A DNA stretch of 59,556 bases, counting the filler. It is 4 parts of 4 records of this genome, joined end to end, with 100 filler letters (N's around TTAATTAATTAA, not from the genome) between each part and the next. Parts side by side here need not be neighbours in the genome. Positions count along the whole stretch, not along the records: positions 13,362 to 43,827 come from DRR723986_1445; 3 more parts are not named here. One strand, given 5' to 3'. The notes under the pieces were generated by a model, which searched no databases, was not told the DNA's origin, and saw only the letters and a program-made list of their open reading frames with translations. How positions within the stretch are numbered: the stretch's first letter is position 1; each line of letters opens with the position of its first letter. Of this stretch, positions 1 to 59,556 are shown piece after piece. The translations under genes were made by a program, and so were the position numbers.

Positions 1-119
1 CCCGCCTCTCCGGGTTCAAATTTGTTCAACTCGACGGTGAGATCACCGCTGTCTGCGGTTGCGCCGGTTGCCATAATGCCAAAGATCGCAGCCACCGCGA
101 TTGTCGAAAATCGTTTCAC
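1..119 (-). CDS. Secreted hypothetical protein, 5' part only (runs off the window edge)
   Basis: Manual translation from GTG at 119: MKRFSTIAVAAIFGIMATGATADSGDLTVELNKFEPGEAG. Sec-type signal peptide; GGGGGAAAG RBS upstream. Too short for the ORF track. Confidence 0.6.
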   Translation of the reverse strand, partial: MKRFSTIAVAAIFGIMATGATADSGDLTVELNKFEPGEA

Positions 120-407
120 ATCTTTCCCCCAAAATAGTGACCGCACCGCCGCTGACAGATTAAAAATCACATAATATTAGACACTTAAGGTGTGATGCTC
201 AGATCCCGAAAGGGCCGATACTTCATGTTTGCTATGCGGCGGATTGCCCATGAATTGGGCCGGTTACACAATTGATCAAAGTGAACGACAAGTTTGCAAT
301 TTGGTCAAGGCCGGTTCAAGAATGAGGTCCAAACGCATGAGTGAAGGCGCCAATTTGGGGTGCCGCATTGTGCCTGATTTGAACTCAAAGTCTTTGAAAG
401 GACCAAT

Positions 408-1541
408 GTGATGCACGAGCAAAGCGATGGCCCTGACAGTTTTCTCAAGCGGCTTGGCTGTTTTGATCGACGCTTGAAAGGGGTGATTGAAAAACTCAAG
501 GCAGAGCTTGAGAAACCATCCCGCCGAAACGCGCGGCAGGTTGATTTCCTATGTGCCGAGATTGACCGCCTGACCCGTGAGTATCTTTTATTTCTGACGG
601 CCCTAAACACTGCGCGGATCGAACATGAGGCTGCCGCGGGCTCTCCTGACGAGGTGATGAATGTCAAACGTGCTTGGGGTGTCGTTGGTGCGCAGACCAA
701 TTTGTTTCGTCTTGAGATTAACAGATGGGCAACCGTCCGGGGGCTGGTTCAGGAACAGCGCCAGGCCAGAAGACAGCCAATTTATCCGCCGCAGGCCAAA
801 CTGGCGAAAACGACCTATTCGCAAATGGGTGCAAGCGATGATGTCTTCCATTGGATCCATGCGATGTTGAACCCGGCAGAGCAAAGCGAAGCCGCCCGCG
901 ATCATGATTGTTTTCCCGACATAGCCTTGGCCAACAGTGAGTTCCACGAACACCTGCATGCCGCTTATCGGGTCATTCTGGCGCAGCGCCGCACGGGCCC
1001 GGTTCGGTTTCTAGACGTCGGTTGTGGTGGTGGCCTCAAGGTATTGACCGCATTTCGGTATTTTCCTCAATCGGATGGGTTTGACTTTGACCCCGCTTAT
1101 GTTGCGGCTGCTCATGATTTGCTGGCCAAGGATGATGGCCTCAATTGCCACGTCTTTGAGCAAGATGCGCTAACCTTTGACGGGTATGGGAACTACGACG
1201 TCATCTATTTCTACCGCCCGATCAGCGAAGAACGCCTATTGATCGAGATGGAACAGGCCATCGCCGCGCAGGCCCGTCCCGGCACCGTTCTTGTTGCGCC
1301 CTATGTCAGTTTTCCGGCCCGGCATGAGGCGTTGGGCTGTGGTCATATTGGCGGCGCGGTCTATGTCGCGGGGATATCCCAGAAACAGGCCAACAGCCTG
1401 CGGATCAAGGCAGAGCGGATGGGCCCATATATCGTGAAACCCGATGATGCGCCGCTGTCCTCGGTTTGGGATCCGCTGTTGGATGTGTCCCGTGCCAATG
1501 GGTATGACATTCCGGACCGCTACGAAAAACCGCGCTATTGA
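408..1541 (+). CDS. Class I SAM-dependent methyltransferase with N-terminal helical extension
   Basis: Motif I FLDVGCGGG, acidic GFDFD, QDAL, YDVIYFYRP; AAAGGA RBS upstream. Confidence 0.75.
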   Translation: MMHEQSDGPDSFLKRLGCFDRRLKGVIEKLKAELEKPSRRNARQVDFLCAEIDRLTREYLLFLTALNTARIEHEAAAGSPDEVMNVKRAWGVVGAQTNLFRLEINRWATVRGLVQEQRQARRQPIYPPQAKLAKTTYSQMGASDDVFHWIHAMLNPAEQSEAARDHDCFPDIALANSEFHEHLHAAYRVILAQRRTGPVRFLDVGCGGGLKVLTAFRYFPQSDGFDFDPAYVAAAHDLLAKDDGLNCHVFEQDALTFDGYGNYDVIYFYRPISEERLLIEMEQAIAAQARPGTVLVAPYVSFPARHEALGCGHIGGAVYVAGISQKQANSLRIKAERMGPYIVKPDDAPLSSVWDPLLDVSRANGYDIPDRYEKPRY

Positions 1542-1767
1542 CGCCTCAGCTGAACCGGCTTCGGCATGAGGGTGGGGTGTCGTATCGCGGCGGCCGATCT
1601 GCCAACTGTGCCGGAACAAGAGCAAATTTCGGGATGGCTGATTTGCTAAATCCCGCTCAGCTAATTCTAGACCTAGCTTTTCTCGCAGGAGTTGGTACCA
1701 TAATTTTTTTACGGTCTGCTTTGTTTCCTCGTTCTTTTGGTGTCCTCAGTTATTAAGGTTTTGTGCT

Positions 1768-2811
1768 TTGTCTGACTTGATGAAGACCCATGGCGATGAA
1801 TCGCCAAGTGGTGAAAATTTGGAGTATGATCCTGCCTTCACAGCGATGGAGCTTGAAGCGCAGCCGGAAGAAGAGCGCCAGGCGGGCAGCGAAATTGTTG
1901 CGGGCAGTGATCCTGACTACAAGGCTTTGGGGCAAAAGGCGCGCGAGGTTCTTGACCGCAGCCATGAGATTCGCGCGGCGGTCTATTTGGCCGACAGCGA
2001 ATTGCGGATCAATGGGCTTGAGGGGTTTGCCGAGGCCACGGGTTTTATCCGGTTCTGTCTTGAGGAACACTGGGACACCTGCCATCCAGAGCTGGATGCG
2101 GATGACGATGATGATCCAACCATGCGGATCAACGCGGTCACCAACCTTGCTGGTCGGTCAACCGTGATCCGGTCATTGCGGCGCTGGGCGCCTCTGACCA
2201 ACAGCCGGGCATTTGGACAGGTTACATTGCGCGACATCGAGGTGTCCAACGGTGACACGCCGCCCGCCGAAGACGAAACGCCAATGCCGATGGCGGATGT
2301 GCAGGCAGCCTTCAAGGACACGCCAGCGGAACAATTGCTTGCCTATTACGAAGCCGCAAAATCAGCCTTTGAAGATGTAAACGCCATCGATGCGGTGTTC
2401 CTTGAGAAAACACCGGGTTTTGGCCCTACGCTTGATCCGTTGCAAAAGATGTTGGGCGAAATTGTCGGCATTTTGGCCAAGGAAACCGGTGCGGATCAGC
2501 CTGCAACCGAAGATGGCGAGGAAGAAACCGCTGACGGAACCAGCCAGCCGCCACAGTCCGGCGGCGGGACAGGGGGCAGCGCCGTCAGCGCACCGGGCCA
2601 GATTGCATCTGCGGCCGATGTGGCCAGTGCTCTGGACAGCATTATTGCCTATTACAAACGGAACGAACCCTCTAGCCCATTGCCCATCCTGCTCGCGCGG
2701 GCGCGGCGGTTGATCGGGGCCGATTTCCTGACAATTGTGAATGATATTGCGCCTTTGGGCCTAGAGAATGTCAACCTCGTGGGGGGCATAGAAGAAGACT
2801 ACAGCGAATAA
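1768..2811 (+). CDS. tssA: T6SS TssA (ImpA_N domain, short TssA1 type)
   Basis: PSGENLEYDPAF, W...HPELD.DDD.DPTMRINA, C-terminal YYKRNEPSSPLPILLARA; start codon uncertain (TTG). Confidence 0.9.
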   Translation: MSDLMKTHGDESPSGENLEYDPAFTAMELEAQPEEERQAGSEIVAGSDPDYKALGQKAREVLDRSHEIRAAVYLADSELRINGLEGFAEATGFIRFCLEEHWDTCHPELDADDDDDPTMRINAVTNLAGRSTVIRSLRRWAPLTNSRAFGQVTLRDIEVSNGDTPPAEDETPMPMADVQAAFKDTPAEQLLAYYEAAKSAFEDVNAIDAVFLEKTPGFGPTLDPLQKMLGEIVGILAKETGADQPATEDGEEETADGTSQPPQSGGGTGGSAVSAPGQIASAADVASALDSIIAYYKRNEPSSPLPILLARARRLIGADFLTIVNDIAPLGLENVNLVGGIEEDYSE

Positions 2812-2872
2812 TCCGTCTTTGAAATTTGAGACAGGATAGCCAACGAAAAACTTTGAAATGGGGGAGACGAAA

Positions 2873-3394
2873 ATGTCCAGCTCACAGAAATTCATCGCCA
2901 GAAACCGCGCCCCGAGGGTGCAAATCGAATATGACGTTGAACTCTACGGTGCCGAGAAAAAAGTTCAGCTGCCATTTGTTATGGGGGTCATGTCGGACCT
3001 CGCGGGGAAATCCGAAGTGGAACAGCCCGGCGTTGCTGATCGCAAATTCCTGGAAATTGATGTTGATAACTTCGATGACCGGATGAAGGCGATGAAACCG
3101 CGGGCGGCGTTTTCGGTTCCGAACACATTGACCGGCGAAGGCAATCTGTCCGTCGATATCAGCTTTGAAAGCATGGATGACTTTTCGCCCGGTGCCATTG
3201 CCAGCAAGGTCGAGCCACTGCGCAAGCTGATGGAGGCCCGCAACGAGCTGTCGAACCTGATGACCTACATGGACGGCAAACCCGGTGCCGAAGAGCTGAT
3301 TTCAAAAGCGATGAACGACCCTGCCTTGCTCAAGTCGTTGGCGGCCCAAGCGGCCCCGGCGGATGATCAGGGTGACGCGAAAGACGAGGAGTAA
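2873..3394 (+). CDS. tssB: T6SS contractile sheath small subunit
   Basis: SSQKFIARNRAPRVQIEYDVE...LPFVMGVMSDL; ATG at 2873 after GGGGAG. Confidence 0.96.
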   Translation: MSSSQKFIARNRAPRVQIEYDVELYGAEKKVQLPFVMGVMSDLAGKSEVEQPGVADRKFLEIDVDNFDDRMKAMKPRAAFSVPNTLTGEGNLSVDISFESMDDFSPGAIASKVEPLRKLMEARNELSNLMTYMDGKPGAEELISKAMNDPALLKSLAAQAAPADDQGDAKDEE

Positions 3395-3397
3395 ACC

Positions 3398-4891
3398 ATG
3401 GCCGAAGAAGCAACAGAAGCCGAAGGCGGCGCAGGCGCGGTTCAGACCGAAGAATCCGATTTCGCCAGTCTGCTCCAGAAAGAATTTCGACCCCGCACGG
3501 ACACGGCCAAAACCGCCGTTGAAACCGCTGTCACCACATTGGCACAGCAAGCGCTTGAAAACGCGTCTCTTATTTCCGAGGACGTTCTGCTTTCGCTTGA
3601 GGCAATGGTCGCGGAAATTGATCGCAAGCTGTCCGAACAGGTCAATCAAATCATTCACCACGACGAATACCAAGAATTGGAAAGTGCGTGGCGGGGTTTG
3701 CATTTCCTTGTGAACAACACCGAAACGGATGAGATGCTCAAGATCCGGGTGTTGAATATTTCCAAGAAAGAGCTGCACAAGACCGTGCGCAAGTTCAAAG
3801 GCACGGCTTGGGATCAATCGCCAATCTTCAAAAAGCTTTATGGCGAAGAATATGATCAGATCGGCGGCGAGCCTTATGGCTGTCTGGTCGGGGACTACTA
3901 TTTCGATCACACGCCACCGGATGTGGAACTGCTTGGCGAAATGGCCAAGATCGGCGCGGCCGGGCATGCACCGTTCCTGGCCGCGGCTGCACCATCCTTG
4001 ATGCAGTTCGAAAGCTGGGGCGAATTGTCGAACCCACGCGATTTGACCAAGATCTTCCAAACGCCGGAATATGCCGGTTGGCGCAGCCTTCGCGACAGCG
4101 AAGACAGCAAATACCTTGGTCTGGCGATGCCGAAATTTCTGGGCCGCCAGCCATACGGCGCCAAGTCGAACCCCGTGGAAGAGTTCGCCTTTGAAGAAGA
4201 AACCGGTGATGGCGATTCGTCCAAGTTTGCATGGGTCAACGCAGCCTACGGCATGGCGATGAACATCAATCGGTCCTTTAAGGAATACGGCTGGTGCAGC
4301 CGTATCCGCGGGGTTGAATCGGGCGGGACAATCGAAGGATTGCCAACCCATACCTTCCCCACAGATGACGGCGGCGTGGACATGAAATGCCCAACGGAGG
4401 TTACGATCGGGGACCGCCGCGAGGCCGAATTGGCCAAAGCAGGTTTGATGCCGCTTTTGCACCGTAAGAACACGGATGTCGCATCGTTCATCGGGGCGCA
4501 ATCGCTGCACAAACCGGCCGAATATGACGATCCGGATGCAACGGCAAATGCCAATCTGGCTGCCCGTCTGCCCTACCTTTTCGCAACCTGCCGTTTTGCG
4601 CATTATCTAAAATGCATGGTTCGTGATAAGGTGGGTTCATTCAAAGAACGGGCTGAAATGGAGCGGTGGCTGAACGACTGGATTATGCAATACGTCGACG
4701 GCAACCCGGGCACATCGAGCGAAGACACCAAGGCGCGCAAACCACTTGCGGCGGCTGAGGTTGTTGTCGAAGCGGACGAAGAAAATCCGGGCTATTACCG
4801 CTCGCAATTCTATCTGCGCCCGCATTACCAATTGGAAGGCCTGTCCGTTTCACTGCGGCTTGTGTCGAAGTTGCCTTCTGAAAAACAATAA
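3398..4891 (+). CDS. tssC: T6SS contractile sheath large subunit
   Basis: LESAWRGL, GGEPYG, LPYLFATCRFAHYLK, LRPHYQLEGL motifs. Confidence 0.97.
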   Translation: MAEEATEAEGGAGAVQTEESDFASLLQKEFRPRTDTAKTAVETAVTTLAQQALENASLISEDVLLSLEAMVAEIDRKLSEQVNQIIHHDEYQELESAWRGLHFLVNNTETDEMLKIRVLNISKKELHKTVRKFKGTAWDQSPIFKKLYGEEYDQIGGEPYGCLVGDYYFDHTPPDVELLGEMAKIGAAGHAPFLAAAAPSLMQFESWGELSNPRDLTKIFQTPEYAGWRSLRDSEDSKYLGLAMPKFLGRQPYGAKSNPVEEFAFEEETGDGDSSKFAWVNAAYGMAMNINRSFKEYGWCSRIRGVESGGTIEGLPTHTFPTDDGGVDMKCPTEVTIGDRREAELAKAGLMPLLHRKNTDVASFIGAQSLHKPAEYDDPDATANANLAARLPYLFATCRFAHYLKCMVRDKVGSFKERAEMERWLNDWIMQYVDGNPGTSSEDTKARKPLAAAEVVVEADEENPGYYRSQFYLRPHYQLEGLSVSLRLVSKLPSEKQ

Positions 4892-4978
4892 GAAAATTGA
4901 GGTCGCAGCGGTTGTCGGTGCGACCCGACAGTTTTTGAAACGCGGAAGATCCGCTCTATCCATGAAAGGACGTTCGTA

Positions 4979-5470
4979 ATGGCCGTCGACATGTTTCTCG
5001 ATATCACGGGTGAAATTGAAGGTGAATCGCAGGATGCGAAGCACAAGAATGAAATTGATGTTCTGGCTTGGTCATGGGGCATGAGCCAGTCCGGTAGCTT
5101 CCACGTTGGTGGCGGCGGCGGTTCTGGCAAGGCCAACTTCCAAGACATCTCTGTGACCAAGTGGGTGGACAAGGCCTCTGCCATTTTGATGGTGTACTGC
5201 GCCAATGGGGATCACTTTTCTGACGCCAAGCTGACAGTGCGCAAAGCGGGCAAAAAGCCGCTCGAATACATCATCATCAGCATGAAGGATGTTTTGGTGA
5301 CATCCGTTCAAACCGGCGGTTCCGGTGGTGAAGACAAGCTGACCGAGAATATCACGCTGAATTTCCGGTCCTGCAAAGTCGAATATGTTCCACAGAAGAA
5401 GGACGGCAGCGGCGATGCTGCAAAGACCTTTGAATGGAACATGGCCGAGAACGAGCCAACGTTCGGATAA
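4979..5470 (+). CDS. hcp: T6SS tube protein Hcp (TssD)
   Basis: IEGESQDAKHKNEIDVLAWSWG, DISVTKWVDKAS, ENITLNF. Confidence 0.96.
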   Translation: MAVDMFLDITGEIEGESQDAKHKNEIDVLAWSWGMSQSGSFHVGGGGGSGKANFQDISVTKWVDKASAILMVYCANGDHFSDAKLTVRKAGKKPLEYIIISMKDVLVTSVQTGGSGGEDKLTENITLNFRSCKVEYVPQKKDGSGDAAKTFEWNMAENEPTFG

Positions 5471-5476
5471 GACAGA

Positions 5477-5499
5477 TCGCCGCGACGTAATCGCGGCGA
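5477..5499 (+). other. Perfect 9-bp stem-loop downstream of hcp (no U-tract)
   Basis: TCGCCGCGA-CGTAA-TCGCGGCGA. Confidence 0.5.
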
Positions 5500-5525
5500 G
5501 CCACCCTGCATTGCATTGACGGAGT

Positions 5526-6368
5526 TTGCTTGTGGAAAACACCGCACAAGATCTATTGAAAGCTGGGGATTTGGCCGGTGCATTGGCAGCATTGCAAGAC
5601 AATGTGCGTGCCCGCCCCGAAGATGCAAAACTGCGCATCTTTCTGTTTCAATTGCTTTGTGTTCAGGGGAACTGGGAGCGGGCCATTGCGCAGCTTAAAT
5701 TATGTGCGCAATTGGACCCATCCGCATTGCCGATGGCCCAAACCTACCGCGAGGCGATCATTTGTGAAGTGTTCCGCGAAAAGGTGTTCAAGGGCGAGAA
5801 AGACGCGCTGATTTTTGGAGAGCCGCAAGACTGGCTGGCGCTATTGGCGCAAGCACTTCGGGCGTTGGCCAAAGGCGATACAGCCCATGCGGCTCAGTTG
5901 CGCGAAGAGGCGTTTGAAAAGGCGCCCGCGACCTCCGGAGAGATTGACGGGCAAAACTTTGAATGGATCGCCGACGCGGATATGCGGCTGGGTCCGGTTT
6001 TGGAAATTGTCATCAATGGCAAATACTTCTGGATGCCCTTTAATGTGCTTTCCAGGCTTAGGATCGAGGCACCTGAAGATCTGCGCGATACGGTTTGGAC
6101 GGCTGTCAATCTGACCTTGAACAACGGGGGTGAATTGGTCGGGCTCGTCCCAACCCGCTATGCCGGGACTGTGGCAACGGACGAAGATGCCATGCTGCTG
6201 TCGCGCACAACGCAATGGGATGATCTGGGTGAGGGTCTGTTTGCGGGCTTGGGCCAGCGGCTTTTGGTGACGGATGCGGCGGAAATCCCGTTGATGGACG
6301 CGCGCAACATCCAGTTTGCCGCGCCTTCCGGCGCGGCGCCTTCCGATGGGGACGAGGGGGATGGCTGA
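5526..6368 (+). CDS. tagJ: T6SS accessory TagJ (ImpE/SciE family)
   Basis: LRIFLFQLLCVQGNWERA, FEWIADADMRLGPVLE, PEDLRDTVW, VPTRY. Confidence 0.92.
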   Translation: MLVENTAQDLLKAGDLAGALAALQDNVRARPEDAKLRIFLFQLLCVQGNWERAIAQLKLCAQLDPSALPMAQTYREAIICEVFREKVFKGEKDALIFGEPQDWLALLAQALRALAKGDTAHAAQLREEAFEKAPATSGEIDGQNFEWIADADMRLGPVLEIVINGKYFWMPFNVLSRLRIEAPEDLRDTVWTAVNLTLNNGGELVGLVPTRYAGTVATDEDAMLLSRTTQWDDLGEGLFAGLGQRLLVTDAAEIPLMDARNIQFAAPSGAAPSDGDEGDG

Positions 6369-6858
6369 TCGTACCCTTACAGAGCGTCTTCAACCGTCGA
6401 TCCTTGACCGGCTCACCGACGAAGCGCCTCATAAAAAGACTGAGACAACAGCAGAGCGGATGATCGACATCCGGCGGCTGCGCGAAATTATTCAGCGTGA
6501 TCTGTCTTGGCTGCTGAACACCGGCAACATCGACAGTGAGATTGACGCGGACCTTTATCCCAATGTGTCTCAATCGGTGCTGAACTACGGGGTGCCCGAT
6601 GCCACGGGGGATTACGCCAATTTGCGCCGCGCGGCCAATGTGCGTGATGCTATCCAAAAGGCGGTCGAACTGTTTGAACCGCGTTTGATAGATGGATCTC
6701 TTAACGTCATCAGCCGCACCAAAGACGCCAAGCGCGAGCCGGTGATCACCTTTGATATTGTTGGTGATATGTGGGCACAGCCCCTGCCGACAGAACTTTA
6801 TCTGCGCAGCCAGTTTGACACCACAACCGGTCAGGTCACGCTAGAGCAGGGGGCATAA
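6361..6858 (+). CDS. tssE: T6SS baseplate TssE (gp25-like)
   Basis: RLQPSILDRLTD, RDLSWLLN, SVLNYGVPD, FEPRL; ATG at 6361 after GAGGGGG. Confidence 0.93.
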   Translation: MADRTLTERLQPSILDRLTDEAPHKKTETTAERMIDIRRLREIIQRDLSWLLNTGNIDSEIDADLYPNVSQSVLNYGVPDATGDYANLRRAANVRDAIQKAVELFEPRLIDGSLNVISRTKDAKREPVITFDIVGDMWAQPLPTELYLRSQFDTTTGQVTLEQGA

Positions 6859-6864
6859 CCGACT

Positions 6865-7767
6865 ATGGATAGCCGTCTGCTGAGACATTATGAAACCGAA
6901 CTGGCGTTTCTGCGGGAAATGGGCGCGGAATTTGCCGACGCCTACCCCAAGATCGCCTCGCGTTTGGGGATGGATGGCCTCGAAATTCTTGACCCCTATG
7001 TTGAGCGCCTTCTTGAGGGGACTGCGTTTCTCACGGCGCGGGTCCAACTTGAGTTGGAGATGCAATATCCAGCGTTCACCAGCCATCTGCTGGATGTGGT
7101 TTTCCCGCATTTTCTGGCGCCTACACCCTCAATGATGGTGGCCGAATTGCTGCCCGATCTGACCAATGCCGATCTGGCGCAGGGCTATGAGCTGCCCCGC
7201 GAGACCACGCTGCGCTCCAAGACCGTCAGCGGGGCGCAAAAGGCTTGCCAGTTCCGCACTGCACATGATCTGCATTTGTGGCCCATCATAGTGACGGAGG
7301 CCGAATATATCGATGGGCGCGGTGCGCTTGTCGCGGCCGGGGTAGCCCAAGACGCAGAGGCCCGTTCGGCGGTTCGGCTGCGTCTGACACGCCACGGCGA
7401 TCTACCGATCAAGGAACTGCCGGTTGATGATCTGACGTTCTTTTTGGGCGGGCAGTTGAGCACCGGTTGGTCCTTGTACGAGATGCTTTGCGCCAGCCCG
7501 GCCACGGTGGTTGCCAAATCGCCAAACCGGCGCGACAGCTGGACCGAGAAGTTGCAACATCCCGTTCGTCCGCGCGGACTGGACCGGGATGAGGCATTGC
7601 TGCCCACACCGCGCCCGTCCTTTGACGGCTACAGGCTGTTGCAGGAACATTTTGCGATGCCGGAGCGCAATCTATTTGTCGAGGTTTCGAGCCTGCAATC
7701 GGTGATTTCCCGTTGCGACGAAGACAGTCTGGATCTGTATTTTCTGATGCGGGAAAGCAAACCGGAG
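6865..7767 (+). CDS. tssF: T6SS baseplate TssF, truncated by contig end
   Basis: YETELAFLREMGAEFA..YPKIASRL, DPYVERLLEG, GYRLLQEHFAMPE. Confidence 0.93.
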
Positions 7768-7867
7768 NNNNNNNNNNNNNNNNNNNNNNNNNNNNNNNNN
7801 NNNNNNNNNNNTTAATTAATTAANNNNNNNNNNNNNNNNNNNNNNNNNNNNNNNNNNNNNNNNNNNN
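7768..7867. other. Artificial contig spacer
   Basis: N-run + TTAATTAATTAA (stops in all frames) + N-run, 100 nt. Confidence 0.98.
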
Positions 7868-8176
7868 TACATGGACGACCTGCGCCCCGACCGCGCCCGC
7901 CCCGAGATCTGGCGGCAGTTTGCGCAAGGCGCACGCGGGCGCCCCATCGCCGCCTTGGGTGGGATCAGGGACCGCTCGTCGCTGGCCCTCACCAATGCGC
8001 GGATGAAACAGGATCCGATCTTCCGCGACGCCGCGCACCACTTTTTGCGCCGCTTTGACAAGACCTTTGCAGAATTCGAAGAACGTGCCAGTGATGGTGA
8101 AATCTCTGCGCTGGCTGACACGCGCACGGCCCGCGCGTTCATGTTGCTCGGCCGCTGCGCCGGTACGTTTGACTAG
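7868..8176 (+). CDS. C-terminal fragment of a conserved alphaproteobacterial hypothetical protein
   Basis: Open frame from the contig start (YMDDLRPDRARPEIW...RTARAFMLLGRCAGTFD*), followed by a terminator hairpin. Confidence 0.7.
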   Translation, partial: YMDDLRPDRARPEIWRQFAQGARGRPIAALGGIRDRSSLALTNARMKQDPIFRDAAHHFLRRFDKTFAEFEERASDGEISALADTRTARAFMLLGRCAGTFD

Positions 8177-8179
8177 GTC

Positions 8180-8214
8180 AAAAGGGGCGGAAAGTTTCCT
8201 CTCCGCCCCAATTT
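8180..8214. terminator. Probable bidirectional intrinsic terminator
   Basis: GGGGCGGA...TCCGCCCC stem between convergent genes, A-run on the left. Confidence 0.65.
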
Positions 8215-8215
8215 G

Positions 8216-8755
<540 letters not shown>

Positions 8756-8902
8756 TCAACGGTTGTCTGCACAAGGGCTGCGCATTGCAGCCCGCAATTA
8801 TCAGGACATCAAAGCTCCATTTTGATGCGCTGAGTATGACAGCCCCGCCGCAAATCCCCAAGGGCCAGGCGAGCCACTATCCAGGCACGATGCAAAACCG
8901 CA

Positions 8903-10978
8903 TCACCCCGCAAGGCCATAGCTGCCAAACGGCACATAGCGGACCATATCACCTGGCTTGATCTCACCGGCAGGTTCCGGCAGTTCCACCAGCCCTTCAG
9001 CCCAACTGAGCCCGCTGATCCGGCCCGACCCTTCGGATGCAAACACCTCTGCCCGGCCACCCCGTATTCTTGCGCGGAGATATTCCCGGCGTCCTGCCTT
9101 TTTCGATTTGGCGAAGGCAGCGGGCACTTCAAACCCCTGCGGTTCTGCCCAACCTGCCCCGGCCAAAACCGACATCGCTGGCCGCGCAAAGATCAACGCG
9201 CAAACCAATGCCGCCACGGGATTGCCGGGCAGGCCAAAGACCGGAACGCCCTGCCACAGACCCAGCGCCAAGGGCCGCCCCGGCTTGATCGCCATGCGCC
9301 ACAGCGCCATGGCACCTGCCTGCTCCAACAAGGCCGACACGTGGTCTTCATCCCCCGCAGAGGCGCCGCCGCTGGTCAGGATGACATCAACCTCCGCCGC
9401 CGCACTGTCCAGCCGCGCCCGCAAGAGTTCGCGGTCATCCGGCACCCGGCCCAAGTCCACAGGCACATGGCCAAACTGTTCTGCCAACGCCAGCAACATC
9501 GGACGATTGGCATCATAGATCTGCCCGTCGCGCGCAGGGGCACCCGGCTCAACCAGCTCATCCCCTGTTGAGATTACCCCCACCTTCAGCGGCTTTCGCA
9601 CGGCGATCTCGGAAACACCGGTCGCCGCCAAAAGGGCCAGATCCGCTGGTGTGATCTTGCGCCCAACAGGTAGAATTTCCTGTCCCGCGATCACGTCTTC
9701 GCCAGCCTTTCGGGTGTTGGCTCCGGCCTTTATAGGGCCGGAAAAACGGACCGAACCATCCGCCAAACCGACATCTTCTTGCAAGATCACCGTATCCACC
9801 CCTTCGGGCAGCGCCGCACCTGTCAGAACCCGGATCGCCAGACCCTCCGGCACAGCGCCGGGCGCGTCACCTGCCGCCGCACGCCCCTCCACCAATGGCA
9901 ACTCATGTGTGCCAGTCCCGCGTCCACCGGCAAACCCGTACCCATCCACCGCCGTATTGGGCAGCGGCGGATTGGCCCGTGCGGCGAAGACCGCCTGCGC
10001 CGCGATCCGGCCCGCCGCCGCGCCGAGCGGCACGGTCTCGGTCCGAGTGACCGGCGAAAGCCGCGCCTTAAGCAGATCATGCGCCTCGCTTACGGGCGTC
10101 CAGTGCACGCCAGGCGGCAATGCAAAACAATCGTTGCGCAAAGGCGGCGGCACATCGCCGCGCAATTCATCTTCATGTCCCAAACCGAATATCCACCCTT
10201 CCTCCGGCGCATCAACATCAAGCAGCGTGGCCAGCCGGTCTGCGGGCAATTGCGCCACCTGCCCAGCAATCTGCTGAACCTGCCATGCGTCTTTGATCAT
10301 GCCCTCTGGCGCAGACCCGGCAGTCAGCGACGGCCAAATCTCAACAAATGCAATGGGCGCATTCAGCGGCTGAAACGGCCAGACCGCAACTTCGAACTTG
10401 CGCCGCAGCCGGGCCAGAACCGGCAGACCCATCATCACCTGTCCGCCGACCGCACCGGCACCGCCCATCTGCCAACAGGCAAACGCACCACTTGCCAAAT
10501 CCTCGCACCGCCGTTTTTCGGGGAACGGGTTGGCATAGCCATCCTTGTTGCGCGGCAACCCTTCAATATCACGAGACAGCGTGTTGAACCAAAACGGCCC
10601 CTGCCCCGCCCCAAGGCCAAGGTTGATCTCGGCGGCCAGATCAAAACGGTTGTTGGCCTTTGGATCATCCTCGATCCGGGCCTCGAACCAATCCCACAGG
10701 TCCAGCGGATCAGATGACCCGCACAGCGCCTCGGCAAAGCCAGCCGGATAGCCGAACGGGAAATCAAAGCCGACCAAGACGCGCCGTCCCTCGGCACGTT
10801 CAGCCGTCAGAAACGCCTCCAGCCACCCCTCGGCCTCTTGCCGATTGCGCTGGTAGACAGGCTGCTCAGCCGCTGCACCCCGTTGCACCCCGATCCAAAT
10901 CGCGTCCTTTGTCGGGCGCGGGCCACGGTCGTTTCCAGCCGACCAATCGACCATCACAACCGTATCGAACGAGGTCAA
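8903..10978 (-). CDS. moeA: Molybdopterin molybdotransferase MoeA/Glp fused to an N-terminal ~275-aa domain (DUF429-like)
   Basis: C-terminal part: NTAVDGYG, VLTGAALPEGVDTVILQED, STGDEL, TSGGASAGDED, KPGRP, GLPGNPVA. N-terminal part: VDWSA, GFDFPFGYP, EIWP. One uninterrupted frame. Confidence 0.88.
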   Translation of the reverse strand: MTSFDTVVMVDWSAGNDRGPRPTKDAIWIGVQRGAAAEQPVYQRNRQEAEGWLEAFLTAERAEGRRVLVGFDFPFGYPAGFAEALCGSSDPLDLWDWFEARIEDDPKANNRFDLAAEINLGLGAGQGPFWFNTLSRDIEGLPRNKDGYANPFPEKRRCEDLASGAFACWQMGGAGAVGGQVMMGLPVLARLRRKFEVAVWPFQPLNAPIAFVEIWPSLTAGSAPEGMIKDAWQVQQIAGQVAQLPADRLATLLDVDAPEEGWIFGLGHEDELRGDVPPPLRNDCFALPPGVHWTPVSEAHDLLKARLSPVTRTETVPLGAAAGRIAAQAVFAARANPPLPNTAVDGYGFAGGRGTGTHELPLVEGRAAAGDAPGAVPEGLAIRVLTGAALPEGVDTVILQEDVGLADGSVRFSGPIKAGANTRKAGEDVIAGQEILPVGRKITPADLALLAATGVSEIAVRKPLKVGVISTGDELVEPGAPARDGQIYDANRPMLLALAEQFGHVPVDLGRVPDDRELLRARLDSAAAEVDVILTSGGASAGDEDHVSALLEQAGAMALWRMAIKPGRPLALGLWQGVPVFGLPGNPVAALVCALIFARPAMSVLAGAGWAEPQGFEVPAAFAKSKKAGRREYLRARIRGGRAEVFASEGSGRISGLSWAEGLVELPEPAGEIKPGDMVRYVPFGSYGLAG

Positions 10979-11466
10979 AGCCCGACCTCGGACAAAATGA
11001 AATCGGCAATGGACGCCGTGTCGTTCAGATCAAACACCGGCCGGTCCAGATCGAGCGGCACATCCGCTGCCACCGCCCGGACCGTCGGATCACCAGGGGC
11101 AATCAAAGGGTTGCCCGTCACCGCCCGGTGCGCCTCGACCTTGGGGTGATCGTCGCGTTTGTATCCTTCGATCAACACCAGATCGACCGGGCTGAGGCGG
11201 GTCAGTAACTCTGCCAAAGTCGGCTCCTTTTCGCCGCGCAATTCATGCATCAGGGCAAAGCGGTTGCCGGAGGCCAGCAGCACCTCTGACGCACCTGCCG
11301 TGCGGTGGCGGAAACTGTCTTTGCCGGGGTGATCCACATCAAAGCTGTGATGGGCGTGCTTGACCGTTGAAACCGTGATGCCGCGCCCGGTGATCTCTGT
11401 CACCAGCCGTTCCATCAAGCCGGTTTTGCCTGCGTTTTTCCAACCGACAACGCCAAATAATTTCAC
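10975..11466 (-). CDS. mobB: Molybdopterin-guanine dinucleotide biosynthesis protein B
   Basis: GWKNAGKTGL P-loop, KHAHHSFDVD..GKDS, DLVLIEGYK. Confidence 0.95.
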   Translation of the reverse strand: MKLFGVVGWKNAGKTGLMERLVTEITGRGITVSTVKHAHHSFDVDHPGKDSFRHRTAGASEVLLASGNRFALMHELRGEKEPTLAELLTRLSPVDLVLIEGYKRDDHPKVEAHRAVTGNPLIAPGDPTVRAVAADVPLDLDRPVFDLNDTASIADFILSEVGL

Positions 11467-12065
11467 AACATTTCCTCCGCCCGCGCCAGATCATCGGGTG
11501 TGTTCACGTTAAAGAACGCCGCTTCGTCCGGGAACAACGCCTCGCGTCCGCCATGTTGGTCCGTCCACATCACAACCTTGCGCAGCCCCCCTTGCAGCGC
11601 CGCCCGCAGATCTTCGCGCAGCGCTACAGGCCACAGGCCAAACGTAGGATGCCGCGCCTGCCCGCGCTTGGCATCCGGTGTGGCGGCCAAGACCAGGGGA
11701 TGCGCCATGCCTTCACTGCGCAACAAAAGCTGCGGCACCAGATCGCAAGGGAAAAACGGCGTATCAGCGGCGGCGGTGACAATGGCATCTGCCCCCTGAT
11801 CCGCCGCCCAATCCAGCCCGGCCAGCACACCCGCCAGCGGTCCTGCAAACCCTGCAATACTGTCTGGCAACACCGGCAAATCAAACCCCGAGAACCGCGC
11901 GGCATCGCCATTGGCGTTCAGGGCCATACCGCCCACCTGCGGCTGCAGCCGGTCGATCACCCGCGACATCAGGCTTTGCCCGCCAAGCGCTAGCAACCCT
12001 TTGTCGCCGCCGCCCATGCGCGTGGCCTGCCCGCCCGCGAGGATCACGCCCAATGGTTGTTTCAT
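11463..12065 (-). CDS. mobA: Molybdenum cofactor guanylyltransferase
   Basis: ILAGGQATRMGGGDKGL, GPLAGVLAGL, FFNVNTPDD; ATG at 12065 overlaps the fdhD stop. Confidence 0.95.
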   Translation of the reverse strand: MKQPLGVILAGGQATRMGGGDKGLLALGGQSLMSRVIDRLQPQVGGMALNANGDAARFSGFDLPVLPDSIAGFAGPLAGVLAGLDWAADQGADAIVTAAADTPFFPCDLVPQLLLRSEGMAHPLVLAATPDAKRGQARHPTFGLWPVALREDLRAALQGGLRKVVMWTDQHGGREALFPDEAAFFNVNTPDDLARAEEML

Positions 12066-12946
12066 GCCGTGCCCCCCTTGCGGCCTGATTTGCGCGGCTC
12101 TTCCGCCACCTGCGCGGGGTCCGCATCGCGGATCAGCCGGTCCTCGCCGCTCAGACAGACAAAGCGTTTGCCTTTCATCCGGCCAATCAGGGTCAGCCCG
12201 ATCTGCTGTGCGATCTCGACACCCCAAGCGGTAAAGCCTGAGCGTGATACCAGCACCGGAATGCCCATCATCGCGGTCTTGATCACCATCTCAGAGGTTA
12301 GCCGCCCGGTGGTATACAGGATCTTGTCCTCAGCCCGGACCCCTTCGGACATCATCCAGCCCGCGATCTTGTCCACCGCATTGTGGCGACCCACATCTTC
12401 CATATAAACCAACGGCTTATCCTCATAACAAAGCACTGTCCCATGGATCGCGCCTGCCTCAAGATACAGCGATGGTGTGCGGTTGATCTTGGCCGATAGC
12501 GCATAGAGCCATGAGCTGCGCACCTGCGTATCTGCCAGCACGACCTCGTCCAGCCCCTCCATCATATCGCCAAAAACAGTGCCGACGGCACAACCGCTGG
12601 TGCGGGTCTTGCGGCGCATTTTGTCTTCGTAATCCGTGGCGCGGGCGGTGCGCACAACCACCGTTTCAAGCTCCTCGTCATAATCAACGCGGGTGATCTC
12701 TTCATCCGGGCGCAACATGTGTTGGTTGCGCAAAAAACCCAGCGCCAGATATTCGGGATAATCCCCGATGGTCATCGCCGTGACGATTTCCTGACTGTTG
12801 AGATAGATCGTAAGCGGGCGTTCCTCGACCACGCGAATGGTGGTTTCATTGCCATTGTGATCCTTGCCTGTCACGGGCCGGGTCAGCCGCGCCGCCGTTG
12901 GGTCAGGCGCAATCAGATATTCGGTCACATCAGGGTCTTGTGCCAA
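12062..12946 (-). CDS. fdhD: Formate dehydrogenase accessory sulfurtransferase
   Basis: EERPLTIYLN, TSGCAVG, EDVGRHNAVDK, TGRLTSEMV; start uncertain (TTG at 12946 or ATG at 12976). Confidence 0.92.
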   Translation of the reverse strand: MAQDPDVTEYLIAPDPTAARLTRPVTGKDHNGNETTIRVVEERPLTIYLNSQEIVTAMTIGDYPEYLALGFLRNQHMLRPDEEITRVDYDEELETVVVRTARATDYEDKMRRKTRTSGCAVGTVFGDMMEGLDEVVLADTQVRSSWLYALSAKINRTPSLYLEAGAIHGTVLCYEDKPLVYMEDVGRHNAVDKIAGWMMSEGVRAEDKILYTTGRLTSEMVIKTAMMGIPVLVSRSGFTAWGVEIAQQIGLTLIGRMKGKRFVCLSGEDRLIRDADPAQVAEEPRKSGRKGGTA

Positions 12947-12999
12947 TTGTATCCCCCCACCAATGGCGCTAGTCATGGCCGGTAAGTTAGGGATTTCCC

Positions 13000-13261
13000 A
13001 TGGGCACCACCACCGCAAAATCAACCTATTTGAAGGGGATCGTTGACAGCTCTCCGTTCGTTCTGGTGATCATTCCCTTCGCCTCGCTGTTTGGCCTTGT
13101 GGCAACAGAGGCCGGCCTCAGTGTGATCGAAACCCTGACCTTTTCGATTGTTGTAATCGCAGGAGCGGCGCAATTTACCGCGCTGCAACTGATGCAGGAA
13201 CAGGCACCGACCCTTGTGGTGATCATCTCATCGCTGGCGGTGAACCTGCGCATGGCGATGT
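13000..13261 (+). CDS. AzlC family permease, truncated by contig end
   Basis: PF..LFGLVA..AGL, AGAAQF, VNLR motifs. Confidence 0.8.
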
Positions 13262-13361
13262 NNNNNNNNNNNNNNNNNNNNNNNNNNNNNNNNNNNNNNN
13301 NNNNNTTAATTAATTAANNNNNNNNNNNNNNNNNNNNNNNNNNNNNNNNNNNNNNNNNNNN
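13262..13361. other. Artificial contig spacer
   Basis: N-run + TTAATTAATTAA + N-run. Confidence 0.98.
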
Positions 13362-13362
13362 G

Positions 13363-13515
13363 GGCTACACCTGGGAAGTGGACCTGCACATTTTCATGAA
13401 GAAGGCCTGGGCGCTTGCCGGCACCTGGGGCGACGCGGGTTTCCACAAGGCGCAGGTAATGGATTACCTGTTGGACGAGACCGCCGTGCTCGGCGCGGTC
13501 GGTACATTTCAGTAA
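13363..13515 (+). CDS. Acyl-CoA dehydrogenase C-terminal fragment (FadE32/ScdM2-like)
   Basis: Manual translation GYTWEVDLHIFMKKAWALAGTWGDAGFH..., a typical ACAD C-terminus; fits the cluster context. Confidence 0.7.
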   Translation, partial: GYTWEVDLHIFMKKAWALAGTWGDAGFHKAQVMDYLLDETAVLGAVGTFQ

Positions 13516-13532
13516 CAGTTCCTGGAGAGTTT

Positions 13533-14684
13533 GTGATGGCGGATGCCTATATTGTCGATGCAGTGAGAACACCTACCGGTCGCCGCAAGGGCGGCCTGGC
13601 CGATGTGCACGGCGCTGATCTCGGCGCGCACGTATTGAAGACCCTGGTCGACCGCAATGCGATTCCCGATGCGGACTATGATGATGTGATGTTCGGCTGC
13701 GTCGACACCATCGGGCCGCTCGCGGGCGACATAGCCCGTACCTGCTGGCTCGCGGCCGGCCTGTCCGACGAGGTGCCCGGTACAACCATTGATCGCCAGT
13801 GTGGTTCCTCCCAGCAGGCGGTGCACTTTGCCGCACAGGCGGTGATGGCCGGGGTCAACGATGTGGTCATCGCCGGCGGCGTCCAGACCATGACCCAGAT
13901 TCCCATCTCCTCGGCGATGCTGGCAGCCCAGCCGCTGGGCTTCAGCGATCCTTTCTCCGGCAGCCAGGGCTGGGTGGCGCGCTACGGCGACGTACCGGTG
14001 TCCCAGTTCAATTCGGCGCAAATGATTGCCGACAAGTGGGGCCTCAGCCGCGAGCAGATGGAAGCTTTTGCCCTGGAGTCGCACACCCGCGCGTTGCGGG
14101 CGATCAGCGAAGGCCGGTTCAGCCGCGAGATCGCGCCGCTCAACGGCGTCGATATGGATGAAACACCGCGCAACACCAGCATGGAGAAGATGGCGGAACT
14201 GCAGCCGCTGGCCGAGGGCGGTACCATCACCGCCGCAGTATCGAGCCAGACCTGCGATGCCGCTTCCGCCATGCTGATCGTCTCCGAGGCGGCACTCAAG
14301 CGCTATAAGCTCACGCCCCGTGCCCGCATCGCCCACATGAGCGTGCGTGCCGAGGACCCGATCTGGATGCTCACCGCGCCGATTCCCGCCACGGCCTATG
14401 CGCTGAAGAAAAGCGGCATGAAGCTGGAAGACATCGATCTCGTGGAAATCAACGAGGCCTTCGCCTCGGTACCCATGGCCTGGCTGGCGGAGACCGGTTA
14501 TCCCCACGAGAAAACCAACGTCAACGGCGGCGCCATCGCCCTGGGTCACCCGCTCGGTGCTACCGGCACCAAGCTCATGACCACCTTGCTCCATGAACTG
14601 GAGCGCACCGGCGGCCGCTATGGCCTGCAGACCATGTGTGAAGGTGGCGGTCAGGCGAATGTCACGATTATTGAGCGGCTGTGA
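13533..14684 (+). CDS. fadA6: Thiolase, steroid C/D-ring pathway (FadA6/ScdF-like)
   Basis: DRQCGSSQQA, NEAFA, GGAIALGHPLGATG, CEGGG; QIPISSAM and SQF..A.MIA.KW resemble M. tuberculosis FadA6 as I recall it. Confidence 0.85.
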   Translation: MMADAYIVDAVRTPTGRRKGGLADVHGADLGAHVLKTLVDRNAIPDADYDDVMFGCVDTIGPLAGDIARTCWLAAGLSDEVPGTTIDRQCGSSQQAVHFAAQAVMAGVNDVVIAGGVQTMTQIPISSAMLAAQPLGFSDPFSGSQGWVARYGDVPVSQFNSAQMIADKWGLSREQMEAFALESHTRALRAISEGRFSREIAPLNGVDMDETPRNTSMEKMAELQPLAEGGTITAAVSSQTCDAASAMLIVSEAALKRYKLTPRARIAHMSVRAEDPIWMLTAPIPATAYALKKSGMKLEDIDLVEINEAFASVPMAWLAETGYPHEKTNVNGGAIALGHPLGATGTKLMTTLLHELERTGGRYGLQTMCEGGGQANVTIIERL

Positions 14685-14806
14685 GTTGTTGGATCAGGTG
14701 TGCACATATCACGCCGTGTCCAGCCAACACCGGATTGATGCGCGGCGCGACGCAAGAACGACCATAGCTCAACCAATGAACAGGAAATCAACGCAGGAAC
14801 ACGGCA

Positions 14807-15694
14807 ATGACAGGAATTTGTGAAGGACGGGTAGTGATTATCACCGGCGCCGGCGGCGGACTCGGCGCAGCGCATGCCCGGGTGTGCGCGGCGGAAGGCG
14901 CCTACGTGGTGGTTAACGACATCAACGAAGCGGCGGCCAATGCGGTGGTCGGAGAGATCATCGCCGCTGGCGGCAAGGCGATCGTGAACACCTCGGACAT
15001 CACCAATTACGACGACAGCCTCAATGCAGTAAAACAGGCAATCGACGCCTTTGGTGACTTGCATGCCGTGGTCAACAATGCGGGGGTGAACCGCGACCGT
15101 ATGTTTGCCTCCATGACCGAGCAAGAGTGGGACACCATCATGGCCGTGCATCTGAAAGGACATTTCTGTATCAGCTCCCACGCCGTGCATTACTGGCGCG
15201 GCCAGTCGAAGGAAGGCAAGGCGGTGGACGCGCGCATTATCAATACCAGCTCGGGTGCGGGCCTACAGGGTTCTGTCGGCCAGTCCAATTACGCCGCCGC
15301 CAAGGCCGGTATTGCCGCGCTGACCCTGAATCAGGCCGCGGAACTGGGCCGTTACGGGATTACAGCCAACGCGGTAACCCCGGCAGCGCGTACCGGCATG
15401 ACCACTGCGGTGCCGGAAATGGCAGAGCGGATGAAAGTACCTGACGATGGCAGCTTCGACTACTGGGCGCCGGAGAATGTCTCCTCGCTGGTTGCTTTCC
15501 TGGTGTCCGGCGAGTCCGCCCATGTCACCGGCAAAGTGTTCGAGGCCGAGGGCGGCAAGATTTCCATCGCCGACGGCTGGCGCACCACCGACGGGGTGGA
15601 CAAGGGTGATCGCTGGCAGCCGGCGGAAGTGAAGAGCGCGGTCGCAGAATTGCTGGCCAAGGAAGTCCCGGCGCAGAAAGTCTACGGGACCTGA
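14807..15694 (+). CDS. SDR oxidoreductase (Rv3548c/ScdE-like)
   Basis: TGAGGGLG, NNAG..RDRM, VHLKGHF, DARIINTSSGAGLQGSVGQ.NY.AAK. Confidence 0.85.
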   Translation: MTGICEGRVVIITGAGGGLGAAHARVCAAEGAYVVVNDINEAAANAVVGEIIAAGGKAIVNTSDITNYDDSLNAVKQAIDAFGDLHAVVNNAGVNRDRMFASMTEQEWDTIMAVHLKGHFCISSHAVHYWRGQSKEGKAVDARIINTSSGAGLQGSVGQSNYAAAKAGIAALTLNQAAELGRYGITANAVTPAARTGMTTAVPEMAERMKVPDDGSFDYWAPENVSSLVAFLVSGESAHVTGKVFEAEGGKISIADGWRTTDGVDKGDRWQPAEVKSAVAELLAKEVPAQKVYGT

Positions 15695-15699
15695 TTGCA

Positions 15700-16869
15700 A
15701 TGGAATTCGCGTTTACTGAAGAACAGCAGATGATCCGCGCTACCGCCGAGGCATTCCTGGCGGAGGTGTCGACCAGCGCCGCTGTGCGCGCGGCCATGAG
15801 CACCGAGCAGGGCTATGACGAGGCCCTGTGGCAGAAAGTCTGCGGTGAGCTTTACTGGCAGGCGATTCACATTCCCGAAAGCCACGGTGGTCTTGGCCTG
15901 GGTTATGTGGAACTGGCCGCTACCCTGGAGCAGATGGGGCGCTACCTGTTCTGCAGCCCGTTCTATGCCACGGTCTGCCTGGCGACCAACGCTATCCTGG
16001 TTGCAGGAACCGAGGAACAGCAGGCGCGTTGGCTGCCGGCCATTCTTGAGGGACGGACTGCGACTCTGGCGTATACCGGGCCTTCCGGCCGCTGGGACGT
16101 GTCAGCTGTCGAGGGAAGCTGGGAGCGCACCGCCGAGGGTTACCGCCTGAACGGCCGCTGGCGCTTTGTCCCTGATGGCCACACTGCCGAACTTCTGGTG
16201 ATCGCCGCACGCGAGACCGGGACATCCGGCGCGGACGGGATCGCCCTGTTCGTGGTGCCTGCGGATAGCGCGGGCGTCAGTCGCCGCTGGCTGCCGACCA
16301 TGGACCAGACCCGCAAGCAGGGCGAGATCGTCCTCTGCGATGTCACTGTCGGCGAAGACGCGGTACTCGGCGAAGCCGGCAGTGCCGGCGGCCAGCTCAC
16401 CACGGTGATCGATCTGGCCACTGTCGCGATCGCTGCCGACCAGGTTGGGGTCGCCCAACAGGCGCTGGACAGCAGCGTCGCCTATATGCAGGAGCGCGTG
16501 CAGTTCGGGCGGGTGATCGCCTCGTATCAGGCACTCAAGCATAAGGCGGCGGATATGATGGTCCGTGCCGAGGCGGGTCGGTCTGCCCTGTACTACGCGG
16601 CCTGCGTGGCGGATGAGGCGCTGCAGGGCGGTGCCCTGGGTGCCGGCTTGCCCGAGGCGGCCAGCATCGCCAAGGCCTATTGCAGCGATGCCGCCTTTTT
16701 CAATGCCGGCTGCGGCATCCAGTTGCACGGCGGCGTGGGTTTTACCGAGGAATACGACATCCAGCTGTATTTCAAACGTGCCAAGTCCACCGAGACCTTT
16801 CTGGGGAATGCCACTTATCACCGCGAGCGGCTTGCCTCGCTGGTGCTGGACGGGGAGGACGCAGCATGA
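15700..16869 (+). CDS. Acyl-CoA dehydrogenase, probable partner subunit (FadE33/IpdE2/ScdC1-like)
   Basis: F.FTEEQ, RVQFGRVIASYQALKH, IQLHGGVGFT.EY; paired with the next ACAD. Confidence 0.85.
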   Translation: MEFAFTEEQQMIRATAEAFLAEVSTSAAVRAAMSTEQGYDEALWQKVCGELYWQAIHIPESHGGLGLGYVELAATLEQMGRYLFCSPFYATVCLATNAILVAGTEEQQARWLPAILEGRTATLAYTGPSGRWDVSAVEGSWERTAEGYRLNGRWRFVPDGHTAELLVIAARETGTSGADGIALFVVPADSAGVSRRWLPTMDQTRKQGEIVLCDVTVGEDAVLGEAGSAGGQLTTVIDLATVAIAADQVGVAQQALDSSVAYMQERVQFGRVIASYQALKHKAADMMVRAEAGRSALYYAACVADEALQGGALGAGLPEAASIAKAYCSDAAFFNAGCGIQLHGGVGFTEEYDIQLYFKRAKSTETFLGNATYHRERLASLVLDGEDAA

Positions 16870-18056
16870 AGCTCAGTTTCAGCAATGAAGACGAACTGTT
16901 CCGCGAGGAGGTGGCGACCTGGCTGGCGGACAATCTCCAGGGTGAGTTCGCGCCGATCCGGTTCCGTGGCGGCCCCGGCGACGAGCATGTGTTCGTCGAG
17001 GAGCGCAAGGCCTGGGAACGCAAACTGCACGAGGGGGGCTGGACCTGTATCGGCTGGCCCCGGGAGTTCGGTGGTCGCGGTGCCAGTATCGAACAGCAGG
17101 TGATCTTCAACGAGGAGTACGCCCGCGCCGGCGGTCCCGGCCGGATGGGCCATATCGGGGAGACCCTCACGGGTCCCACCCTGATCGCCTTCGGTTCCGA
17201 GGGCCAGCGCGAGCGCTACCTGCCGGGTATCCTGCGCGGTGAGGATTTGTGGTGTCAGGGTTATTCCGAGCCGGGTGCCGGTTCCGATCTTGCCAACGTC
17301 AAAACCAAGGCTGTGTTTGACGAGGCACAGGGTCAGTGGCAGATCACCGGGCAGAAGGTGTGGACGTCCCTCGCTCATGAATCCCAGTTCTGTTTTGTGA
17401 TTGCCCGCACTGATCCAGCGTCGGTGGGGCACAAGGGCCTCGGCTTCTTCCTGGTCAATCTCGACCAGCCCGGCGTTGAGATTCGTCCGATCCAGCAGAT
17501 GACCGGTACCTCGGAATTCAACGAGGTGTTTTTCGACGGGGCCCTGTGCAGTGCCGAGGATATCGTCGGCGCGCCCGGGGACGGCTGGAAGGTGGCGATG
17601 GGGCTGCTCGGTTTCGAGCGCGGCGTCTCTACCCTGGGTCAGCAGATGCTGTTCCAGAACGAGTTGGACGAGATTGTACGCCTGGCCCGGGAAAACGGCG
17701 CGGCGGCGGATCCGGCCCTGCGCCAGCGTATTGCCGATGCCCATATCGGGCTGCGCATCATGCGCTTCAACAGCATGCGGATGCTCTCCGGCGGCGGCGA
17801 TGACGGCACCCTGCAGAAGGAGGCCATGATCTACAAGCTGTACTGGGCCACCTGGCACCGCAACCTGGGCAAGCTTGCCATGGACGTGATGGGTGCGGAG
17901 AGCGAAATCCTCCCCGAGGCGCCCTACGAACTGAACCGGCTGCAGTCTATGTACCTGTTCACCCGCTCGGACACCATCTACGGCGGAACCAACCAGATTC
18001 AGCGCAATATAATTGCCGAGCGCGCCCTGGGTATGCCCAGGGAACCCCGCGGCTAG
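16866..18056 (+). CDS. ipdE1: Acyl-CoA dehydrogenase (FadE30/IpdE1/ScdC2-like)
   Basis: WLADNL.GEF, GGPG.EH..VEER.AW, WCQGYSEPGAGSDLA, FERGVSTLGQQ, TIYGGTNQIQRNII. Confidence 0.8.
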   Translation: MKLSFSNEDELFREEVATWLADNLQGEFAPIRFRGGPGDEHVFVEERKAWERKLHEGGWTCIGWPREFGGRGASIEQQVIFNEEYARAGGPGRMGHIGETLTGPTLIAFGSEGQRERYLPGILRGEDLWCQGYSEPGAGSDLANVKTKAVFDEAQGQWQITGQKVWTSLAHESQFCFVIARTDPASVGHKGLGFFLVNLDQPGVEIRPIQQMTGTSEFNEVFFDGALCSAEDIVGAPGDGWKVAMGLLGFERGVSTLGQQMLFQNELDEIVRLARENGAAADPALRQRIADAHIGLRIMRFNSMRMLSGGGDDGTLQKEAMIYKLYWATWHRNLGKLAMDVMGAESEILPEAPYELNRLQSMYLFTRSDTIYGGTNQIQRNIIAERALGMPREPRG

Positions 18057-18075
18057 CGCACTCGAGGAGATCGAC

Positions 18076-18867
18076 ATGGCTTTGAAAGAACCCCCACCCT
18101 ACGTACCAGGTCATAACCTGCTGGCCGGCAGGTCGGTCCTGATTACCGCCGCCGCCGGTGCCGGCATCGGCTTTGCCGCTGCCACCCGCGCCGCGGAGGA
18201 GGGTGCCCGCGCGGTCATGATCAGCGATATCCATGAGGGGCGTTTGCAGCAGGCGGTAGCCAAGCTGCGCGAGGAGACTGGCCTGGAACAGGTCTACGGC
18301 AAGCTGGCCAACGTGACGGATGAGGCCGATGTGCAGGCGCTGGTGGCCGAGGCCGAGGACAAGCTTGGCGGGGTCGACGTGCTCATCAATAACGCCGGTC
18401 TCGGTGGCACCCGCCAGCTGGTGGAGATGAGCGACGAGGAGTGGTCACGGGTGCTCGATGTCACCCTGACCGGCACCATGCGCATGACCCGGGCCATGCT
18501 GAAGATCATGCAGCCCCGCGGTGCGGGGGTGATCGTCAACAACGCCTCGGTGCTGGGCTGGCGAGCCCAGAAAGAGCAGTGTCACTACGCCGCCGCCAAG
18601 GCCGGGGTGATGGCATTGACCCGCTGTGCGGCACTGGAGGCGGCGGATTACGGGGTGCGGGTCAACGCCGTATCGCCCTCCATTGCCTTCCACGAGTTTC
18701 TGAAAAAGACCACTCCGATGGAGTTGTTGGAGGAGCTGGCTTCCAGGGAAGCCTTCGGCCGCGCGGCCGAGGTATGGGAGGTGGCCAATGTGATGATGTT
18801 CCTGGCCTCGGATTACGCGGGCTATATGACCGGGGAAGTGGTGTCGGTCTCCAGTCAGCGGGCCTGA
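18076..18867 (+). CDS. ipdF: SDR oxidoreductase IpdF/ScdG-like (HIP-CoA pathway)
   Basis: TAAAGAGIG, NNASVLGWRAQ..Q.HYAAAKAGVMALTRC, EAFGRAAE.WEVA; close to Rv3559c as I recall it. Confidence 0.85.
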   Translation: MALKEPPPYVPGHNLLAGRSVLITAAAGAGIGFAAATRAAEEGARAVMISDIHEGRLQQAVAKLREETGLEQVYGKLANVTDEADVQALVAEAEDKLGGVDVLINNAGLGGTRQLVEMSDEEWSRVLDVTLTGTMRMTRAMLKIMQPRGAGVIVNNASVLGWRAQKEQCHYAAAKAGVMALTRCAALEAADYGVRVNAVSPSIAFHEFLKKTTPMELLEELASREAFGRAAEVWEVANVMMFLASDYAGYMTGEVVSVSSQRA

Positions 18868-18990
18868 TTCCGGGCCCTGGATGGTGTCTTTCGCCCGTTG
18901 ATCGTCGGTCCCGCCCCGTGCGGGCCCTGTGTTACACTCCCTTGCAGGTGATCACCCGTAAGTGGGTGATGTAACAGGCATTTCCGGCGA

Positions 18991-20748
18991 ATGGCACAGA
19001 TGAAGAAGATCGGCGAACTGCTGGTAGAACAAGGCAAGATTTCCGAACGGGACGTGGAGCGTACCTTGCTCGCCCAGAGCGAGATGGGGGATATGTTCGG
19101 CCAGGTCCTGGTCAAACTCGGCCTGGTGTCAGAGCTGGACTTCGCCGGTGTGCTCAGCCAGCAGCTGGGAATCCCGCTGATTACTGCCCCGGAATACCCG
19201 GAGGAACCGGTGGCGCTGGAAGGCGTTGCCCAGGATTTCCTGTTCAGCAACCTGGTGGTGCCGATCGCTGTCAGCGACGCCGAGGTCAGCTTTGCCGCGG
19301 CGGTGCCGCAGGACCCGTTCATCAGCAAGGCCCTGGGTATGGCACTGGAAAAACCGGTGCGGGTGGTGCTGGGCCTGGAAAGCGATATCAACAAGGCCCT
19401 GCAGGCACACCTGCAGACGGCTGAGGGCGATGGCGACGAGGACGGGATCGACGACCAGTTCGCCGGCCAGAGCGACGATGAGTTCATCGAGCACCTCAAG
19501 GACCTTGCCAGTGAAGCGCCGGTCATCCGCCTGGTGAACCAGATTGTGCACCGGGCGGTGGACATGGGCGCGTCCGACATCCACATCGAACCCTTCGACG
19601 ACGGCCTGCACCTGCGCTACCGGGTGGACGGGGTGCTGCAGGATTATCCCGACGCACCGGGCGCCAACCTGGCCGCCGCCATCGCCTCGCGGATCAAGCT
19701 GCTGTCGCATATGAATATCGCCGAGCGGCGCCTGCCCCAGGACGGGCGCATCATGACCCGGGTGAAGGGGCACGAACTCGACCTGCGGGTCTCGACCATC
19801 CCCACGGTGCATGGCGAAAGCATTGTCATGCGGGTGCTGGACCGGGAGAGCATCCGGCTCAGCCTGCCCGATATGGGCTTCAGCGAGGATACCCTCGCAC
19901 GCTACCAGACTTTGCTGGCCCGCCCCCACGGGGTGCTGCTGGTGACCGGGCCCACGGGTTCCGGTAAGACCACCACCCTGTATGCCTCGCTGGCCTCACT
20001 GGACTCGGAGTCGCTGAAGATCATCACCGTGGAGGACCCGGTGGAATACCAGCTCGACGGGGTCAATCAGATCCAGGTACAGGCCCAGATCGAGCTCACT
20101 TTCGCCCGGGCGCTGCGTTCCATCCTGCGCCAGGACCCGGACATCATCATGATCGGGGAAATGCGCGACACGGAAACCGCCCAGATCGGTGTCCAGTCGG
20201 CGCTCACCGGCCACCTGGTGCTCTCTACCCTGCACACCAATACGGCAGCTGGCGCGATTACCCGGCTCGAGGATATGGGGGTGGAACGCTACCTGATTAC
20301 CTCCTCGGTCAACGGTGTGCTGGCCCAGCGCCTGGTGCGAACCCTGTGCAGCAGCTGCAAGGCACCGGTAGAGCTGACCGACGTGGCGATCCAGCAGTAC
20401 AACCTCAAGCGCTTCCTGCCCGCGGGGCAGCGCACTGTCTACCAGGCCAAGGGCTGCGCGAACTGCAATCACACCGGTTACACCGGGCGGACCTCCATCC
20501 ATGAACTGTTCCTGCTCGACGAGGTGATGCACCGCGTGATCATGAGCGGTGCCGACGCCACCAGCCTGCACAAGGCGGCCAGGGAGCAGGGCATGATCAC
20601 CCTGTTCGAGGACGGCCTGCGCAAGGTTGTCGAAGGCGTGACCTCCCTTGAGGAAGTGATGCGGGTCACCCAGGACCAGAGCGAATCGGAAGACGCGCCG
20701 GAAGCGGTGACAGCAGACCTGTCCCTCGCCCAGCCGGTGTCCGTGTAA
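18991..20748 (+). CDS. gspE: T2SS ATPase GspE with N-terminal MshEN-like domain
   Basis: GPTGSGKTTT, ASDIHIEP, LRQDPDIIMIGE, STLHTN, CxxC...CxxC. Confidence 0.95.
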   Translation: MAQMKKIGELLVEQGKISERDVERTLLAQSEMGDMFGQVLVKLGLVSELDFAGVLSQQLGIPLITAPEYPEEPVALEGVAQDFLFSNLVVPIAVSDAEVSFAAAVPQDPFISKALGMALEKPVRVVLGLESDINKALQAHLQTAEGDGDEDGIDDQFAGQSDDEFIEHLKDLASEAPVIRLVNQIVHRAVDMGASDIHIEPFDDGLHLRYRVDGVLQDYPDAPGANLAAAIASRIKLLSHMNIAERRLPQDGRIMTRVKGHELDLRVSTIPTVHGESIVMRVLDRESIRLSLPDMGFSEDTLARYQTLLARPHGVLLVTGPTGSGKTTTLYASLASLDSESLKIITVEDPVEYQLDGVNQIQVQAQIELTFARALRSILRQDPDIIMIGEMRDTETAQIGVQSALTGHLVLSTLHTNTAAGAITRLEDMGVERYLITSSVNGVLAQRLVRTLCSSCKAPVELTDVAIQQYNLKRFLPAGQRTVYQAKGCANCNHTGYTGRTSIHELFLLDEVMHRVIMSGADATSLHKAAREQGMITLFEDGLRKVVEGVTSLEEVMRVTQDQSESEDAPEAVTADLSLAQPVSV

Positions 20749-20757
20749 GCGCGCCCC

Positions 20758-21963
20758 ATGCCCCAGTTCAGCTATAAGGCAGTCGGCCGGGACGGCAAGG
20801 GCCGCGAAGGCGTGATCGAGGCGGACGGCCTGGAACTGGCCCAGCGCCAGCTGCGGTCCCAGGGGCTGACCTTGCTCAAGCTGGAAGCCGGCGCCGGCAG
20901 CAAGCCCGGTGACCTGGCAGCCGGCAAGCCGCCCAGCCGCCAGGAAGTACTGTCCATGACCTCGGAGCTGGCGGTGCTATTGCGCGCCGGCCTGCCGCTG
21001 GACCGTGCCCTGAAAGTGCTGATCGACATGGCCGCCCAACCGCAGATGAACGCCCTGCTGGCGGATCTGCTGAAAGCAGTGAAAGGGGGCAAGGCCTTCA
21101 GCGCCGCCTTGCTGCCGCACGAGAAAATCTTCGGCAATTTTTACGTCAGCATGGTGCGCGCCGGGGAAGCCAGCGGCCAACTGTCAGCGGTGCTGGACCG
21201 GCTGGTCGAGTATCTCGAGAACGCGAAGGCGAATCGCGACACCGTGGTGTCGGCGCTGATTTACCCGGCCATCCTGCTGGTGGTCGCGGTGCTCTCGATC
21301 GTGGTCATGCTGGGCTTCGTGGTGCCGCAATTCGAAACGCTGTTCGAAGACATGGGCGAGGCCCTGCCCGGGATGACCCGTATGGTCATCGCTGCGGCGG
21401 ATTTCATTGCTGCCTGGGGCTGGTTGCTGGCTATCGTCCTCATCGGCGGTGGAATATACCTGCGCCGCTGGGCGTCAACCCCGGAAGGGCGTGCGACGCT
21501 GCATGCGCGCTTGTTGCGCCTGCCGATCGCCGGCGGGATCGTTTTCGAATTCGAGGTGTCCAAGTTCGCCCGTACGGTCGGTACCCTGCTGGGTAACGGG
21601 GTTTCCCTGCTGAAGGCGATCTCTATTGCGATCGATACGGTGGACAACACGGTTATCAAGGAGTCGCTGGAGGTGCTGCCGCCGGCGGTGAAGGCCGGCA
21701 AGCGTATGTCGGTGGCCCTGGAAGAAACGAAGATGTTTACCCCTATGGTCATCCAGATGACCCGGGTGGGCGAGGAATCCGGCAGCCTCGACAAGATGAT
21801 GCTGGAACTGGCCAAGGTGTTCGACGATCACGTGCAGTCAGGGGTCAAGCGCAGCCTGACGCTGCTGGAGCCGGTGCTGATACTCAGCATGGGCTTCATT
21901 ATCGCGGTGATCATTATCGCTATCCTGATGGGCATCCTGTCGGTCAACGACCTGGCCGTGTAA
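20758..21963 (+). CDS. gspF: T2SS inner-membrane platform protein
   Basis: LLRAGLPL, AGEASGQL, ALIYP, VGEESG.L, LLEP. Confidence 0.95.
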   Translation: MPQFSYKAVGRDGKGREGVIEADGLELAQRQLRSQGLTLLKLEAGAGSKPGDLAAGKPPSRQEVLSMTSELAVLLRAGLPLDRALKVLIDMAAQPQMNALLADLLKAVKGGKAFSAALLPHEKIFGNFYVSMVRAGEASGQLSAVLDRLVEYLENAKANRDTVVSALIYPAILLVVAVLSIVVMLGFVVPQFETLFEDMGEALPGMTRMVIAAADFIAAWGWLLAIVLIGGGIYLRRWASTPEGRATLHARLLRLPIAGGIVFEFEVSKFARTVGTLLGNGVSLLKAISIAIDTVDNTVIKESLEVLPPAVKAGKRMSVALEETKMFTPMVIQMTRVGEESGSLDKMMLELAKVFDDHVQSGVKRSLTLLEPVLILSMGFIIAVIIIAILMGILSVNDLAV

Positions 21964-21991
21964 GTACCTGAACGACTGAGAACTGGGAATT

Positions 21992-22435
21992 GTGACCATG
22001 CTGCAACACCGTACACGCCGAAACGAGCGCCGCCAGCGCGGCTTTACCCTGATGGAACTGCTGGTGGTGCTGGCCATCCTCGGTCTGCTGATGAGCCTGG
22101 TTGGGCCACAGGTGTTGAACCAGCTCGGTGGCGCCAAGACCAAGACCGCGGCCATCCAGATCAAGGACCTGGAACAGTCGCTGGAGATGTACAAGCTCGA
22201 CGTCGGCCGTTTCCCCTCCACCAATGAAGGTCTCAGTGCGCTGGTGGTCAAGCCTGCCGGCGCGGCGGGCTGGAACGGCCCCTACCTGAAGTCCGCCGTA
22301 CCCCTGGACCCCTGGAAACGTGAATACAACTACAAATACCCCGGTGAGCGCGGCGAGCTGGATATTTTCAGCTACGGCCAGAACGGCACCCCGGGCGGGG
22401 AGGGGGAAGATGCTGACGTGGGTAACTGGCAATAG
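21992..22435 (+). CDS. gspG: T2SS major pseudopilin
   Basis: RG|FTLMELLVV, YKLDVGRFPS..EGL.AL, WNGPYL, DPW, D.DVGNW. Confidence 0.96.
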   Translation: MTMLQHRTRRNERRQRGFTLMELLVVLAILGLLMSLVGPQVLNQLGGAKTKTAAIQIKDLEQSLEMYKLDVGRFPSTNEGLSALVVKPAGAAGWNGPYLKSAVPLDPWKREYNYKYPGERGELDIFSYGQNGTPGGEGEDADVGNWQ

Positions 22436-22470
22436 CCTGACGGCCCCCGGCACTCGCTGGTGAATTGCTG

Positions 22471-22950
22471 ATGACCGCGCTGCCCCGGCGCAATCGCGTC
22501 ACTGCTTCCCAGAATGCCGGCTTCACCCTGCTGGAACTGCTGGCGGCCCTCACCGTGGTGGGCCTGGTCCTCGCGGTTTCCATACCCTCTACGGTGCGTT
22601 TCTACGATTCCATCCAGTACCGGCAATCGATCCGCGATACCGTCACGGTGCTCGCCTCGGCGCGTCACGAGGCGGTGACCAGCGGTGTGGCCCAGGATGT
22701 ACTGATCAACCCGCGAGAGCGCTCGGTGCGCTACGGCGATACCGTTCATCAGTTGCCTGAGGTGGTAAACATCGCCGTGCATTCCGCACAGGAAGTTAAC
22801 CGGCAGGACGAGGGGGTTATTCGCTTCTACCCGGAAGGCGGCTCCAGTGGCGGTGGTGTCGACATCGAACGCCCCGGGGTTGGCGGCGTCAGCATCCAGG
22901 TCGACTGGCTGGTCGGACGAGTCACCCATGAGACCTTCGAGATCAACTAG
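22471..22950 (+). CDS. gspH: T2SS minor pseudopilin H
   Basis: G|FTLLELL, IRFYPEGGSSGG, VDWLVGRV. Confidence 0.88.
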   Translation: MTALPRRNRVTASQNAGFTLLELLAALTVVGLVLAVSIPSTVRFYDSIQYRQSIRDTVTVLASARHEAVTSGVAQDVLINPRERSVRYGDTVHQLPEVVNIAVHSAQEVNRQDEGVIRFYPEGGSSGGGVDIERPGVGGVSIQVDWLVGRVTHETFEIN

Positions 22951-23338
22951 GCGCGATACGCGCAGCCGGGCCGCGGGGTTTTCCCTGCTGGAGATGGTTG
23001 TCGCCATCGCGATTCTGTCGCTGGCGCTGGCCGCGCTCTACCAGGCCGCCAGCGGCGCGACGCGCAATGTCCGCACCGACGAGAAATACGCCTTCGGTGT
23101 GGAGCTGGCCCGCTCACTGCTGGCAGATAATGCCCGCGTCCCGCGCAACGGCATCAGCAGGCGAGGCGAAACCGACGGCGGCTTTATCTGGAGCGTGCAG
23201 ACCCGCCCGGTTCCGCTGCAGCGCGGCGGCCTGCCCCAGGGGAGCCTGCACTACATCGATATCGAAGTCGGCTGGACCGACGGCCGGCGCCCCGGGCGCT
23301 TCGTGCTGAGCTCGGTGGTTGAGGGGATCCGCAAATGA
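22928..23338 (+). CDS. gspI: T2SS minor pseudopilin I
   Basis: G|FSLLEMVVAIAI; position in cluster. Confidence 0.85.
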   Translation: MRPSRSTRRDTRSRAAGFSLLEMVVAIAILSLALAALYQAASGATRNVRTDEKYAFGVELARSLLADNARVPRNGISRRGETDGGFIWSVQTRPVPLQRGGLPQGSLHYIDIEVGWTDGRRPGRFVLSSVVEGIRK

Positions 23339-23964
23339 TCCTGCCTGCTACAGCCTTTGCTGCCCGACGCGGTTCTGCGGCAGCCGGTTTCACCCTGGTC
23401 GAGGTGATGGTCGCCCTGACCATCCTGTCGCTGGTGATGGTCGTCACCGTCACCGGCTTCCGCACCCTGGGCAATACCCAGGTCTCCATCGACCGCATGA
23501 CCGACCGTGTTGACGAGATTCGCAGTGTCAGTTCCTTCTTGCGGGATGCGTTTGAGGCCACCGTTGTTGGGGATGACAACGAGGGGCTGACCCTTGGCGG
23601 CGGAGGTGGCTCAAGCAGTGACGGGTTCTTCCGGATTGCCGAGCAGGGCGTGGAGTGGCGTTCCGCCCTGTTGTTTGGAGAGGCTTTCGGCGGCAGCTTT
23701 TATTTGCGCCTGGTGAAGCAGGATGACGCGCTGGTGCTGCAGTGGCAGGAGCCCCGCGGTCGGCGACCCAGCCCCTGGGCGGACAGTCAATCCCGAGTGG
23801 TGATCGACCAGGTGGAGGCGTTCACTGTAGCCTACAAACGCGAGCCTGGCGGTCCGTGGCAGGAACAGTGGGACCGCAGTATCTCAACGCCCTCGCTGAT
23901 CCGCCTCAGCATCAAGTCTTCCGGGCGCTACTGGCCGGACCTGATCATGGACATGGGCCGATGA
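23335..23964 (+). CDS. gspJ: T2SS minor pseudopilin J
   Basis: G|FTLVEVMVALTI; C-terminal W...W....P.LIRL...WP. Confidence 0.85.
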   Translation: MILPATAFAARRGSAAAGFTLVEVMVALTILSLVMVVTVTGFRTLGNTQVSIDRMTDRVDEIRSVSSFLRDAFEATVVGDDNEGLTLGGGGGSSSDGFFRIAEQGVEWRSALLFGEAFGGSFYLRLVKQDDALVLQWQEPRGRRPSPWADSQSRVVIDQVEAFTVAYKREPGGPWQEQWDRSISTPSLIRLSIKSSGRYWPDLIMDMGR

Positions 23965-24797
23965 AACCGACTGCAGGCTCATCAGAGCGCCGACGGTTCT
24001 CGCAGGGCGGTGTTGCCCTGGCTATCGTGGTCTGGTTTATCGCCGGGATGTCATTGCTGGTGGCGGGTATTGTGGCCCAGGCCCGGGTGGATACCCGACT
24101 GGCTCAGGTACATGCCGATCGCGCGCGCCTGGTGGCGGCAGGTGACGGCGCGATCAGGTTGTTCATCTCGGAGCTTGCCGTACTGTCGGAGCAGGGCGGC
24201 AGGTCCCAGGGCTTTAGCTTACCCACGTATCGGCTTGGCGAATTGAGCGTCAGCATTGAAGCGGTACCGGTCGCAGCGCTGATAGACCTCAACGCCGCCC
24301 AGCTGCCGCTGTTGCGGGAATTGTTTGTCGCAGCCGGCGGCCTGTCGCAGGCGCAGGCCAACGAGATGGCCCAGGCGATTGTGCGGTGGCGCAGCCCCGG
24401 GCAGCGCCGCGGAAGTGGCAAGCGCTTCGACTCGGTGGAAGATATCATGCGGGTCCCCGGCATGAGGCGACAGCTGTATGACAATATTCGGGATCATGTC
24501 GCTGCTGGTGCCGGCGTTGGCGGTGCTCTCATGTATGAGCTCGCTGACCCGGTCATCAGGCAAGCCGCGCGCCGAGCCGGAATAGCGCCCGGTCAGGGGG
24601 CGGCGCCTGCTGATCGACGTGGGATTTTTGCCTCTGGCCGCGCCTTGCGCGTGGATGCGATAATCACGACCGGAAACCGGCGCTGGACGCGAAGGCAATG
24701 GCTGACGCCCGGCGCCAGCGCAAATTCGAGTCTGCCCTGGGGGGCGGTAAAGATCGAGGCCCCGCGGGTACTCAGGCCGATTACGCAGACAGGATGA
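23961..24797 (+). CDS. gspK: T2SS minor pseudopilin K
   Basis: G|VALAIVVW (no Glu5), IDLNAA, F.SVED..RVPGM. Confidence 0.85.
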   Translation: MKPTAGSSERRRFSQGGVALAIVVWFIAGMSLLVAGIVAQARVDTRLAQVHADRARLVAAGDGAIRLFISELAVLSEQGGRSQGFSLPTYRLGELSVSIEAVPVAALIDLNAAQLPLLRELFVAAGGLSQAQANEMAQAIVRWRSPGQRRGSGKRFDSVEDIMRVPGMRRQLYDNIRDHVAAGAGVGGALMYELADPVIRQAARRAGIAPGQGAAPADRRGIFASGRALRVDAIITTGNRRWTRRQWLTPGASANSSLPWGAVKIEAPRVLRPITQTG

Positions 24798-24806
24798 GGA
24801 CAGTGA

Positions 24807-25823
24807 ATGTCGCAAAGTAGCGACAATTGGATGTTGTTCGGATATGACGTTCGGGATTTTGGCCGCCTGTGGCGGGTAGCCTGGACGGATTTCCTGTGGG
24901 CGGACGATTCACCGGTGAAGAACCAGCTGGACGATATCGTCAGCGTGCAGGAGGGTGCCGAATCAGGGGCCTATCAGGCCGGACGCAAGGTTGCGCATGA
25001 TCCCGTGTCCCTGCGCGCGGTTGCCCTGCCCGAAGACCTGGTACTGGTGCGTCGCTTATCCCTGCCGGCGGCAGCGCTTCCCAACCTTGAGTCAGTCGCG
25101 GGTCTCGAGGTCGGAGCCAGCAGTCCGTTTTCCGCGGATGACACGACGTCCGGCTGGGTTCTCCTGCCAGGGCACCTGGATAAGCTTGACCTGAGGATTG
25201 TGATCGCCTCGCGCAGCGCGGTGATGTCCCATCTGTCGCGCGAGCACGATGTTCACGAGCCTGCGGAGCGGGAAGTCTGGGCGAGAGTGGATGAGCAGTG
25301 GGTTGTATTGAAAGGCTTCGGGGAAGGCCAGCGGCGGGCCAGTTACCGGCAGCGTCTGCAGCGGGTTGGTTTTATGATTGCTGCGGCGGCAGCCCTGTTG
25401 CTGCTGATTGTGGCAGCGAACGTAGGCTTCAAGCAGCTCGAGCTGAACCAGCTGGAAAACCTGGCGGCCTACACCCAGCGCGAAGCGGCAACCGCCATGG
25501 AGCTGCGTGGCCAGTTGACCGACATAAATGAAACCATCTCGGAAGTGAACCGGCTGGTGGCGGCTTACCCAAGCCCCCATGTGGAGTTGGCGCGCCTGAC
25601 CCAGCTGCTTGGCGATGACGCGTTTATCCAGCAGTTCCAGATGAACGGGCGGGAGATTCGCTTGCGTGGCCAGGCGGCAGATGCCGCTGGCGTGATGCAG
25701 TTGCTGACCGAACAGGACGCCTACAGCTCGGTGACAGCGCCGCAGGCGATTACCAAGATTTCCAGTTCCACCAAGGAGCAGTTCTACCTGAACATCACGC
25801 TCGCTGCGGAGAACGCGGGATGA
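24807..25823 (+). CDS. gspL: T2SS GspL (PilN-like periplasmic domain)
   Basis: LVRRLSLPAAA..NL, SPF, one TM segment, then LRGQAADA; position in cluster. Confidence 0.8.
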   Translation: MSQSSDNWMLFGYDVRDFGRLWRVAWTDFLWADDSPVKNQLDDIVSVQEGAESGAYQAGRKVAHDPVSLRAVALPEDLVLVRRLSLPAAALPNLESVAGLEVGASSPFSADDTTSGWVLLPGHLDKLDLRIVIASRSAVMSHLSREHDVHEPAEREVWARVDEQWVVLKGFGEGQRRASYRQRLQRVGFMIAAAAALLLLIVAANVGFKQLELNQLENLAAYTQREAATAMELRGQLTDINETISEVNRLVAAYPSPHVELARLTQLLGDDAFIQQFQMNGREIRLRGQAADAAGVMQLLTEQDAYSSVTAPQAITKISSSTKEQFYLNITLAAENAG

Positions 25824-26386
25824 ACTGGCTGAAAACGCACCGGCAAACCGCATGGATAGTCGGTTTAAGTTTGCTTATCCCGGTTGTTCTGTACCTTTAC
25901 CTGCTGGGGAACCTGCTGGCAGTCCGCTCGGACATCCAGGGGGAAATCGACCGGCTGTCGCCACGGGTGGCGAGAATGCAGGGCTTGCGCGATGCACAGG
26001 CTGACATGGAAGCTGCGCTGGCCGACGGTGGTCGCGAGAACGCGGGGATGGTTTACCCGTCGACCCAGGATGAGGCGGCGGTGTCTGCTGCGCTGCAGGC
26101 AGAAGTCCGTCGTCTGCTGGGCGATGCCGGGATGTCGATCAGTAACAGCCAGGTGCTGCCCGCTGAGGAGCTGGCCAGTTTTGATCGTATCGGCATCAAT
26201 GTGACGGCAACCGGTGATGTCGCATCCCTTGATGCTGCGCTGGAAAGCCTTGCCATCTACCGGCCGATGCTGCTGGTGGAATCGCTGGACGTGTATCCCA
26301 ACAGGAGTCGCAGTCGGGGTGATGGGCAAGCCCCTCAGACCATTACCGCGCGCTTACAGATCATGTCACTCAGGTCCGCCTCGTGA
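25820..26386 (+). CDS. gspM: T2SS GspM
   Basis: N-terminal TM segment, A.AALQ..VR, P.LLVESL; position in cluster. Confidence 0.8.
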   Translation: MNWLKTHRQTAWIVGLSLLIPVVLYLYLLGNLLAVRSDIQGEIDRLSPRVARMQGLRDAQADMEAALADGGRENAGMVYPSTQDEAAVSAALQAEVRRLLGDAGMSISNSQVLPAEELASFDRIGINVTATGDVASLDAALESLAIYRPMLLVESLDVYPNRSRSRGDGQAPQTITARLQIMSLRSAS

Positions 26387-27030
26387 ATATTGTTGAGTGG
26401 GCAAAAGCCCGCTACGGCCTGCGCACCAACCCGCTAATGGCGGAGCGGCGCGTCGAGCTGCTTGTGCTGGTGTTGGCTCTGTTGTTAGTGCTCCATGTCG
26501 TGCTGGGCCTGGTGTTTGCTCTCCTGCGCGCAGGTCCCGAGCGCGTGTTGCCGGCGGCGGATTCACTCAGGGTATCGCAGCTGCAGTTGTTTGATCCGCT
26601 GACGGAGGACCAGTCAGCGGGCATCGTGTCACGCCCCCTGTTCTGGGAATCACGCCAGCCGCTTCAAGGCGTCGCTGTCGTCGCACCGGCAAAGGACGAC
26701 AAGCCGAAGGCTGTAGGTGAATTGAAAGGTGTTAAGCTGGTCGGGATTTTCGGCGGTGGCAGCGAGGGCGGTGCCATCGTGATGGTCAAGGGTAACAAGC
26801 AGCGTGTACTGGTCGGTGCGGACTTGGAAGGCTGGCGGCTGGAGTCTATTGCATCGGACCGGGCAGTGTTTGTCAGTGGGGCTGCCAGAGATGAAAAACT
26901 GCTGGCCACGGCGACACCGGAGCAACTCGCGCCAGCGCCGCAACCGGCCGCCGGCGCAAAGCGTGCGAAACCAGAACCGGCCCTGCCATCCGGGGAATTG
27001 ACCCTGGGAGGCATGGTGTCCGGAAAATGA
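26383..27030 (+). CDS. XpsN-like / GspC-equivalent T2SS protein
   Basis: TM segment, RPLFWESRQP, LVGIF..G..G.AI, G..LEGWRL.SI; lies between gspM and gspD as xpsN does. Confidence 0.7.
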   Translation: MNIVEWAKARYGLRTNPLMAERRVELLVLVLALLLVLHVVLGLVFALLRAGPERVLPAADSLRVSQLQLFDPLTEDQSAGIVSRPLFWESRQPLQGVAVVAPAKDDKPKAVGELKGVKLVGIFGGGSEGGAIVMVKGNKQRVLVGADLEGWRLESIASDRAVFVSGAARDEKLLATATPEQLAPAPQPAAGAKRAKPEPALPSGELTLGGMVSGK

Positions 27031-27052
27031 TAAGAACAGGGGATAGAACCAA

Positions 27053-29269
27053 ATGAATTTGCACAGCAAGCGTTTGCTGACGGTGATTCTTCTGGCCGGC
27101 ATCAGTACGGTGATGCTCGGGTGTGCGGCGCTGGACCAGCGCGGGTCGGACGCTGAAGCTCAATCTTCTTCCGGAGCCACTGAATCCAAATCCCAGGTCG
27201 ACGCCGAGGCGCCGCTGGCAACCAATGCCGCGCAACTGGCCCGGGACGAGGAGCTGGTCAGCACGGATCCCATTATCTACCGTGGCGATGACCGGCCGGT
27301 GAAAATGCCGGCAAAAGAAGCGCCAGTGCGCTTCGTCGGCGAAGACGTCAGCCTCAATTTCGAAGCCGCTCCCCTGTCAGAAGTGGTGCACGCGGTGATC
27401 GGCGATATCCTCGGACTCGACTATGTGGTGGATGGGCCGATCAATGGCCAGGTGACCTTGCGCACCCGCACGCCTATTCCCCGGGACCAGTTGCTGGTCG
27501 TGCTCGAGTCCCTGTTGAAAGCAAACAACACCCTGATGATTCGCGGTGAGGAAGGCCGTTACCTGGTGACCGCCTCGAACCAGGCGACCCGTCTGTACCC
27601 GGGTCTGGACAGCCCCTACGACACGGCGGCCGGTTACAGTACGATTATCATTCCCCTGCAATACATCAGTGCCAGCGGCATGGCCGAAATTCTCAAGCCG
27701 CTGGCAGAAGAGAATGCCTTTGTCAGGGTAGATAACTCGCGCAATATCCTGATGCTGGCCGGCACCCGCACCCAGTTGGGCGGTTGGCTGGAAATCATAG
27801 AAACCTTCGATGTCGACCGGCTCAAGGGTATGTCCGTGGGCCTGTTCCCGCTGGAGAACAGCGGCGTGGAGGAAACTGCCAGCGCGCTGTCAGCCCTGCT
27901 GGGCGCAGACGGCGCGGGAGGAGGCACGTCTGGCGGCGGCGACCTCGGCCAGCTGGTTCGGGTCATTCCCTTCAAGCGCCTGAACAGCATTCTTATTGTT
28001 ACGCCGCGGGCGCACTACCTGGATATCGTGGGAACCTGGATAGAACGCCTGGACACCGCCCAGACCGGGCCGGGCGAGAAACGCCTGTTCGTCTACCCGG
28101 TGCAGAACACCACCGCCAGCCGCCTGGCGCAGTTACTCAACAGTATTTATTCCGGTGGGGGTGCGGCAGGTGGTGACATCGCAGCCGGGACCGCGGGAGC
28201 CCAGACTACCCGTGGCGTGGCACCGGGTCTTACGCCTGAAACCATTGGTAGCACCACCGGCGGCAGCATGTCCGCTACGGGCGGCCCGAGCAATTTCGGC
28301 AGCAGTGGCTCAGACAGTGCGCCGATCTCCGCGCTGACCATGGCGGGGAACAGCAGCAATTCCATGGTGGAAGACGTGCGGGTGGTGGCTGACGACGAGA
28401 ACAATGCGCTGATGATTTATGCCACCGGTGTCCAGTACAAACTGATTACAGCGGCGCTGGAGAAGCTGGATATCGCGGCGACCCAGATCATGATCGAGGC
28501 GAGTATCGTCGAAGTAACGCTCACCGACGAACTGCGCTACGGCCTGGAGTGGACTTTCAAGGGCGGCCTGGGCAGCAACTACGACGGCGTGGGTGTGCTC
28601 GCTGACGCAGCCAGCGGTCCAGCGGCGCTGGCCCCCGGCTTTTCCTATGCTGTTACCAACTCGATTGGCGACATCAGCGCGGTGTTGAACGCCCTGTCCC
28701 AGGAGTCGCTGGTCAACATCATCTCCACCCCGTCGGTCATGGTGCTGGACAACCACACCGCCTATATCCAGGTAGGTGAGCAGATACCGGTCAGGCGCGG
28801 CACCACCGTCACCGATGGCGGTACCACCACGGAGAACATCGAATACCGCGATACGGGTGTTCTGTTGAATGTGCGCCCCTCGGTTAATGCCGGTGGCCTG
28901 GTGACCATGGATATCGAGCAGTCGGTAACCGATGTAGGCCAGCTGGACGTGGGCGGCAACCGTCGCTTCCTCGAGCGCAAGATCCAGAGCCGGGTGGCGG
29001 TGCGCTCCACGGAATCGGTGGTACTTGGTGGGCTGATCAGGGAAAATGCGTCCAACAGCGATGACGGGGTCCCGTTCCTGCACAAGGTGCCGGTTGTCGG
29101 TAGCCTCTTTGGCACGACTGAAAAGACCAACAACCGCACGGAGCTGATCGTCATTATCACGCCGCGGGCCCTGTATAATGAAACCGAGCTTCGTGAAGTC
29201 AGTGACGAGATGCGCTCCAAGATCCGCAACCTGGACCTGATCAACCCGAAAGACTCGATCTGGAACTGA
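27053..29269 (+). CDS. gspD: T2SS secretin with lipoprotein signal peptide
   Basis: VSLNFE.APL, QIMIEASIVEVTL, PSVMVLDN..A.IQVG.QIP, GVPFLHKVP..G.LF, RTELIVIITP; lipobox MLGC. Confidence 0.95.
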   Translation: MNLHSKRLLTVILLAGISTVMLGCAALDQRGSDAEAQSSSGATESKSQVDAEAPLATNAAQLARDEELVSTDPIIYRGDDRPVKMPAKEAPVRFVGEDVSLNFEAAPLSEVVHAVIGDILGLDYVVDGPINGQVTLRTRTPIPRDQLLVVLESLLKANNTLMIRGEEGRYLVTASNQATRLYPGLDSPYDTAAGYSTIIIPLQYISASGMAEILKPLAEENAFVRVDNSRNILMLAGTRTQLGGWLEIIETFDVDRLKGMSVGLFPLENSGVEETASALSALLGADGAGGGTSGGGDLGQLVRVIPFKRLNSILIVTPRAHYLDIVGTWIERLDTAQTGPGEKRLFVYPVQNTTASRLAQLLNSIYSGGGAAGGDIAAGTAGAQTTRGVAPGLTPETIGSTTGGSMSATGGPSNFGSSGSDSAPISALTMAGNSSNSMVEDVRVVADDENNALMIYATGVQYKLITAALEKLDIAATQIMIEASIVEVTLTDELRYGLEWTFKGGLGSNYDGVGVLADAASGPAALAPGFSYAVTNSIGDISAVLNALSQESLVNIISTPSVMVLDNHTAYIQVGEQIPVRRGTTVTDGGTTTENIEYRDTGVLLNVRPSVNAGGLVTMDIEQSVTDVGQLDVGGNRRFLERKIQSRVAVRSTESVVLGGLIRENASNSDDGVPFLHKVPVVGSLFGTTEKTNNRTELIVIITPRALYNETELREVSDEMRSKIRNLDLINPKDSIWN

Positions 29270-29530
29270 AAACCCTGATTTAATCGTGGTAATTTTCACA
29301 ACGTCCCTGGCTACGCAGTCAGCGAGCAATACCGTCGGCAGGCGTCTGTGGCCAGGATGTGGGTCGCGACCTTCGAGTCAGTGATCGCATACCTGGGCGC
29401 CAACGCAGAAGTCAGGCGCTGGATGTGGGCCTTCTGGCACTGTGCCTGGGCTGCGCTTGCCGCCGGACTTACCCAGTGTGCTGGCGGCGGCATCGAAGCC
29501 CGCTAATATGATAAATATATAAGGATCAAT

Positions 29531-29974
29531 ATGTTAGGTAGGATTTTGTCAATCTCCCGCTCGCTTACCGCAATTGCCCTGATAGGTCTGTTGGGTGCGT
29601 GTGCAGCGTTCAATAGCCTGTCGCCGGCGAGCGAAAAACTGCTAAAGGAACGGGTCGCTGAGCGCTCAAACCTGGTCTTCGAAGGGCGCTACGACGAGGC
29701 CTGGGAGTACTCTACACCTAATTATCGAAGTGTTTTCTCTAAGCAGTTGTTTGCAAAGCAATTCTCTACAAACCTCGAGCGGCGGTTGACAGGGGTCGAC
29801 ATCCTTGAATATGATGCCCGGGCAGCTGTGGCGAGTGTGGCGGTGAGGGTCATGTCCAAACCGACCAAACAAACGTCTTCAGCATCGGCGGCCCTGGGGG
29901 CTTTACCCGGGTCCATTAATGAGAAGTGGATTCTGATTGATGGGCAGTGGTGGTATAGCGTCAAGGGTCAGTAA
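29531..29974 (+). CDS. Lipoprotein of unknown function (possibly NTF2-like fold)
   Basis: Lipobox LLGAC; AWEYSTPNYR and C-terminal EKWILIDGQWW; AAGGA RBS. Confidence 0.75.
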   Translation: MLGRILSISRSLTAIALIGLLGACAAFNSLSPASEKLLKERVAERSNLVFEGRYDEAWEYSTPNYRSVFSKQLFAKQFSTNLERRLTGVDILEYDARAAVASVAVRVMSKPTKQTSSASAALGALPGSINEKWILIDGQWWYSVKGQ

Positions 29975-29990
29975 TACCATGTTGGATTGG

Positions 29991-30030
29991 TTGACAGCGA
30001 GCTGCAGCTAGCAATAATAGCGCTAGCAAT
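29991..30030 (+). promoter_or_regulatory. Putative sigma70 promoter of the 518-aa gene, with a GCTAGCAAT direct repeat
   Basis: TTGACA (29991-29996), 16 nt, AATAAT (30013-30018); GCTAGCAAT at 30007 and 30022; TAGGAG RBS at 30061. Confidence 0.5.
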
Positions 30031-30075
30031 CTGTACCTTTTGATTGTGAAAAATAGACATTAGGAGTCTCCTCTT

Positions 30076-31632
30076 ATGAAAGCTAACTTTAAGCCTCTTG
30101 GCCTTGCCGCAGCTGTTGCTGCTGTTTCGGCCGGATACGCTGGTAGCACCATGGGTCTGCCGACTGCCACCAACACTGGTGACATCGCGATCGTTCCTTA
30201 CTACACGGTAGAGAACGGCTTCAACTCAGGTGTTCACATTATCAACACTACTGCCGCTACCCAGGTCGTAAAGCTGCGCCTGCGTCGTGGTAGTGATTCC
30301 CAGGATTCTCTGGACTTCAACATCGTGCTGTCACCGCAGGACGAGTGGGTAGGTTCGATCCAGCGTAATGACGATGATCAGATCTTCATCCAAACCGCTG
30401 ACACCTCCTGTACTGCACCCGCGTCCAATGGCGGCAAGTTCTTCATGCCGGACACTGGTTCTGACACCACGGTTGTAAACTTCCGTGAAGGTGCTGACGA
30501 GGGTTACATCGAAGTGATTGGTATGGCCCAGACTTCGGACGAAGCCCAGCCCATCGCTGTTTCTGCCAAGCACTCTGCTGGCGTACCTAAGGATTGTGCG
30601 GACGTACGCAAGAACTTCTTCCGCGTAACCACCCCAGGCGTTGTTTCTGCCAACGGTGTACACGGCCCTGACCTGACGTCCAACGGTACGGCAGTAAGCT
30701 TTTACGTCGATACCCCGGACAATGCGCTGTCGGTCAGCTACTTCTCGCGTGACTCCGATGGTGGTCTGGAATTCGGCGGTAATGCCGTGCACCTGAACGG
30801 TTTCGGCACTGGCCCGATGATGACCAACCAGGAAGTGATCGTGGCTGGTTCTTCAGATCCGCTGGGCTACCTGTTCCCTGACTTGGACGGTGCTCCGCTG
30901 GCACCTAACGTCGGTGCAACAATAGACCCCAATGCGCCTGCTACCCAGGCTACTCGTGGTCGTTTTGATGCAGTTGTGCGTCCGGCTCTCGGTGTCGCTG
31001 GCCTGCTTAACGACTGGTCAACCAACACGTCTGCGGACTTTGAAGTGACCACTGACTGGGTAGTTACTCTGCCTGGCCAGTACCTGATGCTGGATCCGAC
31101 GGCTTACATCACATCACTGTTGGACCCGACTGCACCGTGTGCGGTGAATGACTGTGACCGTCGCGACCTGCCGGTTAGCCTGAGCATCACCTACTACGAC
31201 CGCGAAGAAGGCCGCTTCACCCCCGAAGGTGGCGATCTGGTAGTCTCTCCGGCGATCAACGTTGCGCCTTCTGGTGCGGTCCTCAACAATGAGGTTAACG
31301 TGATCGAGTGGTCAAATGGCTCCAATGATCCGGTACTGGGCAGCAGCTACGCGGTTAGCTTCACCCCGACTGGCCTGACTTCTCAGGTTGGCTGGGCTGA
31401 TCTTACTGTAGCCGCTTCAAGTGCCAAGCAGCAGTCTGTGTACGATTACGTACCGGGCGCGGCGTCCGCTGATCCGGCTTGTGTGGCCTCTGTTGTAGGT
31501 GACCCGAACGCTTGGTGTGACGTGCAAAACACTGCTGTGCCGATCATCGGCTTCGCAGCCTGGCAGCGTAACTTCGGTGACAATGCTGCTGCCAACTACG
31601 GCCGGGCGATTGATCACGCCTACCGTTCGTAA
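30076..31632 (+). CDS. Secreted cell-surface protein, candidate S-layer subunit
   Basis: Sec signal peptide; rich in A/G/S/T/V/D/N, acidic, six Cys; motifs PYYTV, LDFNIVLSPQDEW, EGYIEVI, TDWVVTLP, YDREE, IGFA; codon usage (GGT/GCT/ACT/CGT/TCT) typical of high expression. Confidence 0.7.
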   Translation: MKANFKPLGLAAAVAAVSAGYAGSTMGLPTATNTGDIAIVPYYTVENGFNSGVHIINTTAATQVVKLRLRRGSDSQDSLDFNIVLSPQDEWVGSIQRNDDDQIFIQTADTSCTAPASNGGKFFMPDTGSDTTVVNFREGADEGYIEVIGMAQTSDEAQPIAVSAKHSAGVPKDCADVRKNFFRVTTPGVVSANGVHGPDLTSNGTAVSFYVDTPDNALSVSYFSRDSDGGLEFGGNAVHLNGFGTGPMMTNQEVIVAGSSDPLGYLFPDLDGAPLAPNVGATIDPNAPATQATRGRFDAVVRPALGVAGLLNDWSTNTSADFEVTTDWVVTLPGQYLMLDPTAYITSLLDPTAPCAVNDCDRRDLPVSLSITYYDREEGRFTPEGGDLVVSPAINVAPSGAVLNNEVNVIEWSNGSNDPVLGSSYAVSFTPTGLTSQVGWADLTVAASSAKQQSVYDYVPGAASADPACVASVVGDPNAWCDVQNTAVPIIGFAAWQRNFGDNAAANYGRAIDHAYRS

Positions 31633-31666
31633 GATCAGCTAGTCTGATCTGAGACGTAGTACTAGG

Positions 31667-31699
31667 AAAACCGACGCTCTAGGGCGTCGGTTTTTTTTT
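31667..31699 (+). terminator. Strong intrinsic terminator
   Basis: AAAACCGACGCT-CTAG-GGCGTCGG followed by a T9 run; a second hairpin AGATCAG-CTAGT-CTGATCT at 31632-31650. Confidence 0.9.
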
Positions 31700-31721
31700 G
31701 CTCATGGAGAACCGATAAACA

Positions 31722-32639
31722 ATGAAATACAGCCTCATGCTCCTTGCAACCCTCGCCCTGCTGGCGTCCCAGGTTTCATACTCCGATGCACCTGTAATCG
31801 AGGATGGTGATATCTCCATGTCGCGGGCGGAACTGGAATTTATAATCAAGAATTGGCCGGGCCAGATGCGCCGTGGTGCTGCCAATGACCTTGGACAGCG
31901 TTACGAAGCGCTGAATAAGGCGATGGCCAGTAAGCGCATCGCAAGAGAGGGTGAATTTCTGGAGTTGGATCCTTCCTCTGACGAATACTGGCGCCGAGAG
32001 ATTCTGCTAAGGAGAACTTTGCACACCTTTGTTGTGCAGCGATTCCTGGGCTCTATCGACGTACCTGATATGCGTCCCCTCGCGCGTGAGCGGTATGACA
32101 CCCAGAGGGAGAAGTATGCCTTTGTCCCGGAGAAGCGCCTGTCCTCGCATATCCTACTCGTCTGCGTTGCGGGCAGATGTGATGAAAAGGCGCGCAAGAG
32201 TGAAGCGGAAGTAATACGCGCTCGCCTGCTAGAAGGCGAAAACTTTGCGGATCTGGCCTCTCGACTCTCCGAGGATAGTGGCACCAAGCTTAATGGTGGC
32301 AAGTTCGATACTCTGATTGCGGCTGATGATTCGGCTATCGACAGGGCCTATCGGGAAGCGGTTTTTGCGCTTGAGAAAGTGGGTGACTTTTCGCCTGTCA
32401 TAAAGAGCCGCTTTGGTTATCACGTCGTGAAGCTCGATGAGATTCAACCGAGTTACCACAAGACTTTTGACGAGGTACAAGGTCAGATCATTGCTGACCT
32501 GGCGACTGAGTACCGTGACCTCCAGATTGAGCTGTTCGATGACCAGTACCGGTTCTCCGATGAACTGAAAATGGATGGGGCTGTGCTGGAGGAAATCTTT
32601 GCGCCCTATAAGTCGGGTGCTGCAGCGCCAGCACAATAA
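31722..32639 (+). CDS. Exported PpiC/parvulin-type peptidyl-prolyl isomerase
   Basis: Signal peptide; SHILL, F.DLA..LSED.GT..NGG, SPVIKSRFGYHVVKL. Confidence 0.85.
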   Translation: MKYSLMLLATLALLASQVSYSDAPVIEDGDISMSRAELEFIIKNWPGQMRRGAANDLGQRYEALNKAMASKRIAREGEFLELDPSSDEYWRREILLRRTLHTFVVQRFLGSIDVPDMRPLARERYDTQREKYAFVPEKRLSSHILLVCVAGRCDEKARKSEAEVIRARLLEGENFADLASRLSEDSGTKLNGGKFDTLIAADDSAIDRAYREAVFALEKVGDFSPVIKSRFGYHVVKLDEIQPSYHKTFDEVQGQIIADLATEYRDLQIELFDDQYRFSDELKMDGAVLEEIFAPYKSGAAAPAQ

Positions 32640-32712
32640 TCGGCGTTTTTATTGATCGAATCGGGCGACGACATTAGAGTGGTCGCCCGCACCCCTATGG
32701 CATAATCGTCAC

Positions 32713-35700
32713 ATGTCCACTAAGCCCAACCTCGTGATTCTCGGCATGCATCGCTCCGGTACCTCGATGGTTGCCGGCGCGCTGGTGCGTGCCGGGCTTT
32801 ACCCAGGAAATGCTGACGAACTGCTGGTCGACCAGGAGGACAATCCGCACGGATTCTGGGAGCGAAGGGATGTTGTTGCACTGAACGATGAGATCCTGGC
32901 TTCGGCGGGCGGCGTCTGGTTTGATCCGCCTTCACTCGCACTGGACGTTGATGTGCCGAGGTTGCCGATCGAGGAGATCGTGGCGCGCCTGGGAAGTAGC
33001 CCCTGGTTAATCAAGGATCCTCGCATGGTAATCACCTGGCCCTGCTGGCGTGAACGCCTGGGCGAGGTTGTTGTGCTCTATGTGTACCGAAACCCGGCGG
33101 CCGTGGCGTTATCGTTGCAGCGGAGGAATCAATTTCCGCTAAGCCTTGGCCTGGCGCTCTGGGAGTACTACAACAGGGCGGCTATTGAAGCATTGGCGCA
33201 GCAAGATTCCGTGGCAGTCTCTTTCGATGCAATCTCCGCCGAGCCAGTTCAGGCGATCGAGTCACTGCTTGAACGCCTGGCGGCTCTTGGTCTCGGCGTG
33301 ACGTCAGGAGACCTCAATGGTGTTTATGATAAACAACTGTCCCAGTCATGGCGTGAGCACGCCCAGGACGTCGAACAGTTGATGACGGCGGATCAGTGCG
33401 CGCTGGCTGATTATTGTGAAGCCATGTGCGCTGGCAAGCCGCTGCCGAAGCTGCCACCGGCTGACCGCTTCCTCCAGCAGCGTATTCACGATCTGGCGAC
33501 TGCGCTTGAGCCCCTGTCTGACGCGCGGGAAACACGAACACGACTGGAAGAGCGGACAGACGAGCGCGATGCCTTGCTTGCCCAGCTGAAGTCGGTTGAG
33601 GCAGAGTACAGCGCGCTGCACAAGGCTCACGAGCAGGAGAAAGCGCGTCACGCAGAACTCGCTCGCACCCGCGACCAGTTGGAGAGCGAGCATCTGGCGC
33701 TGGCCGAGGCGCACCGCAGTGAAGTCAGTCGTCATGAGCAACTGGTGACCGAGCATAATCGTCTGGGTGAGGAGTACCGTGCGCTACTTGAGAAAGCCGA
33801 GTTCCTGTTTGAACTGGTAACTCGAACCTTCCACAACCTGCTTGCCTACGAGACGTCCTTCCTCGGCTCTCTCGGCCGCTGGACCCGCCTTGGCTATCGC
33901 TTTGTTACATTCCAGCGCGGGAAAAGCACCAGCTACGAGGATGCCCTGGCCGAGGCACGGCATCACTTTGCCGAGTTTGAAATGGACGTTCCGAAACGTC
34001 CCCCGGGTAAGCTCGCCCTGGCCGGGGATGTGTTCCGCTATGTAGTGGATAACCCGGCGGGTTCCGCGAGAAGCTTCAGCCTGGCGCGACTGAAGCGCGC
34101 CTCCTCGGTTTTCCTGACCTCCAGGCCGGAAGACCTCAAGGTTTGGATCGACAGCCGATTTCCCGACCGGGAGGACGCTGGTCTTGCGTTTGATGCCGGG
34201 TCACTTGACGATGCGTTGGACCATCTCGAGCTCACTTTCCCGGTATTCGATTCGCCGCGGGTGAGCATTATCGTGCCGGTCTATAACGAATACCGGGTGA
34301 CGATTTCTTGCCTGGCCAAACTGTTGGAGCACACATCGGACATCCCCTACGAGGTGATCATTGCCGACGACTGTTCCTCTGACCTGACCGATAGCATCAG
34401 CGACAGGGTCAGGAATGTCCGGGTTGTGCGCGGTGAGCAGAACCGGGGTTTCCTGCGCAACTGTAACGCCGCCGCAGCACAAGCCAGCGGCGAGCATGTG
34501 CTTCTACTCAACAATGACACCGCGCCCTGCGAGGGGTGGTTGGCACCAATGCTCGCCATTATGGATGAGCGCCCCACAGCCGGCATTGTCGGGCCCAAGC
34601 TGTTGTTTGCCGACGGCCGTTTGCAGGAGGCAGGGGGCATTATGTGGCGCGACGGCTCGGCCTGGAACTTTGGTCGTGCCGATGATCCGGAGAAACCTGA
34701 GTATAACTACCTTAAGTCGGTGGACTACATCTCCGGTGCGTGTCTGCTGATCCGGAAAACCCTGTGGGATGACATTGGCGGCTTCGATGAACGCTATGTG
34801 CCCGCCTATTACGAGGACGCGGATATCGCCTTCGAGGCCAGGTCCCGGGGTTACGAGGTGATCTACCAGCCCCTGTCCCGGGTATTCCATTTCGAGGGTC
34901 TTAGCAACGGCACCGACCTTGAGGCCGGTATCAAGCAGCACCAGGTAAGCAACCAGACGGTCTTTCGCGACAAGTGGCAGCAGACCCTGGATGCCTTCCA
35001 TTTCCCCAACGCCGAAAACGTATTCCAGGCCAGGGATCGCTCACGCAATCAGCGCAGCATCCTGTTTATCGACCATTACGTGCCGCACCACGACAAGGAT
35101 GCCGGCTCGCGTTCTACCCTGCATTACGTGAAGCTGATGCTCGCCATGGGTTACAAAGTATTGTTCATGGGCGCCAATTTCTTTCCCCACAAACCGTACA
35201 CCGAGCAGCTGCAGCAGTTGGGGGTGGAAGTACTGGTGGGGGAGTATATGGCGCGCAATCTCGACAAGTGGCTGGGCGAGAACGCCCCCTATATCGATAC
35301 GATCTACCTGCACCGGCCCCATGTGGCCGAGCAGTTCCTGGCCAGCCTGCACCGGATGAAGCCGCGGCCGAAGATTATTTTCTTTGGCCACGATCTGCAT
35401 TACCTGCGGGTGGCACGGGAAGCTGAGTTGTTGGGTGATGCGACGCTGGAAAAGACCTCCGAGTCCTGGCGTAAGCGTGAATATGCGGTGTTTGATAAGG
35501 TCGACACGGTGTATTACCCGTCCCAGGTGGAAGTTGATGCGATCAATGCCAGTCGCGCAGATCTCGATGTCAGGGCCATTCCACTGTACACGCTGGATAT
35601 CGGCGAACTCCCACCCTATGAGCACGAGGGCCGTGCGGATATATTATTTGTCGGTGGCTTCAACCACCCGCCAAACGTCGACGCGGTGTGCTGGTTTGTC

Positions 35701-36204
35701 GATCAGGTTTTGCCGCTGGTACGGGCCGGCCAGCCAGAGGTGCGATTGCATGTGGTCGGCTCTAATCCCACCGATGCGGTGCAGGAATTGCAGAGTGATG
35801 CGGTGCAGGTCTACGGCTACCTGAGCGATGCCGAGCTGGAGGCGATGTATCGTCGGATCATGGTGGCGGTGGTTCCGCTGCGCTACGGGGCCGGGGTAAA
35901 GGGTAAGGTGATTGAGGCGATCCAGATGAATGTGCCGTTGGTTACTACCGCGGTCGGTGCCGAGGGGATACCCGAAGCCGAGCGGGTAATGAGTGTCGCA
36001 GATACCGCTGAAGAACTGGCCCAGTCGATCAGCCGGGTTGTCACCGGCGATCCCGCAAGCCTGGCAAAGCTCGCCAACTATCGGAACTGGCTGGAAGACC
36101 ATTTCAGTACGTCAAAAGCCAGCCAGATAGTGGTAGAAGACTTTGGGCCACCCCGCCGTGAAGTTGCGATACCGGTTCCTGAGAGCATGGGAGCAATATC
36201 TTGA
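32713..36204 (+). CDS. Multidomain protein: sulfotransferase-like, coiled coil, GT2, GT4
   Basis: LGMHRSGTS/DNPHGFWE/KDPR/YRNP; heptad-rich segment; VSIIVPVYN, DDCSSD, LLNND, VDYISGAC, YYEDAD; DKDAGS, FVGGFNHPPNVDA, PLRYGAGVKGKVIEA. Confidence 0.85.
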   Translation: MSTKPNLVILGMHRSGTSMVAGALVRAGLYPGNADELLVDQEDNPHGFWERRDVVALNDEILASAGGVWFDPPSLALDVDVPRLPIEEIVARLGSSPWLIKDPRMVITWPCWRERLGEVVVLYVYRNPAAVALSLQRRNQFPLSLGLALWEYYNRAAIEALAQQDSVAVSFDAISAEPVQAIESLLERLAALGLGVTSGDLNGVYDKQLSQSWREHAQDVEQLMTADQCALADYCEAMCAGKPLPKLPPADRFLQQRIHDLATALEPLSDARETRTRLEERTDERDALLAQLKSVEAEYSALHKAHEQEKARHAELARTRDQLESEHLALAEAHRSEVSRHEQLVTEHNRLGEEYRALLEKAEFLFELVTRTFHNLLAYETSFLGSLGRWTRLGYRFVTFQRGKSTSYEDALAEARHHFAEFEMDVPKRPPGKLALAGDVFRYVVDNPAGSARSFSLARLKRASSVFLTSRPEDLKVWIDSRFPDREDAGLAFDAGSLDDALDHLELTFPVFDSPRVSIIVPVYNEYRVTISCLAKLLEHTSDIPYEVIIADDCSSDLTDSISDRVRNVRVVRGEQNRGFLRNCNAAAAQASGEHVLLLNNDTAPCEGWLAPMLAIMDERPTAGIVGPKLLFADGRLQEAGGIMWRDGSAWNFGRADDPEKPEYNYLKSVDYISGACLLIRKTLWDDIGGFDERYVPAYYEDADIAFEARSRGYEVIYQPLSRVFHFEGLSNGTDLEAGIKQHQVSNQTVFRDKWQQTLDAFHFPNAENVFQARDRSRNQRSILFIDHYVPHHDKDAGSRSTLHYVKLMLAMGYKVLFMGANFFPHKPYTEQLQQLGVEVLVGEYMARNLDKWLGENAPYIDTIYLHRPHVAEQFLASLHRMKPRPKIIFFGHDLHYLRVAREAELLGDATLEKTSESWRKREYAVFDKVDTVYYPSQVEVDAINASRADLDVRAIPLYTLDIGELPPYEHEGRADILFVGGFNHPPNVDAVCWFVDQVLPLVRAGQPEVRLHVVGSNPTDAVQELQSDAVQVYGYLSDAELEAMYRRIMVAVVPLRYGAGVKGKVIEAIQMNVPLVTTAVGAEGIPEAERVMSVADTAEELAQSISRVVTGDPASLAKLANYRNWLEDHFSTSKASQIVVEDFGPPRREVAIPVPESMGAIS

Positions 36205-37028
36205 GATCCGTTCTGCTTCATGGGCATATGTTCAAGAATGCCGGCTCTACCCTGGACTGGTCCCTGCAACGACACTTTGCTGACGGTTTCATCGACCATC
36301 GCCGGGATGACCTGATGCGCTCCCGTGGCGGTGACTACGTGGCTGAGATGGTGCGGGAAGACAGCAGGATTTGTGCTATCTCCAGTCATCACATGCCACG
36401 ACTTATCTCCCCAGTTAAAGATGTCCAATTCGTGCAGGTCTATTTGCTGCGCCACCCGATCAAGCGTATTCGCTCTGTGTACGACTTTGAACGCAAGCAG
36501 CAGGCGGAAACCCCGGGCGCTGTGGCGGCCAAGAAGATGAACTTCAAGGACTATGTCGACTGGCGGATGCAGCGCAAGGTCGCGCCGACCATAAGGAATT
36601 TCCAGTCGCGTTACCTGGCGGGCCGCTTTCCTCCCCTGCATGAAAAGATGAGCGAGCTGGAGTACTTCAAGTTTGCACTGGACACTCTGCACGAGATTCC
36701 GTTTATCGGTGTCGTAGAGCAATACGATCAGACGATGGTCATGCTGGAAGAACTTTTACAGCCCTATTTTCCCGGTATCGACCTGGCGCATGTGCCGCAG
36801 AACGTGACCCGTCGCGGGCTCCATGCCTCCGATGATTCCAGGGATGTAAGGGGCGTACTGGAAAGCCTGGGTGATCTCCAGGAGCGAGTGATAGAACACA
36901 ACAGTTTCGACCTGGCCCTGTATGAGGCTGCCTCGTCGCTTCTCCACAGCCGTCTTGAAGCCATCGACGATTTTGCTGAACGACTCAAACAGTTCAAGGG
37001 CCGCTGTCGGTCCTTGCGCAAGAGCTGA
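36201..37028 (+). CDS. Sulfotransferase family 2-like protein
   Basis: 5'-PSB-like HMFKNAGST, 3'-PB-like LRHPIKRIRSVY, N..DLALY; start overlaps the upstream stop. Confidence 0.75.
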   Translation: MRSVLLHGHMFKNAGSTLDWSLQRHFADGFIDHRRDDLMRSRGGDYVAEMVREDSRICAISSHHMPRLISPVKDVQFVQVYLLRHPIKRIRSVYDFERKQQAETPGAVAAKKMNFKDYVDWRMQRKVAPTIRNFQSRYLAGRFPPLHEKMSELEYFKFALDTLHEIPFIGVVEQYDQTMVMLEELLQPYFPGIDLAHVPQNVTRRGLHASDDSRDVRGVLESLGDLQERVIEHNSFDLALYEAASSLLHSRLEAIDDFAERLKQFKGRCRSLRKS

Positions 37029-37084
37029 CCTGTGCAGCGGGTAAGTCAACAGATTGAAGAGTCGGAACTGCGCGGGTTGGCAGT

Positions 37085-38098
37085 ATGAAGTGTGTCATCC
37101 ATATCGGCACAGAGAAGACCGGATCTACCGCCTTGCAGAACTACCTGCACGAACGAAGGACGAGGTTGGCGGGGTCTGGTGTGCATTTCTGTAAAACTGC
37201 GGGCCCCAGGAATAACCGCGCTTTGCCGGCAGCTTTTGTTTCTGAGGATCGAGAGGATGATTACATCCGCAGAAGAGGCTTTGCGTCACCCGTAGAGCGT
37301 GCCGCCTGGCGTGATGAGGTGTTGGAGAACGTTCGTCGCGAGATTGAGGGCGCTCGTTGGTCTTGCGACACGTTCATCCTATCCTCCGAGCACTTCCAGT
37401 CCCGGCTCTGGCGACCGGACGAAGTCGCCCGCTTCGCCGACTTCATTAGCCCATTATTCGACAGTACCGAGGTTGTCTGTTACCTGCGCCGGCAGGACAG
37501 GATGGCCATCAGCCTCTACAGCACAGCGCTGCGGGCGGGGCATGTTATCCATGGATTTCTGCCTGCTAAGCAGCGGGCGAAGAGCCGCTCAGGCTACTAC
37601 GACTTTGATAGCCTGCTTGATCGCTGGGCTGCTGCCTTTGGGGAAAATAGCATTAGCGCACGCGAGTATGCCGAAGATTCGCTGGTCGGTGGTGAGATAG
37701 TCTCCGACTTTCTCGCGCTATTGGGTCTTGAGCCCGATACCGGCTATCAGGCGGCAAAACACAATGAAAGCCTCTCGGCTGATGCCCTGCAGGTATTGCT
37801 CTTCGCCAACGAATTCCTTCAATCAGGCAACCCCAGGCAAGCCCTGGAGGTCCGAAAGCGACTGGTCAATTTCCTGCTGCGTGAAGGTCAGGGTCCGCGG
37901 GCACTTCCGGCACTGTCTGATGTCGAACGATTCATGGGGTTTTTTGAGCAGAGTAACCGGCGCTGTGCCAGGCGCTGGTTTGATCGCGATGAATTGTTTG
38001 ATAGTGATTACAGTGCATACCCGACTGAGGCCTATACGGGCGACCCGACACGCATTGTTGAATTGTTGCGGACGTTTTCCGCGAAGGAGTCACAGTGA
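37085..38098 (+). CDS. Sulfotransferase-like P-loop protein
   Basis: IHIGTEKTGSTALQ, ILSSEHF, YLRRQD...SLYS, NESLS. Confidence 0.7.
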   Translation: MKCVIHIGTEKTGSTALQNYLHERRTRLAGSGVHFCKTAGPRNNRALPAAFVSEDREDDYIRRRGFASPVERAAWRDEVLENVRREIEGARWSCDTFILSSEHFQSRLWRPDEVARFADFISPLFDSTEVVCYLRRQDRMAISLYSTALRAGHVIHGFLPAKQRAKSRSGYYDFDSLLDRWAAAFGENSISAREYAEDSLVGGEIVSDFLALLGLEPDTGYQAAKHNESLSADALQVLLFANEFLQSGNPRQALEVRKRLVNFLLREGQGPRALPALSDVERFMGFFEQSNRRCARRWFDRDELFDSDYSAYPTEAYTGDPTRIVELLRTFSAKESQ

Positions 38099-38847
38099 GC
38101 TGGGGTGTCGCGCAGCAATCTGCAACGTCAACCGGCACCGGTCCTGAGCAGATGCTGATTTCAGTCCACCTGCCCAAAACCGCTGGCTCGAGTTTTGTTG
38201 CCGCGCTGGAGTCGCATTTTGGCGACGAGTTGCGCAAGGACTATGCCGACGTGCCGATGAATCGCTCCACGCCCAGACGCAACCTCGCTGCCCTTAGGCG
38301 CGCCTTGATGCTCTCGGAGGTAGGCATTCCCTCTGGAATCCGCTGTATCCACGGCCACTATATGCCCCTCAAGTACCGCCTGATGCACAGCCCGGCCAGC
38401 AAGGTCTACGTAACCTGGATGCGTGACCCGGTGGAACGCCTGGCCTCACACTACTTCTACTGGCGGCGCAGTTTCCAGCCCGGAGAATCGGCGCGCCTGC
38501 ATCGCCGGGTAGTGGAGGAAGACTGGTCCCTTGAACGGTTCTGCTTCAGCAGGGAAATGCGCAACACCTATGCAAAGTTTCTCTGGGGATTTCCCCTGTC
38601 TAACTTTCATTTTGTGGGCATCACCGAGCAGTTTGAAGAGGAGATGCAGCGCTTTTCGAGCCAGATTCTTAAACACCCTCTGCCGCCGCTGCAGCTGAAT
38701 ACCAATCCGACAGGCGGTCGCGGTCCCTATATTGATGACCCGGATTTCCGGCAAGCTATCGAGCGTTATCACGCGAAAGATATGGCGCTCTACCACCAGG
38801 CGCTGGAGATGCGGATACCGTTCTTTGAGGCCCAGGCGCGTGCCTGA
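38095..38847 (+). CDS. Sulfotransferase family 2-like protein
   Basis: HLPKTAGSS, IHGH, RDPVERLASHY, FVGITEQF, DMALY; alternative ATG at 38152. Confidence 0.78.
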   Translation: MSWGVAQQSATSTGTGPEQMLISVHLPKTAGSSFVAALESHFGDELRKDYADVPMNRSTPRRNLAALRRALMLSEVGIPSGIRCIHGHYMPLKYRLMHSPASKVYVTWMRDPVERLASHYFYWRRSFQPGESARLHRRVVEEDWSLERFCFSREMRNTYAKFLWGFPLSNFHFVGITEQFEEEMQRFSSQILKHPLPPLQLNTNPTGGRGPYIDDPDFRQAIERYHAKDMALYHQALEMRIPFFEAQARA

Positions 38848-38856
38848 ACGCACCCG

Positions 38857-40113
38857 GTGAGCGCGGCGGAGCCCTCGCTGCAGGCGTCGATTCTCAACCG
38901 GCGCATGTTGATCTGTGTATTCACCGGCTTTGCCTCGGGGATGCCACTCTACGTGCTGTTTCAGCTGGTGCCTGCCTGGCTGCGGGACGGCGGCGTCTCC
39001 CTCACCGAAATTGGTTTGTTCGCGCTGGTCGGTATTCCCTATACCTGGAAATTCCTCTGGGCCCCGTTGATGGATCGCTGGTCGCTACCGGGCTTTGGTC
39101 GCCGGCGCGGCTGGATGCTGTATTCGCAGCTTGGCCTGGTGGTCGCCATCGGGGTCATGGGCGCCTACCAGCCTTCCCAGTCCACCGCGACCATCGCAGT
39201 GCTGGCGCTGCTGGTCGCCCTGTTCAGCGCAACCCAGGACGTTGCTATCGACGCCTACCGGCGTGAGATCCTGCCGGACCGCGAACTGGGCTTGGGAAAT
39301 GCTATCCATGTGCAGGCTTATCGCATATCCAGCCTGGTGCCGGGTTCCCTGTCGCTGATCCTCGCGGACATCCTGCCCTGGTCGACGGTGTTCTGGATTA
39401 CCGGGCTGTTCATGCTCGCGGGGGTCGCCCTCAGTATCCTGGTGACTGAGCCTGAATCCGATTTGCCCGAACCGGGCTCCTTGCGCGAGACCATCATCGC
39501 CCCCTTTCGGGAGTACCTGCGCCGGCGCGGGTTTAACAGCCTGCTGCTGGCGCTGGCCTTCATGTTTCTGTACAAGCTCGGCGACAATATGGCGACCGCG
39601 CTGGCCACGCCGTTCTACCTGGATATGGGTTTCACCAAGACCCAGATTGGTCTGGTGGCCAAGCATGCCGCGCTCTGGCCTGCGATAGCCGGTGGCCTGC
39701 TGGGTGGGCTGGTCATGGTCAGGATGGGAATCAACAAGTCGCTGTGGTTGTTTGGCCTGGTGCAGATGGTGAGTATTTTCGGCTACGCGGTGTTGTCTGA
39801 GTCGGGAACGATTTTGTGGCTACTGGCCGCGGTCATTGGCTTTGAATACCTCGGTGTCGGGATGGGAACAGCCGCCTTTACTGCCTATATCGCCCGGGAA
39901 ACCAGCCGGACCTTCGCCGCCACCCAGTTTGCCCTGTTTACTGCCCTTGCGGCCCTGCCGCGTACCTTTGCCAATGCGAGTACCGGCGCTATCGTGGAAA
40001 CGGTGGGCTGGACCCAGTTCTTCCTGCTGTGCGCCCTGCTGGCGATACCCGGTATGCTGTTGTTGTTCTGGGTGGCGCCATGGCGTGGGGAGAAGGGCGA
40101 GAGCGATGTCTAG
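38857..40113 (+). CDS. ampG: AmpG muropeptide MFS permease
   Basis: GFASGMP, PYTWKFLWAPLMDR, GRRRGW, SATQDVAIDAYRRE, YKLGD, ATQFALFT. Confidence 0.92.
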   Translation: MSAAEPSLQASILNRRMLICVFTGFASGMPLYVLFQLVPAWLRDGGVSLTEIGLFALVGIPYTWKFLWAPLMDRWSLPGFGRRRGWMLYSQLGLVVAIGVMGAYQPSQSTATIAVLALLVALFSATQDVAIDAYRREILPDRELGLGNAIHVQAYRISSLVPGSLSLILADILPWSTVFWITGLFMLAGVALSILVTEPESDLPEPGSLRETIIAPFREYLRRRGFNSLLLALAFMFLYKLGDNMATALATPFYLDMGFTKTQIGLVAKHAALWPAIAGGLLGGLVMVRMGINKSLWLFGLVQMVSIFGYAVLSESGTILWLLAAVIGFEYLGVGMGTAAFTAYIARETSRTFAATQFALFTALAALPRTFANASTGAIVETVGWTQFFLLCALLAIPGMLLLFWVAPWRGEKGESDV

Positions 40114-40191
40114 CACCTGTGACTGCGATGGTTCCCAGTTCAGACTGATTACCAGGCCAGCCCGCCGTTGGGTGCCTGAGGAAAGCAGCTT

Positions 40192-41139
40192 ATGTTTGGT
40201 TTAGCTCGCAGGGACCGGTCCCTGCCGATCATCAGTATCGTGGTCGTGGTCTACGATATGCCGCGTCAGGCGGCCAATACCCTGCGCTCACTGGCTGCTG
40301 ATTATCAGCGCGGCGCCCTGGCGGAGGAATACGAGGTCATCGTGGTCGAGAACCGCTCGGCGAACTGCCTGCCGCAGGCGGTGATCGACGAGCTGCCCGA
40401 AAATTTTCGCTACACGCTTCGCGATGAGACCGAGCCCACCCCCGTCTACGCGATCAATGCCGGCGCTGCGATGGCGCGTGGCCAGCATATCTGTGTGATG
40501 GTCGACGGTGCCCGCATGCTGACCCCGGGTGTGGTCAGCGGCCTGATGCGGGGGCACCGGGTGTCGGCCAATGCCGTGGTCACTGTGCCCGGCTACCACA
40601 TCGGCTCCCAGTTGCAGCAGGATGCGGTGGAGAGCGGCTACGATGTGGAGCAGGACCAGGCCCTGGTCGCTTCCGTCGACTGGACGGTAAACGGCTACCG
40701 CCTGTTCGACATCGCCTGCTTCAGCGAGTCCTGTGCCGTCGGCTTCTTCCTGCCCAACGGGGAAAGCAACTGCATCAGCATGCCCATGCGGGTCTGGAAG
40801 ACCCTGCGCGGCTGTGATCCCCGGTTCAATATTCGCGGCGGCGGCCTGGTGAACCTGGACCTGTACAAGCGGGCCTGTGAGTTTCCCGGAATCCAGCACG
40901 TGATGCTGCCGGGGGAGGGCACGTTCCACCAGTTCCACGGTGGAGTGACAACCGGGGGCGAAAGCCGGGCGCGGCGCGCCGCCCTGATTGCCGAGATCCG
41001 CGACAACTACCTGTCAGTCCGGGGCGAGGACTACCGGCGACCACAGACGGTGCCGATCTTCCTTGGCCATATCCCGCCGCAGGCACAACGTTTCCTGCAG
41101 CTCTCCACTGCCCAGGCCCTGCCCGTCGAGACCGACTAG
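40192..41139 (+). CDS. GT-A fold (GT2-like) glycosyltransferase
   Basis: ISIVVVVYDM, EVIVVEN.S, AINAG, VDGARMLTPG. Confidence 0.75.
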   Translation: MFGLARRDRSLPIISIVVVVYDMPRQAANTLRSLAADYQRGALAEEYEVIVVENRSANCLPQAVIDELPENFRYTLRDETEPTPVYAINAGAAMARGQHICVMVDGARMLTPGVVSGLMRGHRVSANAVVTVPGYHIGSQLQQDAVESGYDVEQDQALVASVDWTVNGYRLFDIACFSESCAVGFFLPNGESNCISMPMRVWKTLRGCDPRFNIRGGGLVNLDLYKRACEFPGIQHVMLPGEGTFHQFHGGVTTGGESRARRAALIAEIRDNYLSVRGEDYRRPQTVPIFLGHIPPQAQRFLQLSTAQALPVETD

Positions 41140-41171
41140 TCCTGGCTTGCAGATTGCTCCGCAGCCTGTGG

Positions 41172-41495
41172 CTATCGGGGTTGTGGTTGCCGATAGCGGG
41201 CCAGATTGATTCGATTACCGGGCGAGAAAACCACGCCCTCTGCCTCAAGCCGTTCCCGTTGGGTATAATGTTCGCGCGTGCCATCCGGCAGTGAAATCCT
41301 GCCCTGGGAGTTGATTACCCGGTGCCAGGGGATGCTTGTTTCTGCCGGTAATGCGCGTAGCGCTCGACCCACCCGACGTGCCGCGCCGGCGAGGCCGGCC
41401 TGGCGGGCAACGTCACCGTAGGTGGCAACCTTGCCCGGTGGAATCAGCGCAACGACCTGCCAGATGCGATGATCGATGTCGGGCTCAAAATCCAC
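41172..41495 (-). CDS. atl: Alkyltransferase-like protein (ATL/YbaZ)
   Basis: IPPGKVATYGDVA, ARRVG, PWHRV (Trp in place of the catalytic Cys of MGMT). Confidence 0.85.
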   Translation of the reverse strand: MDFEPDIDHRIWQVVALIPPGKVATYGDVARQAGLAGAARRVGRALRALPAETSIPWHRVINSQGRISLPDGTREHYTQRERLEAEGVVFSPGNRINLARYRQPQPR

Positions 41496-41532
41496 GCTTA
41501 TGGAAGGGGGCCCATACGGCCACACGCATATA

Positions 41533-42582
41533 ATGACAAAACCACGACTCCCGTTCTCCTTTGCCTGCCTCCATCAAGCAGGGACGCTTCTCCTGCTTGC
41601 GCTCCTGGCTGCCGCCGGTGCGCAGGCCGACCGGCTGCACTTCAACGACGGGGAGTCTATCACCGGCCACCTGGTCGGCATACAGGACGGCAAGCTGAGC
41701 TGGCGCTCGGACATCCTGGGTGACTTGAGCATCGACCAGCACCACGTGGCCATGATCGAGACAGGTGACCGCTTTGATCTCAAAATCACCGGGGCCGAAC
41801 TCAGTAACTGCTGGATGTTCGAGCAGCGCGAGCGCCAGCTCCTGCACTGCGACCAGGGTGTGCAGACCCTGCGCGACTGGAAGCTGGTCATCGCGGCCGG
41901 AGAAACCCTGACCGAGCCGCCGCCGCTGCTGACCCAGCGCGGTAACGTGGTGATTGCCGCGGAGGACTCGCGCGGTAACAACGAGATCACCAAGTTCAAT
42001 GTCGATGCCCGTTCCGAGCTGCGCTATATCGAATCGCGGCACACCGTGGCCCTGCGGTTCCAGGAGGAGAGTGCGGACAGCCAGACCACACGGAACATGT
42101 GGCGTACCAGTTACCAGTATGACCAGTTCCTGACCGAACAGTGGTTTGCCACCGGTAATGCACTGTACGAAGAGGACGGGTTCAAGGAAATCGAGCAGCG
42201 CAGTACGGCGGGTCTGGGTATGGGCTACCAGTTCTTCGAGACCAACTACGTCGATCTGCTGGGCAAGGGCACGTTCAACTACGTGGACGAACAGTTCACC
42301 AACGGCAACCAGCGGGATGCGCCGGCCTTCCTGTGGAACCTGGATTTTGCCTGGCGCTTCAACGAGCAGGGCATGGAGTTCTTTCATCGCCACGCGATGC
42401 TGCAGGCCTTCAATGACGGTGAGGACTGGGAGGTCAATACCATTACCGGCTTCAAGTACCCGATCAACGGGCATTTCAGCTCGGTGATCCAGCTCGAATA
42501 CGACTACGACAACCTGCCGGCGGAAGAAGCCGTCGACAACAAGGACCAAAAATGGTCGATCGGTATCAACTACGACTGGTAG
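41533..42582 (+). CDS. DUF481-type outer-membrane beta-barrel with extra N-terminal domain
   Basis: Signal peptide (AQA-D), GLGMGYQFF, YDYDN.P, terminal GINYDW. Confidence 0.75.
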   Translation: MTKPRLPFSFACLHQAGTLLLLALLAAAGAQADRLHFNDGESITGHLVGIQDGKLSWRSDILGDLSIDQHHVAMIETGDRFDLKITGAELSNCWMFEQRERQLLHCDQGVQTLRDWKLVIAAGETLTEPPPLLTQRGNVVIAAEDSRGNNEITKFNVDARSELRYIESRHTVALRFQEESADSQTTRNMWRTSYQYDQFLTEQWFATGNALYEEDGFKEIEQRSTAGLGMGYQFFETNYVDLLGKGTFNYVDEQFTNGNQRDAPAFLWNLDFAWRFNEQGMEFFHRHAMLQAFNDGEDWEVNTITGFKYPINGHFSSVIQLEYDYDNLPAEEAVDNKDQKWSIGINYDW

Positions 42583-42598
42583 CGGCCTTGCCCGGCCG

Positions 42599-42624
42599 CT
42601 TGCAATAGCGCCGGTCGCCCCCAT
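42599..42624 (+). promoter_or_regulatory. Putative sigma32 promoter of fxsA
   Basis: CTTGCA-N14-CCCCAT; fxsA belongs to the sigma32 regulon in E. coli. Confidence 0.6.
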
Positions 42625-42633
42625 AATCGACGT

Positions 42634-43056
42634 ATGCGAATTCTCCTATTGCTCCTGCCCTGGCTGGAGCTGTTATCCCTTATCCAGCTCGGTATTGAGA
42701 CCAGCGCCCTGGCGGCGATTGCTTATGTGCTGCTGACCTTCCTGCTCGGGCTGGCGGTGCTGCGCTACCAGGGCATGGGCCTGTTTGTCCGGCTGCGGGA
42801 GCTGCAGAGCGGGCAGGTGCTGGGTCCGCAGATGTTGCTGGACGATATGGCGGTCGGGCTGGCCGGTCTGCTGCTGATGTTTCCGGGGCCCATCTCGGAC
42901 GTGGCCGCCGTGGTGGTACTGATTGGACCGCTGCGGCGGCGTCTGGCGCGCTGGTTTGGGGGTCCCCAGCCCGAACCCTATCATCCGGGTCGCGACCAGG
43001 CGGGCCACACCACGATAGAGGGCAGCTTTGATCGGGTCGATGACCCTGAGAAATAA
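42634..43056 (+). CDS. fxsA: FxsA family membrane protein
   Basis: P.LEL, G..VLRYQG, GLLLMFPG.ISD, TIEGSF; upstream of groES. Confidence 0.85.
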   Translation: MRILLLLLPWLELLSLIQLGIETSALAAIAYVLLTFLLGLAVLRYQGMGLFVRLRELQSGQVLGPQMLLDDMAVGLAGLLLMFPGPISDVAAVVVLIGPLRRRLARWFGGPQPEPYHPGRDQAGHTTIEGSFDRVDDPEK

Positions 43057-43124
43057 GCTATCTAACTGAAAAATAAGAGAAAAACACTCAATTTCAGGCA
43101 GAGCCTGTTGCTCGCCTGCGCCGC

Positions 43125-43152
43125 TTGACTCCCCGGGGACCATGACTAGAAT
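43125..43152 (+). promoter_or_regulatory. Putative sigma70 promoter of groESL
   Basis: TTGACT-N16-TAGAAT abutting the CIRCE. Confidence 0.55.
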
Positions 43153-43178
43153 TAGCACTCTCTTAAAAAGAGTGCTAA
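43152..43178. promoter_or_regulatory. CIRCE element (HrcA operator)
   Basis: Exact TTAGCACTC-N9-GAGTGCTAA. Confidence 0.95.
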
Positions 43179-43184
43179 CGGGGC

Positions 43185-43210
43185 CTTGAATTCCCTTTCG
43201 TTGCCCCCAT
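43185..43210 (+). promoter_or_regulatory. sigma32 promoter of groESL
   Basis: CTTGAA-N14-CCCCAT, consensus match. Confidence 0.85.
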
Positions 43211-43269
43211 TGTCGAGTGCACCCCCTCGGCGGGGGCCCATAACATCGTTAAATTGGAGAGTTACACCA

Positions 43270-43560
43270 ATGAAAATCCGTCCGTTGTACGACCGGGTGG
43301 TCGTTCGTCGCAAGGCAGAGGAAGAAACCACCGCGGGAGGCATCGTTCTCCCTGGATCCGCCAAGGAGAAGCCCAACCAGGGTGAAGTGGTAGCGGTTGG
43401 CGAGGGTAAGGTACTGGACAGTGGCGATGTGCGCCCGCTGGCCGTCAAGGTCGGCGATACCATCGTCTTCGGCCAGTACGCCGGCAGCAACACCATCGAG
43501 GTCGATGGTGAAGAGCTCATCATCATGGGCGAGAGCGAAATCTTCGCAGTCGTCGAGTAA
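43270..43560 (+). CDS. groES: Co-chaperonin GroES
   Basis: [27 protein letters not shown]. Confidence 0.98.
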
Positions 43561-43578
43561 GCCTTCCATACCTGGTAA

Positions 43579-43827
<249 letters not shown>

Positions 43828-43927
43828 NNNNNNNNNNNNNNNNNNNNNNNNNNNNNNNNNNNNNNNNNNNNTTAATTAATTAANNNNNNNNNNNNNNNNN
43901 NNNNNNNNNNNNNNNNNNNNNNNNNNN
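43828..43927. other. Artificial contig spacer
   Basis: N-run + TTAATTAATTAA + N-run. Confidence 0.98.
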
Positions 43928-44626
43928 GGCGCGCAGGTCATGCGCCTCGACCGCGCCCTCGCCATAGGTCGAGATAATGCCCCGCAGCTGTTCCAGCACC
44001 TCTTCGGGCACGCTTTCATCCATCAAGCCACCCACCGAACTGCGCACAACCTGCCAGCCTGACCACAAGATATTTAGCGCCACCAAAGCGGCCAATGCGG
44101 CGTCAAGCCATAGCCAGCCAGTCAAAATGGCAGCAATCAACCCCACGGTTACGCCCACAGAGGAAACAACATCGCTCAGCAAATGGCGCCCATCGGCCAC
44201 CAAAGCAGGCGAGCGCAGCGCGCGCCCCTGACGGATCAGAACAAAACACCACACACCGTTTAGCACGCTGGCCAGCAGGTTCACCGCCAAGCCCGGCCAG
44301 GGGGCGGTAAAGCTGGGCGGGTTGCCCCAGCTGGTGGCGGCGGCGTGCAAAATCAAAAGGGCTGCGATGATAATCATCACCCCCTCTAGAACGGCGCTGA
44401 AATATTCTGCCTTGTGGTGCCCATAGGGGTGATCGGCATCGGCAGGGCGGGCGGCATAGCGCACCGCCAACAGCGCCGCCAAGGCGGTGGCCACGTTGAC
44501 CGTGCTTTCCAGCGCATCAGAATATAGCGCCACCGAGCCGGTCATCTGCCATGCCAATAGTTTGATGGCCAGCACAACCAGCCCCACAATGACACTGCCA
44601 ATGGCAATTTTCATCGTTTGTGGCAC
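43928..44626 (-). CDS. Cation diffusion facilitator transporter, truncated at the 3' end
   Basis: SVALYSDALES, HPYGHHKAEY, ADGRHLLSD, HDLR. Confidence 0.9.
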
Positions 44627-44730
44627 GGGCGGTTGTCCTTTTGTCGGTTTCGGGCCTGATAACGGCCCGGCCACCATAAAACAACCGCCCGCCCTGCCTA
44701 TTCTTGCCAAGCTTTGGCAAAGTGCGGCAA

Positions 44731-45162
44731 TCAGCCCTGCTTTTTCAGCGCGTCGCGAATTTCCAGCAGCACATCCAGCTCGCTTGGCCCTTTGGGGGCT
44801 GCGGGGGCTGCGGCCTCTTCTTTGCGGGTTGCGCTGTCTTTCACGCGATTGACGGTTTTCACCAGCATAAAGACCACAAAGGCGATGATCAGGAAATTGA
44901 TCACTGCCATAAGGAAATTGCCAATGGCAAACACTGCCGCGCCCGCCTCTTTTGCGGCATCAAGCGATGCATAGCTGCCCCCATCTAGCGCATAGAACCA
45001 GCCCGAGAAATCGATGCCGCCGGTAAATAGCGCGATGATTGGGTTGATCAGGTCAGCCACAAGCGAGCTGACAATCGCGGTGAAGGCCGCACCGATGATA
45101 ATGCCAACCGCCATATCCATGACGTTCCCCTTGGCAATAAAGGCCTTAAACTCTTTTAACAT
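44731..45162 (-). CDS. mscL: Large-conductance mechanosensitive channel
   Basis: [32 protein letters not shown]. Confidence 0.96.
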
Positions 45163-45360
45163 TGTCCCATCCTCTGTTCACACAAGGGGGCGCACCCGCC
45201 CCCCGCGCCTAGCATAGCGGCAAGGGTGCGGAACGGTTGGGGGAATTTAGGGGGAAAGATGATTAATTTTTGCCAGTTTGGCACAAGAGGCACACCTGGC
45301 TGGGGCATTGCCCTGATGCGCGCGGGCCATGCCAGCCCGCGCCTATGCCAAAGCCGCAGG

Positions 45361-46224
45361 TCAGATGGCGGTTTTCAGGCTTTCGTCTAGATAGATTTCG
45401 CGCAGCCTCTTTGCGACGGGGCCCGGGGTGCCGGTGCCCAATTGGGTGCCATCGATTTCTACCACCGGGAACACGAAGGTAGATGCCGAGGTGATAAATG
45501 CCTCGTCGGCCGCTTGGGCCTCGGCGATGGTAAAGGGGCGCTCTTCGACCTCCATCTGGGCTTCGCGGGCAAAGCGCAGCACAGCGGCGCGGGTGATGCC
45601 GTGCAAAATATCGTTAGACAGCTGGCGCGTGATGATTTTGCCGCCTTTCACGATATAGGCGTTGTTCGATGTGCCCTCGGTCACCATGCCGTCTTCTACC
45701 ATCCAGGCATCATCGCAGCCGGCTTTTTTGGCCATCATTTTGCCCATCGATGGGTATAGCAGCTGCACCGTTTTAATATCGCGGCGGCCCCAGCGAATGT
45801 CGTCGATGGAAATAACCTTGATACCCTTTTGTGCGGCAGGGCTGTTGGCCAAGCCGGGCTTTGATTGGGTAAACAAGACCAAGGTGGGTTTTACCACTGC
45901 CGGGTCGGGGAATACGAAATCACGATCGCCCGCCGAGCCCCGGCTGACCTGCAGGTAAATCATGCCTTCGTCGATATCGTTCAGCCGCACCAATTCGCGG
46001 TGAATGTCGAGCAGCTGATCAAAGGCTTCGGGCTTTTCCATGCCCAGTTCGGTCAAAGACCGCTCTAGCCGCTTCAGATGGCCCTCGAAATCGATCAGCT
46101 TGCCGCCCAAAACGCTGGTCACTTCGTAGACGCCATCGGCCATCAAAAACGAGCGATCAAAGATCGAAACCGTTGCTTCGGTTTCGGGCAGGTATTGGCC
46201 GTTCACATATACGGTGCGGGTCAT
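45361..46224 (-). CDS. dat: D-amino-acid transaminase (class IV PLP)
   Basis: DRSFLMADGVYEV, RWGRRDIKTVQLL, EGTSNN, ILHGITR. Confidence 0.9.
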   Translation of the reverse strand: MTRTVYVNGQYLPETEATVSIFDRSFLMADGVYEVTSVLGGKLIDFEGHLKRLERSLTELGMEKPEAFDQLLDIHRELVRLNDIDEGMIYLQVSRGSAGDRDFVFPDPAVVKPTLVLFTQSKPGLANSPAAQKGIKVISIDDIRWGRRDIKTVQLLYPSMGKMMAKKAGCDDAWMVEDGMVTEGTSNNAYIVKGGKIITRQLSNDILHGITRAAVLRFAREAQMEVEERPFTIAEAQAADEAFITSASTFVFPVVEIDGTQLGTGTPGPVAKRLREIYLDESLKTAI

Positions 46225-46234
46225 TGCAATCTCC

Positions 46235-47200
46235 TTATCCCCAGAGGGTGGCCTTTGGGGGGTGCACCCCGGCGGCATCGAATACTAAAGCTTCCTCGCG
46301 GTCTTCTGCCAGAAGAAGCGGCCCGTCAAGATCTGTCACCAAGGCCCCTTGTGCCACCAGGGTTGCAGGGGCCATGGCAAGCGAGCTGCCAACCATGCAG
46401 CCGACCATAATTTTATACCCCTGCTCTAAGGCGGCTTGGCGCAGGGCCAGCGCCTCGGTCAGGCCGCCGGTTTTATCAAGCTTGATGTTCACCACGTCAT
46501 ATTTGCCCGCCAAATGCGGCAGCGAGGCGCGATCATGCGCGGATTCGTCGGCGCACACGGGCACTGGGCGCGCAAGCCCCAGCAGCGCGTCGTCATCGGC
46601 CGCGGGCAAGGGCTGCTCCACCAGCGCAACCCCCAGCCGCAGCAGATGCGGCGCCAGATCGGCATAGATTTCCGCGCTCCAGCCTTCGTTGGCATCCACG
46701 ATAATGGTCGATTTCGGGGCGCCCGCGCGCACCGCCTCGAGGCGGGGCATATCATCTGGTGTGCCCAGTTTGATTTTCAGCAGTGGCCGATGGGCGTGTT
46801 GGGCGGCCTGTGCCTGCATCTCGGCAGGGCTGGCCAGCGACAAGGTGTAGGCGGTTATTTCAGGCCCAGGTTCGGGCAGGCCGGCCAATTGCCACGCCCG
46901 CAGCCCGGCTTTTTTGCATTCCAGATCCCACAGCGCACAATCGACCGCATTGCGCGCAGCACCAGCTGGCAACAGATCAACCAGCGACTGGCGGTCAAAC
47001 TGGCCTGGCAGGCCCGCGATTTGGGCGCTGACGCTATCCAGCGTTTCGCCATAGCGCGCGTAGGGCACGCATTCGCCCCAGCCTTGCAGGCCCCCATCGC
47101 TGATGCGCACCGTCAGCACCTGCGCCTCGGTGCGGCTGCCGCGGCTGATGGTAAAGACCTGCGCCAAACGAAACACATCGCGCTGCACATCTATTTGCAT
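46235..47200 (-). CDS. dgcA: Enolase-superfamily N-acetyl-D-Glu racemase / dipeptide epimerase
   Basis: FTISRGSRT, GECVPY.RYGE, KIKLG, DANEGW, EQP, DES, NIKLDKTGG, DLDGPLLL; adjacent to dgcN. Confidence 0.82.
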   Translation of the reverse strand: MQIDVQRDVFRLAQVFTISRGSRTEAQVLTVRISDGGLQGWGECVPYARYGETLDSVSAQIAGLPGQFDRQSLVDLLPAGAARNAVDCALWDLECKKAGLRAWQLAGLPEPGPEITAYTLSLASPAEMQAQAAQHAHRPLLKIKLGTPDDMPRLEAVRAGAPKSTIIVDANEGWSAEIYADLAPHLLRLGVALVEQPLPAADDDALLGLARPVPVCADESAHDRASLPHLAGKYDVVNIKLDKTGGLTEALALRQAALEQGYKIMVGCMVGSSLAMAPATLVAQGALVTDLDGPLLLAEDREEALVFDAAGVHPPKATLWG

Positions 47201-47261
47201 GGCCCGCTTCCTTTTGTTTGATCGGCGGCCCCAAACCGGGGCCGCCCTGCTGCAAGATCTG

Positions 47262-48263
47262 TCAAAGAGCGGCCAGCGCGTCTACCAATTTATCCGCGCC
47301 AAAGCGGAACGGATCTGTGGCGGGCAGGCCCAAGCGCGCCTCGACATCGGCCAGATAGGCGCGCGCCTCGGCCTCGGGCATGTGCTGGGTGTTGATCGAG
47401 AAGCCAATCACCTGGCAGGCGGGGTTGGCCACCTGCGCCAGGCGCAGCGCCACATCGCGCACATCTTCGAGGCTGGGCAAAGTATAGCCGGGCAAGCCAC
47501 GCATATGGGCGCGGGTTGGTTCGTGGCACACCACCAAGGCATCTGGCTGGCCGCCATGCACCAAGGCCAGGGTGACACCGGAATAGGACACATGGAACAA
47601 GCTGCCCTGCCCCTCGATCATATCCCAATGATCGGGGTCATTATCCGGGGTCAGCCATTCGATAGAGCCGGCCATGAAATCGGCAATCACCGCATCCAAG
47701 GGCACGCCATCGCCAGTGATCAAAATGCCGGTCTGGCCGGTGGCCCGGAACGACGATTTCAGCCCGCGTGCCTTCATATCGCGGTCCATGCACAGCGCGG
47801 TATACATCTTGCCCACCGAACAATCGGTGCCCACGGCCAAGCAGCGCTTGCCGCTGCGCTTGACGCCATTGGCGATGGGGTATTGCACCGAGGGCACGCG
47901 CACATCGTGCAATTGGCGCCCGCAGGCCTGTGCCACGGCCACCAAATCGGGCTCGTCGCGCAGCAGGTTGTGCAGGCCCGAGGCCAGATCAAACCCCTCT
48001 TCCAGCGCGGCCACCAGCACCTTTTTCCACGCCTGGCTGATCACACCGCCGCGGTTGGCCACGCCAATAACCAAGGTTTTCGCACCTGCGGCCCGGGCTT
48101 CGGCCAGGCTCATATCGGTCAGGCCCATATCGGCGTTGCAGCCTTCCATACGGAATTGGCCAATGGCGTTATCTGGGCGCCAATCCTTGATGCCTTGGGC
48201 CACTTTTGCGGCCAATTGATCGGGCGCGTCGCCCAGAAACAGAAGATAGGGTGTTTGAATCAT
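47262..48263 (-). CDS. dgcN: DUF1611 family D-Glu N-acetyltransferase
   Basis: PYLLFLGDA, GTDCSVGKM, ATGQTGI, EGQGSLFH.SY.GV. Confidence 0.85.
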   Translation of the reverse strand: MIQTPYLLFLGDAPDQLAAKVAQGIKDWRPDNAIGQFRMEGCNADMGLTDMSLAEARAAGAKTLVIGVANRGGVISQAWKKVLVAALEEGFDLASGLHNLLRDEPDLVAVAQACGRQLHDVRVPSVQYPIANGVKRSGKRCLAVGTDCSVGKMYTALCMDRDMKARGLKSSFRATGQTGILITGDGVPLDAVIADFMAGSIEWLTPDNDPDHWDMIEGQGSLFHVSYSGVTLALVHGGQPDALVVCHEPTRAHMRGLPGYTLPSLEDVRDVALRLAQVANPACQVIGFSINTQHMPEAEARAYLADVEARLGLPATDPFRFGADKLVDALAAL

Positions 48264-48539
48264 GGCGGAACCTTTCGCGCAAACTGTTGCGGCAGTGTCT
48301 AAGATTTGGTTTGGGAAAAGTTTCGTTTCTCAGCGCATTAAAGGATAGCTGCGCAAGATTATTCTGATTTTGCGTGAAATAGTCGAAGGTTTGTGCGTTT
48401 TTACCAAGTGCCTGCGAATTAATCACGCTGCATTGCGGCATGCCTTTCTGCGGTTGCAAAACCTTCTTGCGTCTGCGTGCGCAATTTCATAACCCTTGGC
48501 GCAATTCGGATGAAACATCATTACGCAAGGAGCTGCCCC

Positions 48540-49496
48540 ATGTCCTTCCGCACGCAACCCGCCCCTGTGGCCCGCCCCAACCGCTGCCAGTTGTTTGGCC
48601 CCGGCTCGCGCCCTGCAATCTTCGAAAAAATGGCCGGCAGCGCCGCAGATGTGATCAATATCGACCTCGAAGATTCGGTGGCGCCCAGCGACAAAGACAG
48701 CGCGCGCCAAAACGTTATTCAGGCGATTGGCGATGTGGACTGGGGCAATAAAACCCTAAGCGTGCGCATCAATGGGCTGGATACGCCCTATTGGTATCGC
48801 GACGTTGTAGACCTGCTGGAAAACGCCAGCGAGCGGTTAGACCAGATCATGATTCCCAAGGTGGGCAATGCCGCCGATATTTACGCGGTCGATGCGTTGG
48901 TCAGCGCGATCGAGGCCGCCAAGGGCCGCAAAAAGCGCATCGCCTTCGAGGTGATCATCGAAAGCGCCGCGGGTATCGCCCATGTCGAAGAAATTGCCGC
49001 AGCCAGCCCCCGCCTGCAGGCCATGAGCCTGGGCGCGGCAGATTTTGCCGCCTCGATGGGCATGGCCACCACCGGCATCGGCGGCACGCAAGAGGGCTAT
49101 TATATGCTGCGCGAAGGCCAGAAATATTGGTCTGACCCGTGGCATTGGGCCCAAACCGCCATTGTTGCGGCCTGCCGCACCCATGGGGTGCTGCCGGTTG
49201 ATGGGCCCTTTGGCGATTTTTCCGATGACGAGGGTTTCCGCGCCCAAGCGCTACGCTCGGCCACGCTGGGCATGGTGGGCAAATGGGCCATTCACCCCAA
49301 ACAGGTGGCCCTGGCCAACGAGGTATTCACCCCCTCCGAGGCGGCTGTGCAAGAGGCGCGCGAAATTCTGGCGGCCATGGAAGAGGCCAAAGCCAAGGGC
49401 GAGGGCGCCACTGTTTACAAAGGCCGGCTGGTTGATATCGCTTCGATCAAACAGGCCGAGGTGATCGTGCGCCAGTGGGATATGATCAACGCCTAA
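48540..49496 (+). CDS. mcl: L-malyl-CoA/beta-methylmalyl-CoA lyase
   Basis: RPNRCQLFGPGS, DLEDSVAP, VDGPFGDFSD, GKWAIHP; resembles Rhodobacter Mcl1. Confidence 0.88.
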   Translation: MSFRTQPAPVARPNRCQLFGPGSRPAIFEKMAGSAADVINIDLEDSVAPSDKDSARQNVIQAIGDVDWGNKTLSVRINGLDTPYWYRDVVDLLENASERLDQIMIPKVGNAADIYAVDALVSAIEAAKGRKKRIAFEVIIESAAGIAHVEEIAAASPRLQAMSLGAADFAASMGMATTGIGGTQEGYYMLREGQKYWSDPWHWAQTAIVAACRTHGVLPVDGPFGDFSDDEGFRAQALRSATLGMVGKWAIHPKQVALANEVFTPSEAAVQEAREILAAMEEAKAKGEGATVYKGRLVDIASIKQAEVIVRQWDMINA

Positions 49497-49525
49497 ACGC
49501 CGCAGTTTCCAGTGGTTGGAAAAAC

Positions 49526-49554
49526 AGGCGCGCCCATCACGGGCGCGCCTTTTT
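49526..49554 (+). terminator. Intrinsic terminator, likely bidirectional
   Basis: AGGCGCGCCC-ATCAC-GGGCGCGCCT followed by a T-run; A-run upstream. Confidence 0.85.
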
Positions 49555-49579
49555 GCTATTTGTCCCTCTATTTGTCCCT

Positions 49580-51532
49580 CTACTTGGCCCGCATGGTTTG
49601 GCCCACCAATTCCTGGCTAAAGGGCACAGGGTGCGGCGCACGCCCCATACGGGCGCGATAAATGGGCAGGCTTTCAGACACCCGCATCACGTAGTTGCGG
49701 GTTTCGTTAAACGGCAGATGCTCGATCCAGTCCACGATATCTAACTGCCCTTGGCGTGGATCGCCCAATTCTTGCATCCAACGCTCGGGGCGGCTGGGCC
49801 CGGCGTTATAGGCGGCGGCCATCATCACCACATTTCCATCAAAACGTTCGGCCAGATGCGCCAGATAGGCGGTGCCCAGCCGGGCATTATAGGCCGGATC
49901 TGCCAGCACTTGGCGCGGGTCATGTTTCAGGCCCAGCTTTTTGGCCATTTCAGCGGCGGTGGCGGGCATCAGCTGCATCAGCCCCTGGGCGCCGGCGCCG
50001 CTGACAACGGCGGGGTCAAATTCGCTTTCGCGCCGGGCAATCGCCAGCGCCAGTTCGGTGGGCACCGGCATTGCCATCTCTTGCAAGGGGTGCAGCGCGT
50101 AATAGGGCCCCGGCAAGGTGATGCCGCGGCCTGCCGCCTCTTTGCCGATCATCACGGCCAAATGCGGGGCAGACAGATCTTGCGCCATGTGCCCCAGCTG
50201 CCCCAGCCCGGTTTCATCCAGCCCTTCGGCCAGATGGATAAAGAACTGTTCCGCAAGCGAGGTTTGCCCGGCGTTCAGCGCCAAAATGGCGGCTTGAAAC
50301 ACCTGGCTTTGGGTGAATGGGGCCTGGCGCCAATCAGGATAGCGCTGATCGCCGCGCAAGGCCGGATCGGGCGGCATGCCTGCCCGTTCGGCAGCCAGCA
50401 GCCCGTAAAAGCTGGTTTGGTATTGCCCGCCTTCGGCATAGGCAATGCGCGCCGCGCCCGGATCGCCCAATGCCTCTTGTGCGCGGCCAATCCAATAGCC
50501 TGCGCGCCCCAGCGAAATGGGCGTAGACACAGCGCTGCGCAAGCGCTGGAAATGATCGCGCGCCAATGCCGCATCGCCCAGATAGCGCAGCGCGATATAG
50601 CCCGACAGCCATTCCAATTCGGCATAGGCGCTGCCTTTAGGTAAGTGATGGCTGCTGGCGGCCATATAGGCCTGGGCTGCGCGCCCATCACGCATCAGGC
50701 TGCGGGCCAAATAGGTGCGCCACCCCGCCCAACGCGCGGGCTGGCCCAGATCAGCGGCGCTGGCGCTGCGTTCCAGCAGCAATTGCAACGCATCATCGGT
50801 GCGCCCCTTTCGAATGCGCCAGTGAAAGCGGTCATAGGCCAGCCCTGGGTCGCGGGCCAAGGCGGCAGGCACAGCGGCGATCAGGCGATCGACGCCATCA
50901 CGCTCGGCGCGCAGGGCGATACGGGCGCGCGCCAGGGCCTGCCAGCCAGCGGGCAATAGCGGCAGCATGCGCTGGGCCTCGGCCCCGTCACCGCGCCACA
51001 ACAAGGCGTCGGTGCGGGCAATGTGATGCGGCGCCAGTTCGGTGGGAAAGGCGGCAATAAACGCCTGGAATGTGGCCTCATCCAGCGCCAGGGCTGGCCA
51101 TAGGCGGGCCAGCATATCGGCGGCCGCTGTTTTTTGGCCATTGGCCACCAAGGCGCGGGCATAGGCCAGGGCGCCCGGCCCGGTTTGTGGTGCATCGCTT
51201 GCAAAAAACGCCAGCACATCGGCCGTGCTGGCCTGATCTGCCTGCGCCTCGGTGCGTTTGCGCAGCAGCGCCAGGCCGGGCCAATCGGGGTTGCGCGCCA
51301 GAAAGGCCTGCACCTCGGGCAGGGTGCCGATGCCTGTGCGCAGGCGCTGCCATTCCACCAGATCAGGTGCAGGCGGCCCCGCGCGCGCCGCTAAAACGCG
51401 TGCATTATCCCAATTGCCTGCGCGTGCAGCGTCTAGGGCGCTGGCCAAGGGTTTGGGCCCGGTTTGCGCCATCGCGGCGACGGGCAGGCAAAGGGCCACA
51501 CATAGCCCCAGAATGCGCAACATGGCTTGCAT
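49580..51532 (-). CDS. slt: Soluble lytic murein transglycosylase (Slt70-like)
   Basis: Signal peptide; [34 protein letters not shown]. Confidence 0.9.
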
Positions 51533-51679
51533 TTTCCACTGAGATTACCGATAGAACGGCGCCAGCCTATCTGGCCCGCTGCCGCGCTGCAATTCACGAA
51601 CTTGGCAGATCACATGGCGGCGGCTAGGTTTCGGCAAGAATCGCAGGGGCACGCAGCCCAAATGAAAAAGGAGCGTCAC

Positions 51680-52555
51680 ATGTTCAAGGGAAGCCTTCCC
51701 GCCTTGGTCACGCCGTTTAAAAACGGCGAAGTGGACTATGAGACGCTGAAAAAGCTGGTCGAGTGGCATATCGACGAGGGTAGCCATGGCTTTGTGCCCG
51801 TGGGCACCACCGGCGAAAGCCCCACGCTAACCCATGACGAGCACGAGCGCGTGATCGAAGTGGTGGTCGAGGCGGTTGCGGGCCGTGTGCCGGTTATCGC
51901 CGGTGCGGGCAGCAACAACACCCTGGAGGGCATTCGCCTGATCCAGCACGCAGAACGCGTGGGCGCAGATGCGGCATTGGTGGTGACGCCCTATTACAAC
52001 AAACCCACCCAGCGCGGCCTGGTGGCGCATTTCACCGCCCTGCACGATTGCTGCACCCTGCCTATCGTTATTTACAACATCCCCGGCCGTTCGGTGGTGG
52101 ATATGCTGCCCGATACCATGGGCGCGCTGGCCAAGCTGCCCCGTATCGTTGGGGTGAAAGACGCAACCGGCGATCTAAGCCGCGTGCCGAAACAGCGCAT
52201 CACCTGTGGCAAAGACTTCATCCAGCTATCGGGCGAGGATGCCACAGCGCTGGGCTTTAACGCCCATGGCGGGGTGGGCTGTATTTCGGTAACAGCCAAT
52301 GTGGCGCCGCGCCTTTGCGCCGAATTCCAAGAGGCGACGCTGAAAGGCGATTATGCCAAGGCGCTAGAGATCCAAGATCGCCTGATGCCCCTGCACGAGG
52401 CCATTTTCGCCGAGCCGGGCGTGGCTGGTGCCAAATATGGCATGTGGCGCCTGGGCCTGTGCAGCGACGAGGTGCGCCTGCCCCTGACCAGCCTGACAGA
52501 TGCCACCAAACAGCGCATGGACGCCGCCATGCGCCACGCCGGGCTGATCGATTAA
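51680..52555 (+). CDS. dapA: 4-hydroxy-tetrahydrodipicolinate synthase
   Basis: [32 protein letters not shown]. Confidence 0.96.
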
Positions 52556-52576
52556 GCAGCCCAACAGAGGCCAAAC

Positions 52577-52606
52577 AAAAACGCCCCCTGTTGGGGGCGT
52601 TTTTTT
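52577..52606. terminator. Bidirectional intrinsic terminator
   Basis: AAAAACGCCCCC-TGTT-GGGGGCGTTTTTTT between convergent genes. Confidence 0.9.
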
Positions 52607-52622
52607 AAGCTTGGGTTTGGGT

Positions 52623-53807
52623 TTAAATGCCCACGTCGATAATGGCTTTGGCCAAGATCGGCACCGATTGTGCATTAAGCCCTGCGATATTCAGGCGGCT
52701 GTCGCCCACCATGTAAATGGCGTGTTCGGCGCGCAGGCGTTCTACATGCTCTGGGCTGGCCCCCAGGCGCGAGAACATGCCGCGGTGCTGGGCGATAAAG
52801 GCAAAACGGTCGGATCCTGACAGTTTTTGCAGCTCGCTTGCCAATTGGGTGCGCAGACCCAGCATGGAAAGGCGCACCTCTTCCAGCTCGGCGGCCCAAT
52901 CAGCGCGCAGTTCGGGCGTGTGCAAAATGGTGCTGACAATGCGTGCGCCATGATCTGGCGGGAAAGAATAATTCTGGCGGTTGAGGAAATTCAAATTGCC
53001 CTGCATCACGCCTTTCAGGCTGGCATCATTCGAGATGGCCATCAAAATGCCAGTGCGTTCGCGGTAAACGCCAAAGTTTTTGGAACAGCTGGCAGCGATC
53101 AGGCATTCGGGCACAGAGGCGGCCACCATGCGGGTGGCGGCGGCGTCTTCTTCCAGCCCGTCGCCAAAACCCTGATAGGCGATATCGATCATCGGGATCG
53201 CGCCCTTGCGGTTTAGCACCTCGACCACCGCCTGCCATTCGGCTGCATTCAGGTTGGCGCCTGTGGGGTTGTGGCAGCAGCCATGCAGCAGCACCACATC
53301 GCCGGCCTGGGCCTGTTCCAGATCGGCCAGCATGGCATTGGCATCTACGCCGCGGGTTTCGGCATCGAAATAGCGGTATTCAACCACAGGCATGTTGAGA
53401 TATTTCAAAATGCTGACGTGGTTGGGCCATGTTGGGTTTGATACAAAGACGCGCGCATCGGGGTTGACCATGCGCACCAGCTCGAAGGCCTGGCGCACGG
53501 CGCCAGTGCCACCGGGGGTGGCCACAGCGGCCACATTGGCCGGCGCCACGGCATCGCCCAAAACCAGCGAGATCATCGCATCGGCAAAGGCCGGATCGCC
53601 CGCCAGCGCCACGTAAGACTTGCTGTCTTGGTCTTGCCAAATCTTCTGTTCGGCCGCTTTCACCGCGCGCATCACGGGCGTGACGCCTTGGGCGTTTTTG
53701 TAAACGCCTACGCCCAGGTCAATTTTGCTGGGGCGCGGATCGTCTTTGTACAATTGCATAAGCTGCAGAATTTTATCTGCAGGCTGTTCCTTTAGGGAAG
53801 AAAACAT
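52623..53807 (-). CDS. tyrB: Aromatic/aspartate aminotransferase (class I)
   Basis: KIDLGVGVY, TPGGTGA, HGCCHNPTG, DIAYQGFG, SCSKNFG.YRER. Confidence 0.88.
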   Translation of the reverse strand: MFSSLKEQPADKILQLMQLYKDDPRPSKIDLGVGVYKNAQGVTPVMRAVKAAEQKIWQDQDSKSYVALAGDPAFADAMISLVLGDAVAPANVAAVATPGGTGAVRQAFELVRMVNPDARVFVSNPTWPNHVSILKYLNMPVVEYRYFDAETRGVDANAMLADLEQAQAGDVVLLHGCCHNPTGANLNAAEWQAVVEVLNRKGAIPMIDIAYQGFGDGLEEDAAATRMVAASVPECLIAASCSKNFGVYRERTGILMAISNDASLKGVMQGNLNFLNRQNYSFPPDHGARIVSTILHTPELRADWAAELEEVRLSMLGLRTQLASELQKLSGSDRFAFIAQHRGMFSRLGASPEHVERLRAEHAIYMVGDSRLNIAGLNAQSVPILAKAIIDVGI

Positions 53808-54664
53808 CAATGGTCTCCGGTTGCGACGGGCAAGGTGGGGAACGCCCCCCATTCTGTCCATGAGCCGTCATAAAGCGAATGGTCGGTTTTGCCGATACGT
53901 TCCAGCGCCAGGCTGATGATGGCCGCTGTCACCCCTGAACCGCAGGTGGTGATTGCGGGCTTGGCCAGATCGACGCCTGCTGCCGCGAACACGGCGCGCA
54001 ACGCATCTGGGGTTTTCATGGTGCCATCGGCATTGAGCAAGCTGGTGAAAGGCACGTTTTTCGAGCCAGGAATATGCCCGCCGCGCAGGCCTGCGCGCGG
54101 CTCGGGATCGGTGCCGCTGAACCGCCCGGCCGAACGGGCATCGAGAATTTCGTGATCACCCAGTTTCGAGGCTGATGACACCTGGGTGACATCGCGCACC
54201 AAATGCGCCTGGCGGCGCACCGTCATGTGGCGGTCGCGCACCATGGGGGGCAGGTCTTCGGTGGGGCGGCCCTCGGCCAGCCATTTGGGCAAGCCACCAT
54301 CCAGCACTGCGATGTTTTCCTGGCCCATCAGCTTGAACGTCCACCACACGCGCGGGGCGGAATAGATGCCGATATTGTCATAGACCACCACCTGGTGGCC
54401 ATCGCCCACGCCCATGGCCCGCAGGCGCGACATGAATTTTTCGATCGGAGGGGCCATATGCGGCAATTCCGAGCGGTGATCGCTGATATCGTCTATGTCG
54501 AAATAGCGTGCACCGGGGATATGGGCCGCGTCATAGGCGGCCTTGGCATCGCCCTCGACGCCGGGCAACAACCAGCTGGCATCAAGGATGCGCAGATCCG
54601 GGTCTTTCAAATGTGCGGCCAGCCATTCGGTTGAAACCAGCACCTTCGGGTCGTCATTGGCCAT
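53807..54664 (-). CDS. sseA: 3-mercaptopyruvate sulfurtransferase
   Basis: HIPGA..FDID, DARS..RF.G..PEPR, CGSGVTA, YDGSW.EWG. Confidence 0.93.
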   Translation of the reverse strand: MANDDPKVLVSTEWLAAHLKDPDLRILDASWLLPGVEGDAKAAYDAAHIPGARYFDIDDISDHRSELPHMAPPIEKFMSRLRAMGVGDGHQVVVYDNIGIYSAPRVWWTFKLMGQENIAVLDGGLPKWLAEGRPTEDLPPMVRDRHMTVRRQAHLVRDVTQVSSASKLGDHEILDARSAGRFSGTDPEPRAGLRGGHIPGSKNVPFTSLLNADGTMKTPDALRAVFAAAGVDLAKPAITTCGSGVTAAIISLALERIGKTDHSLYDGSWTEWGAFPTLPVATGDH

Positions 54665-54734
54665 GGTGATCCCCCCAGTTTGATGTCTGTTCTCTGCCTA
54701 CATCGGGGGGCGGATGCTGACAAGTGTTGCAGCA

Positions 54735-55211
54735 CTAGCCAGAGTGCCGCAACAGCCGCTGTTTTTGGCGGTTCCAATCGCGCTTGGCCTCGGTTGCGCG
54801 TTTGTCGACGTTTTTCTTACCCTTGGCGATGCCCAGCTTTAGCTTGGCGATGCCACGATGGTTGAAATACAAAACCAAAGGCACCAGCGTCATGCCCTTG
54901 CGCTGGGTTGCATTCCACAGCCGCGACAGCTCTTTTTTGGATACCAGCAGCTTGCGCTTGCGGCGCTCTTCGTGGCCCCATGTTTTGGCTTGCTCGTAGG
55001 CTGGGATATAGCTGTTTACCAGCCACAGCTCGCCCTCTTCTACGGCTGCGTAACATTCCACGATATTGGCCGCCTTTTGGCGCAGTGATTTCACCTCGGA
55101 TCCCAGCAGCATGATGCCGCATTCGATATCTTCCTCGATGGCATAATCATACCGCGCCCGCCGGTTTTCGGCGATGATCTTGTAATTCGGGTCTGTTTTC
55201 GTTTTGGCCAT
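54735..55211 (-). CDS. smpB: SsrA-binding protein
   Basis: [29 protein letters not shown]. Confidence 0.96.
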
Positions 55212-55283
55212 GGGCCTGTGATTATCTGACCGATTGGGCGCTGTCCATTGGGGCTGATGGGGGGGCGCCAAATAGGGCGCACC

Positions 55284-56189
55284 TTACCAGCCTTGCCCGC
55301 CCTTTTCGCTGAAATGCGCCACCAGAAAATCGATGAATGCCCGCACCTTGGGCTGGGTAAAGCGGCCCGGTGGGTAAACGGCGTAAATGCCTGTGCTTTC
55401 AACGGGCAGATCTGGCATGACATCTACCACCTGGCCCTGTTCCATGGCGTTGGCGTATAGAAACGAGGGCAGATAGGCGATGCCCAGCCCGGCGATGCAG
55501 GCATTAAGCAGCGATTGCCCATCATTAACCGACAGCCAGCCGGCACTGCGAATCTGGCGCTCTTCGCCCGAGGGGGCGGTGATTTTCCACGCATTGCCCG
55601 AGGCCTGGTTCGAATAGTGCAGCAATTTGTGGGTGTTCAAATCATCCAACCGCGCAGGCCGGCCATGTTTTTCAAAATAGCTGGGGGCGGCAATCATGCG
55701 CATTTGCGTTTCGGTCAGTTTGCGGGCGCGCAGGCTGCTGTCTTCCAGATCGCCCATGCGAATGGCCATGTCAAAGCCCTCACTGATCAGCTCGACATAG
55801 CGATTGTTCAGCACCATATTCACCGTGATATCTGGATATTTCTGCAAGAAATCCCCCAAAATCGGTGACAGGTGGTTCACGCCAAAATCTGTGGCCACGC
55901 TTAAGCGCAACAGCCCTGTGGGTGCCGATTGCATCGAGGCCACCAGCGCATCGGCCTCGCCTGCATCGCTTAATACGCGGCGGGCGCGGTCGTAATAGGC
56001 CAGCCCAATTTCAGTGGGGCTGACGCGGCGGGTGGTGCGGTTTAGCAATCGCGCACCCAAACGCGCCTCGAGGCTAGAGACATGTTTCGAAACAGCCGAT
56101 TTCGAAATGCCCATCTTTTTGGCTGCATCGGTAAAGCCGCCCTGGTCTACGACGGTTGCAAATGCCTCCATCTCGGTCAAACGATCCAT
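55284..56189 (-). CDS. LysR family transcriptional regulator (CrgA/DmlR-like)
   Basis: HTH FTDAAKKMGISKSAVSK..LE..LG.RLLNRTTR, EGFDMAIR, PKVRAFIDFL. Confidence 0.92.
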   Translation of the reverse strand: MDRLTEMEAFATVVDQGGFTDAAKKMGISKSAVSKHVSSLEARLGARLLNRTTRRVSPTEIGLAYYDRARRVLSDAGEADALVASMQSAPTGLLRLSVATDFGVNHLSPILGDFLQKYPDITVNMVLNNRYVELISEGFDMAIRMGDLEDSSLRARKLTETQMRMIAAPSYFEKHGRPARLDDLNTHKLLHYSNQASGNAWKITAPSGEERQIRSAGWLSVNDGQSLLNACIAGLGIAYLPSFLYANAMEQGQVVDVMPDLPVESTGIYAVYPPGRFTQPKVRAFIDFLVAHFSEKGGQGW

Positions 56190-56382
56190 GCCTTGTGTCC
56201 TTTTCGCTGTTTGCTAAGCGCTGCGTGCAAAATTCGCGCCGAATTCGGGCAGCACTGGGGCATGCGCGGGACAAAAGAGGGGTTTTATTGGTATCGTTCT
56301 GCGGCAGGAAACAACACTTACCGCATTTTGGCCGTAGTCTTGCGGCCTTGTGGGGCGCGCGGGCCGGGCGCATTCTGCCACC

Positions 56383-57288
56383 ATGAGCACGCCCACACCC
56401 CACGCCCCCGAACCGCTTTTTTGGCGCCTGGCGCCCATGGCCTTTGTGCTGTTTTGGGCGGCTGGATACAGCTTTGCCAAGATGGGCCTGCCCCATATCA
56501 AACCCATGACGCTGCTGGCGCTGCGCTATAGCCTTGCGGTGCTGGTGCTGCTGCCCGTGCTATTGGTGCACCGCCCCACATGGCCCAGCGGATGGCGCCA
56601 TTGGGTGGCCATTGCGACCACCGGGTTTTTGATACAATGCGTCTATTTCGGCCTGGCCTATCAGGCGATGGATTATGGCATGAATGCGGGCACTACGGCC
56701 ATTATCATGGCGTTGCAGCCCATTTTGGTGGCCAGCTTATCGCCCTTGGTCACAGGCAGCCGCTATACCGTGCAATTGTGGCTTGGCCTGGTTTTGGGCC
56801 TGGCCGGCGTGGTTGTAGTGATTGCCGCTGGTGGCACATTGGGGCCCAGCCCCTGGGTGGCGGTGCTGTTTGCGCTGATGGCGCTGGCGGGAATGACGGT
56901 GGCGACCTTGTTTGAAAAATGGCACGGCCGCCGCACCGACCCGGTGGTGGGCGGGCTGGTGCAATATATCGTGGGGGCGGCGGTGCTGGTGCCGGTGGCC
57001 TGGCTTGGCGGTATTGGCCATATCGATTGGGGCGCCGAGCTGGTGATCTCGCTGGCCTATCTGGTGATTGTGAATTCCATCGTCTCGATCAGCCTGTTTG
57101 TGGGGCTGGTGCAACGCGGCGATGCCACGCGGATTTCGGCGCTGATGTATCTGGTGCCACCGCTTGCCCTGTTAATTGCGTGGGGCGTGCTGGGCGAAAA
57201 GATGACACCCCTTGCCCTGCTGGGCATGCTGGTGTGTGTCACGGGTGTTTGGCTGGTCAACCGCGCGGGGCGCACCAACGCGGCCTAG
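56383..57288 (+). CDS. DMT/EamA family transporter
   Basis: About 10 hydrophobic segments, LALRY, LQPIL, YLVPP, LGE. Confidence 0.88.
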   Translation: MSTPTPHAPEPLFWRLAPMAFVLFWAAGYSFAKMGLPHIKPMTLLALRYSLAVLVLLPVLLVHRPTWPSGWRHWVAIATTGFLIQCVYFGLAYQAMDYGMNAGTTAIIMALQPILVASLSPLVTGSRYTVQLWLGLVLGLAGVVVVIAAGGTLGPSPWVAVLFALMALAGMTVATLFEKWHGRRTDPVVGGLVQYIVGAAVLVPVAWLGGIGHIDWGAELVISLAYLVIVNSIVSISLFVGLVQRGDATRISALMYLVPPLALLIAWGVLGEKMTPLALLGMLVCVTGVWLVNRAGRTNAA

Positions 57289-57348
57289 GCCATGCAATAT
57301 GGCCCGGGCCGCAGCTGGGTGCGGCTGGGTGCAGGCGGCGGGGGGCGG

Positions 57349-58380
57349 TTAGGCCCCGCGCACCGCATCGATCATGCGTTGCACATTGTCGGGGTCGGCA
57401 TCGGGTGTAATGCCGTGACCCAGGTTGAAAATATGCGGCCCATTGGAAAGGGCGCGAACGATGCGCTTGGTTTCATCGATCAGCGCCTGCCCGCCTGTCA
57501 CCATATGCGACGATTTCAGATTGCCCTGCACACAGCCATCAGGCTGCACATGCTGGGCCACCCATTCTGCGGTTACGCTGTCATCCACGGCCACACAATC
57601 GGCGCCGGTTTGTTTGCCAAAGCCGATATAGCCATCGCCGGCCTCGCGTGGGAAGGCGATGATGGGCGTGTTGGGGTGGCGGGCCTTCAGTGCGGTGATG
57701 ATCTGCGCGGCGGGGGCCACGGCATAGCGCTGGAAATCTTCGCCTTTCAGCGAGCCTGCCCAGCTGTCGAAAATCTTGACCACTTCGGCACCGGCATCGA
57801 TCTGGCGCGACAGATATTCGATGGTGGCCTCGGTGATGCGCGCCAAAAGCGCCTCGAACAGGGGGCGGTTTTCGGCCTTTAGCGCATGGGCTGGCCCCTG
57901 GTCTTTGGTGCCGCGGCCGGCAATCATATAGGTTGCCACCGTCCACGGGGCCCCGGCAAAGCCGATCAACGTGGTTTCGCGCGGCAGTTCACGGGCCAGA
58001 ATGCGCACGGTTTCATAAACTGGGTTTAGCGTGGCATCGATTTCATCGACAGGCTTGAGCTGCGCAAGCTGGTCTTGGGTGGTGATGGTTGACAGGCGCG
58101 GGCCCTCGCCGGTGACAAACCACAGATCTGCCCCCAGCGCCTGTGGCAGCAGCAAGATATCAGCAAACAGAATCGCCGCATCAAACCCATAGCGGCGAAT
58201 GGGCTGCAGCGTGACCTCGGCCGCCAGATCCGAGTTGTAGCACAGCGACAGAAAATCGCCCGCCTGTGCGCGGGTGGCACGGTATTCTGGCAGGTAGCGC
58301 CCGGCTTGGCGCATCATCCAAATTGGGGGCACCGCCTGTGTTTCGCCTGCCAGCGCCTTTAGAATTGTTTTTTCTGCCAT
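57349..58380 (-). CDS. hemE: Uroporphyrinogen decarboxylase
   Basis: [37 protein letters not shown]. Confidence 0.97.
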
Positions 58381-58427
58381 GATAATTCCTTTCCGTTACC
58401 GCCCTTGGACCACTGGCAATAAGCCTA

Positions 58428-58463
58428 TGTCAAGAACGAGCGACTTGTCAGAACAATCTGACA
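58428..58463. promoter_or_regulatory. Tandem PpsR/CrtJ-type boxes between divergent hemE and hemC
   Basis: TGTCAGAACAATCTGACA (58446-58463, perfect TGT-N12-ACA with a 7-bp palindrome) and adjacent TGTCAAGAACGAGCGACT (58428-58445, one mismatch). Confidence 0.65.
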
Positions 58464-58479
58464 CGTCTAAGCAAACATT

Positions 58480-59439
58480 ATGACAACGCAATTGCCCACC
58501 CCCGCCTCACCTTTGAAGATCGGCACCCGTGGATCGCCGCTGGCTTTGGCGCAAGCCTACGAGACCCGCGCGCGCCTGATGCAGGCCTTTCAACTGCCCG
58601 AAGATGCCTTTGAAATCGTGGTGATTAAAACCACCGGCGATGATGCCGCGCTGATTGCCAAAGACCGGCCTTTGAAAGAAATCGGTGGCAAGGGGCTGTT
58701 TACCAAAGAAATCGAAGAGCAGCTGCTAGACGGGCGCATCGATATTGCGGTGCATTCGATGAAAGATATGCCCGTGGCGCAGCCCGACGGGTTGGTGCTG
58801 GATTGCTATTTGCCGCGCGAGGATGTGCGCGATGCCTTTGTCAGCTTGGCGTTTGCGGGGCTGCATGCCCTGCCTGCGGGTGCCAAGGTGGGCTCGTCCT
58901 CGCTGCGCCGGCGGGCACAGCTGCTGAACAAATTTCCCCATCTGCAAGTGGTCGAGTTTCGCGGAAACGTGCAGACGCGCATGAAAAAGCTGGGCGATGG
59001 CGTGGCCGAAGCCACGTTTTTGGCCATGGCAGGGCTGAACCGGCTTGGCATGGATGAGGTGGCGCGCACAGCCATAGCCCCCGAAGATATGCTGCCAGCC
59101 GTGGCCCAAGGCACAATCGGCATCGAACGGCGGCAATCAGATCACGACACGCATGCCATGCTGCAGGCCATCCACCACGGCCCCACGGGCCAGCGGCTGG
59201 CCGCAGAACGCGCATTTTTGGCCGCGCTGGATGGCTCGTGCGAGACACCCATCGCCGGCTTGGCCGAATTGGATGGCGCCACCATTCGCCTGCGCGGCGA
59301 AGTATTGCGCCCCGATGGGTCGGAAAGCATAACCGCCGATCGCACCGCCCCCATCTCGGATGCGGCGGCTTTGGGCACCGATATGGCGCGCGACCTGCTA
59401 GAACAGGCGGGGCCTGGGTTTTTTGACTGGCGCAGTTGA
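58480..59439 (+). CDS. hemC: Hydroxymethylbilane synthase
   Basis: IGTRGSPLA, GGKGLFTKE, VHSMKD, SSLRR, RGNVQTR, GSC.TPI. Confidence 0.97.
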   Translation: MTTQLPTPASPLKIGTRGSPLALAQAYETRARLMQAFQLPEDAFEIVVIKTTGDDAALIAKDRPLKEIGGKGLFTKEIEEQLLDGRIDIAVHSMKDMPVAQPDGLVLDCYLPREDVRDAFVSLAFAGLHALPAGAKVGSSSLRRRAQLLNKFPHLQVVEFRGNVQTRMKKLGDGVAEATFLAMAGLNRLGMDEVARTAIAPEDMLPAVAQGTIGIERRQSDHDTHAMLQAIHHGPTGQRLAAERAFLAALDGSCETPIAGLAELDGATIRLRGEVLRPDGSESITADRTAPISDAAALGTDMARDLLEQAGPGFFDWRS

Positions 59440-59526
59440 GACAGAAAAAGATACAGGGCGCCGGCAAAAAACTGCGGTTTCCTGTCTTGACCACAGGCGC
59501 GGCTTTGCATAAACCGCGCTCACCGT

Positions 59527-59556
59527 GGCGGAGTAGCTCAGTTGGTTAGAGCAGCG
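59527..59556 (+). tRNA. tRNA 5' part (probably tRNA-Met), truncated before the anticodon
   Basis: GGCGGAG-TA-GCTCAGTTGGTTAGAGC-AGCG gives the acceptor strand plus D-arm; the isotype is inferred from memory of alphaproteobacterial tRNA-Met. Confidence 0.85.

Follow-up and report, generated by a model that had tools for sequence, protein, structure and literature searches.

Does the T2SS that lies beside the gene for a secreted 518-aa protein, among foldase and glycan genes, serve to build a surface layer? The window (the whole stretch of DNA analysed, 59,556 nucleotides with filler) carries at positions 18991-41139 the single co-oriented run of genes that was originally described, all on the + strand and each listed gene at its stated place (Table 1). 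The run reads gspEFGHIJKLM-N/C-D, a small lipoprotein, the 518-aa signal-peptide protein, an exported PpiC and a sulfotransferase-like/GT2/GT4 fusion, and continues with three ORFs of weak sulfotransferase likeness, then ampG and a GT2 gene. As claimed before, no hydrolase or toxin gene was found within the run; its upstream flank carries genes of fatty-acid metabolism, and a DUF481 outer-membrane protein is encoded on the downstream side. We suggest, with a probability of roughly 0.7, that the product of the 518-aa gene is a Halieaceae representative of NpdA, a family of surface-layer proteins from Gram-negative bacteria, and that it would act by the mechanism outlined below.

Table 1. Positions of the genes and signals of the run, counted along the window.
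Feature	Position	Strand	Basis
gspE-type secretion ATPase, N-terminal MshE-type c-di-GMP-binding motif and MshEN domain	18991..20748	+	Pfam, NCBIfam
gspF inner-membrane platform protein	20758..21963	+	PF00482, two stretches
gspG major pseudopilin	21992..22435	+	PF08334 141 bits; TIGR01710 167.6 bits vs cut-off 88.85
Minor pseudopilins gspH, gspI, gspJ, gspK	22465..24797	+	Prepilin motifs and weak matches; ORF limits overlap
gspL (PilN-like), gspM (XpsM type), 215-aa GspC/XpsN-like ORF	24807..27030	+	Pfam, NCBIfam
gspD secretin, npdA-linked lineage	27053..29269	+	TIGR02517 443 bits vs cut-off 351
Small exported NTF2-like protein, lipoprotein in the window	29531..29974	+	147 aa, lipobox LLGAC
Sigma-70-like promoter match 5' of the 518-aa gene	29991..30018	+	Consensus match only
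Candidate surface-layer protein of the npdA family (518 aa; has a signal peptide and two domains rich in beta structure)	30076..31632	+	Homology
Intrinsic-terminator-like hairpin, then U run, 3' of the 518-aa gene	about 31664..31700	+	Read in sequence
Exported PpiC/SurA/PrsA-type peptidyl-prolyl isomerase	31722..32639	+	PF13616 65 bits, signal-like N-terminus
1163-aa fusion: sulfotransferase-like head, coiled coil, GT2, GT4	32713..36204	+	Pfam
Three sulfotransferase-like ORFs (275, 337, 250 aa)	36201..38847	+	Sub-threshold Pfam
AmpG-family MFS transporter	38857..40113	+	TIGR00901 479.6 bits vs cut-off 350
GT2 glycosyltransferase	40192..41139	+	PF00535 30.7 bits vs cut-off 23.3

The secretion genes stand in Xps order, E-F-G-H-I-J-K-L-M-N/C-D. 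GspE matches PF00437 at 481 bits and PF05157 across residues 59-145 (Pfam), reaches 618 bits for TIGR02533, slightly below the cut-off of 630 (NCBIfam), and carries the c-di-GMP motif NF053729 at residues 6-58 (50.5 bits vs cut-off 38). GspF scores 379.6 bits for TIGR02120, below its cut-off of 424, and 290.9 bits for the XpsF model (NCBIfam). Prepilin N-methylation motifs are present in GspH, GspI and GspJ, and the minor pseudopilins give weak matches to GspH, XpsH, XpsI, GspJ and T2SSK (Pfam, NCBIfam), with GspK weak; the real start of gspI is probably near 22950 and that of gspK near 23961. GspL and GspM match PF05137 (E 6e-6) and PF10741 (69.9 bits) in Pfam, GspM further matches the XpsM-type model NF040576 (98.9 bits vs cut-off 60), and the 215-aa ORF gives a weak GspC match alone (GspC_delta, E 3.3e-6, below cut-off).

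The 518-aa protein (P0001) has a signal-like segment at its N-terminus and found no match in Pfam, NCBIfam or PDB sequences. Homologs were nevertheless numerous (947 in one search; 2111 representative clusters in another). The protein P0344 aligns with residues 28-446 by BLASTP (E 1e-19, 26% identity), and its 90% cluster includes a 'cell surface protein [Ottowia sp.]' (Comamonadaceae). When the Halieaceae profile (A1) was aligned to that of the betaproteobacterial type (A4) by hhalign, we obtained a probability of 100 and E 8.8e-40 over 453 columns spanning both proteins. Judged by these alignments, the 518-aa protein is a full-length homolog of the Comamonadaceae "cell surface protein" family, and its tie to the characterised NpdA (WP_011797163 of P. 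citrulli, DelCs14_5206 of Delftia) runs via the Ottowia-type relative and the species lists in the consulted part of PMC10765051.

According to that part of PMC10765051, NpdA is the S-layer protein of P. citrulli, as found by deletion and cryo-EM, and an 'upstream cluster of 12 gsp genes' at npdA is conserved in Beta- and Gammaproteobacteria. Table 3 of the paper gives Haliea, Halioglobus, Luminiphilus, Parahaliea, Pseudohaliea and Congregibacter as holders of npdA, with orthologs also listed for Ottowia. Its Table 1 names 16 further cultures imaged by cryo-EM, Haliea salexigens DSM-19537 and Congregibacter litoralis KT71 being two of them (PMC10765051, 2023), and a bead-like layer was present in all except two betaproteobacterial ones. 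In Delftia the npdA knock-out led to loss of the S-layer, the assembly of which was reported to be LPS-dependent (PMC3110197, from the portion consulted). The core of the original prediction, which couples a T2SS to an exported protein that forms a lattice, agrees well with the NpdA family and its upstream gsp cluster. Its further statement that no such system had been described in Halieaceae-like gammaproteobacteria has to be withdrawn, as PMC10765051 lists six Halieaceae genera and images two cultures; the S-layer reading is supported, and was already described for NpdA in that paper.

Two further genes accompany npdA. The 147-aa small protein has no Pfam or NCBIfam match, and its model (pLDDT 93.3) shows a fold matching NTF2-like proteins. 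Among loci L001-L074, 67 of 69 have it immediately 5' of the npdA homolog, and 60 of 62 have a PpiC gene on the downstream side. The small protein is also found upstream in the Comamonadaceae-type loci L108 and L109 (E 1.3e-6), and PpiC 3' of the npdA-like gene in L110, L111 and L114. From gene neighbourhood, both the small NTF2-like protein and the PpiC-type isomerase are conserved npdA partners. The visible lipobox of the former and the domain match and signal-like N-terminus of the latter (Table 1) bear out the earlier calls of a lipoprotein and an exported PpiC. About ten small-protein homologs lack the lipobox Cys, which speaks against outer-membrane anchoring as an obligatory task of the small protein.

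The glycan genes are harder to read. In the 1163-aa protein the GT2 and GT4 parts are solid (PF00535 and PF13692, 84 bits each), the sulfotransferase part is weak (Sulfotransfer_3, E 0.0024), and residues 245-365 give an SMC-like coiled-coil match. The three ORFs that follow have sub-threshold sulfotransferase Pfam matches only (E 0.015-0.13); one of them (P0568) matches heparan sulfate 2-O-sulfotransferase in PDB at E 0.0035. Their translations contain what we take to be PAPS-loop-like motifs. The previous calls of GT2, GT4, ampG and the last GT2 were thus confirmed, and those of the sulfotransferases stand on weak matches.

It is quite conceivable, if somewhat less so than a link to the lattice, that the product of the sulfotransferase and GT genes is an ordinary capsule or O-antigen, unrelated to the surface layer, and that these genes merely share an envelope neighbourhood with it. 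Glycan gene content indeed differs between loci (GT genes in 39 of 53), the Luminiphilus loci carry a different sulfotransferase family, and the short betaproteobacterial-type loci gave no sulfotransferase matches. The same run also holds ampG, a housekeeping-type transporter which 40 of 53 loci of L001-L074 carry downstream of their npdA homolog and whose membership of the surface-layer system is uncertain. On the other hand, a sulfotransferase-like gene accompanies the npdA triad at most 10.5 kb downstream of the npdA homolog in 50 of these 53 loci, and the remaining three carry a homolog of another family, Sulfotransfer_3. In 24 of 60 loci such a gene separates gspD from the small protein, and in the distant Cocleimonas locus (L049) the triad is accompanied by a Sulfotransfer_3 gene (E 6.7e-13) and a pair of APS kinase genes. 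LPS is moreover reportedly required for NpdA assembly (PMC3110197, portion consulted). We suggest that a sulfated glycan may decorate the lattice or serve as its anchor, the gene linkage being strong and the sulfotransferase calls weak.

As to the secretion system, gspD was found upstream of the npdA homolog in 58 of 60 loci, gspF in 56 of 58 and gspG through gspM likewise in 56 of 58 (L001-L074); it should be noted that these 74 loci are mostly from one family, so that they do not count as independent cases of synteny. The Haliea salexigens genome (G004) gave exactly one match to the A1 profile, located after a gsp cluster. Two betaproteobacterial-type metagenome loci (L108, L109) run from gspG to gspD, the small protein and an npdA-like gene, and by gene content the order gsp, small NTF2-like protein, npdA, PpiC is common to the window and the Comamonadaceae-type loci. 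The linkage is not universal in the family. Cocleimonas L049 has no gsp gene in the 10 kb upstream of its npdA homolog, gspD adjoins in three of the seven class-sample loci with sufficient upstream sequence, L100, L102 and L104 of this sample have no adjacent gspD, and in two genomes (G406, G258) the single GspD above cut-off is located away from the npdA homolog.

The second, general T2SS that was to be looked for is indicated by a further canonical GspD elsewhere in all five Halieaceae genomes (570-582 bits), which shares only 24-32% identity with the window GspD. The npdA-linked secretins from Halieaceae, from the Ottowia-type locus and from three further genomes fall into one clade (support 98/98), and the window GspD groups with those of other lineages and away from the canonical GspD that these Halieaceae genomes also carry. 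One could argue that the protein is an NpdA-type S-layer protein and the adjacent T2SS not dedicated to it, the gene order being inherited and the system having wider cargo, or the general T2SS exporting the protein. The loci and genomes without adjacent gsp genes and the large share of one family in the synteny evidence fit this, and PMC10765051, in the part consulted, leaves T2SS export of NpdA as future work. We regard it as unlikely, with the gsp-npdA order preserved from Halieaceae to the betaproteobacterial type, the npdA-linked secretins in a clade of their own, the canonical GspD kept separately in five of five genomes, and, from the same portion of PMC10765051, a system considered dedicated in Aeromonas salmonicida and an slr4 gene adjoining a T2SS cluster in Pseudoalteromonas tunicata. 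The term 'dedicated' used earlier is thus backed indirectly by the second GspD and the secretin clade, and does not apply family-wide.

The 518-aa gene has an ENC of 37.5 against 58.3 expected from GC3, the widest gap among 31 genes; the strongest codon bias in the window, a proxy for abundance, belongs to it. The claim that it has its own promoter and terminator was supported by matching signals. The promoter-like site (TTGACA, 16-nt spacer, AATAAT) matches at 11 of 12 positions, and the hairpin, which precedes a U run, has -22.8 kcal/mol (z -6.1; 0 of 200 shuffles equally stable), though a simple terminator scan did not list it among its sites. The N-terminal domain of the protein is a TM1070- or galectin-like beta-sandwich (Z 9.8 and about 6), and the fold gave no lattice-specific signal. 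That the protein is instead a lectin-like or enzymatic exoprotein, exported by the T2SS as a soluble cargo, released or loosely bound, and no lattice former in this lineage, would suit this domain, its recurrence within giant multidomain proteins with GH123, GEVED, dockerin, PKD or PATR parts and the many invariant acidic, His and Cys positions, but is very improbable given the full-length homology to a published S-layer protein family, the codon bias typical for a bulk structural protein, the lack of a catalytic family match in Pfam, NCBIfam or PDB sequences, and two Halieaceae cultures with the ortholog reported to have S-layers (PMC10765051, part consulted).

For the NpdA-type surface layer we infer lattice formation, T2SS dependence and glycan sulfation in this lineage as follows. 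The precursor, by its signal peptide, would pass the inner membrane through Sec, and the co-inherited small NTF2-like (lipo)protein and PpiC-type foldase may handle it in the periplasm. The adjacent Xps-order T2SS, a second system and not the general T2SS that these bacteria have, would push the protein across the outer membrane, as its linkage suggests. The lattice would then assemble outside on the outer membrane, as NpdA does in Delftia and Paracidovorax, where assembly reportedly needs LPS. Last, and weakest, the downstream sulfotransferase-like and GT genes probably make a glycan under the lattice or decorating it. To the NpdA picture this adds the conserved gene order, the second GspD, the secretin clade, the codon bias and the sulfotransferase linkage.

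Compared with known systems, the gsp genes share the E-F-G-H-I-J-K-L-M-N-D order of the Xanthomonas Xps T2SS, and F, H, I and M match Xps models best in NCBIfam, but the Xps-specific scores lie far below cut-offs, GspM excepted. Xps cargo consists of degradative enzymes, whereas the cargo candidate linked to the window T2SS is a structural protein. In Aeromonas (VapA/AhsA) the S-layer gene also adjoins a T2SS-type cluster considered dedicated, with a general T2SS also present, and in A. salmonicida the clustered secretion system is essential (as cited in the consulted part of PMC10765051). Here, unlike there, a complete E-to-D set adjoins the gene, and the likeness to VapA is one of arrangement; P0001 has no PDB sequence match. 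Slr4 of P. tunicata is likewise a marine gammaproteobacterial S-layer protein, widely distributed and encoded beside a T2SS cluster, but slr4 lies immediately upstream of its T2SS and the window gene downstream of gsp, and by the description in that part of PMC10765051, rather than by sequence comparison, Slr4 is a separate family. From NpdA of Delftia acidovorans Cs1-4 and Paracidovorax citrulli AAC00-1 the window protein differs in being marine, in its 26-27% identity to the betaproteobacterial type and in the sulfotransferase-like/GT block downstream; sulfotransferase, glycosyl, lipoprotein, isomerase and chaperone have 0 occurrences in the main text of PMC10765051, which does not mention such a block. 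Nanopods are not known for Halieaceae, and the genetics come from Delftia and Paracidovorax, the Halieaceae member being known from genes, listed orthologs and imaged cultures. Shared with NpdA are a length of about 500 aa, a signal peptide and the lack of any known domain, a gsp cluster immediately upstream, and the small protein and PpiC flanking the gene as in the betaproteobacterial-type loci.

The run under study holds about 20 genes in a single orientation, and searches with Pfam and NCBIfam models found in it a complete type II secretion system (T2SS) set in the Xps order, ending 0.8 kb upstream of the gene for the 518-aa signal-peptide protein P0001. GspG (TIGR01710, 167.6 bits against a cut-off of 88.85), GspD (TIGR02517, 443 against 351) and an XpsM-type GspM (98.9 against 60) scored above their thresholds. 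GspE matched PF00437 with 481 bits and came just below the cut-off of its equivalog model (618 against 630 bits), as did GspF (380 against 424), for which the Pfam match was strong. GspH, I, J and K, the PilN-like GspL and the GspC/XpsN-like ORF gave weak matches; their order and sizes fit a T2SS, and the four minor pseudopilins are of the prepilin type. The gene inventory of the original prediction was thus borne out by these models, the label "sulfotransferase-like" alone being weak.

The run is bordered upstream by fatty-acid metabolism genes and downstream by a DUF481 outer-membrane protein, neither of which seems related to it. The latter, a beta-barrel (PF04338, 148 bits), follows the last GT2 gene on the same strand. 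A molybdenum-cofactor group elsewhere in the window, consisting of a 691-aa MoeA with a long N-terminal extension, a MobA-like protein and FdhD, is unrelated to the system.

Features of the window and of two related loci, with positions in the sequence named
Feature	Sequence	Position	Strand
Molybdenum-cofactor group	window	8903-13024	-
Whole run	window	18991-41139	+
gspE to gspD	window	18991-29269	+
GspE N-terminus with c-di-GMP-binding motif	window	18991-19430	+
147-aa small protein	window	29531-29974	+
Promoter-like site of the P0001 gene	window	29991-30018	
P0001 (518 aa)	window	30076-31632	+
PpiC	window	31722-32639	+
1163-aa glycosyltransferase fusion	window	32713-36204	+
DUF481 outer-membrane beta-barrel	window	41476-42582	+
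npdA-homolog copies, remnant and PpiC fragment	Halioglobus MAG locus	352-2049, 10001-11584, 16216-16320	
APS kinase and Sulfotransfer_3 genes	Cocleimonas flava locus	5314-8906, 13371-14231	

P0001 had no match in Pfam or NCBIfam, and a sequence search against PDB chains gave none at E up to 1. Homologs were numerous, with 947 proteins at E <= 0.001 among 8000 candidates scored; counted as representative clusters, 2111 fell at E <= 0.001, of which 1001 reached 1e-10 and 115 reached 1e-30. All source-given names among the 120 matches listed were 'hypothetical protein', the named organisms being Halieaceae genera, and a protein atlas look-up returned nothing but unnamed 'hypothetical protein' clusters.

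The way to a named family led through P0344, an Ottowia-type relative which P0001 matched by BLASTP over residues 28-446 (E 1e-19). The 90% cluster of P0344 includes a 'cell surface protein [Ottowia sp.]', the sole named betaproteobacterial member found by the cluster look-ups and homolog searches. When the Halieaceae profile was aligned by hhalign to a profile of 11 Ottowia-type proteins, the two matched end to end over 453 columns (probability 100, E 8.8e-40), and the genome of Haliea salexigens contained exactly one match to the family profile, namely the gene after the gsp cluster.

According to the available part of PMC10765051 (Gajbhiye et al. 2023), deletion, proteomics and cryo-EM identified NpdA as the S-layer protein of Paracidovorax citrulli. 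Orthologs are reported there in 62 betaproteobacterial and 49 gammaproteobacterial species, the latter including Haliea salexigens, Halioglobus, Luminiphilus, Parahaliea mediterranea, Pseudohaliea rubra and Congregibacter litoralis, and the paper describes the 12 gsp genes clustered upstream as largely conserved across the two classes. Ottowia stands in Table 2 of that paper, and O. thiooxydans is among the cultures imaged; the 16 further cultures also include Haliea salexigens DSM-19537 and Congregibacter litoralis KT71, and a bead-like layer was seen in all imaged cultures except two betaproteobacterial ones. For Delftia, the accessible part of PMC3110197 describes loss of the S-layer upon npdA knock-out and SDS-resistant oligomers of NpdA, and relays that assembly of the lattice is LPS-dependent.

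From these sequence comparisons it is very likely that P0001 belongs to the NpdA family; the tie runs via the Ottowia-type relative, and the P. citrulli and Delftia proteins are known here by description. With this homology and the gsp cluster upstream, the original prediction of a T2SS paired with a secreted surface-layer protein was right in kind. Its further claim that such a system was undescribed in Halieaceae-like gammaproteobacteria fails, as the portion of PMC10765051 at hand lists Halieaceae orthologs and images of two Halieaceae cultures.

The P0001 gene has a promoter-like site agreeing at 11 of 12 positions, and a hairpin followed by a U run lies 3' of its stop codon (-22.8 kcal/mol, z -6.1). 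Its effective number of codons (ENC) was 37.5 against 58.3 expected from GC3, the widest gap among the 31 window genes, and the codon bias of its two small neighbours was almost nil. Such a bias would fit very high expression. The AlphaFold model of P0001 (pLDDT 76.7, pTM 0.83) is almost entirely beta. Its N-terminal domain resembles TM1070 (Z 9.8) and galectins (Z about 6), which are generic sandwich matches; a wide structural search likewise gave generic beta-sandwich matches to residues 30-240 and barely covered the C-terminal half, and Foldseek against the PDB found no match at E <= 0.001. A 25-member alignment of the family showed the signal peptide, cysteine pairs and cores to be conserved. 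In this alignment the conserved cores are interrupted at columns of about 215-300, 440-500 and 600-680 by hypervariable insertions, whose length differs widely between species; this is the pattern expected if they form exposed loops of a surface protein. The first 350 or so residues of P0001 also recur as a module within proteins of 1300-3200 aa (P0157, P0166 and P0169), joined there to dockerin and PKD, GH123 and GEVED, or PATR repeats.

To compare neighbourhoods we scanned one genome per species, which gave 74 loci, nearly all from Halieaceae, plus Cocleimonas flava and one Methylomonas MAG; counts take in only loci with enough flank. Co-occurrence, which the original prediction had proposed to score, was as follows: gspD lay upstream of the npdA homolog at 58/60 loci, the 147-aa small protein immediately upstream at 67/69 and PpiC immediately downstream at 60/62, and 56 of 58 loci had gspF nearby, the same fraction having all of gspG to gspM. 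It should be noted that a single family supplies most of these loci, so that the counts are not independent. One seeming exception, in a Halioglobus MAG, was a second tandem copy, the primary copy lying between the small protein and PpiC. This locus holds two full npdA-homolog copies about 8 kb apart, a C-terminal remnant and a PpiC fragment. The copies may serve as a reserve of alternative surface-layer genes; strains with several npdA copies are mentioned in the part of the Delftia paper available (PMC3110197).

Outside the Halieaceae, two Ottowia-type metagenome loci carry gspG, H, I, J, K, L, M, N/C and D followed by a small-protein homolog (E 1.3e-6) and the npdA-like gene, and in three others (L110, L111 and L114) the npdA-like gene is followed by a PpiC homolog (E 6e-12 to 3e-18). 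Taken together, these gene orders indicate that the whole order is common to both classes. Of 401 sampled genomes of the GTDB class, 12 gave a match, the query's own relative included. Among the 11 others, G220 has a full gsp set at the npdA-like locus, G011 has gspF to gspD plus the small protein, and G106 and G289 have gspL/N/D or gspN/D upstream. Three more (G024, G258 and G351) have the small protein, npdA and PpiC with no adjoining gsp cluster, and in G119 the npdA domain lies within a 1131-aa protein; the contigs of the remaining three (G163, G165 and G242) were too short or uninformative for a neighbourhood.

As to a second, general T2SS, which the original prediction had proposed looking for, all five Halieaceae genomes tested had a further GspD elsewhere, scoring 570-582 bits against 442-494 for the npdA-linked copy. 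The linked GspD was split in one of the five, and one genome had a third GspD copy. The canonical copies are 24-32% identical to the window GspD, and a maximum-likelihood tree of 21 secretins set them apart as a clade with a very long branch. In the same tree the secretins linked to npdA in Halieaceae, the Ottowia-type locus, G220, G106 and G289 clustered together with support 98/98, with caveats of long branches and composition for the Ottowia-type row. The second GspD and the separate secretin clade fit a secretion system that travels with npdA. Against its universality count Cocleimonas and G258, where a single GspD exceeds the cut-off and is of the canonical kind, not adjoining the npdA-like gene. 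P. citrulli has two gsp clusters, and export of NpdA by the linked T2SS is named as future work in the available part of PMC10765051.

At its N-terminus the window GspE matches NF053729, the model of an MshE-type c-di-GMP-binding motif, over residues 6-58 with 50.5 bits (cut-off 38), and an MshEN domain comes next. A gate by c-di-GMP, acting via GspE, might hence control export of the surface-layer protein.

The small protein adjoins gspD and has the lipobox LLGAC. Its model (pLDDT 93.3) is an NTF2-like cone with structural matches to PBP2a N-terminal domains, YchJ, SnoaL-like enzymes and VirB8, and no pilotin was among the Foldseek matches listed. The protein stays with npdA where gsp genes are not adjoining, and in about ten homologs a plain signal peptide stands in place of the lipobox, the lipid cysteine being absent. 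A role as secretin pilotin of the GspS/AspS type was set aside as unproven in view of the fold, the retention without gsp and the sometimes absent cysteine. On the same grounds we infer that the small protein serves NpdA as a periplasmic factor for handling or targeting, and favour this over a role as pilotin or fixed anchor. Complex prediction of P0001 with the small protein (scores 0.00, 0.78 and 0.00) speaks neither for nor against binding. The PpiC protein matched PF13616 (65.1 bits against 22.5) and PF00639 (57.5 against 21.7), has a signal-like N-terminus and is of the SurA/PrsA kind; we read it as a probable foldase or holdase.

In the 1163-aa protein that follows, the GT2 and GT4 domains are solid and the sulfotransferase head is weak. 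Its parts run from the sulfotransferase-like head through a coiled coil of about 120 residues (SMC-like match 245-365) to GT2 and GT4, a layout which we take to resemble that of the coiled-coil 'ruler' enzymes of ABC-dependent O-antigen synthesis. For the three ORFs after it the sole Pfam matches were sub-threshold sulfotransferase families (E 0.015-0.13), and for all four candidates the best Pfam families were sulfotransferases, all below threshold (E 0.0024-0.13). One of the three ORFs matched heparan sulfate 2-O-sulfotransferase in the PDB (E 0.0035), and motifs that are presumably PAPS-binding loops are visible in the translations. AmpG and then a GT2 close the run.

At 50/53 loci the 10.5 kb that follow the npdA homolog include a sulfotransferase-like gene, and the other three (Luminiphilus) have a gene homologous to a bona fide Sulfotransfer_3 gene. 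At 24 of 60 loci a sulfotransferase-like gene lies between gspD and the small protein, and glycosyltransferase genes are less constant (39/53). In Cocleimonas flava, where no gsp gene occurs within 10 kb upstream, the small protein, npdA homolog and PpiC stand together as a triad, and on its flanks are sugar-nucleotide enzymes, two genes for APS kinase and one of the Sulfotransfer_3 family (E 6.7e-13). The short Ottowia-type loci gave no sulfotransferase match.

Given the LPS dependence of NpdA assembly relayed in the available part of PMC3110197, it is a reasonable idea, as far as gene content can suggest it, that a sulfated glycan would anchor or decorate the lattice. The sulfate might instead be placed on tyrosines of P0001 itself. 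We rank this below sulfation of a glycan, since the protein with the sulfotransferase-like head also carries two glycosyltransferase domains.

We suggest, with a probability of roughly one in four, a joint reading in which the Halieaceae NpdA lattice would be built on, or would carry, a sulfated glycan made by one sulfotransferase/coiled-coil/GT2/GT4 'ruler' enzyme and three more sulfotransferases, and in which a private periplasmic pair of NTF2-like protein and PpiC would be needed for export, passing the protein to a c-di-GMP-sensing T2SS ATPase. If true, surface layer and sulfated glycan would form a self-contained, signal-gated module. The Halieaceae (OM60/NOR5 group) are abundant coastal bacteria, whose outermost layer hence matters for attack by phages, for grazing and for attachment to particles.

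The system is a member of the published NpdA family, which already includes Halieaceae and brings a name and experimental anchors. As described in the available part of PMC10765051, P. citrulli NpdA counts as 'hypothetical', has a 25-aa signal peptide and a mature mass of 52.4 kDa, and lacks conserved domains; P0001, with 518 aa and a signal-like N-terminus, has the signal peptide and the absence of a conserved domain in common with it. These parts of the proposed module all go unmentioned where the NpdA papers' main texts were available: that of PMC10765051 is without 'lipoprotein', 'isomerase', 'chaperone', 'glycosyl', 'lipopolysaccharide' and 'sulfotransferase', and its supplementary neighbourhood figures may show such genes. 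Along with the codon-bias signal of the P0001 gene and the conservation of its partners across classes, the present analysis adds to those main texts, in the parts at hand, the NTF2-like and PpiC partners, a secretin lineage that travels with npdA, the c-di-GMP motif of GspE and the persistent company of sulfotransferases, four points testable in the two cultured and already imaged Halieaceae strains.

Follow-up and report, generated by a model that had tools for sequence, protein, structure and literature searches.

Mutagenesis, proteomics and electron microscopy have shown NpdA (nanopod protein A) to be the S-layer protein in Delftia acidovorans Cs1-4 and Paracidovorax citrulli AAC00-1, where it is associated with the gsp1 type II secretion cluster (PMC3110197, PMC10765051). 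It forms the outermost paracrystalline layer in both organisms, yields SDS-resistant oligomers of more than 150 kDa and depends on LPS for its assembly; it is also stated to be glycosylated (PMC3958437). The 2023 survey defined npdA orthologs by BLASTP with WP_011797163, found the 12 gsp genes upstream of npdA to be conserved, and named Halieaceae genera among the npdA holders (PMC10765051). In that survey, 16 cultures were examined by cryo-EM and S-layers were visible in all except one; H. salexigens DSM 19537 and C. litoralis KT71 were the two Halieaceae imaged, and neither is a named exception. The survey's authors state that the identity of the S-layer protein beyond P. citrulli and Delftia still requires genetics and biochemistry (PMC10765051).

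The window, by which we mean the whole stretch of 59,556 nucleotides analysed here, carries an open reading frame at 30076..31632 on the + strand that encodes a 518-aa protein (P0001), and homology and synteny place it in the npdA family of S-layer protein genes. The best explanation as a whole, to which we assign a probability of about 0.85, is that it is the NpdA-type S-layer protein gene of a marine gammaproteobacterium of the Halieaceae (OM60/NOR5 group). The family is known and P0001 is one further member of it. The product begins with a putative signal peptide of about residues 1-24/27, its N-terminus (MKANFKPLGLAAAVAAVSAGYAGS...) lining up with the Delftia signal peptide, and the mature form has a calculated mass of approximately 51.6-51.9 kDa and a pI of 4.2. 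Gly, Ala, Ser, Thr and Val together make up 46% of the residues, the six Cys are at positions 112, 174, 355, 360, 469 and 481, and the C-terminus reads ...DHAYRS with no terminal aromatic residue. The earlier note, made from the nucleotide sequence, had described just such an acidic, small-residue-rich product with six Cys and no C-terminal aromatic signal, and the motifs that it gave as occurring in proteobacterial proteins annotated only as cell surface proteins (PYYT, DFN..SP.D, D..C..P, EGY.E.I, TDWV.T.P, DREE and the G near IGFA) correspond to columns of the family alignments that are invariant or close to it.

Searches of P0001 against Pfam and NCBIfam matched no family. A PDB sequence search with P0001 alone returned a single irrelevant match (E 1.5), and the profile A2 had no match in the PDB, where no NpdA structure was found. 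The database homologues are labelled 'hypothetical', the nearest of them being a metagenome-derived protein of 80% identity, and the relatives amount to 2111 cluster representatives at E ≤ 1e-3. The possible link to the Delftia protein that had been raised in the earlier note is borne out by a full-length alignment, by shared gene order and by the listing of Halieaceae as npdA holders. By BLASTP, P0001 matched the Delftia acidovorans NBRC 14950 protein with an E of 3e-27 and 30% identity over 350 columns, and the Delftia tsuruhatensis protein with an E of 8e-22 and collinear C-terminal segments. When the Halieaceae alignment (A1) was compared with the Comamonadaceae alignment (A4) by hhalign, the two were matched end to end over 464 columns with a probability of 100% and an E of 1.3e-39. 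The alignment of P0001 with NpdA-type proteins from Delftia, Acidovorax and Paracidovorax spans the whole protein. These comparison proteins, each only 27-30% identical to P0001, are species-level relatives from the list in PMC10765051 and not DelCs14_5206 of Cs1-4 or WP_011797163 of P. citrulli themselves.

The organisms with family matches agree, by organism name, with the entries of Tables 2 and 3 of PMC10765051. They include Haliea salexigens DSM 19537, Parahaliea mediterranea, Pseudohaliea rubra, Luminiphilus and Congregibacter, together with Thauera butanivorans, Nitrotoga, Dokdonella, Neptunomonas and Pseudoteredinibacter, and with Delftia, Acidovorax delafieldii, Paracidovorax anthurii, P. 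konjaci, P. valerianellae, Simplicispira and Diaphorobacter. A single match per genome was observed in all five genomes examined from organisms on that list. The reach of the searches depended on the seed. A homologue search seeded with locus L152 returned only Casimicrobiaceae-like proteins and no Comamonadaceae, and Comamonadaceae were absent among the best 80 matches listed for each of two contig searches; a contig search seeded from locus L240 recovered Comamonadaceae-type loci.

The gene neighbourhood gives a second line of evidence. A type II secretion system (T2SS) cluster, assigned by Pfam matches, occupies 18991..29269 on the + strand, upstream of npdA. It consists of gspE (18991-20748), gspF (20758-21963), gspG (21992-22435), gspH-, I-, J- and K-like genes (22465-24797), a gspL-like gene (24807-25823), gspM (25820-26386), a conserved open reading frame with no Pfam match (26383-27030) and the secretin gene gspD (27053-29269), whose product has an N-terminal lipobox-like MLGC, all on the same strand. 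Among 79 Halieaceae loci, many of which end at contig ends, gspD was found upstream of npdA in 74 and gspH-M in 66; gspD was likewise upstream in 34 of the 36 Comamonadaceae-type loci having at least 8 kb of upstream sequence. Each of five Halieaceae genomes contains two full-length gspG genes, one within the npdA cluster and one elsewhere.

Between gspD and npdA lies a small gene (29531..29974, + strand) for a 147-aa NTF2-like lipoprotein with a signal peptide ending in LGAC. The protein matched no Pfam or NCBIfam family; its AF2 model has a pLDDT of 89.2, and the Foldseek matches, at E 3.5e-4 and weaker, are to the PBP2a/PBP5 N-terminal domain, YchJ and the CaMKII hub. The lipobox Cys is present in 21 of 22 rows of the lipoprotein alignment (A5). 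The gene accompanies npdA in 78/79 Halieaceae and 28/36 Comamonadaceae-type loci; among 301 sampled genomes, it was present in 14 of the 15 with NpdA, always directly upstream of npdA, and in 2 of the 286 others. Downstream of npdA, at 31722..32639 (+ strand), is the gene for an exported peptidyl-prolyl isomerase (PPIase) of the PpiC/PrsA/SurA type, which has 305 aa with an N-terminal signal-like segment and is identified by Pfam Rotamase_3 (E 1e-17) and NCBIfam PPIase models. It follows npdA in 69/79 Halieaceae loci and, within 4 kb, in 38/40 Comamonadaceae-type loci, and is likely the periplasmic foldase of the npdA module. The next gene (32713..36204, + strand) codes for a 1163-aa fusion protein, in which Pfam and NCBIfam models recognise a weak sulfotransferase-like N-terminus followed by GT2 and GT1 domains. 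This fusion is found downstream in 64/79 Halieaceae loci and in none of 40 Comamonadaceae-type loci on the same strand, and is a candidate for making the S-layer or anchor glycan. The order T2SS, lipoprotein, npdA, PPIase is thus common to Halieaceae and Comamonadaceae. The reading of P0001 as a structural surface protein, offered in the earlier note, gains its support from this order, from the homology and from the listing of Halieaceae as npdA holders: the protein is homologous to NpdA over its full length and resides in the same cassette as in the species with a proven NpdA S-layer.

The AF2 model of P0001 (pLDDT 83.5, pTM 0.87) is mostly beta, and the N-terminal domain of about residues 31-242 is modelled as a beta-sandwich. 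Foldseek with the full model gave no PDB match at E ≤ 1e-3, the galectin matches having an E of about 5e-3, and the fold searches yielded generic beta-sandwich matches only. The top structural match of the N-terminal domain is TM1070 (1nc7_A; Z 11.4, rmsd 3.1, 107 aligned), and the Anabaena sensory rhodopsin transducer (2ii7) also matches with a Z of 7.2. Both resemblances concern this one domain and come without sequence similarity (15% and 5% identity, respectively), and a common fold alone, as between TM1070 and P0001, is no proof of common function. A complex prediction for mature NpdA and the mature lipoprotein, run with alignments unused, gave scores of 0.00, 0.76 and 0.00.

The TM1070-like beta-sandwich and its weak resemblance to galectins (Z 6-7) raise the question of whether the NpdA homologue is instead a secreted or surface carbohydrate-binding protein or adhesin, a cargo of the T2SS that forms no closed paracrystalline layer. 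NpdA-like modules are also found within very large proteins that contain dockerin, GH123, fn3 and FGE-sulfatase domains, and for Halieaceae the case for an S-layer protein is built on imaging and gene presence, not genetics (PMC10765051). However, Z values of 6-7 lie within the common range of the tool, neither Halieaceae culture is named in that text as an exception to a visible layer (PMC10765051), and both the full-length homology and the shared cassette connect P0001 to species whose NpdA is a proven S-layer protein. The extreme codon bias and the strong promoter, described below, also suit a bulk structural protein. We consider a carbohydrate-binding or adhesive role without a lattice improbable, though it is the strongest competitor of the S-layer reading.

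The signals around the gene would fit a separate transcription unit. The npdA promoter consists of TTGACA at 29991-29996, a 16-nt spacer and AATAAT at 30013-30018, matching the consensus at 11 of 12 positions, and is part of a block (29991..30028, + strand) made of the -35, the spacer, the -10 and conserved flanks with GCTAGC palindromes. A promoter scan alone was not significant (5 sites in 3.6 kb versus 1.8 ± 1.3 in shuffles); the promoter is taken as real because of its conservation across Halieaceae. When the window was compared with 38 Halieaceae loci, TTGACA-16-AATAAT was present 80-107 nt upstream of the npdA start in 35 of the 39 sequences, the remainder being two with a weaker -10 and two without the promoter. 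Alignment of 24 npdA upstream regions revealed 41 invariant columns. A degenerate pattern of 38 nt built on the block was present as a single copy in 43 of 79 Halieaceae-type loci, in each case upstream of npdA, and in none of 206 other loci; within the window it was found once as compared with 0 expected. The Shine-Dalgarno sequence TAGGAG (30061..30066, + strand) precedes the ATG by 9 nt and is invariant in the 24 aligned upstream regions. The 5' leader (30025-30090) folded no better than shuffles (z -0.13; 75/200 as good). At the 3' end, an intrinsic terminator (31664..31699, + strand) is formed by a G+C-rich hairpin at 31664-31697 overlapping a T9 run at 31691-31699. The segment 31633-31705 folds with an energy of -28.9 kcal/mol and a z of -3.97, which none of 200 shuffles matched; a scan for consensus terminators listed none around the npdA 3' end. 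The perfect -35, the TAGGAG and the hairpin with T9 had all been picked out in the earlier note, and each stands.

The abrupt switch from the codon usage of the gsp genes to T-ending codons, also pointed out there, was confirmed by counts. In the seven four-fold boxes (Gly, Ala, Thr, Arg-CGN, Ser-TCN, Val and Pro), the fraction of T-ending codons is 0.401 in npdA versus 0.130 ± 0.054 in the 53 other genes of the window, a difference of about 5 SD. The GC3 is 0.60 for npdA, 0.71 for the window mean and 0.85 for gspE. The effective codon number of npdA is 37.5; GGG is used for none of 48 Gly and AGA, AGG or CGA for none of 18 Arg, whereas TAC and CAC take 16/16 and 5/5. For T-ending codons npdA ranks first in 67/72 Halieaceae-type and 29/41 Comamonadaceae-type loci. 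The shift has the same direction as in the ribosomal genes of two Parahaliea genomes. The codon adaptation index, the measure by which high expression was to be judged, came out only moderately high, with ribosomal and EF genes of the two Parahaliea genomes, not the host's own genes, as references. With one reference it was 0.619 (z 1.73, 3rd of 54 window genes); with the other the z was 0.99 and npdA fell outside the top 8.

Part of the compositional shift is regional, since the adjacent lipoprotein and PPIase genes are likewise low in GC3 (0.61 and 0.58). Three neighbouring genes below the window mean, and an adaptation index that is only moderate with heterologous references, are what one might also expect if the codon shift reflected foreign origin, that is, a horizontally acquired cassette of lower GC, rather than selection for expression. 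Yet the bias is limited to T-ending codons and GTA, without enrichment of GGA (0.02), ACA (0.05) or CCA (0.03); rare codons are avoided in npdA; and the lipoprotein gene has a T-ending fraction of only 0.19. The orthologs across genera show the same bias, which parallels that of the relatives' ribosomal genes, and the synteny of the cassette across the family argues against a recent insertion. Foreign origin is therefore quite unlikely to account for the shift. Very high expression of npdA would fit the codon bias, the conserved consensus-like promoter and the terminator taken together. That P0001 is a porin of the outer membrane or an enzyme that is secreted, either of which the earlier note had named as the finding that would overturn its proposal, is very improbable: the protein is beta-rich with a signal peptide and the absence of family annotation rules nothing out a priori, but the AF2 model contains no porin barrel, neither a porin nor an enzyme fold is among the Foldseek or VIA matches listed (lists that do not exclude a family by omitting it), the C-terminus (...AYRS) has no aromatic residue, and the homology is to NpdA.

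Based on the S-layer reading, a route for the protein can be proposed. The gene would be transcribed alone, from the strong, lineage-conserved sigma-70-type promoter to its own terminator. The pre-protein would cross the inner membrane via Sec by means of the N-terminal signal peptide and fold in the periplasm, with the PpiC/PrsA-like isomerase as a likely helper; the Cys pair C112/C174 is conserved family-wide. The adjacent second T2SS would then push NpdA through the outer membrane, and the protein would build up a paracrystalline coat over the lipopolysaccharide surface. The NTF2-like lipoprotein, a family-wide companion of npdA, probably serves export or anchoring. In this account the family membership, the gene order, the codon, promoter and terminator signals and the co-occurrence of the lipoprotein are observed, whereas high expression, secretion by the linked T2SS, formation of a lattice by this bacterium and the parts played by foldase, lipoprotein and glycosyltransferase are inferred. 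A broader proposal is that the locus is a self-contained S-layer cassette whose obligatory parts are an NTF2-like outer-membrane lipoprotein, inherited with npdA almost one-to-one and conceivably acting as anchor, as adaptor for export or as an aid to the secretin, a PrsA/SurA-like foldase and, in Halieaceae, a promoter-operator block of about 38 nt with a conserved regulator; we put it forward tentatively, at somewhat less than even odds. Since the block is nearly invariant while the protein has diverged to 40% identity, a conserved regulator may act over the -10 at the GCTAGC dyads.

Halieaceae (the OM60/NOR5 group) abound in coastal seas, and the cell coat of these bacteria governs encounters with phages, predators, particles and light. 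As the relatives number in the thousands and no Pfam or NCBIfam model covers them, a model of the NpdA family would correct how this widespread and probably very abundant protein of the envelope is annotated. With the family, its association with a T2SS and its occurrence in Halieaceae already in the literature, little else here is scientific news. What goes beyond the main text of the NpdA papers is the almost always adjacent NTF2-like lipoprotein, the downstream foldase and the nearly invariant Halieaceae promoter block of about 38 nt. These would provide handles on the making and regulation of an S-layer exported by a T2SS.

Several known systems can be set beside this locus. In the RsaA-type RTX S-layer proteins, a C-terminal T1SS signal and RTX repeats go with adjacent genes for an ABC transporter, an MFP and an OMP; an assignment of this type was rejected for the npdA locus, which has no Pfam repeat family, an N-terminal signal peptide and T2SS neighbours. 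Like npdA, the S-layer gene vapA/ahsA of Aeromonas adjoins a second T2SS cluster, which for Aeromonas is considered dedicated to export of the S-layer protein (as cited in PMC10765051); likened here by description, its product is an analogue of NpdA and is not treated as a relative. The closest named counterparts belong to other Halieaceae. The npdA gene of H. salexigens (L028), a different genus or species, encodes a protein of 43% identity to P0001 in the same locus layout with the same promoter block, and the npdA genes of Congregibacter MAGs (L042, L045) encode family members of 39-41% identity, again with that layout and block. NpdA of Delftia Cs1-4 and P. citrulli resembles P0001 in having a signal peptide some 25 residues long and in its mature mass of about 52 kDa (52,394 Da in the published text), and Comamonadaceae NpdA and P0001 are both without a database domain. 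The genes of Comamonadaceae and Halieaceae are also alike in the same-strand T2SS upstream, the small lipoprotein, the PPIase and a strong codon bias. The two groups differ in that their proteins share only 27-30% identity, the Halieaceae proteins contain extra conserved Cys (C355 and C360 are invariant in A1), the promoter block is specific to Halieaceae, and the GT2/GT1 fusion follows npdA on the same strand in Halieaceae-type loci only. The host of P0001 also differs in being marine, and a lattice, SDS-stable oligomers, glycosylation and nanopods are features of the described NpdA systems that P0001 may share.

The gene under study (30076..31632, plus strand; 518 aa, protein P0001) lies behind a complete type II secretion system (T2SS) cluster on the same strand (18991-29269), which comprises gspE, F, G, H, I, J, K, L and M, one ORF that Pfam does not recognise, and the secretin gene gspD. 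The gene for a 147-aa lipoprotein (29531-29974, same strand) sits between gspD and the window gene, and downstream come a PpiC-type peptidyl-prolyl isomerase gene (31722-32639) and then a 1163-aa GT2/GT1 fusion (32713-36204), in which the GT2 and GT1 domains are accompanied by a coiled-coil stretch and a weak sulfotransferase-like N-terminus (E 0.0024). The expression signals described in the earlier note were found: TTGACA at 29991 followed by a 16-nt spacer and AATAAT, a TAGGAG ribosome binding site 9 nt 5' of the ATG, and a strong hairpin (-28.9 kcal/mol, z -3.97) with a T9 run ending at 31699, although a simple terminator scan did not list this terminator. The composition also agreed with that description, the product having six Cys, 46% G/A/S/T/V and a C-terminus of ...AYRS; the mature protein has a computed mass of about 52 kDa and an acidic pI of 4.2. 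The signal peptide of the window GspD (27053-27130) ends in MLGC, a lipobox-like motif, so that this GspD may be a liposecretin. Elsewhere in the window, positions 1768-7815 contain a partial type VI secretion cluster (tssA, tssB, tssC, hcp, impE, tssE). Its last ORF, a TssF of 316 aa, aligns with the 608-position profile over positions 1-298 and no further; unrelated molybdopterin genes come next on the other strand, so that the cluster looks truncated or rearranged.

By sequence, the window protein has no match in Pfam, NCBIfam or the PDB. Among 8000 candidates scored, its family comprised 947 proteins at E <= 1e-3, of which the best 120 are all unnamed or "hypothetical", the named organisms among these 120 being Halieaceae. 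An exhaustive search returned 2111 cluster representatives at E <= 1e-3, 1001 at <= 1e-10 and 115 at <= 1e-30. Relatives were also collected by four genome-contig scans, which gave 137 relatives in 147 stretches (with 79 loci retained), 558 in 623, 567 in 611 and 44 in 68. The fourth was seeded with a weaker match from a sample of Thauera's order, where the family matched in 15 of 301 genomes, and it gave Delftia tsuruhatensis, D. acidovorans NBRC 14950, Acidovorax delafieldii, Simplicispira, Diaphorobacter, Paracidovorax anthurii, P. konjaci and P. valerianellae, among others.

These relatives bear on the link to the Delftia S-layer protein NpdA, which had been raised as a possibility and is now borne out by full-length homology and by the earlier report of the same family in this lineage. 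P0001 aligned with the D. acidovorans protein at E 3e-27 (30% identity over 350 columns) and with that of D. tsuruhatensis at E 8e-22, where the segments at the DREE motif and the C-terminus are collinear. When the Halieaceae profile (A1) was compared with the Comamonadaceae profile (A4), the two proteins matched end to end over 464 columns, with a probability of 100% and an E value of 1.3e-39. NpdA of Delftia Cs1-4 was established by immunogold labelling, mutagenesis and mass spectrometry, and forms SDS-stable oligomers of >150 kDa and a tetragonal lattice whose assembly depends on LPS (PMC3110197). In PMC3958437, NpdA is termed glycosylated and orthologs in marine Gammaproteobacteria are mentioned. 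Gajbhiye et al. 2023 (PMC10765051) show by deletion, proteomics and cryo-EM that Paracidovorax citrulli has NpdA for its S-layer protein, and report orthologs of npdA in 62 betaproteobacterial and 49 gammaproteobacterial species, including Congregibacter litoralis, Haliea salexigens, Halioglobus, Luminiphilus, Parahaliea mediterranea and Pseudohaliea rubra, with 12 gsp genes forming a conserved cluster upstream of npdA. By cryo-EM, that work saw an NpdA-like layer in every one of 16 further cultures except one; C. litoralis KT71 and H. salexigens DSM 19537 belonged to the imaged set, and the exceptions named are other species.

Record titles of loci from our four scans match the tables of PMC10765051. 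In five genomes named in those tables or belonging to the genera listed, the family profile had exactly one match per genome, and in the Halieaceae among them the sole match was the gene behind the gsp cluster. We infer that the Halieaceae genes collected here are, gene by gene, the orthologs of that report. The comparisons support placing the window gene in the NpdA S-layer family, as a new member in a lineage from which the family had already been reported.

Copy number and context vary within the family. Several sampled genomes (G153, G193, G235, G049, G053) have two to four family matches, which are paralogues, and Candidatus Nitrotoga sp. 1052 carries two npdA copies on one contig. In one genome of the 301-genome sample npdA is in pieces with in-frame TGA stops (G103:C13:27609-28841), the lipoprotein gene being retained. 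A module corresponding to about residues 25-360 of NpdA, its N-terminal two thirds, recurs in giant proteins of 1083-3213 aa (P0155, P0164, P0167, P0189, P0195) that carry dockerin, GH123, GEVED, PATR, FGE-sulfatase or fn3 domains; therefore, the fold also serves as part of large surface proteins.

The AF2 model of the window protein, built with 55 homologues, is mostly beta (pLDDT 83.5, pTM 0.87), with residues 1-29 disordered as expected of a signal peptide. Foldseek, run with the full model, returned nothing at E <= 1e-3. With VIA-align, the N-terminal domain of the model matched TM1070 (1nc7_A) at Z 11.4 (rmsd 3.1, 107 residues), followed by ASRT (Z 7.2) and galectins (Z 6-7), a range that is common according to the tool. 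No porin or enzyme was among the matches listed by the two tools; a porin or enzyme structure had been among the outcomes named as speaking against a structural surface protein.

The abrupt codon shift noticed earlier is real. The T-ending share of seven four-fold boxes is 0.40 in the window gene versus 0.13 +/- 0.054 in the 53 other window genes, and GGG, AGA, AGG, CGA, TAT and CAT are not used at all. As references for the codon adaptation index (CAI) we took the str/S10/spc ribosomal operons of two Parahaliea genomes (27 and 24 genes), a genus other than that of the window. These ribosomal genes are shifted the same way (GGT 0.41-0.49, CGT 0.35-0.43, GTA/GTT raised), with smaller shifts in GCT, ACT and TCT. 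Against one reference the CAI of the window gene was 0.619 (third of 54, z 1.73), and against the other its z was 0.99; the npdA orthologs of both Parahaliea genomes reached 0.679 (first of 18 locus ORFs) and 0.625 (fourth of 21). The npdA homologue had the top T-ending fraction of its own locus in 67/72 Halieaceae-type and 29/41 Comamonadaceae-type loci, ranked among non-overlapping plus-strand ORFs of >=120 aa, some of which are perhaps not genes. The T-codon bias is a family trait. Thus, of the claim of very high expression, the codon shift stands and fits selection for expression, while the formal CAI comparison lends that only moderate support.

The promoter lies in a block of about 38 nt (29991-30028) that is nearly invariant in Halieaceae: 24 upstream regions aligned with 41 columns unchanged, their proteins being only about 40-53% identical. 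TTGACA-16-AATAAT occurs in 35 of 39 sequences. A degenerate pattern of the block was found exactly once in 43/79 Halieaceae-type loci, always upstream of npdA, and in 0/206 other loci; in the window it occurs once, with 0 expected. Conservation extends to the spacer and the bases 3' of the -10 element, which is flanked by GCTAGC palindromes (30009-30028: GCTAGC AATAAT AGC GCTAGC), and this arrangement suggests a candidate operator for a regulator. The leader folds no better than its shuffles (z -0.13).

The lipoprotein belongs to no Pfam or NCBIfam family. Its family rows match NTF2-like DUFs weakly (DUF4864 in 7/22, best E 5.4e-4), and the lipobox Cys is kept in 21 of the 22 rows. Its AF2 model (pLDDT 89.2) matches the PBP2a/PBP5 N-terminal domain, YchJ, the CaMKII hub and bile-acid dehydratase, which are NTF2-like folds. 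In the 301-genome sample the lipoprotein was present in 16 genomes, 14 of them among the 15 NpdA-positive ones; in those 14 it is always directly upstream of npdA on the same strand, including one npdA pseudogene, and the matches in the other two are weak or isolated. The lipoprotein could be an anchor of the layer, an adaptor of the cargo to the secretin, or a helper of the secretin. The exported PpiC/PrsA/SurA-like protein probably serves as periplasmic foldase for a T2SS substrate, which would have to be folded ahead of its export. The words lipoprotein, pilotin, isomerase and chaperone are absent from the main text of PMC10765051, and isomerase and gsp go unmentioned in the available part of PMC3958437. 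The family itself is published; any remaining novelty would lie with the companion lipoprotein, the likely foldase and the conserved promoter block.

The gene order is widely conserved. In 79 Halieaceae-type loci searched by tblastn with the window proteins, we found the lipoprotein in 78, gspD in 74, the PPIase in 69, gspH-M in 66 and, downstream of npdA, the GT fusion in 64, all lower bounds since many loci end at contig edges. In Comamonadaceae-type loci with >=8 kb of flank, gspD and gspF lie upstream in 34/36 and the lipoprotein is detectable in 28/36; a PPIase lies <=4 kb downstream in 38/40, and a gene like the 1163-aa fusion, same strand and downstream, in 0/40. The remaining beta/gamma loci gave gspD in 85/112, the lipoprotein in 32/112 and the PPIase in 84/111, counted as loci rather than distinct genomes, with some contigs entered twice. 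A homologue in a Halioglobus MAG (L017) has no gsp cluster in the 10 kb upstream. The Cocleimonas flava locus (L043) has no gsp matches upstream, with lipoprotein, npdA and PPIase present; its "lipoprotein" is without the Cys. A Halieaceae-type locus in a MAG labelled Cryomorphaceae (L007) and an NpdA fragment on a 414-nt contig labelled Microbacterium (L283) are probably binning or contamination artefacts. A second full-length gspG was found elsewhere in the genome in 5/5 Halieaceae genomes; therefore, the npdA-linked system is an additional T2SS. This resembles P. citrulli, for which PMC10765051 reports two T2SS (gsp1 and gsp2), and Aeromonas, for which it likewise cites a second T2SS.
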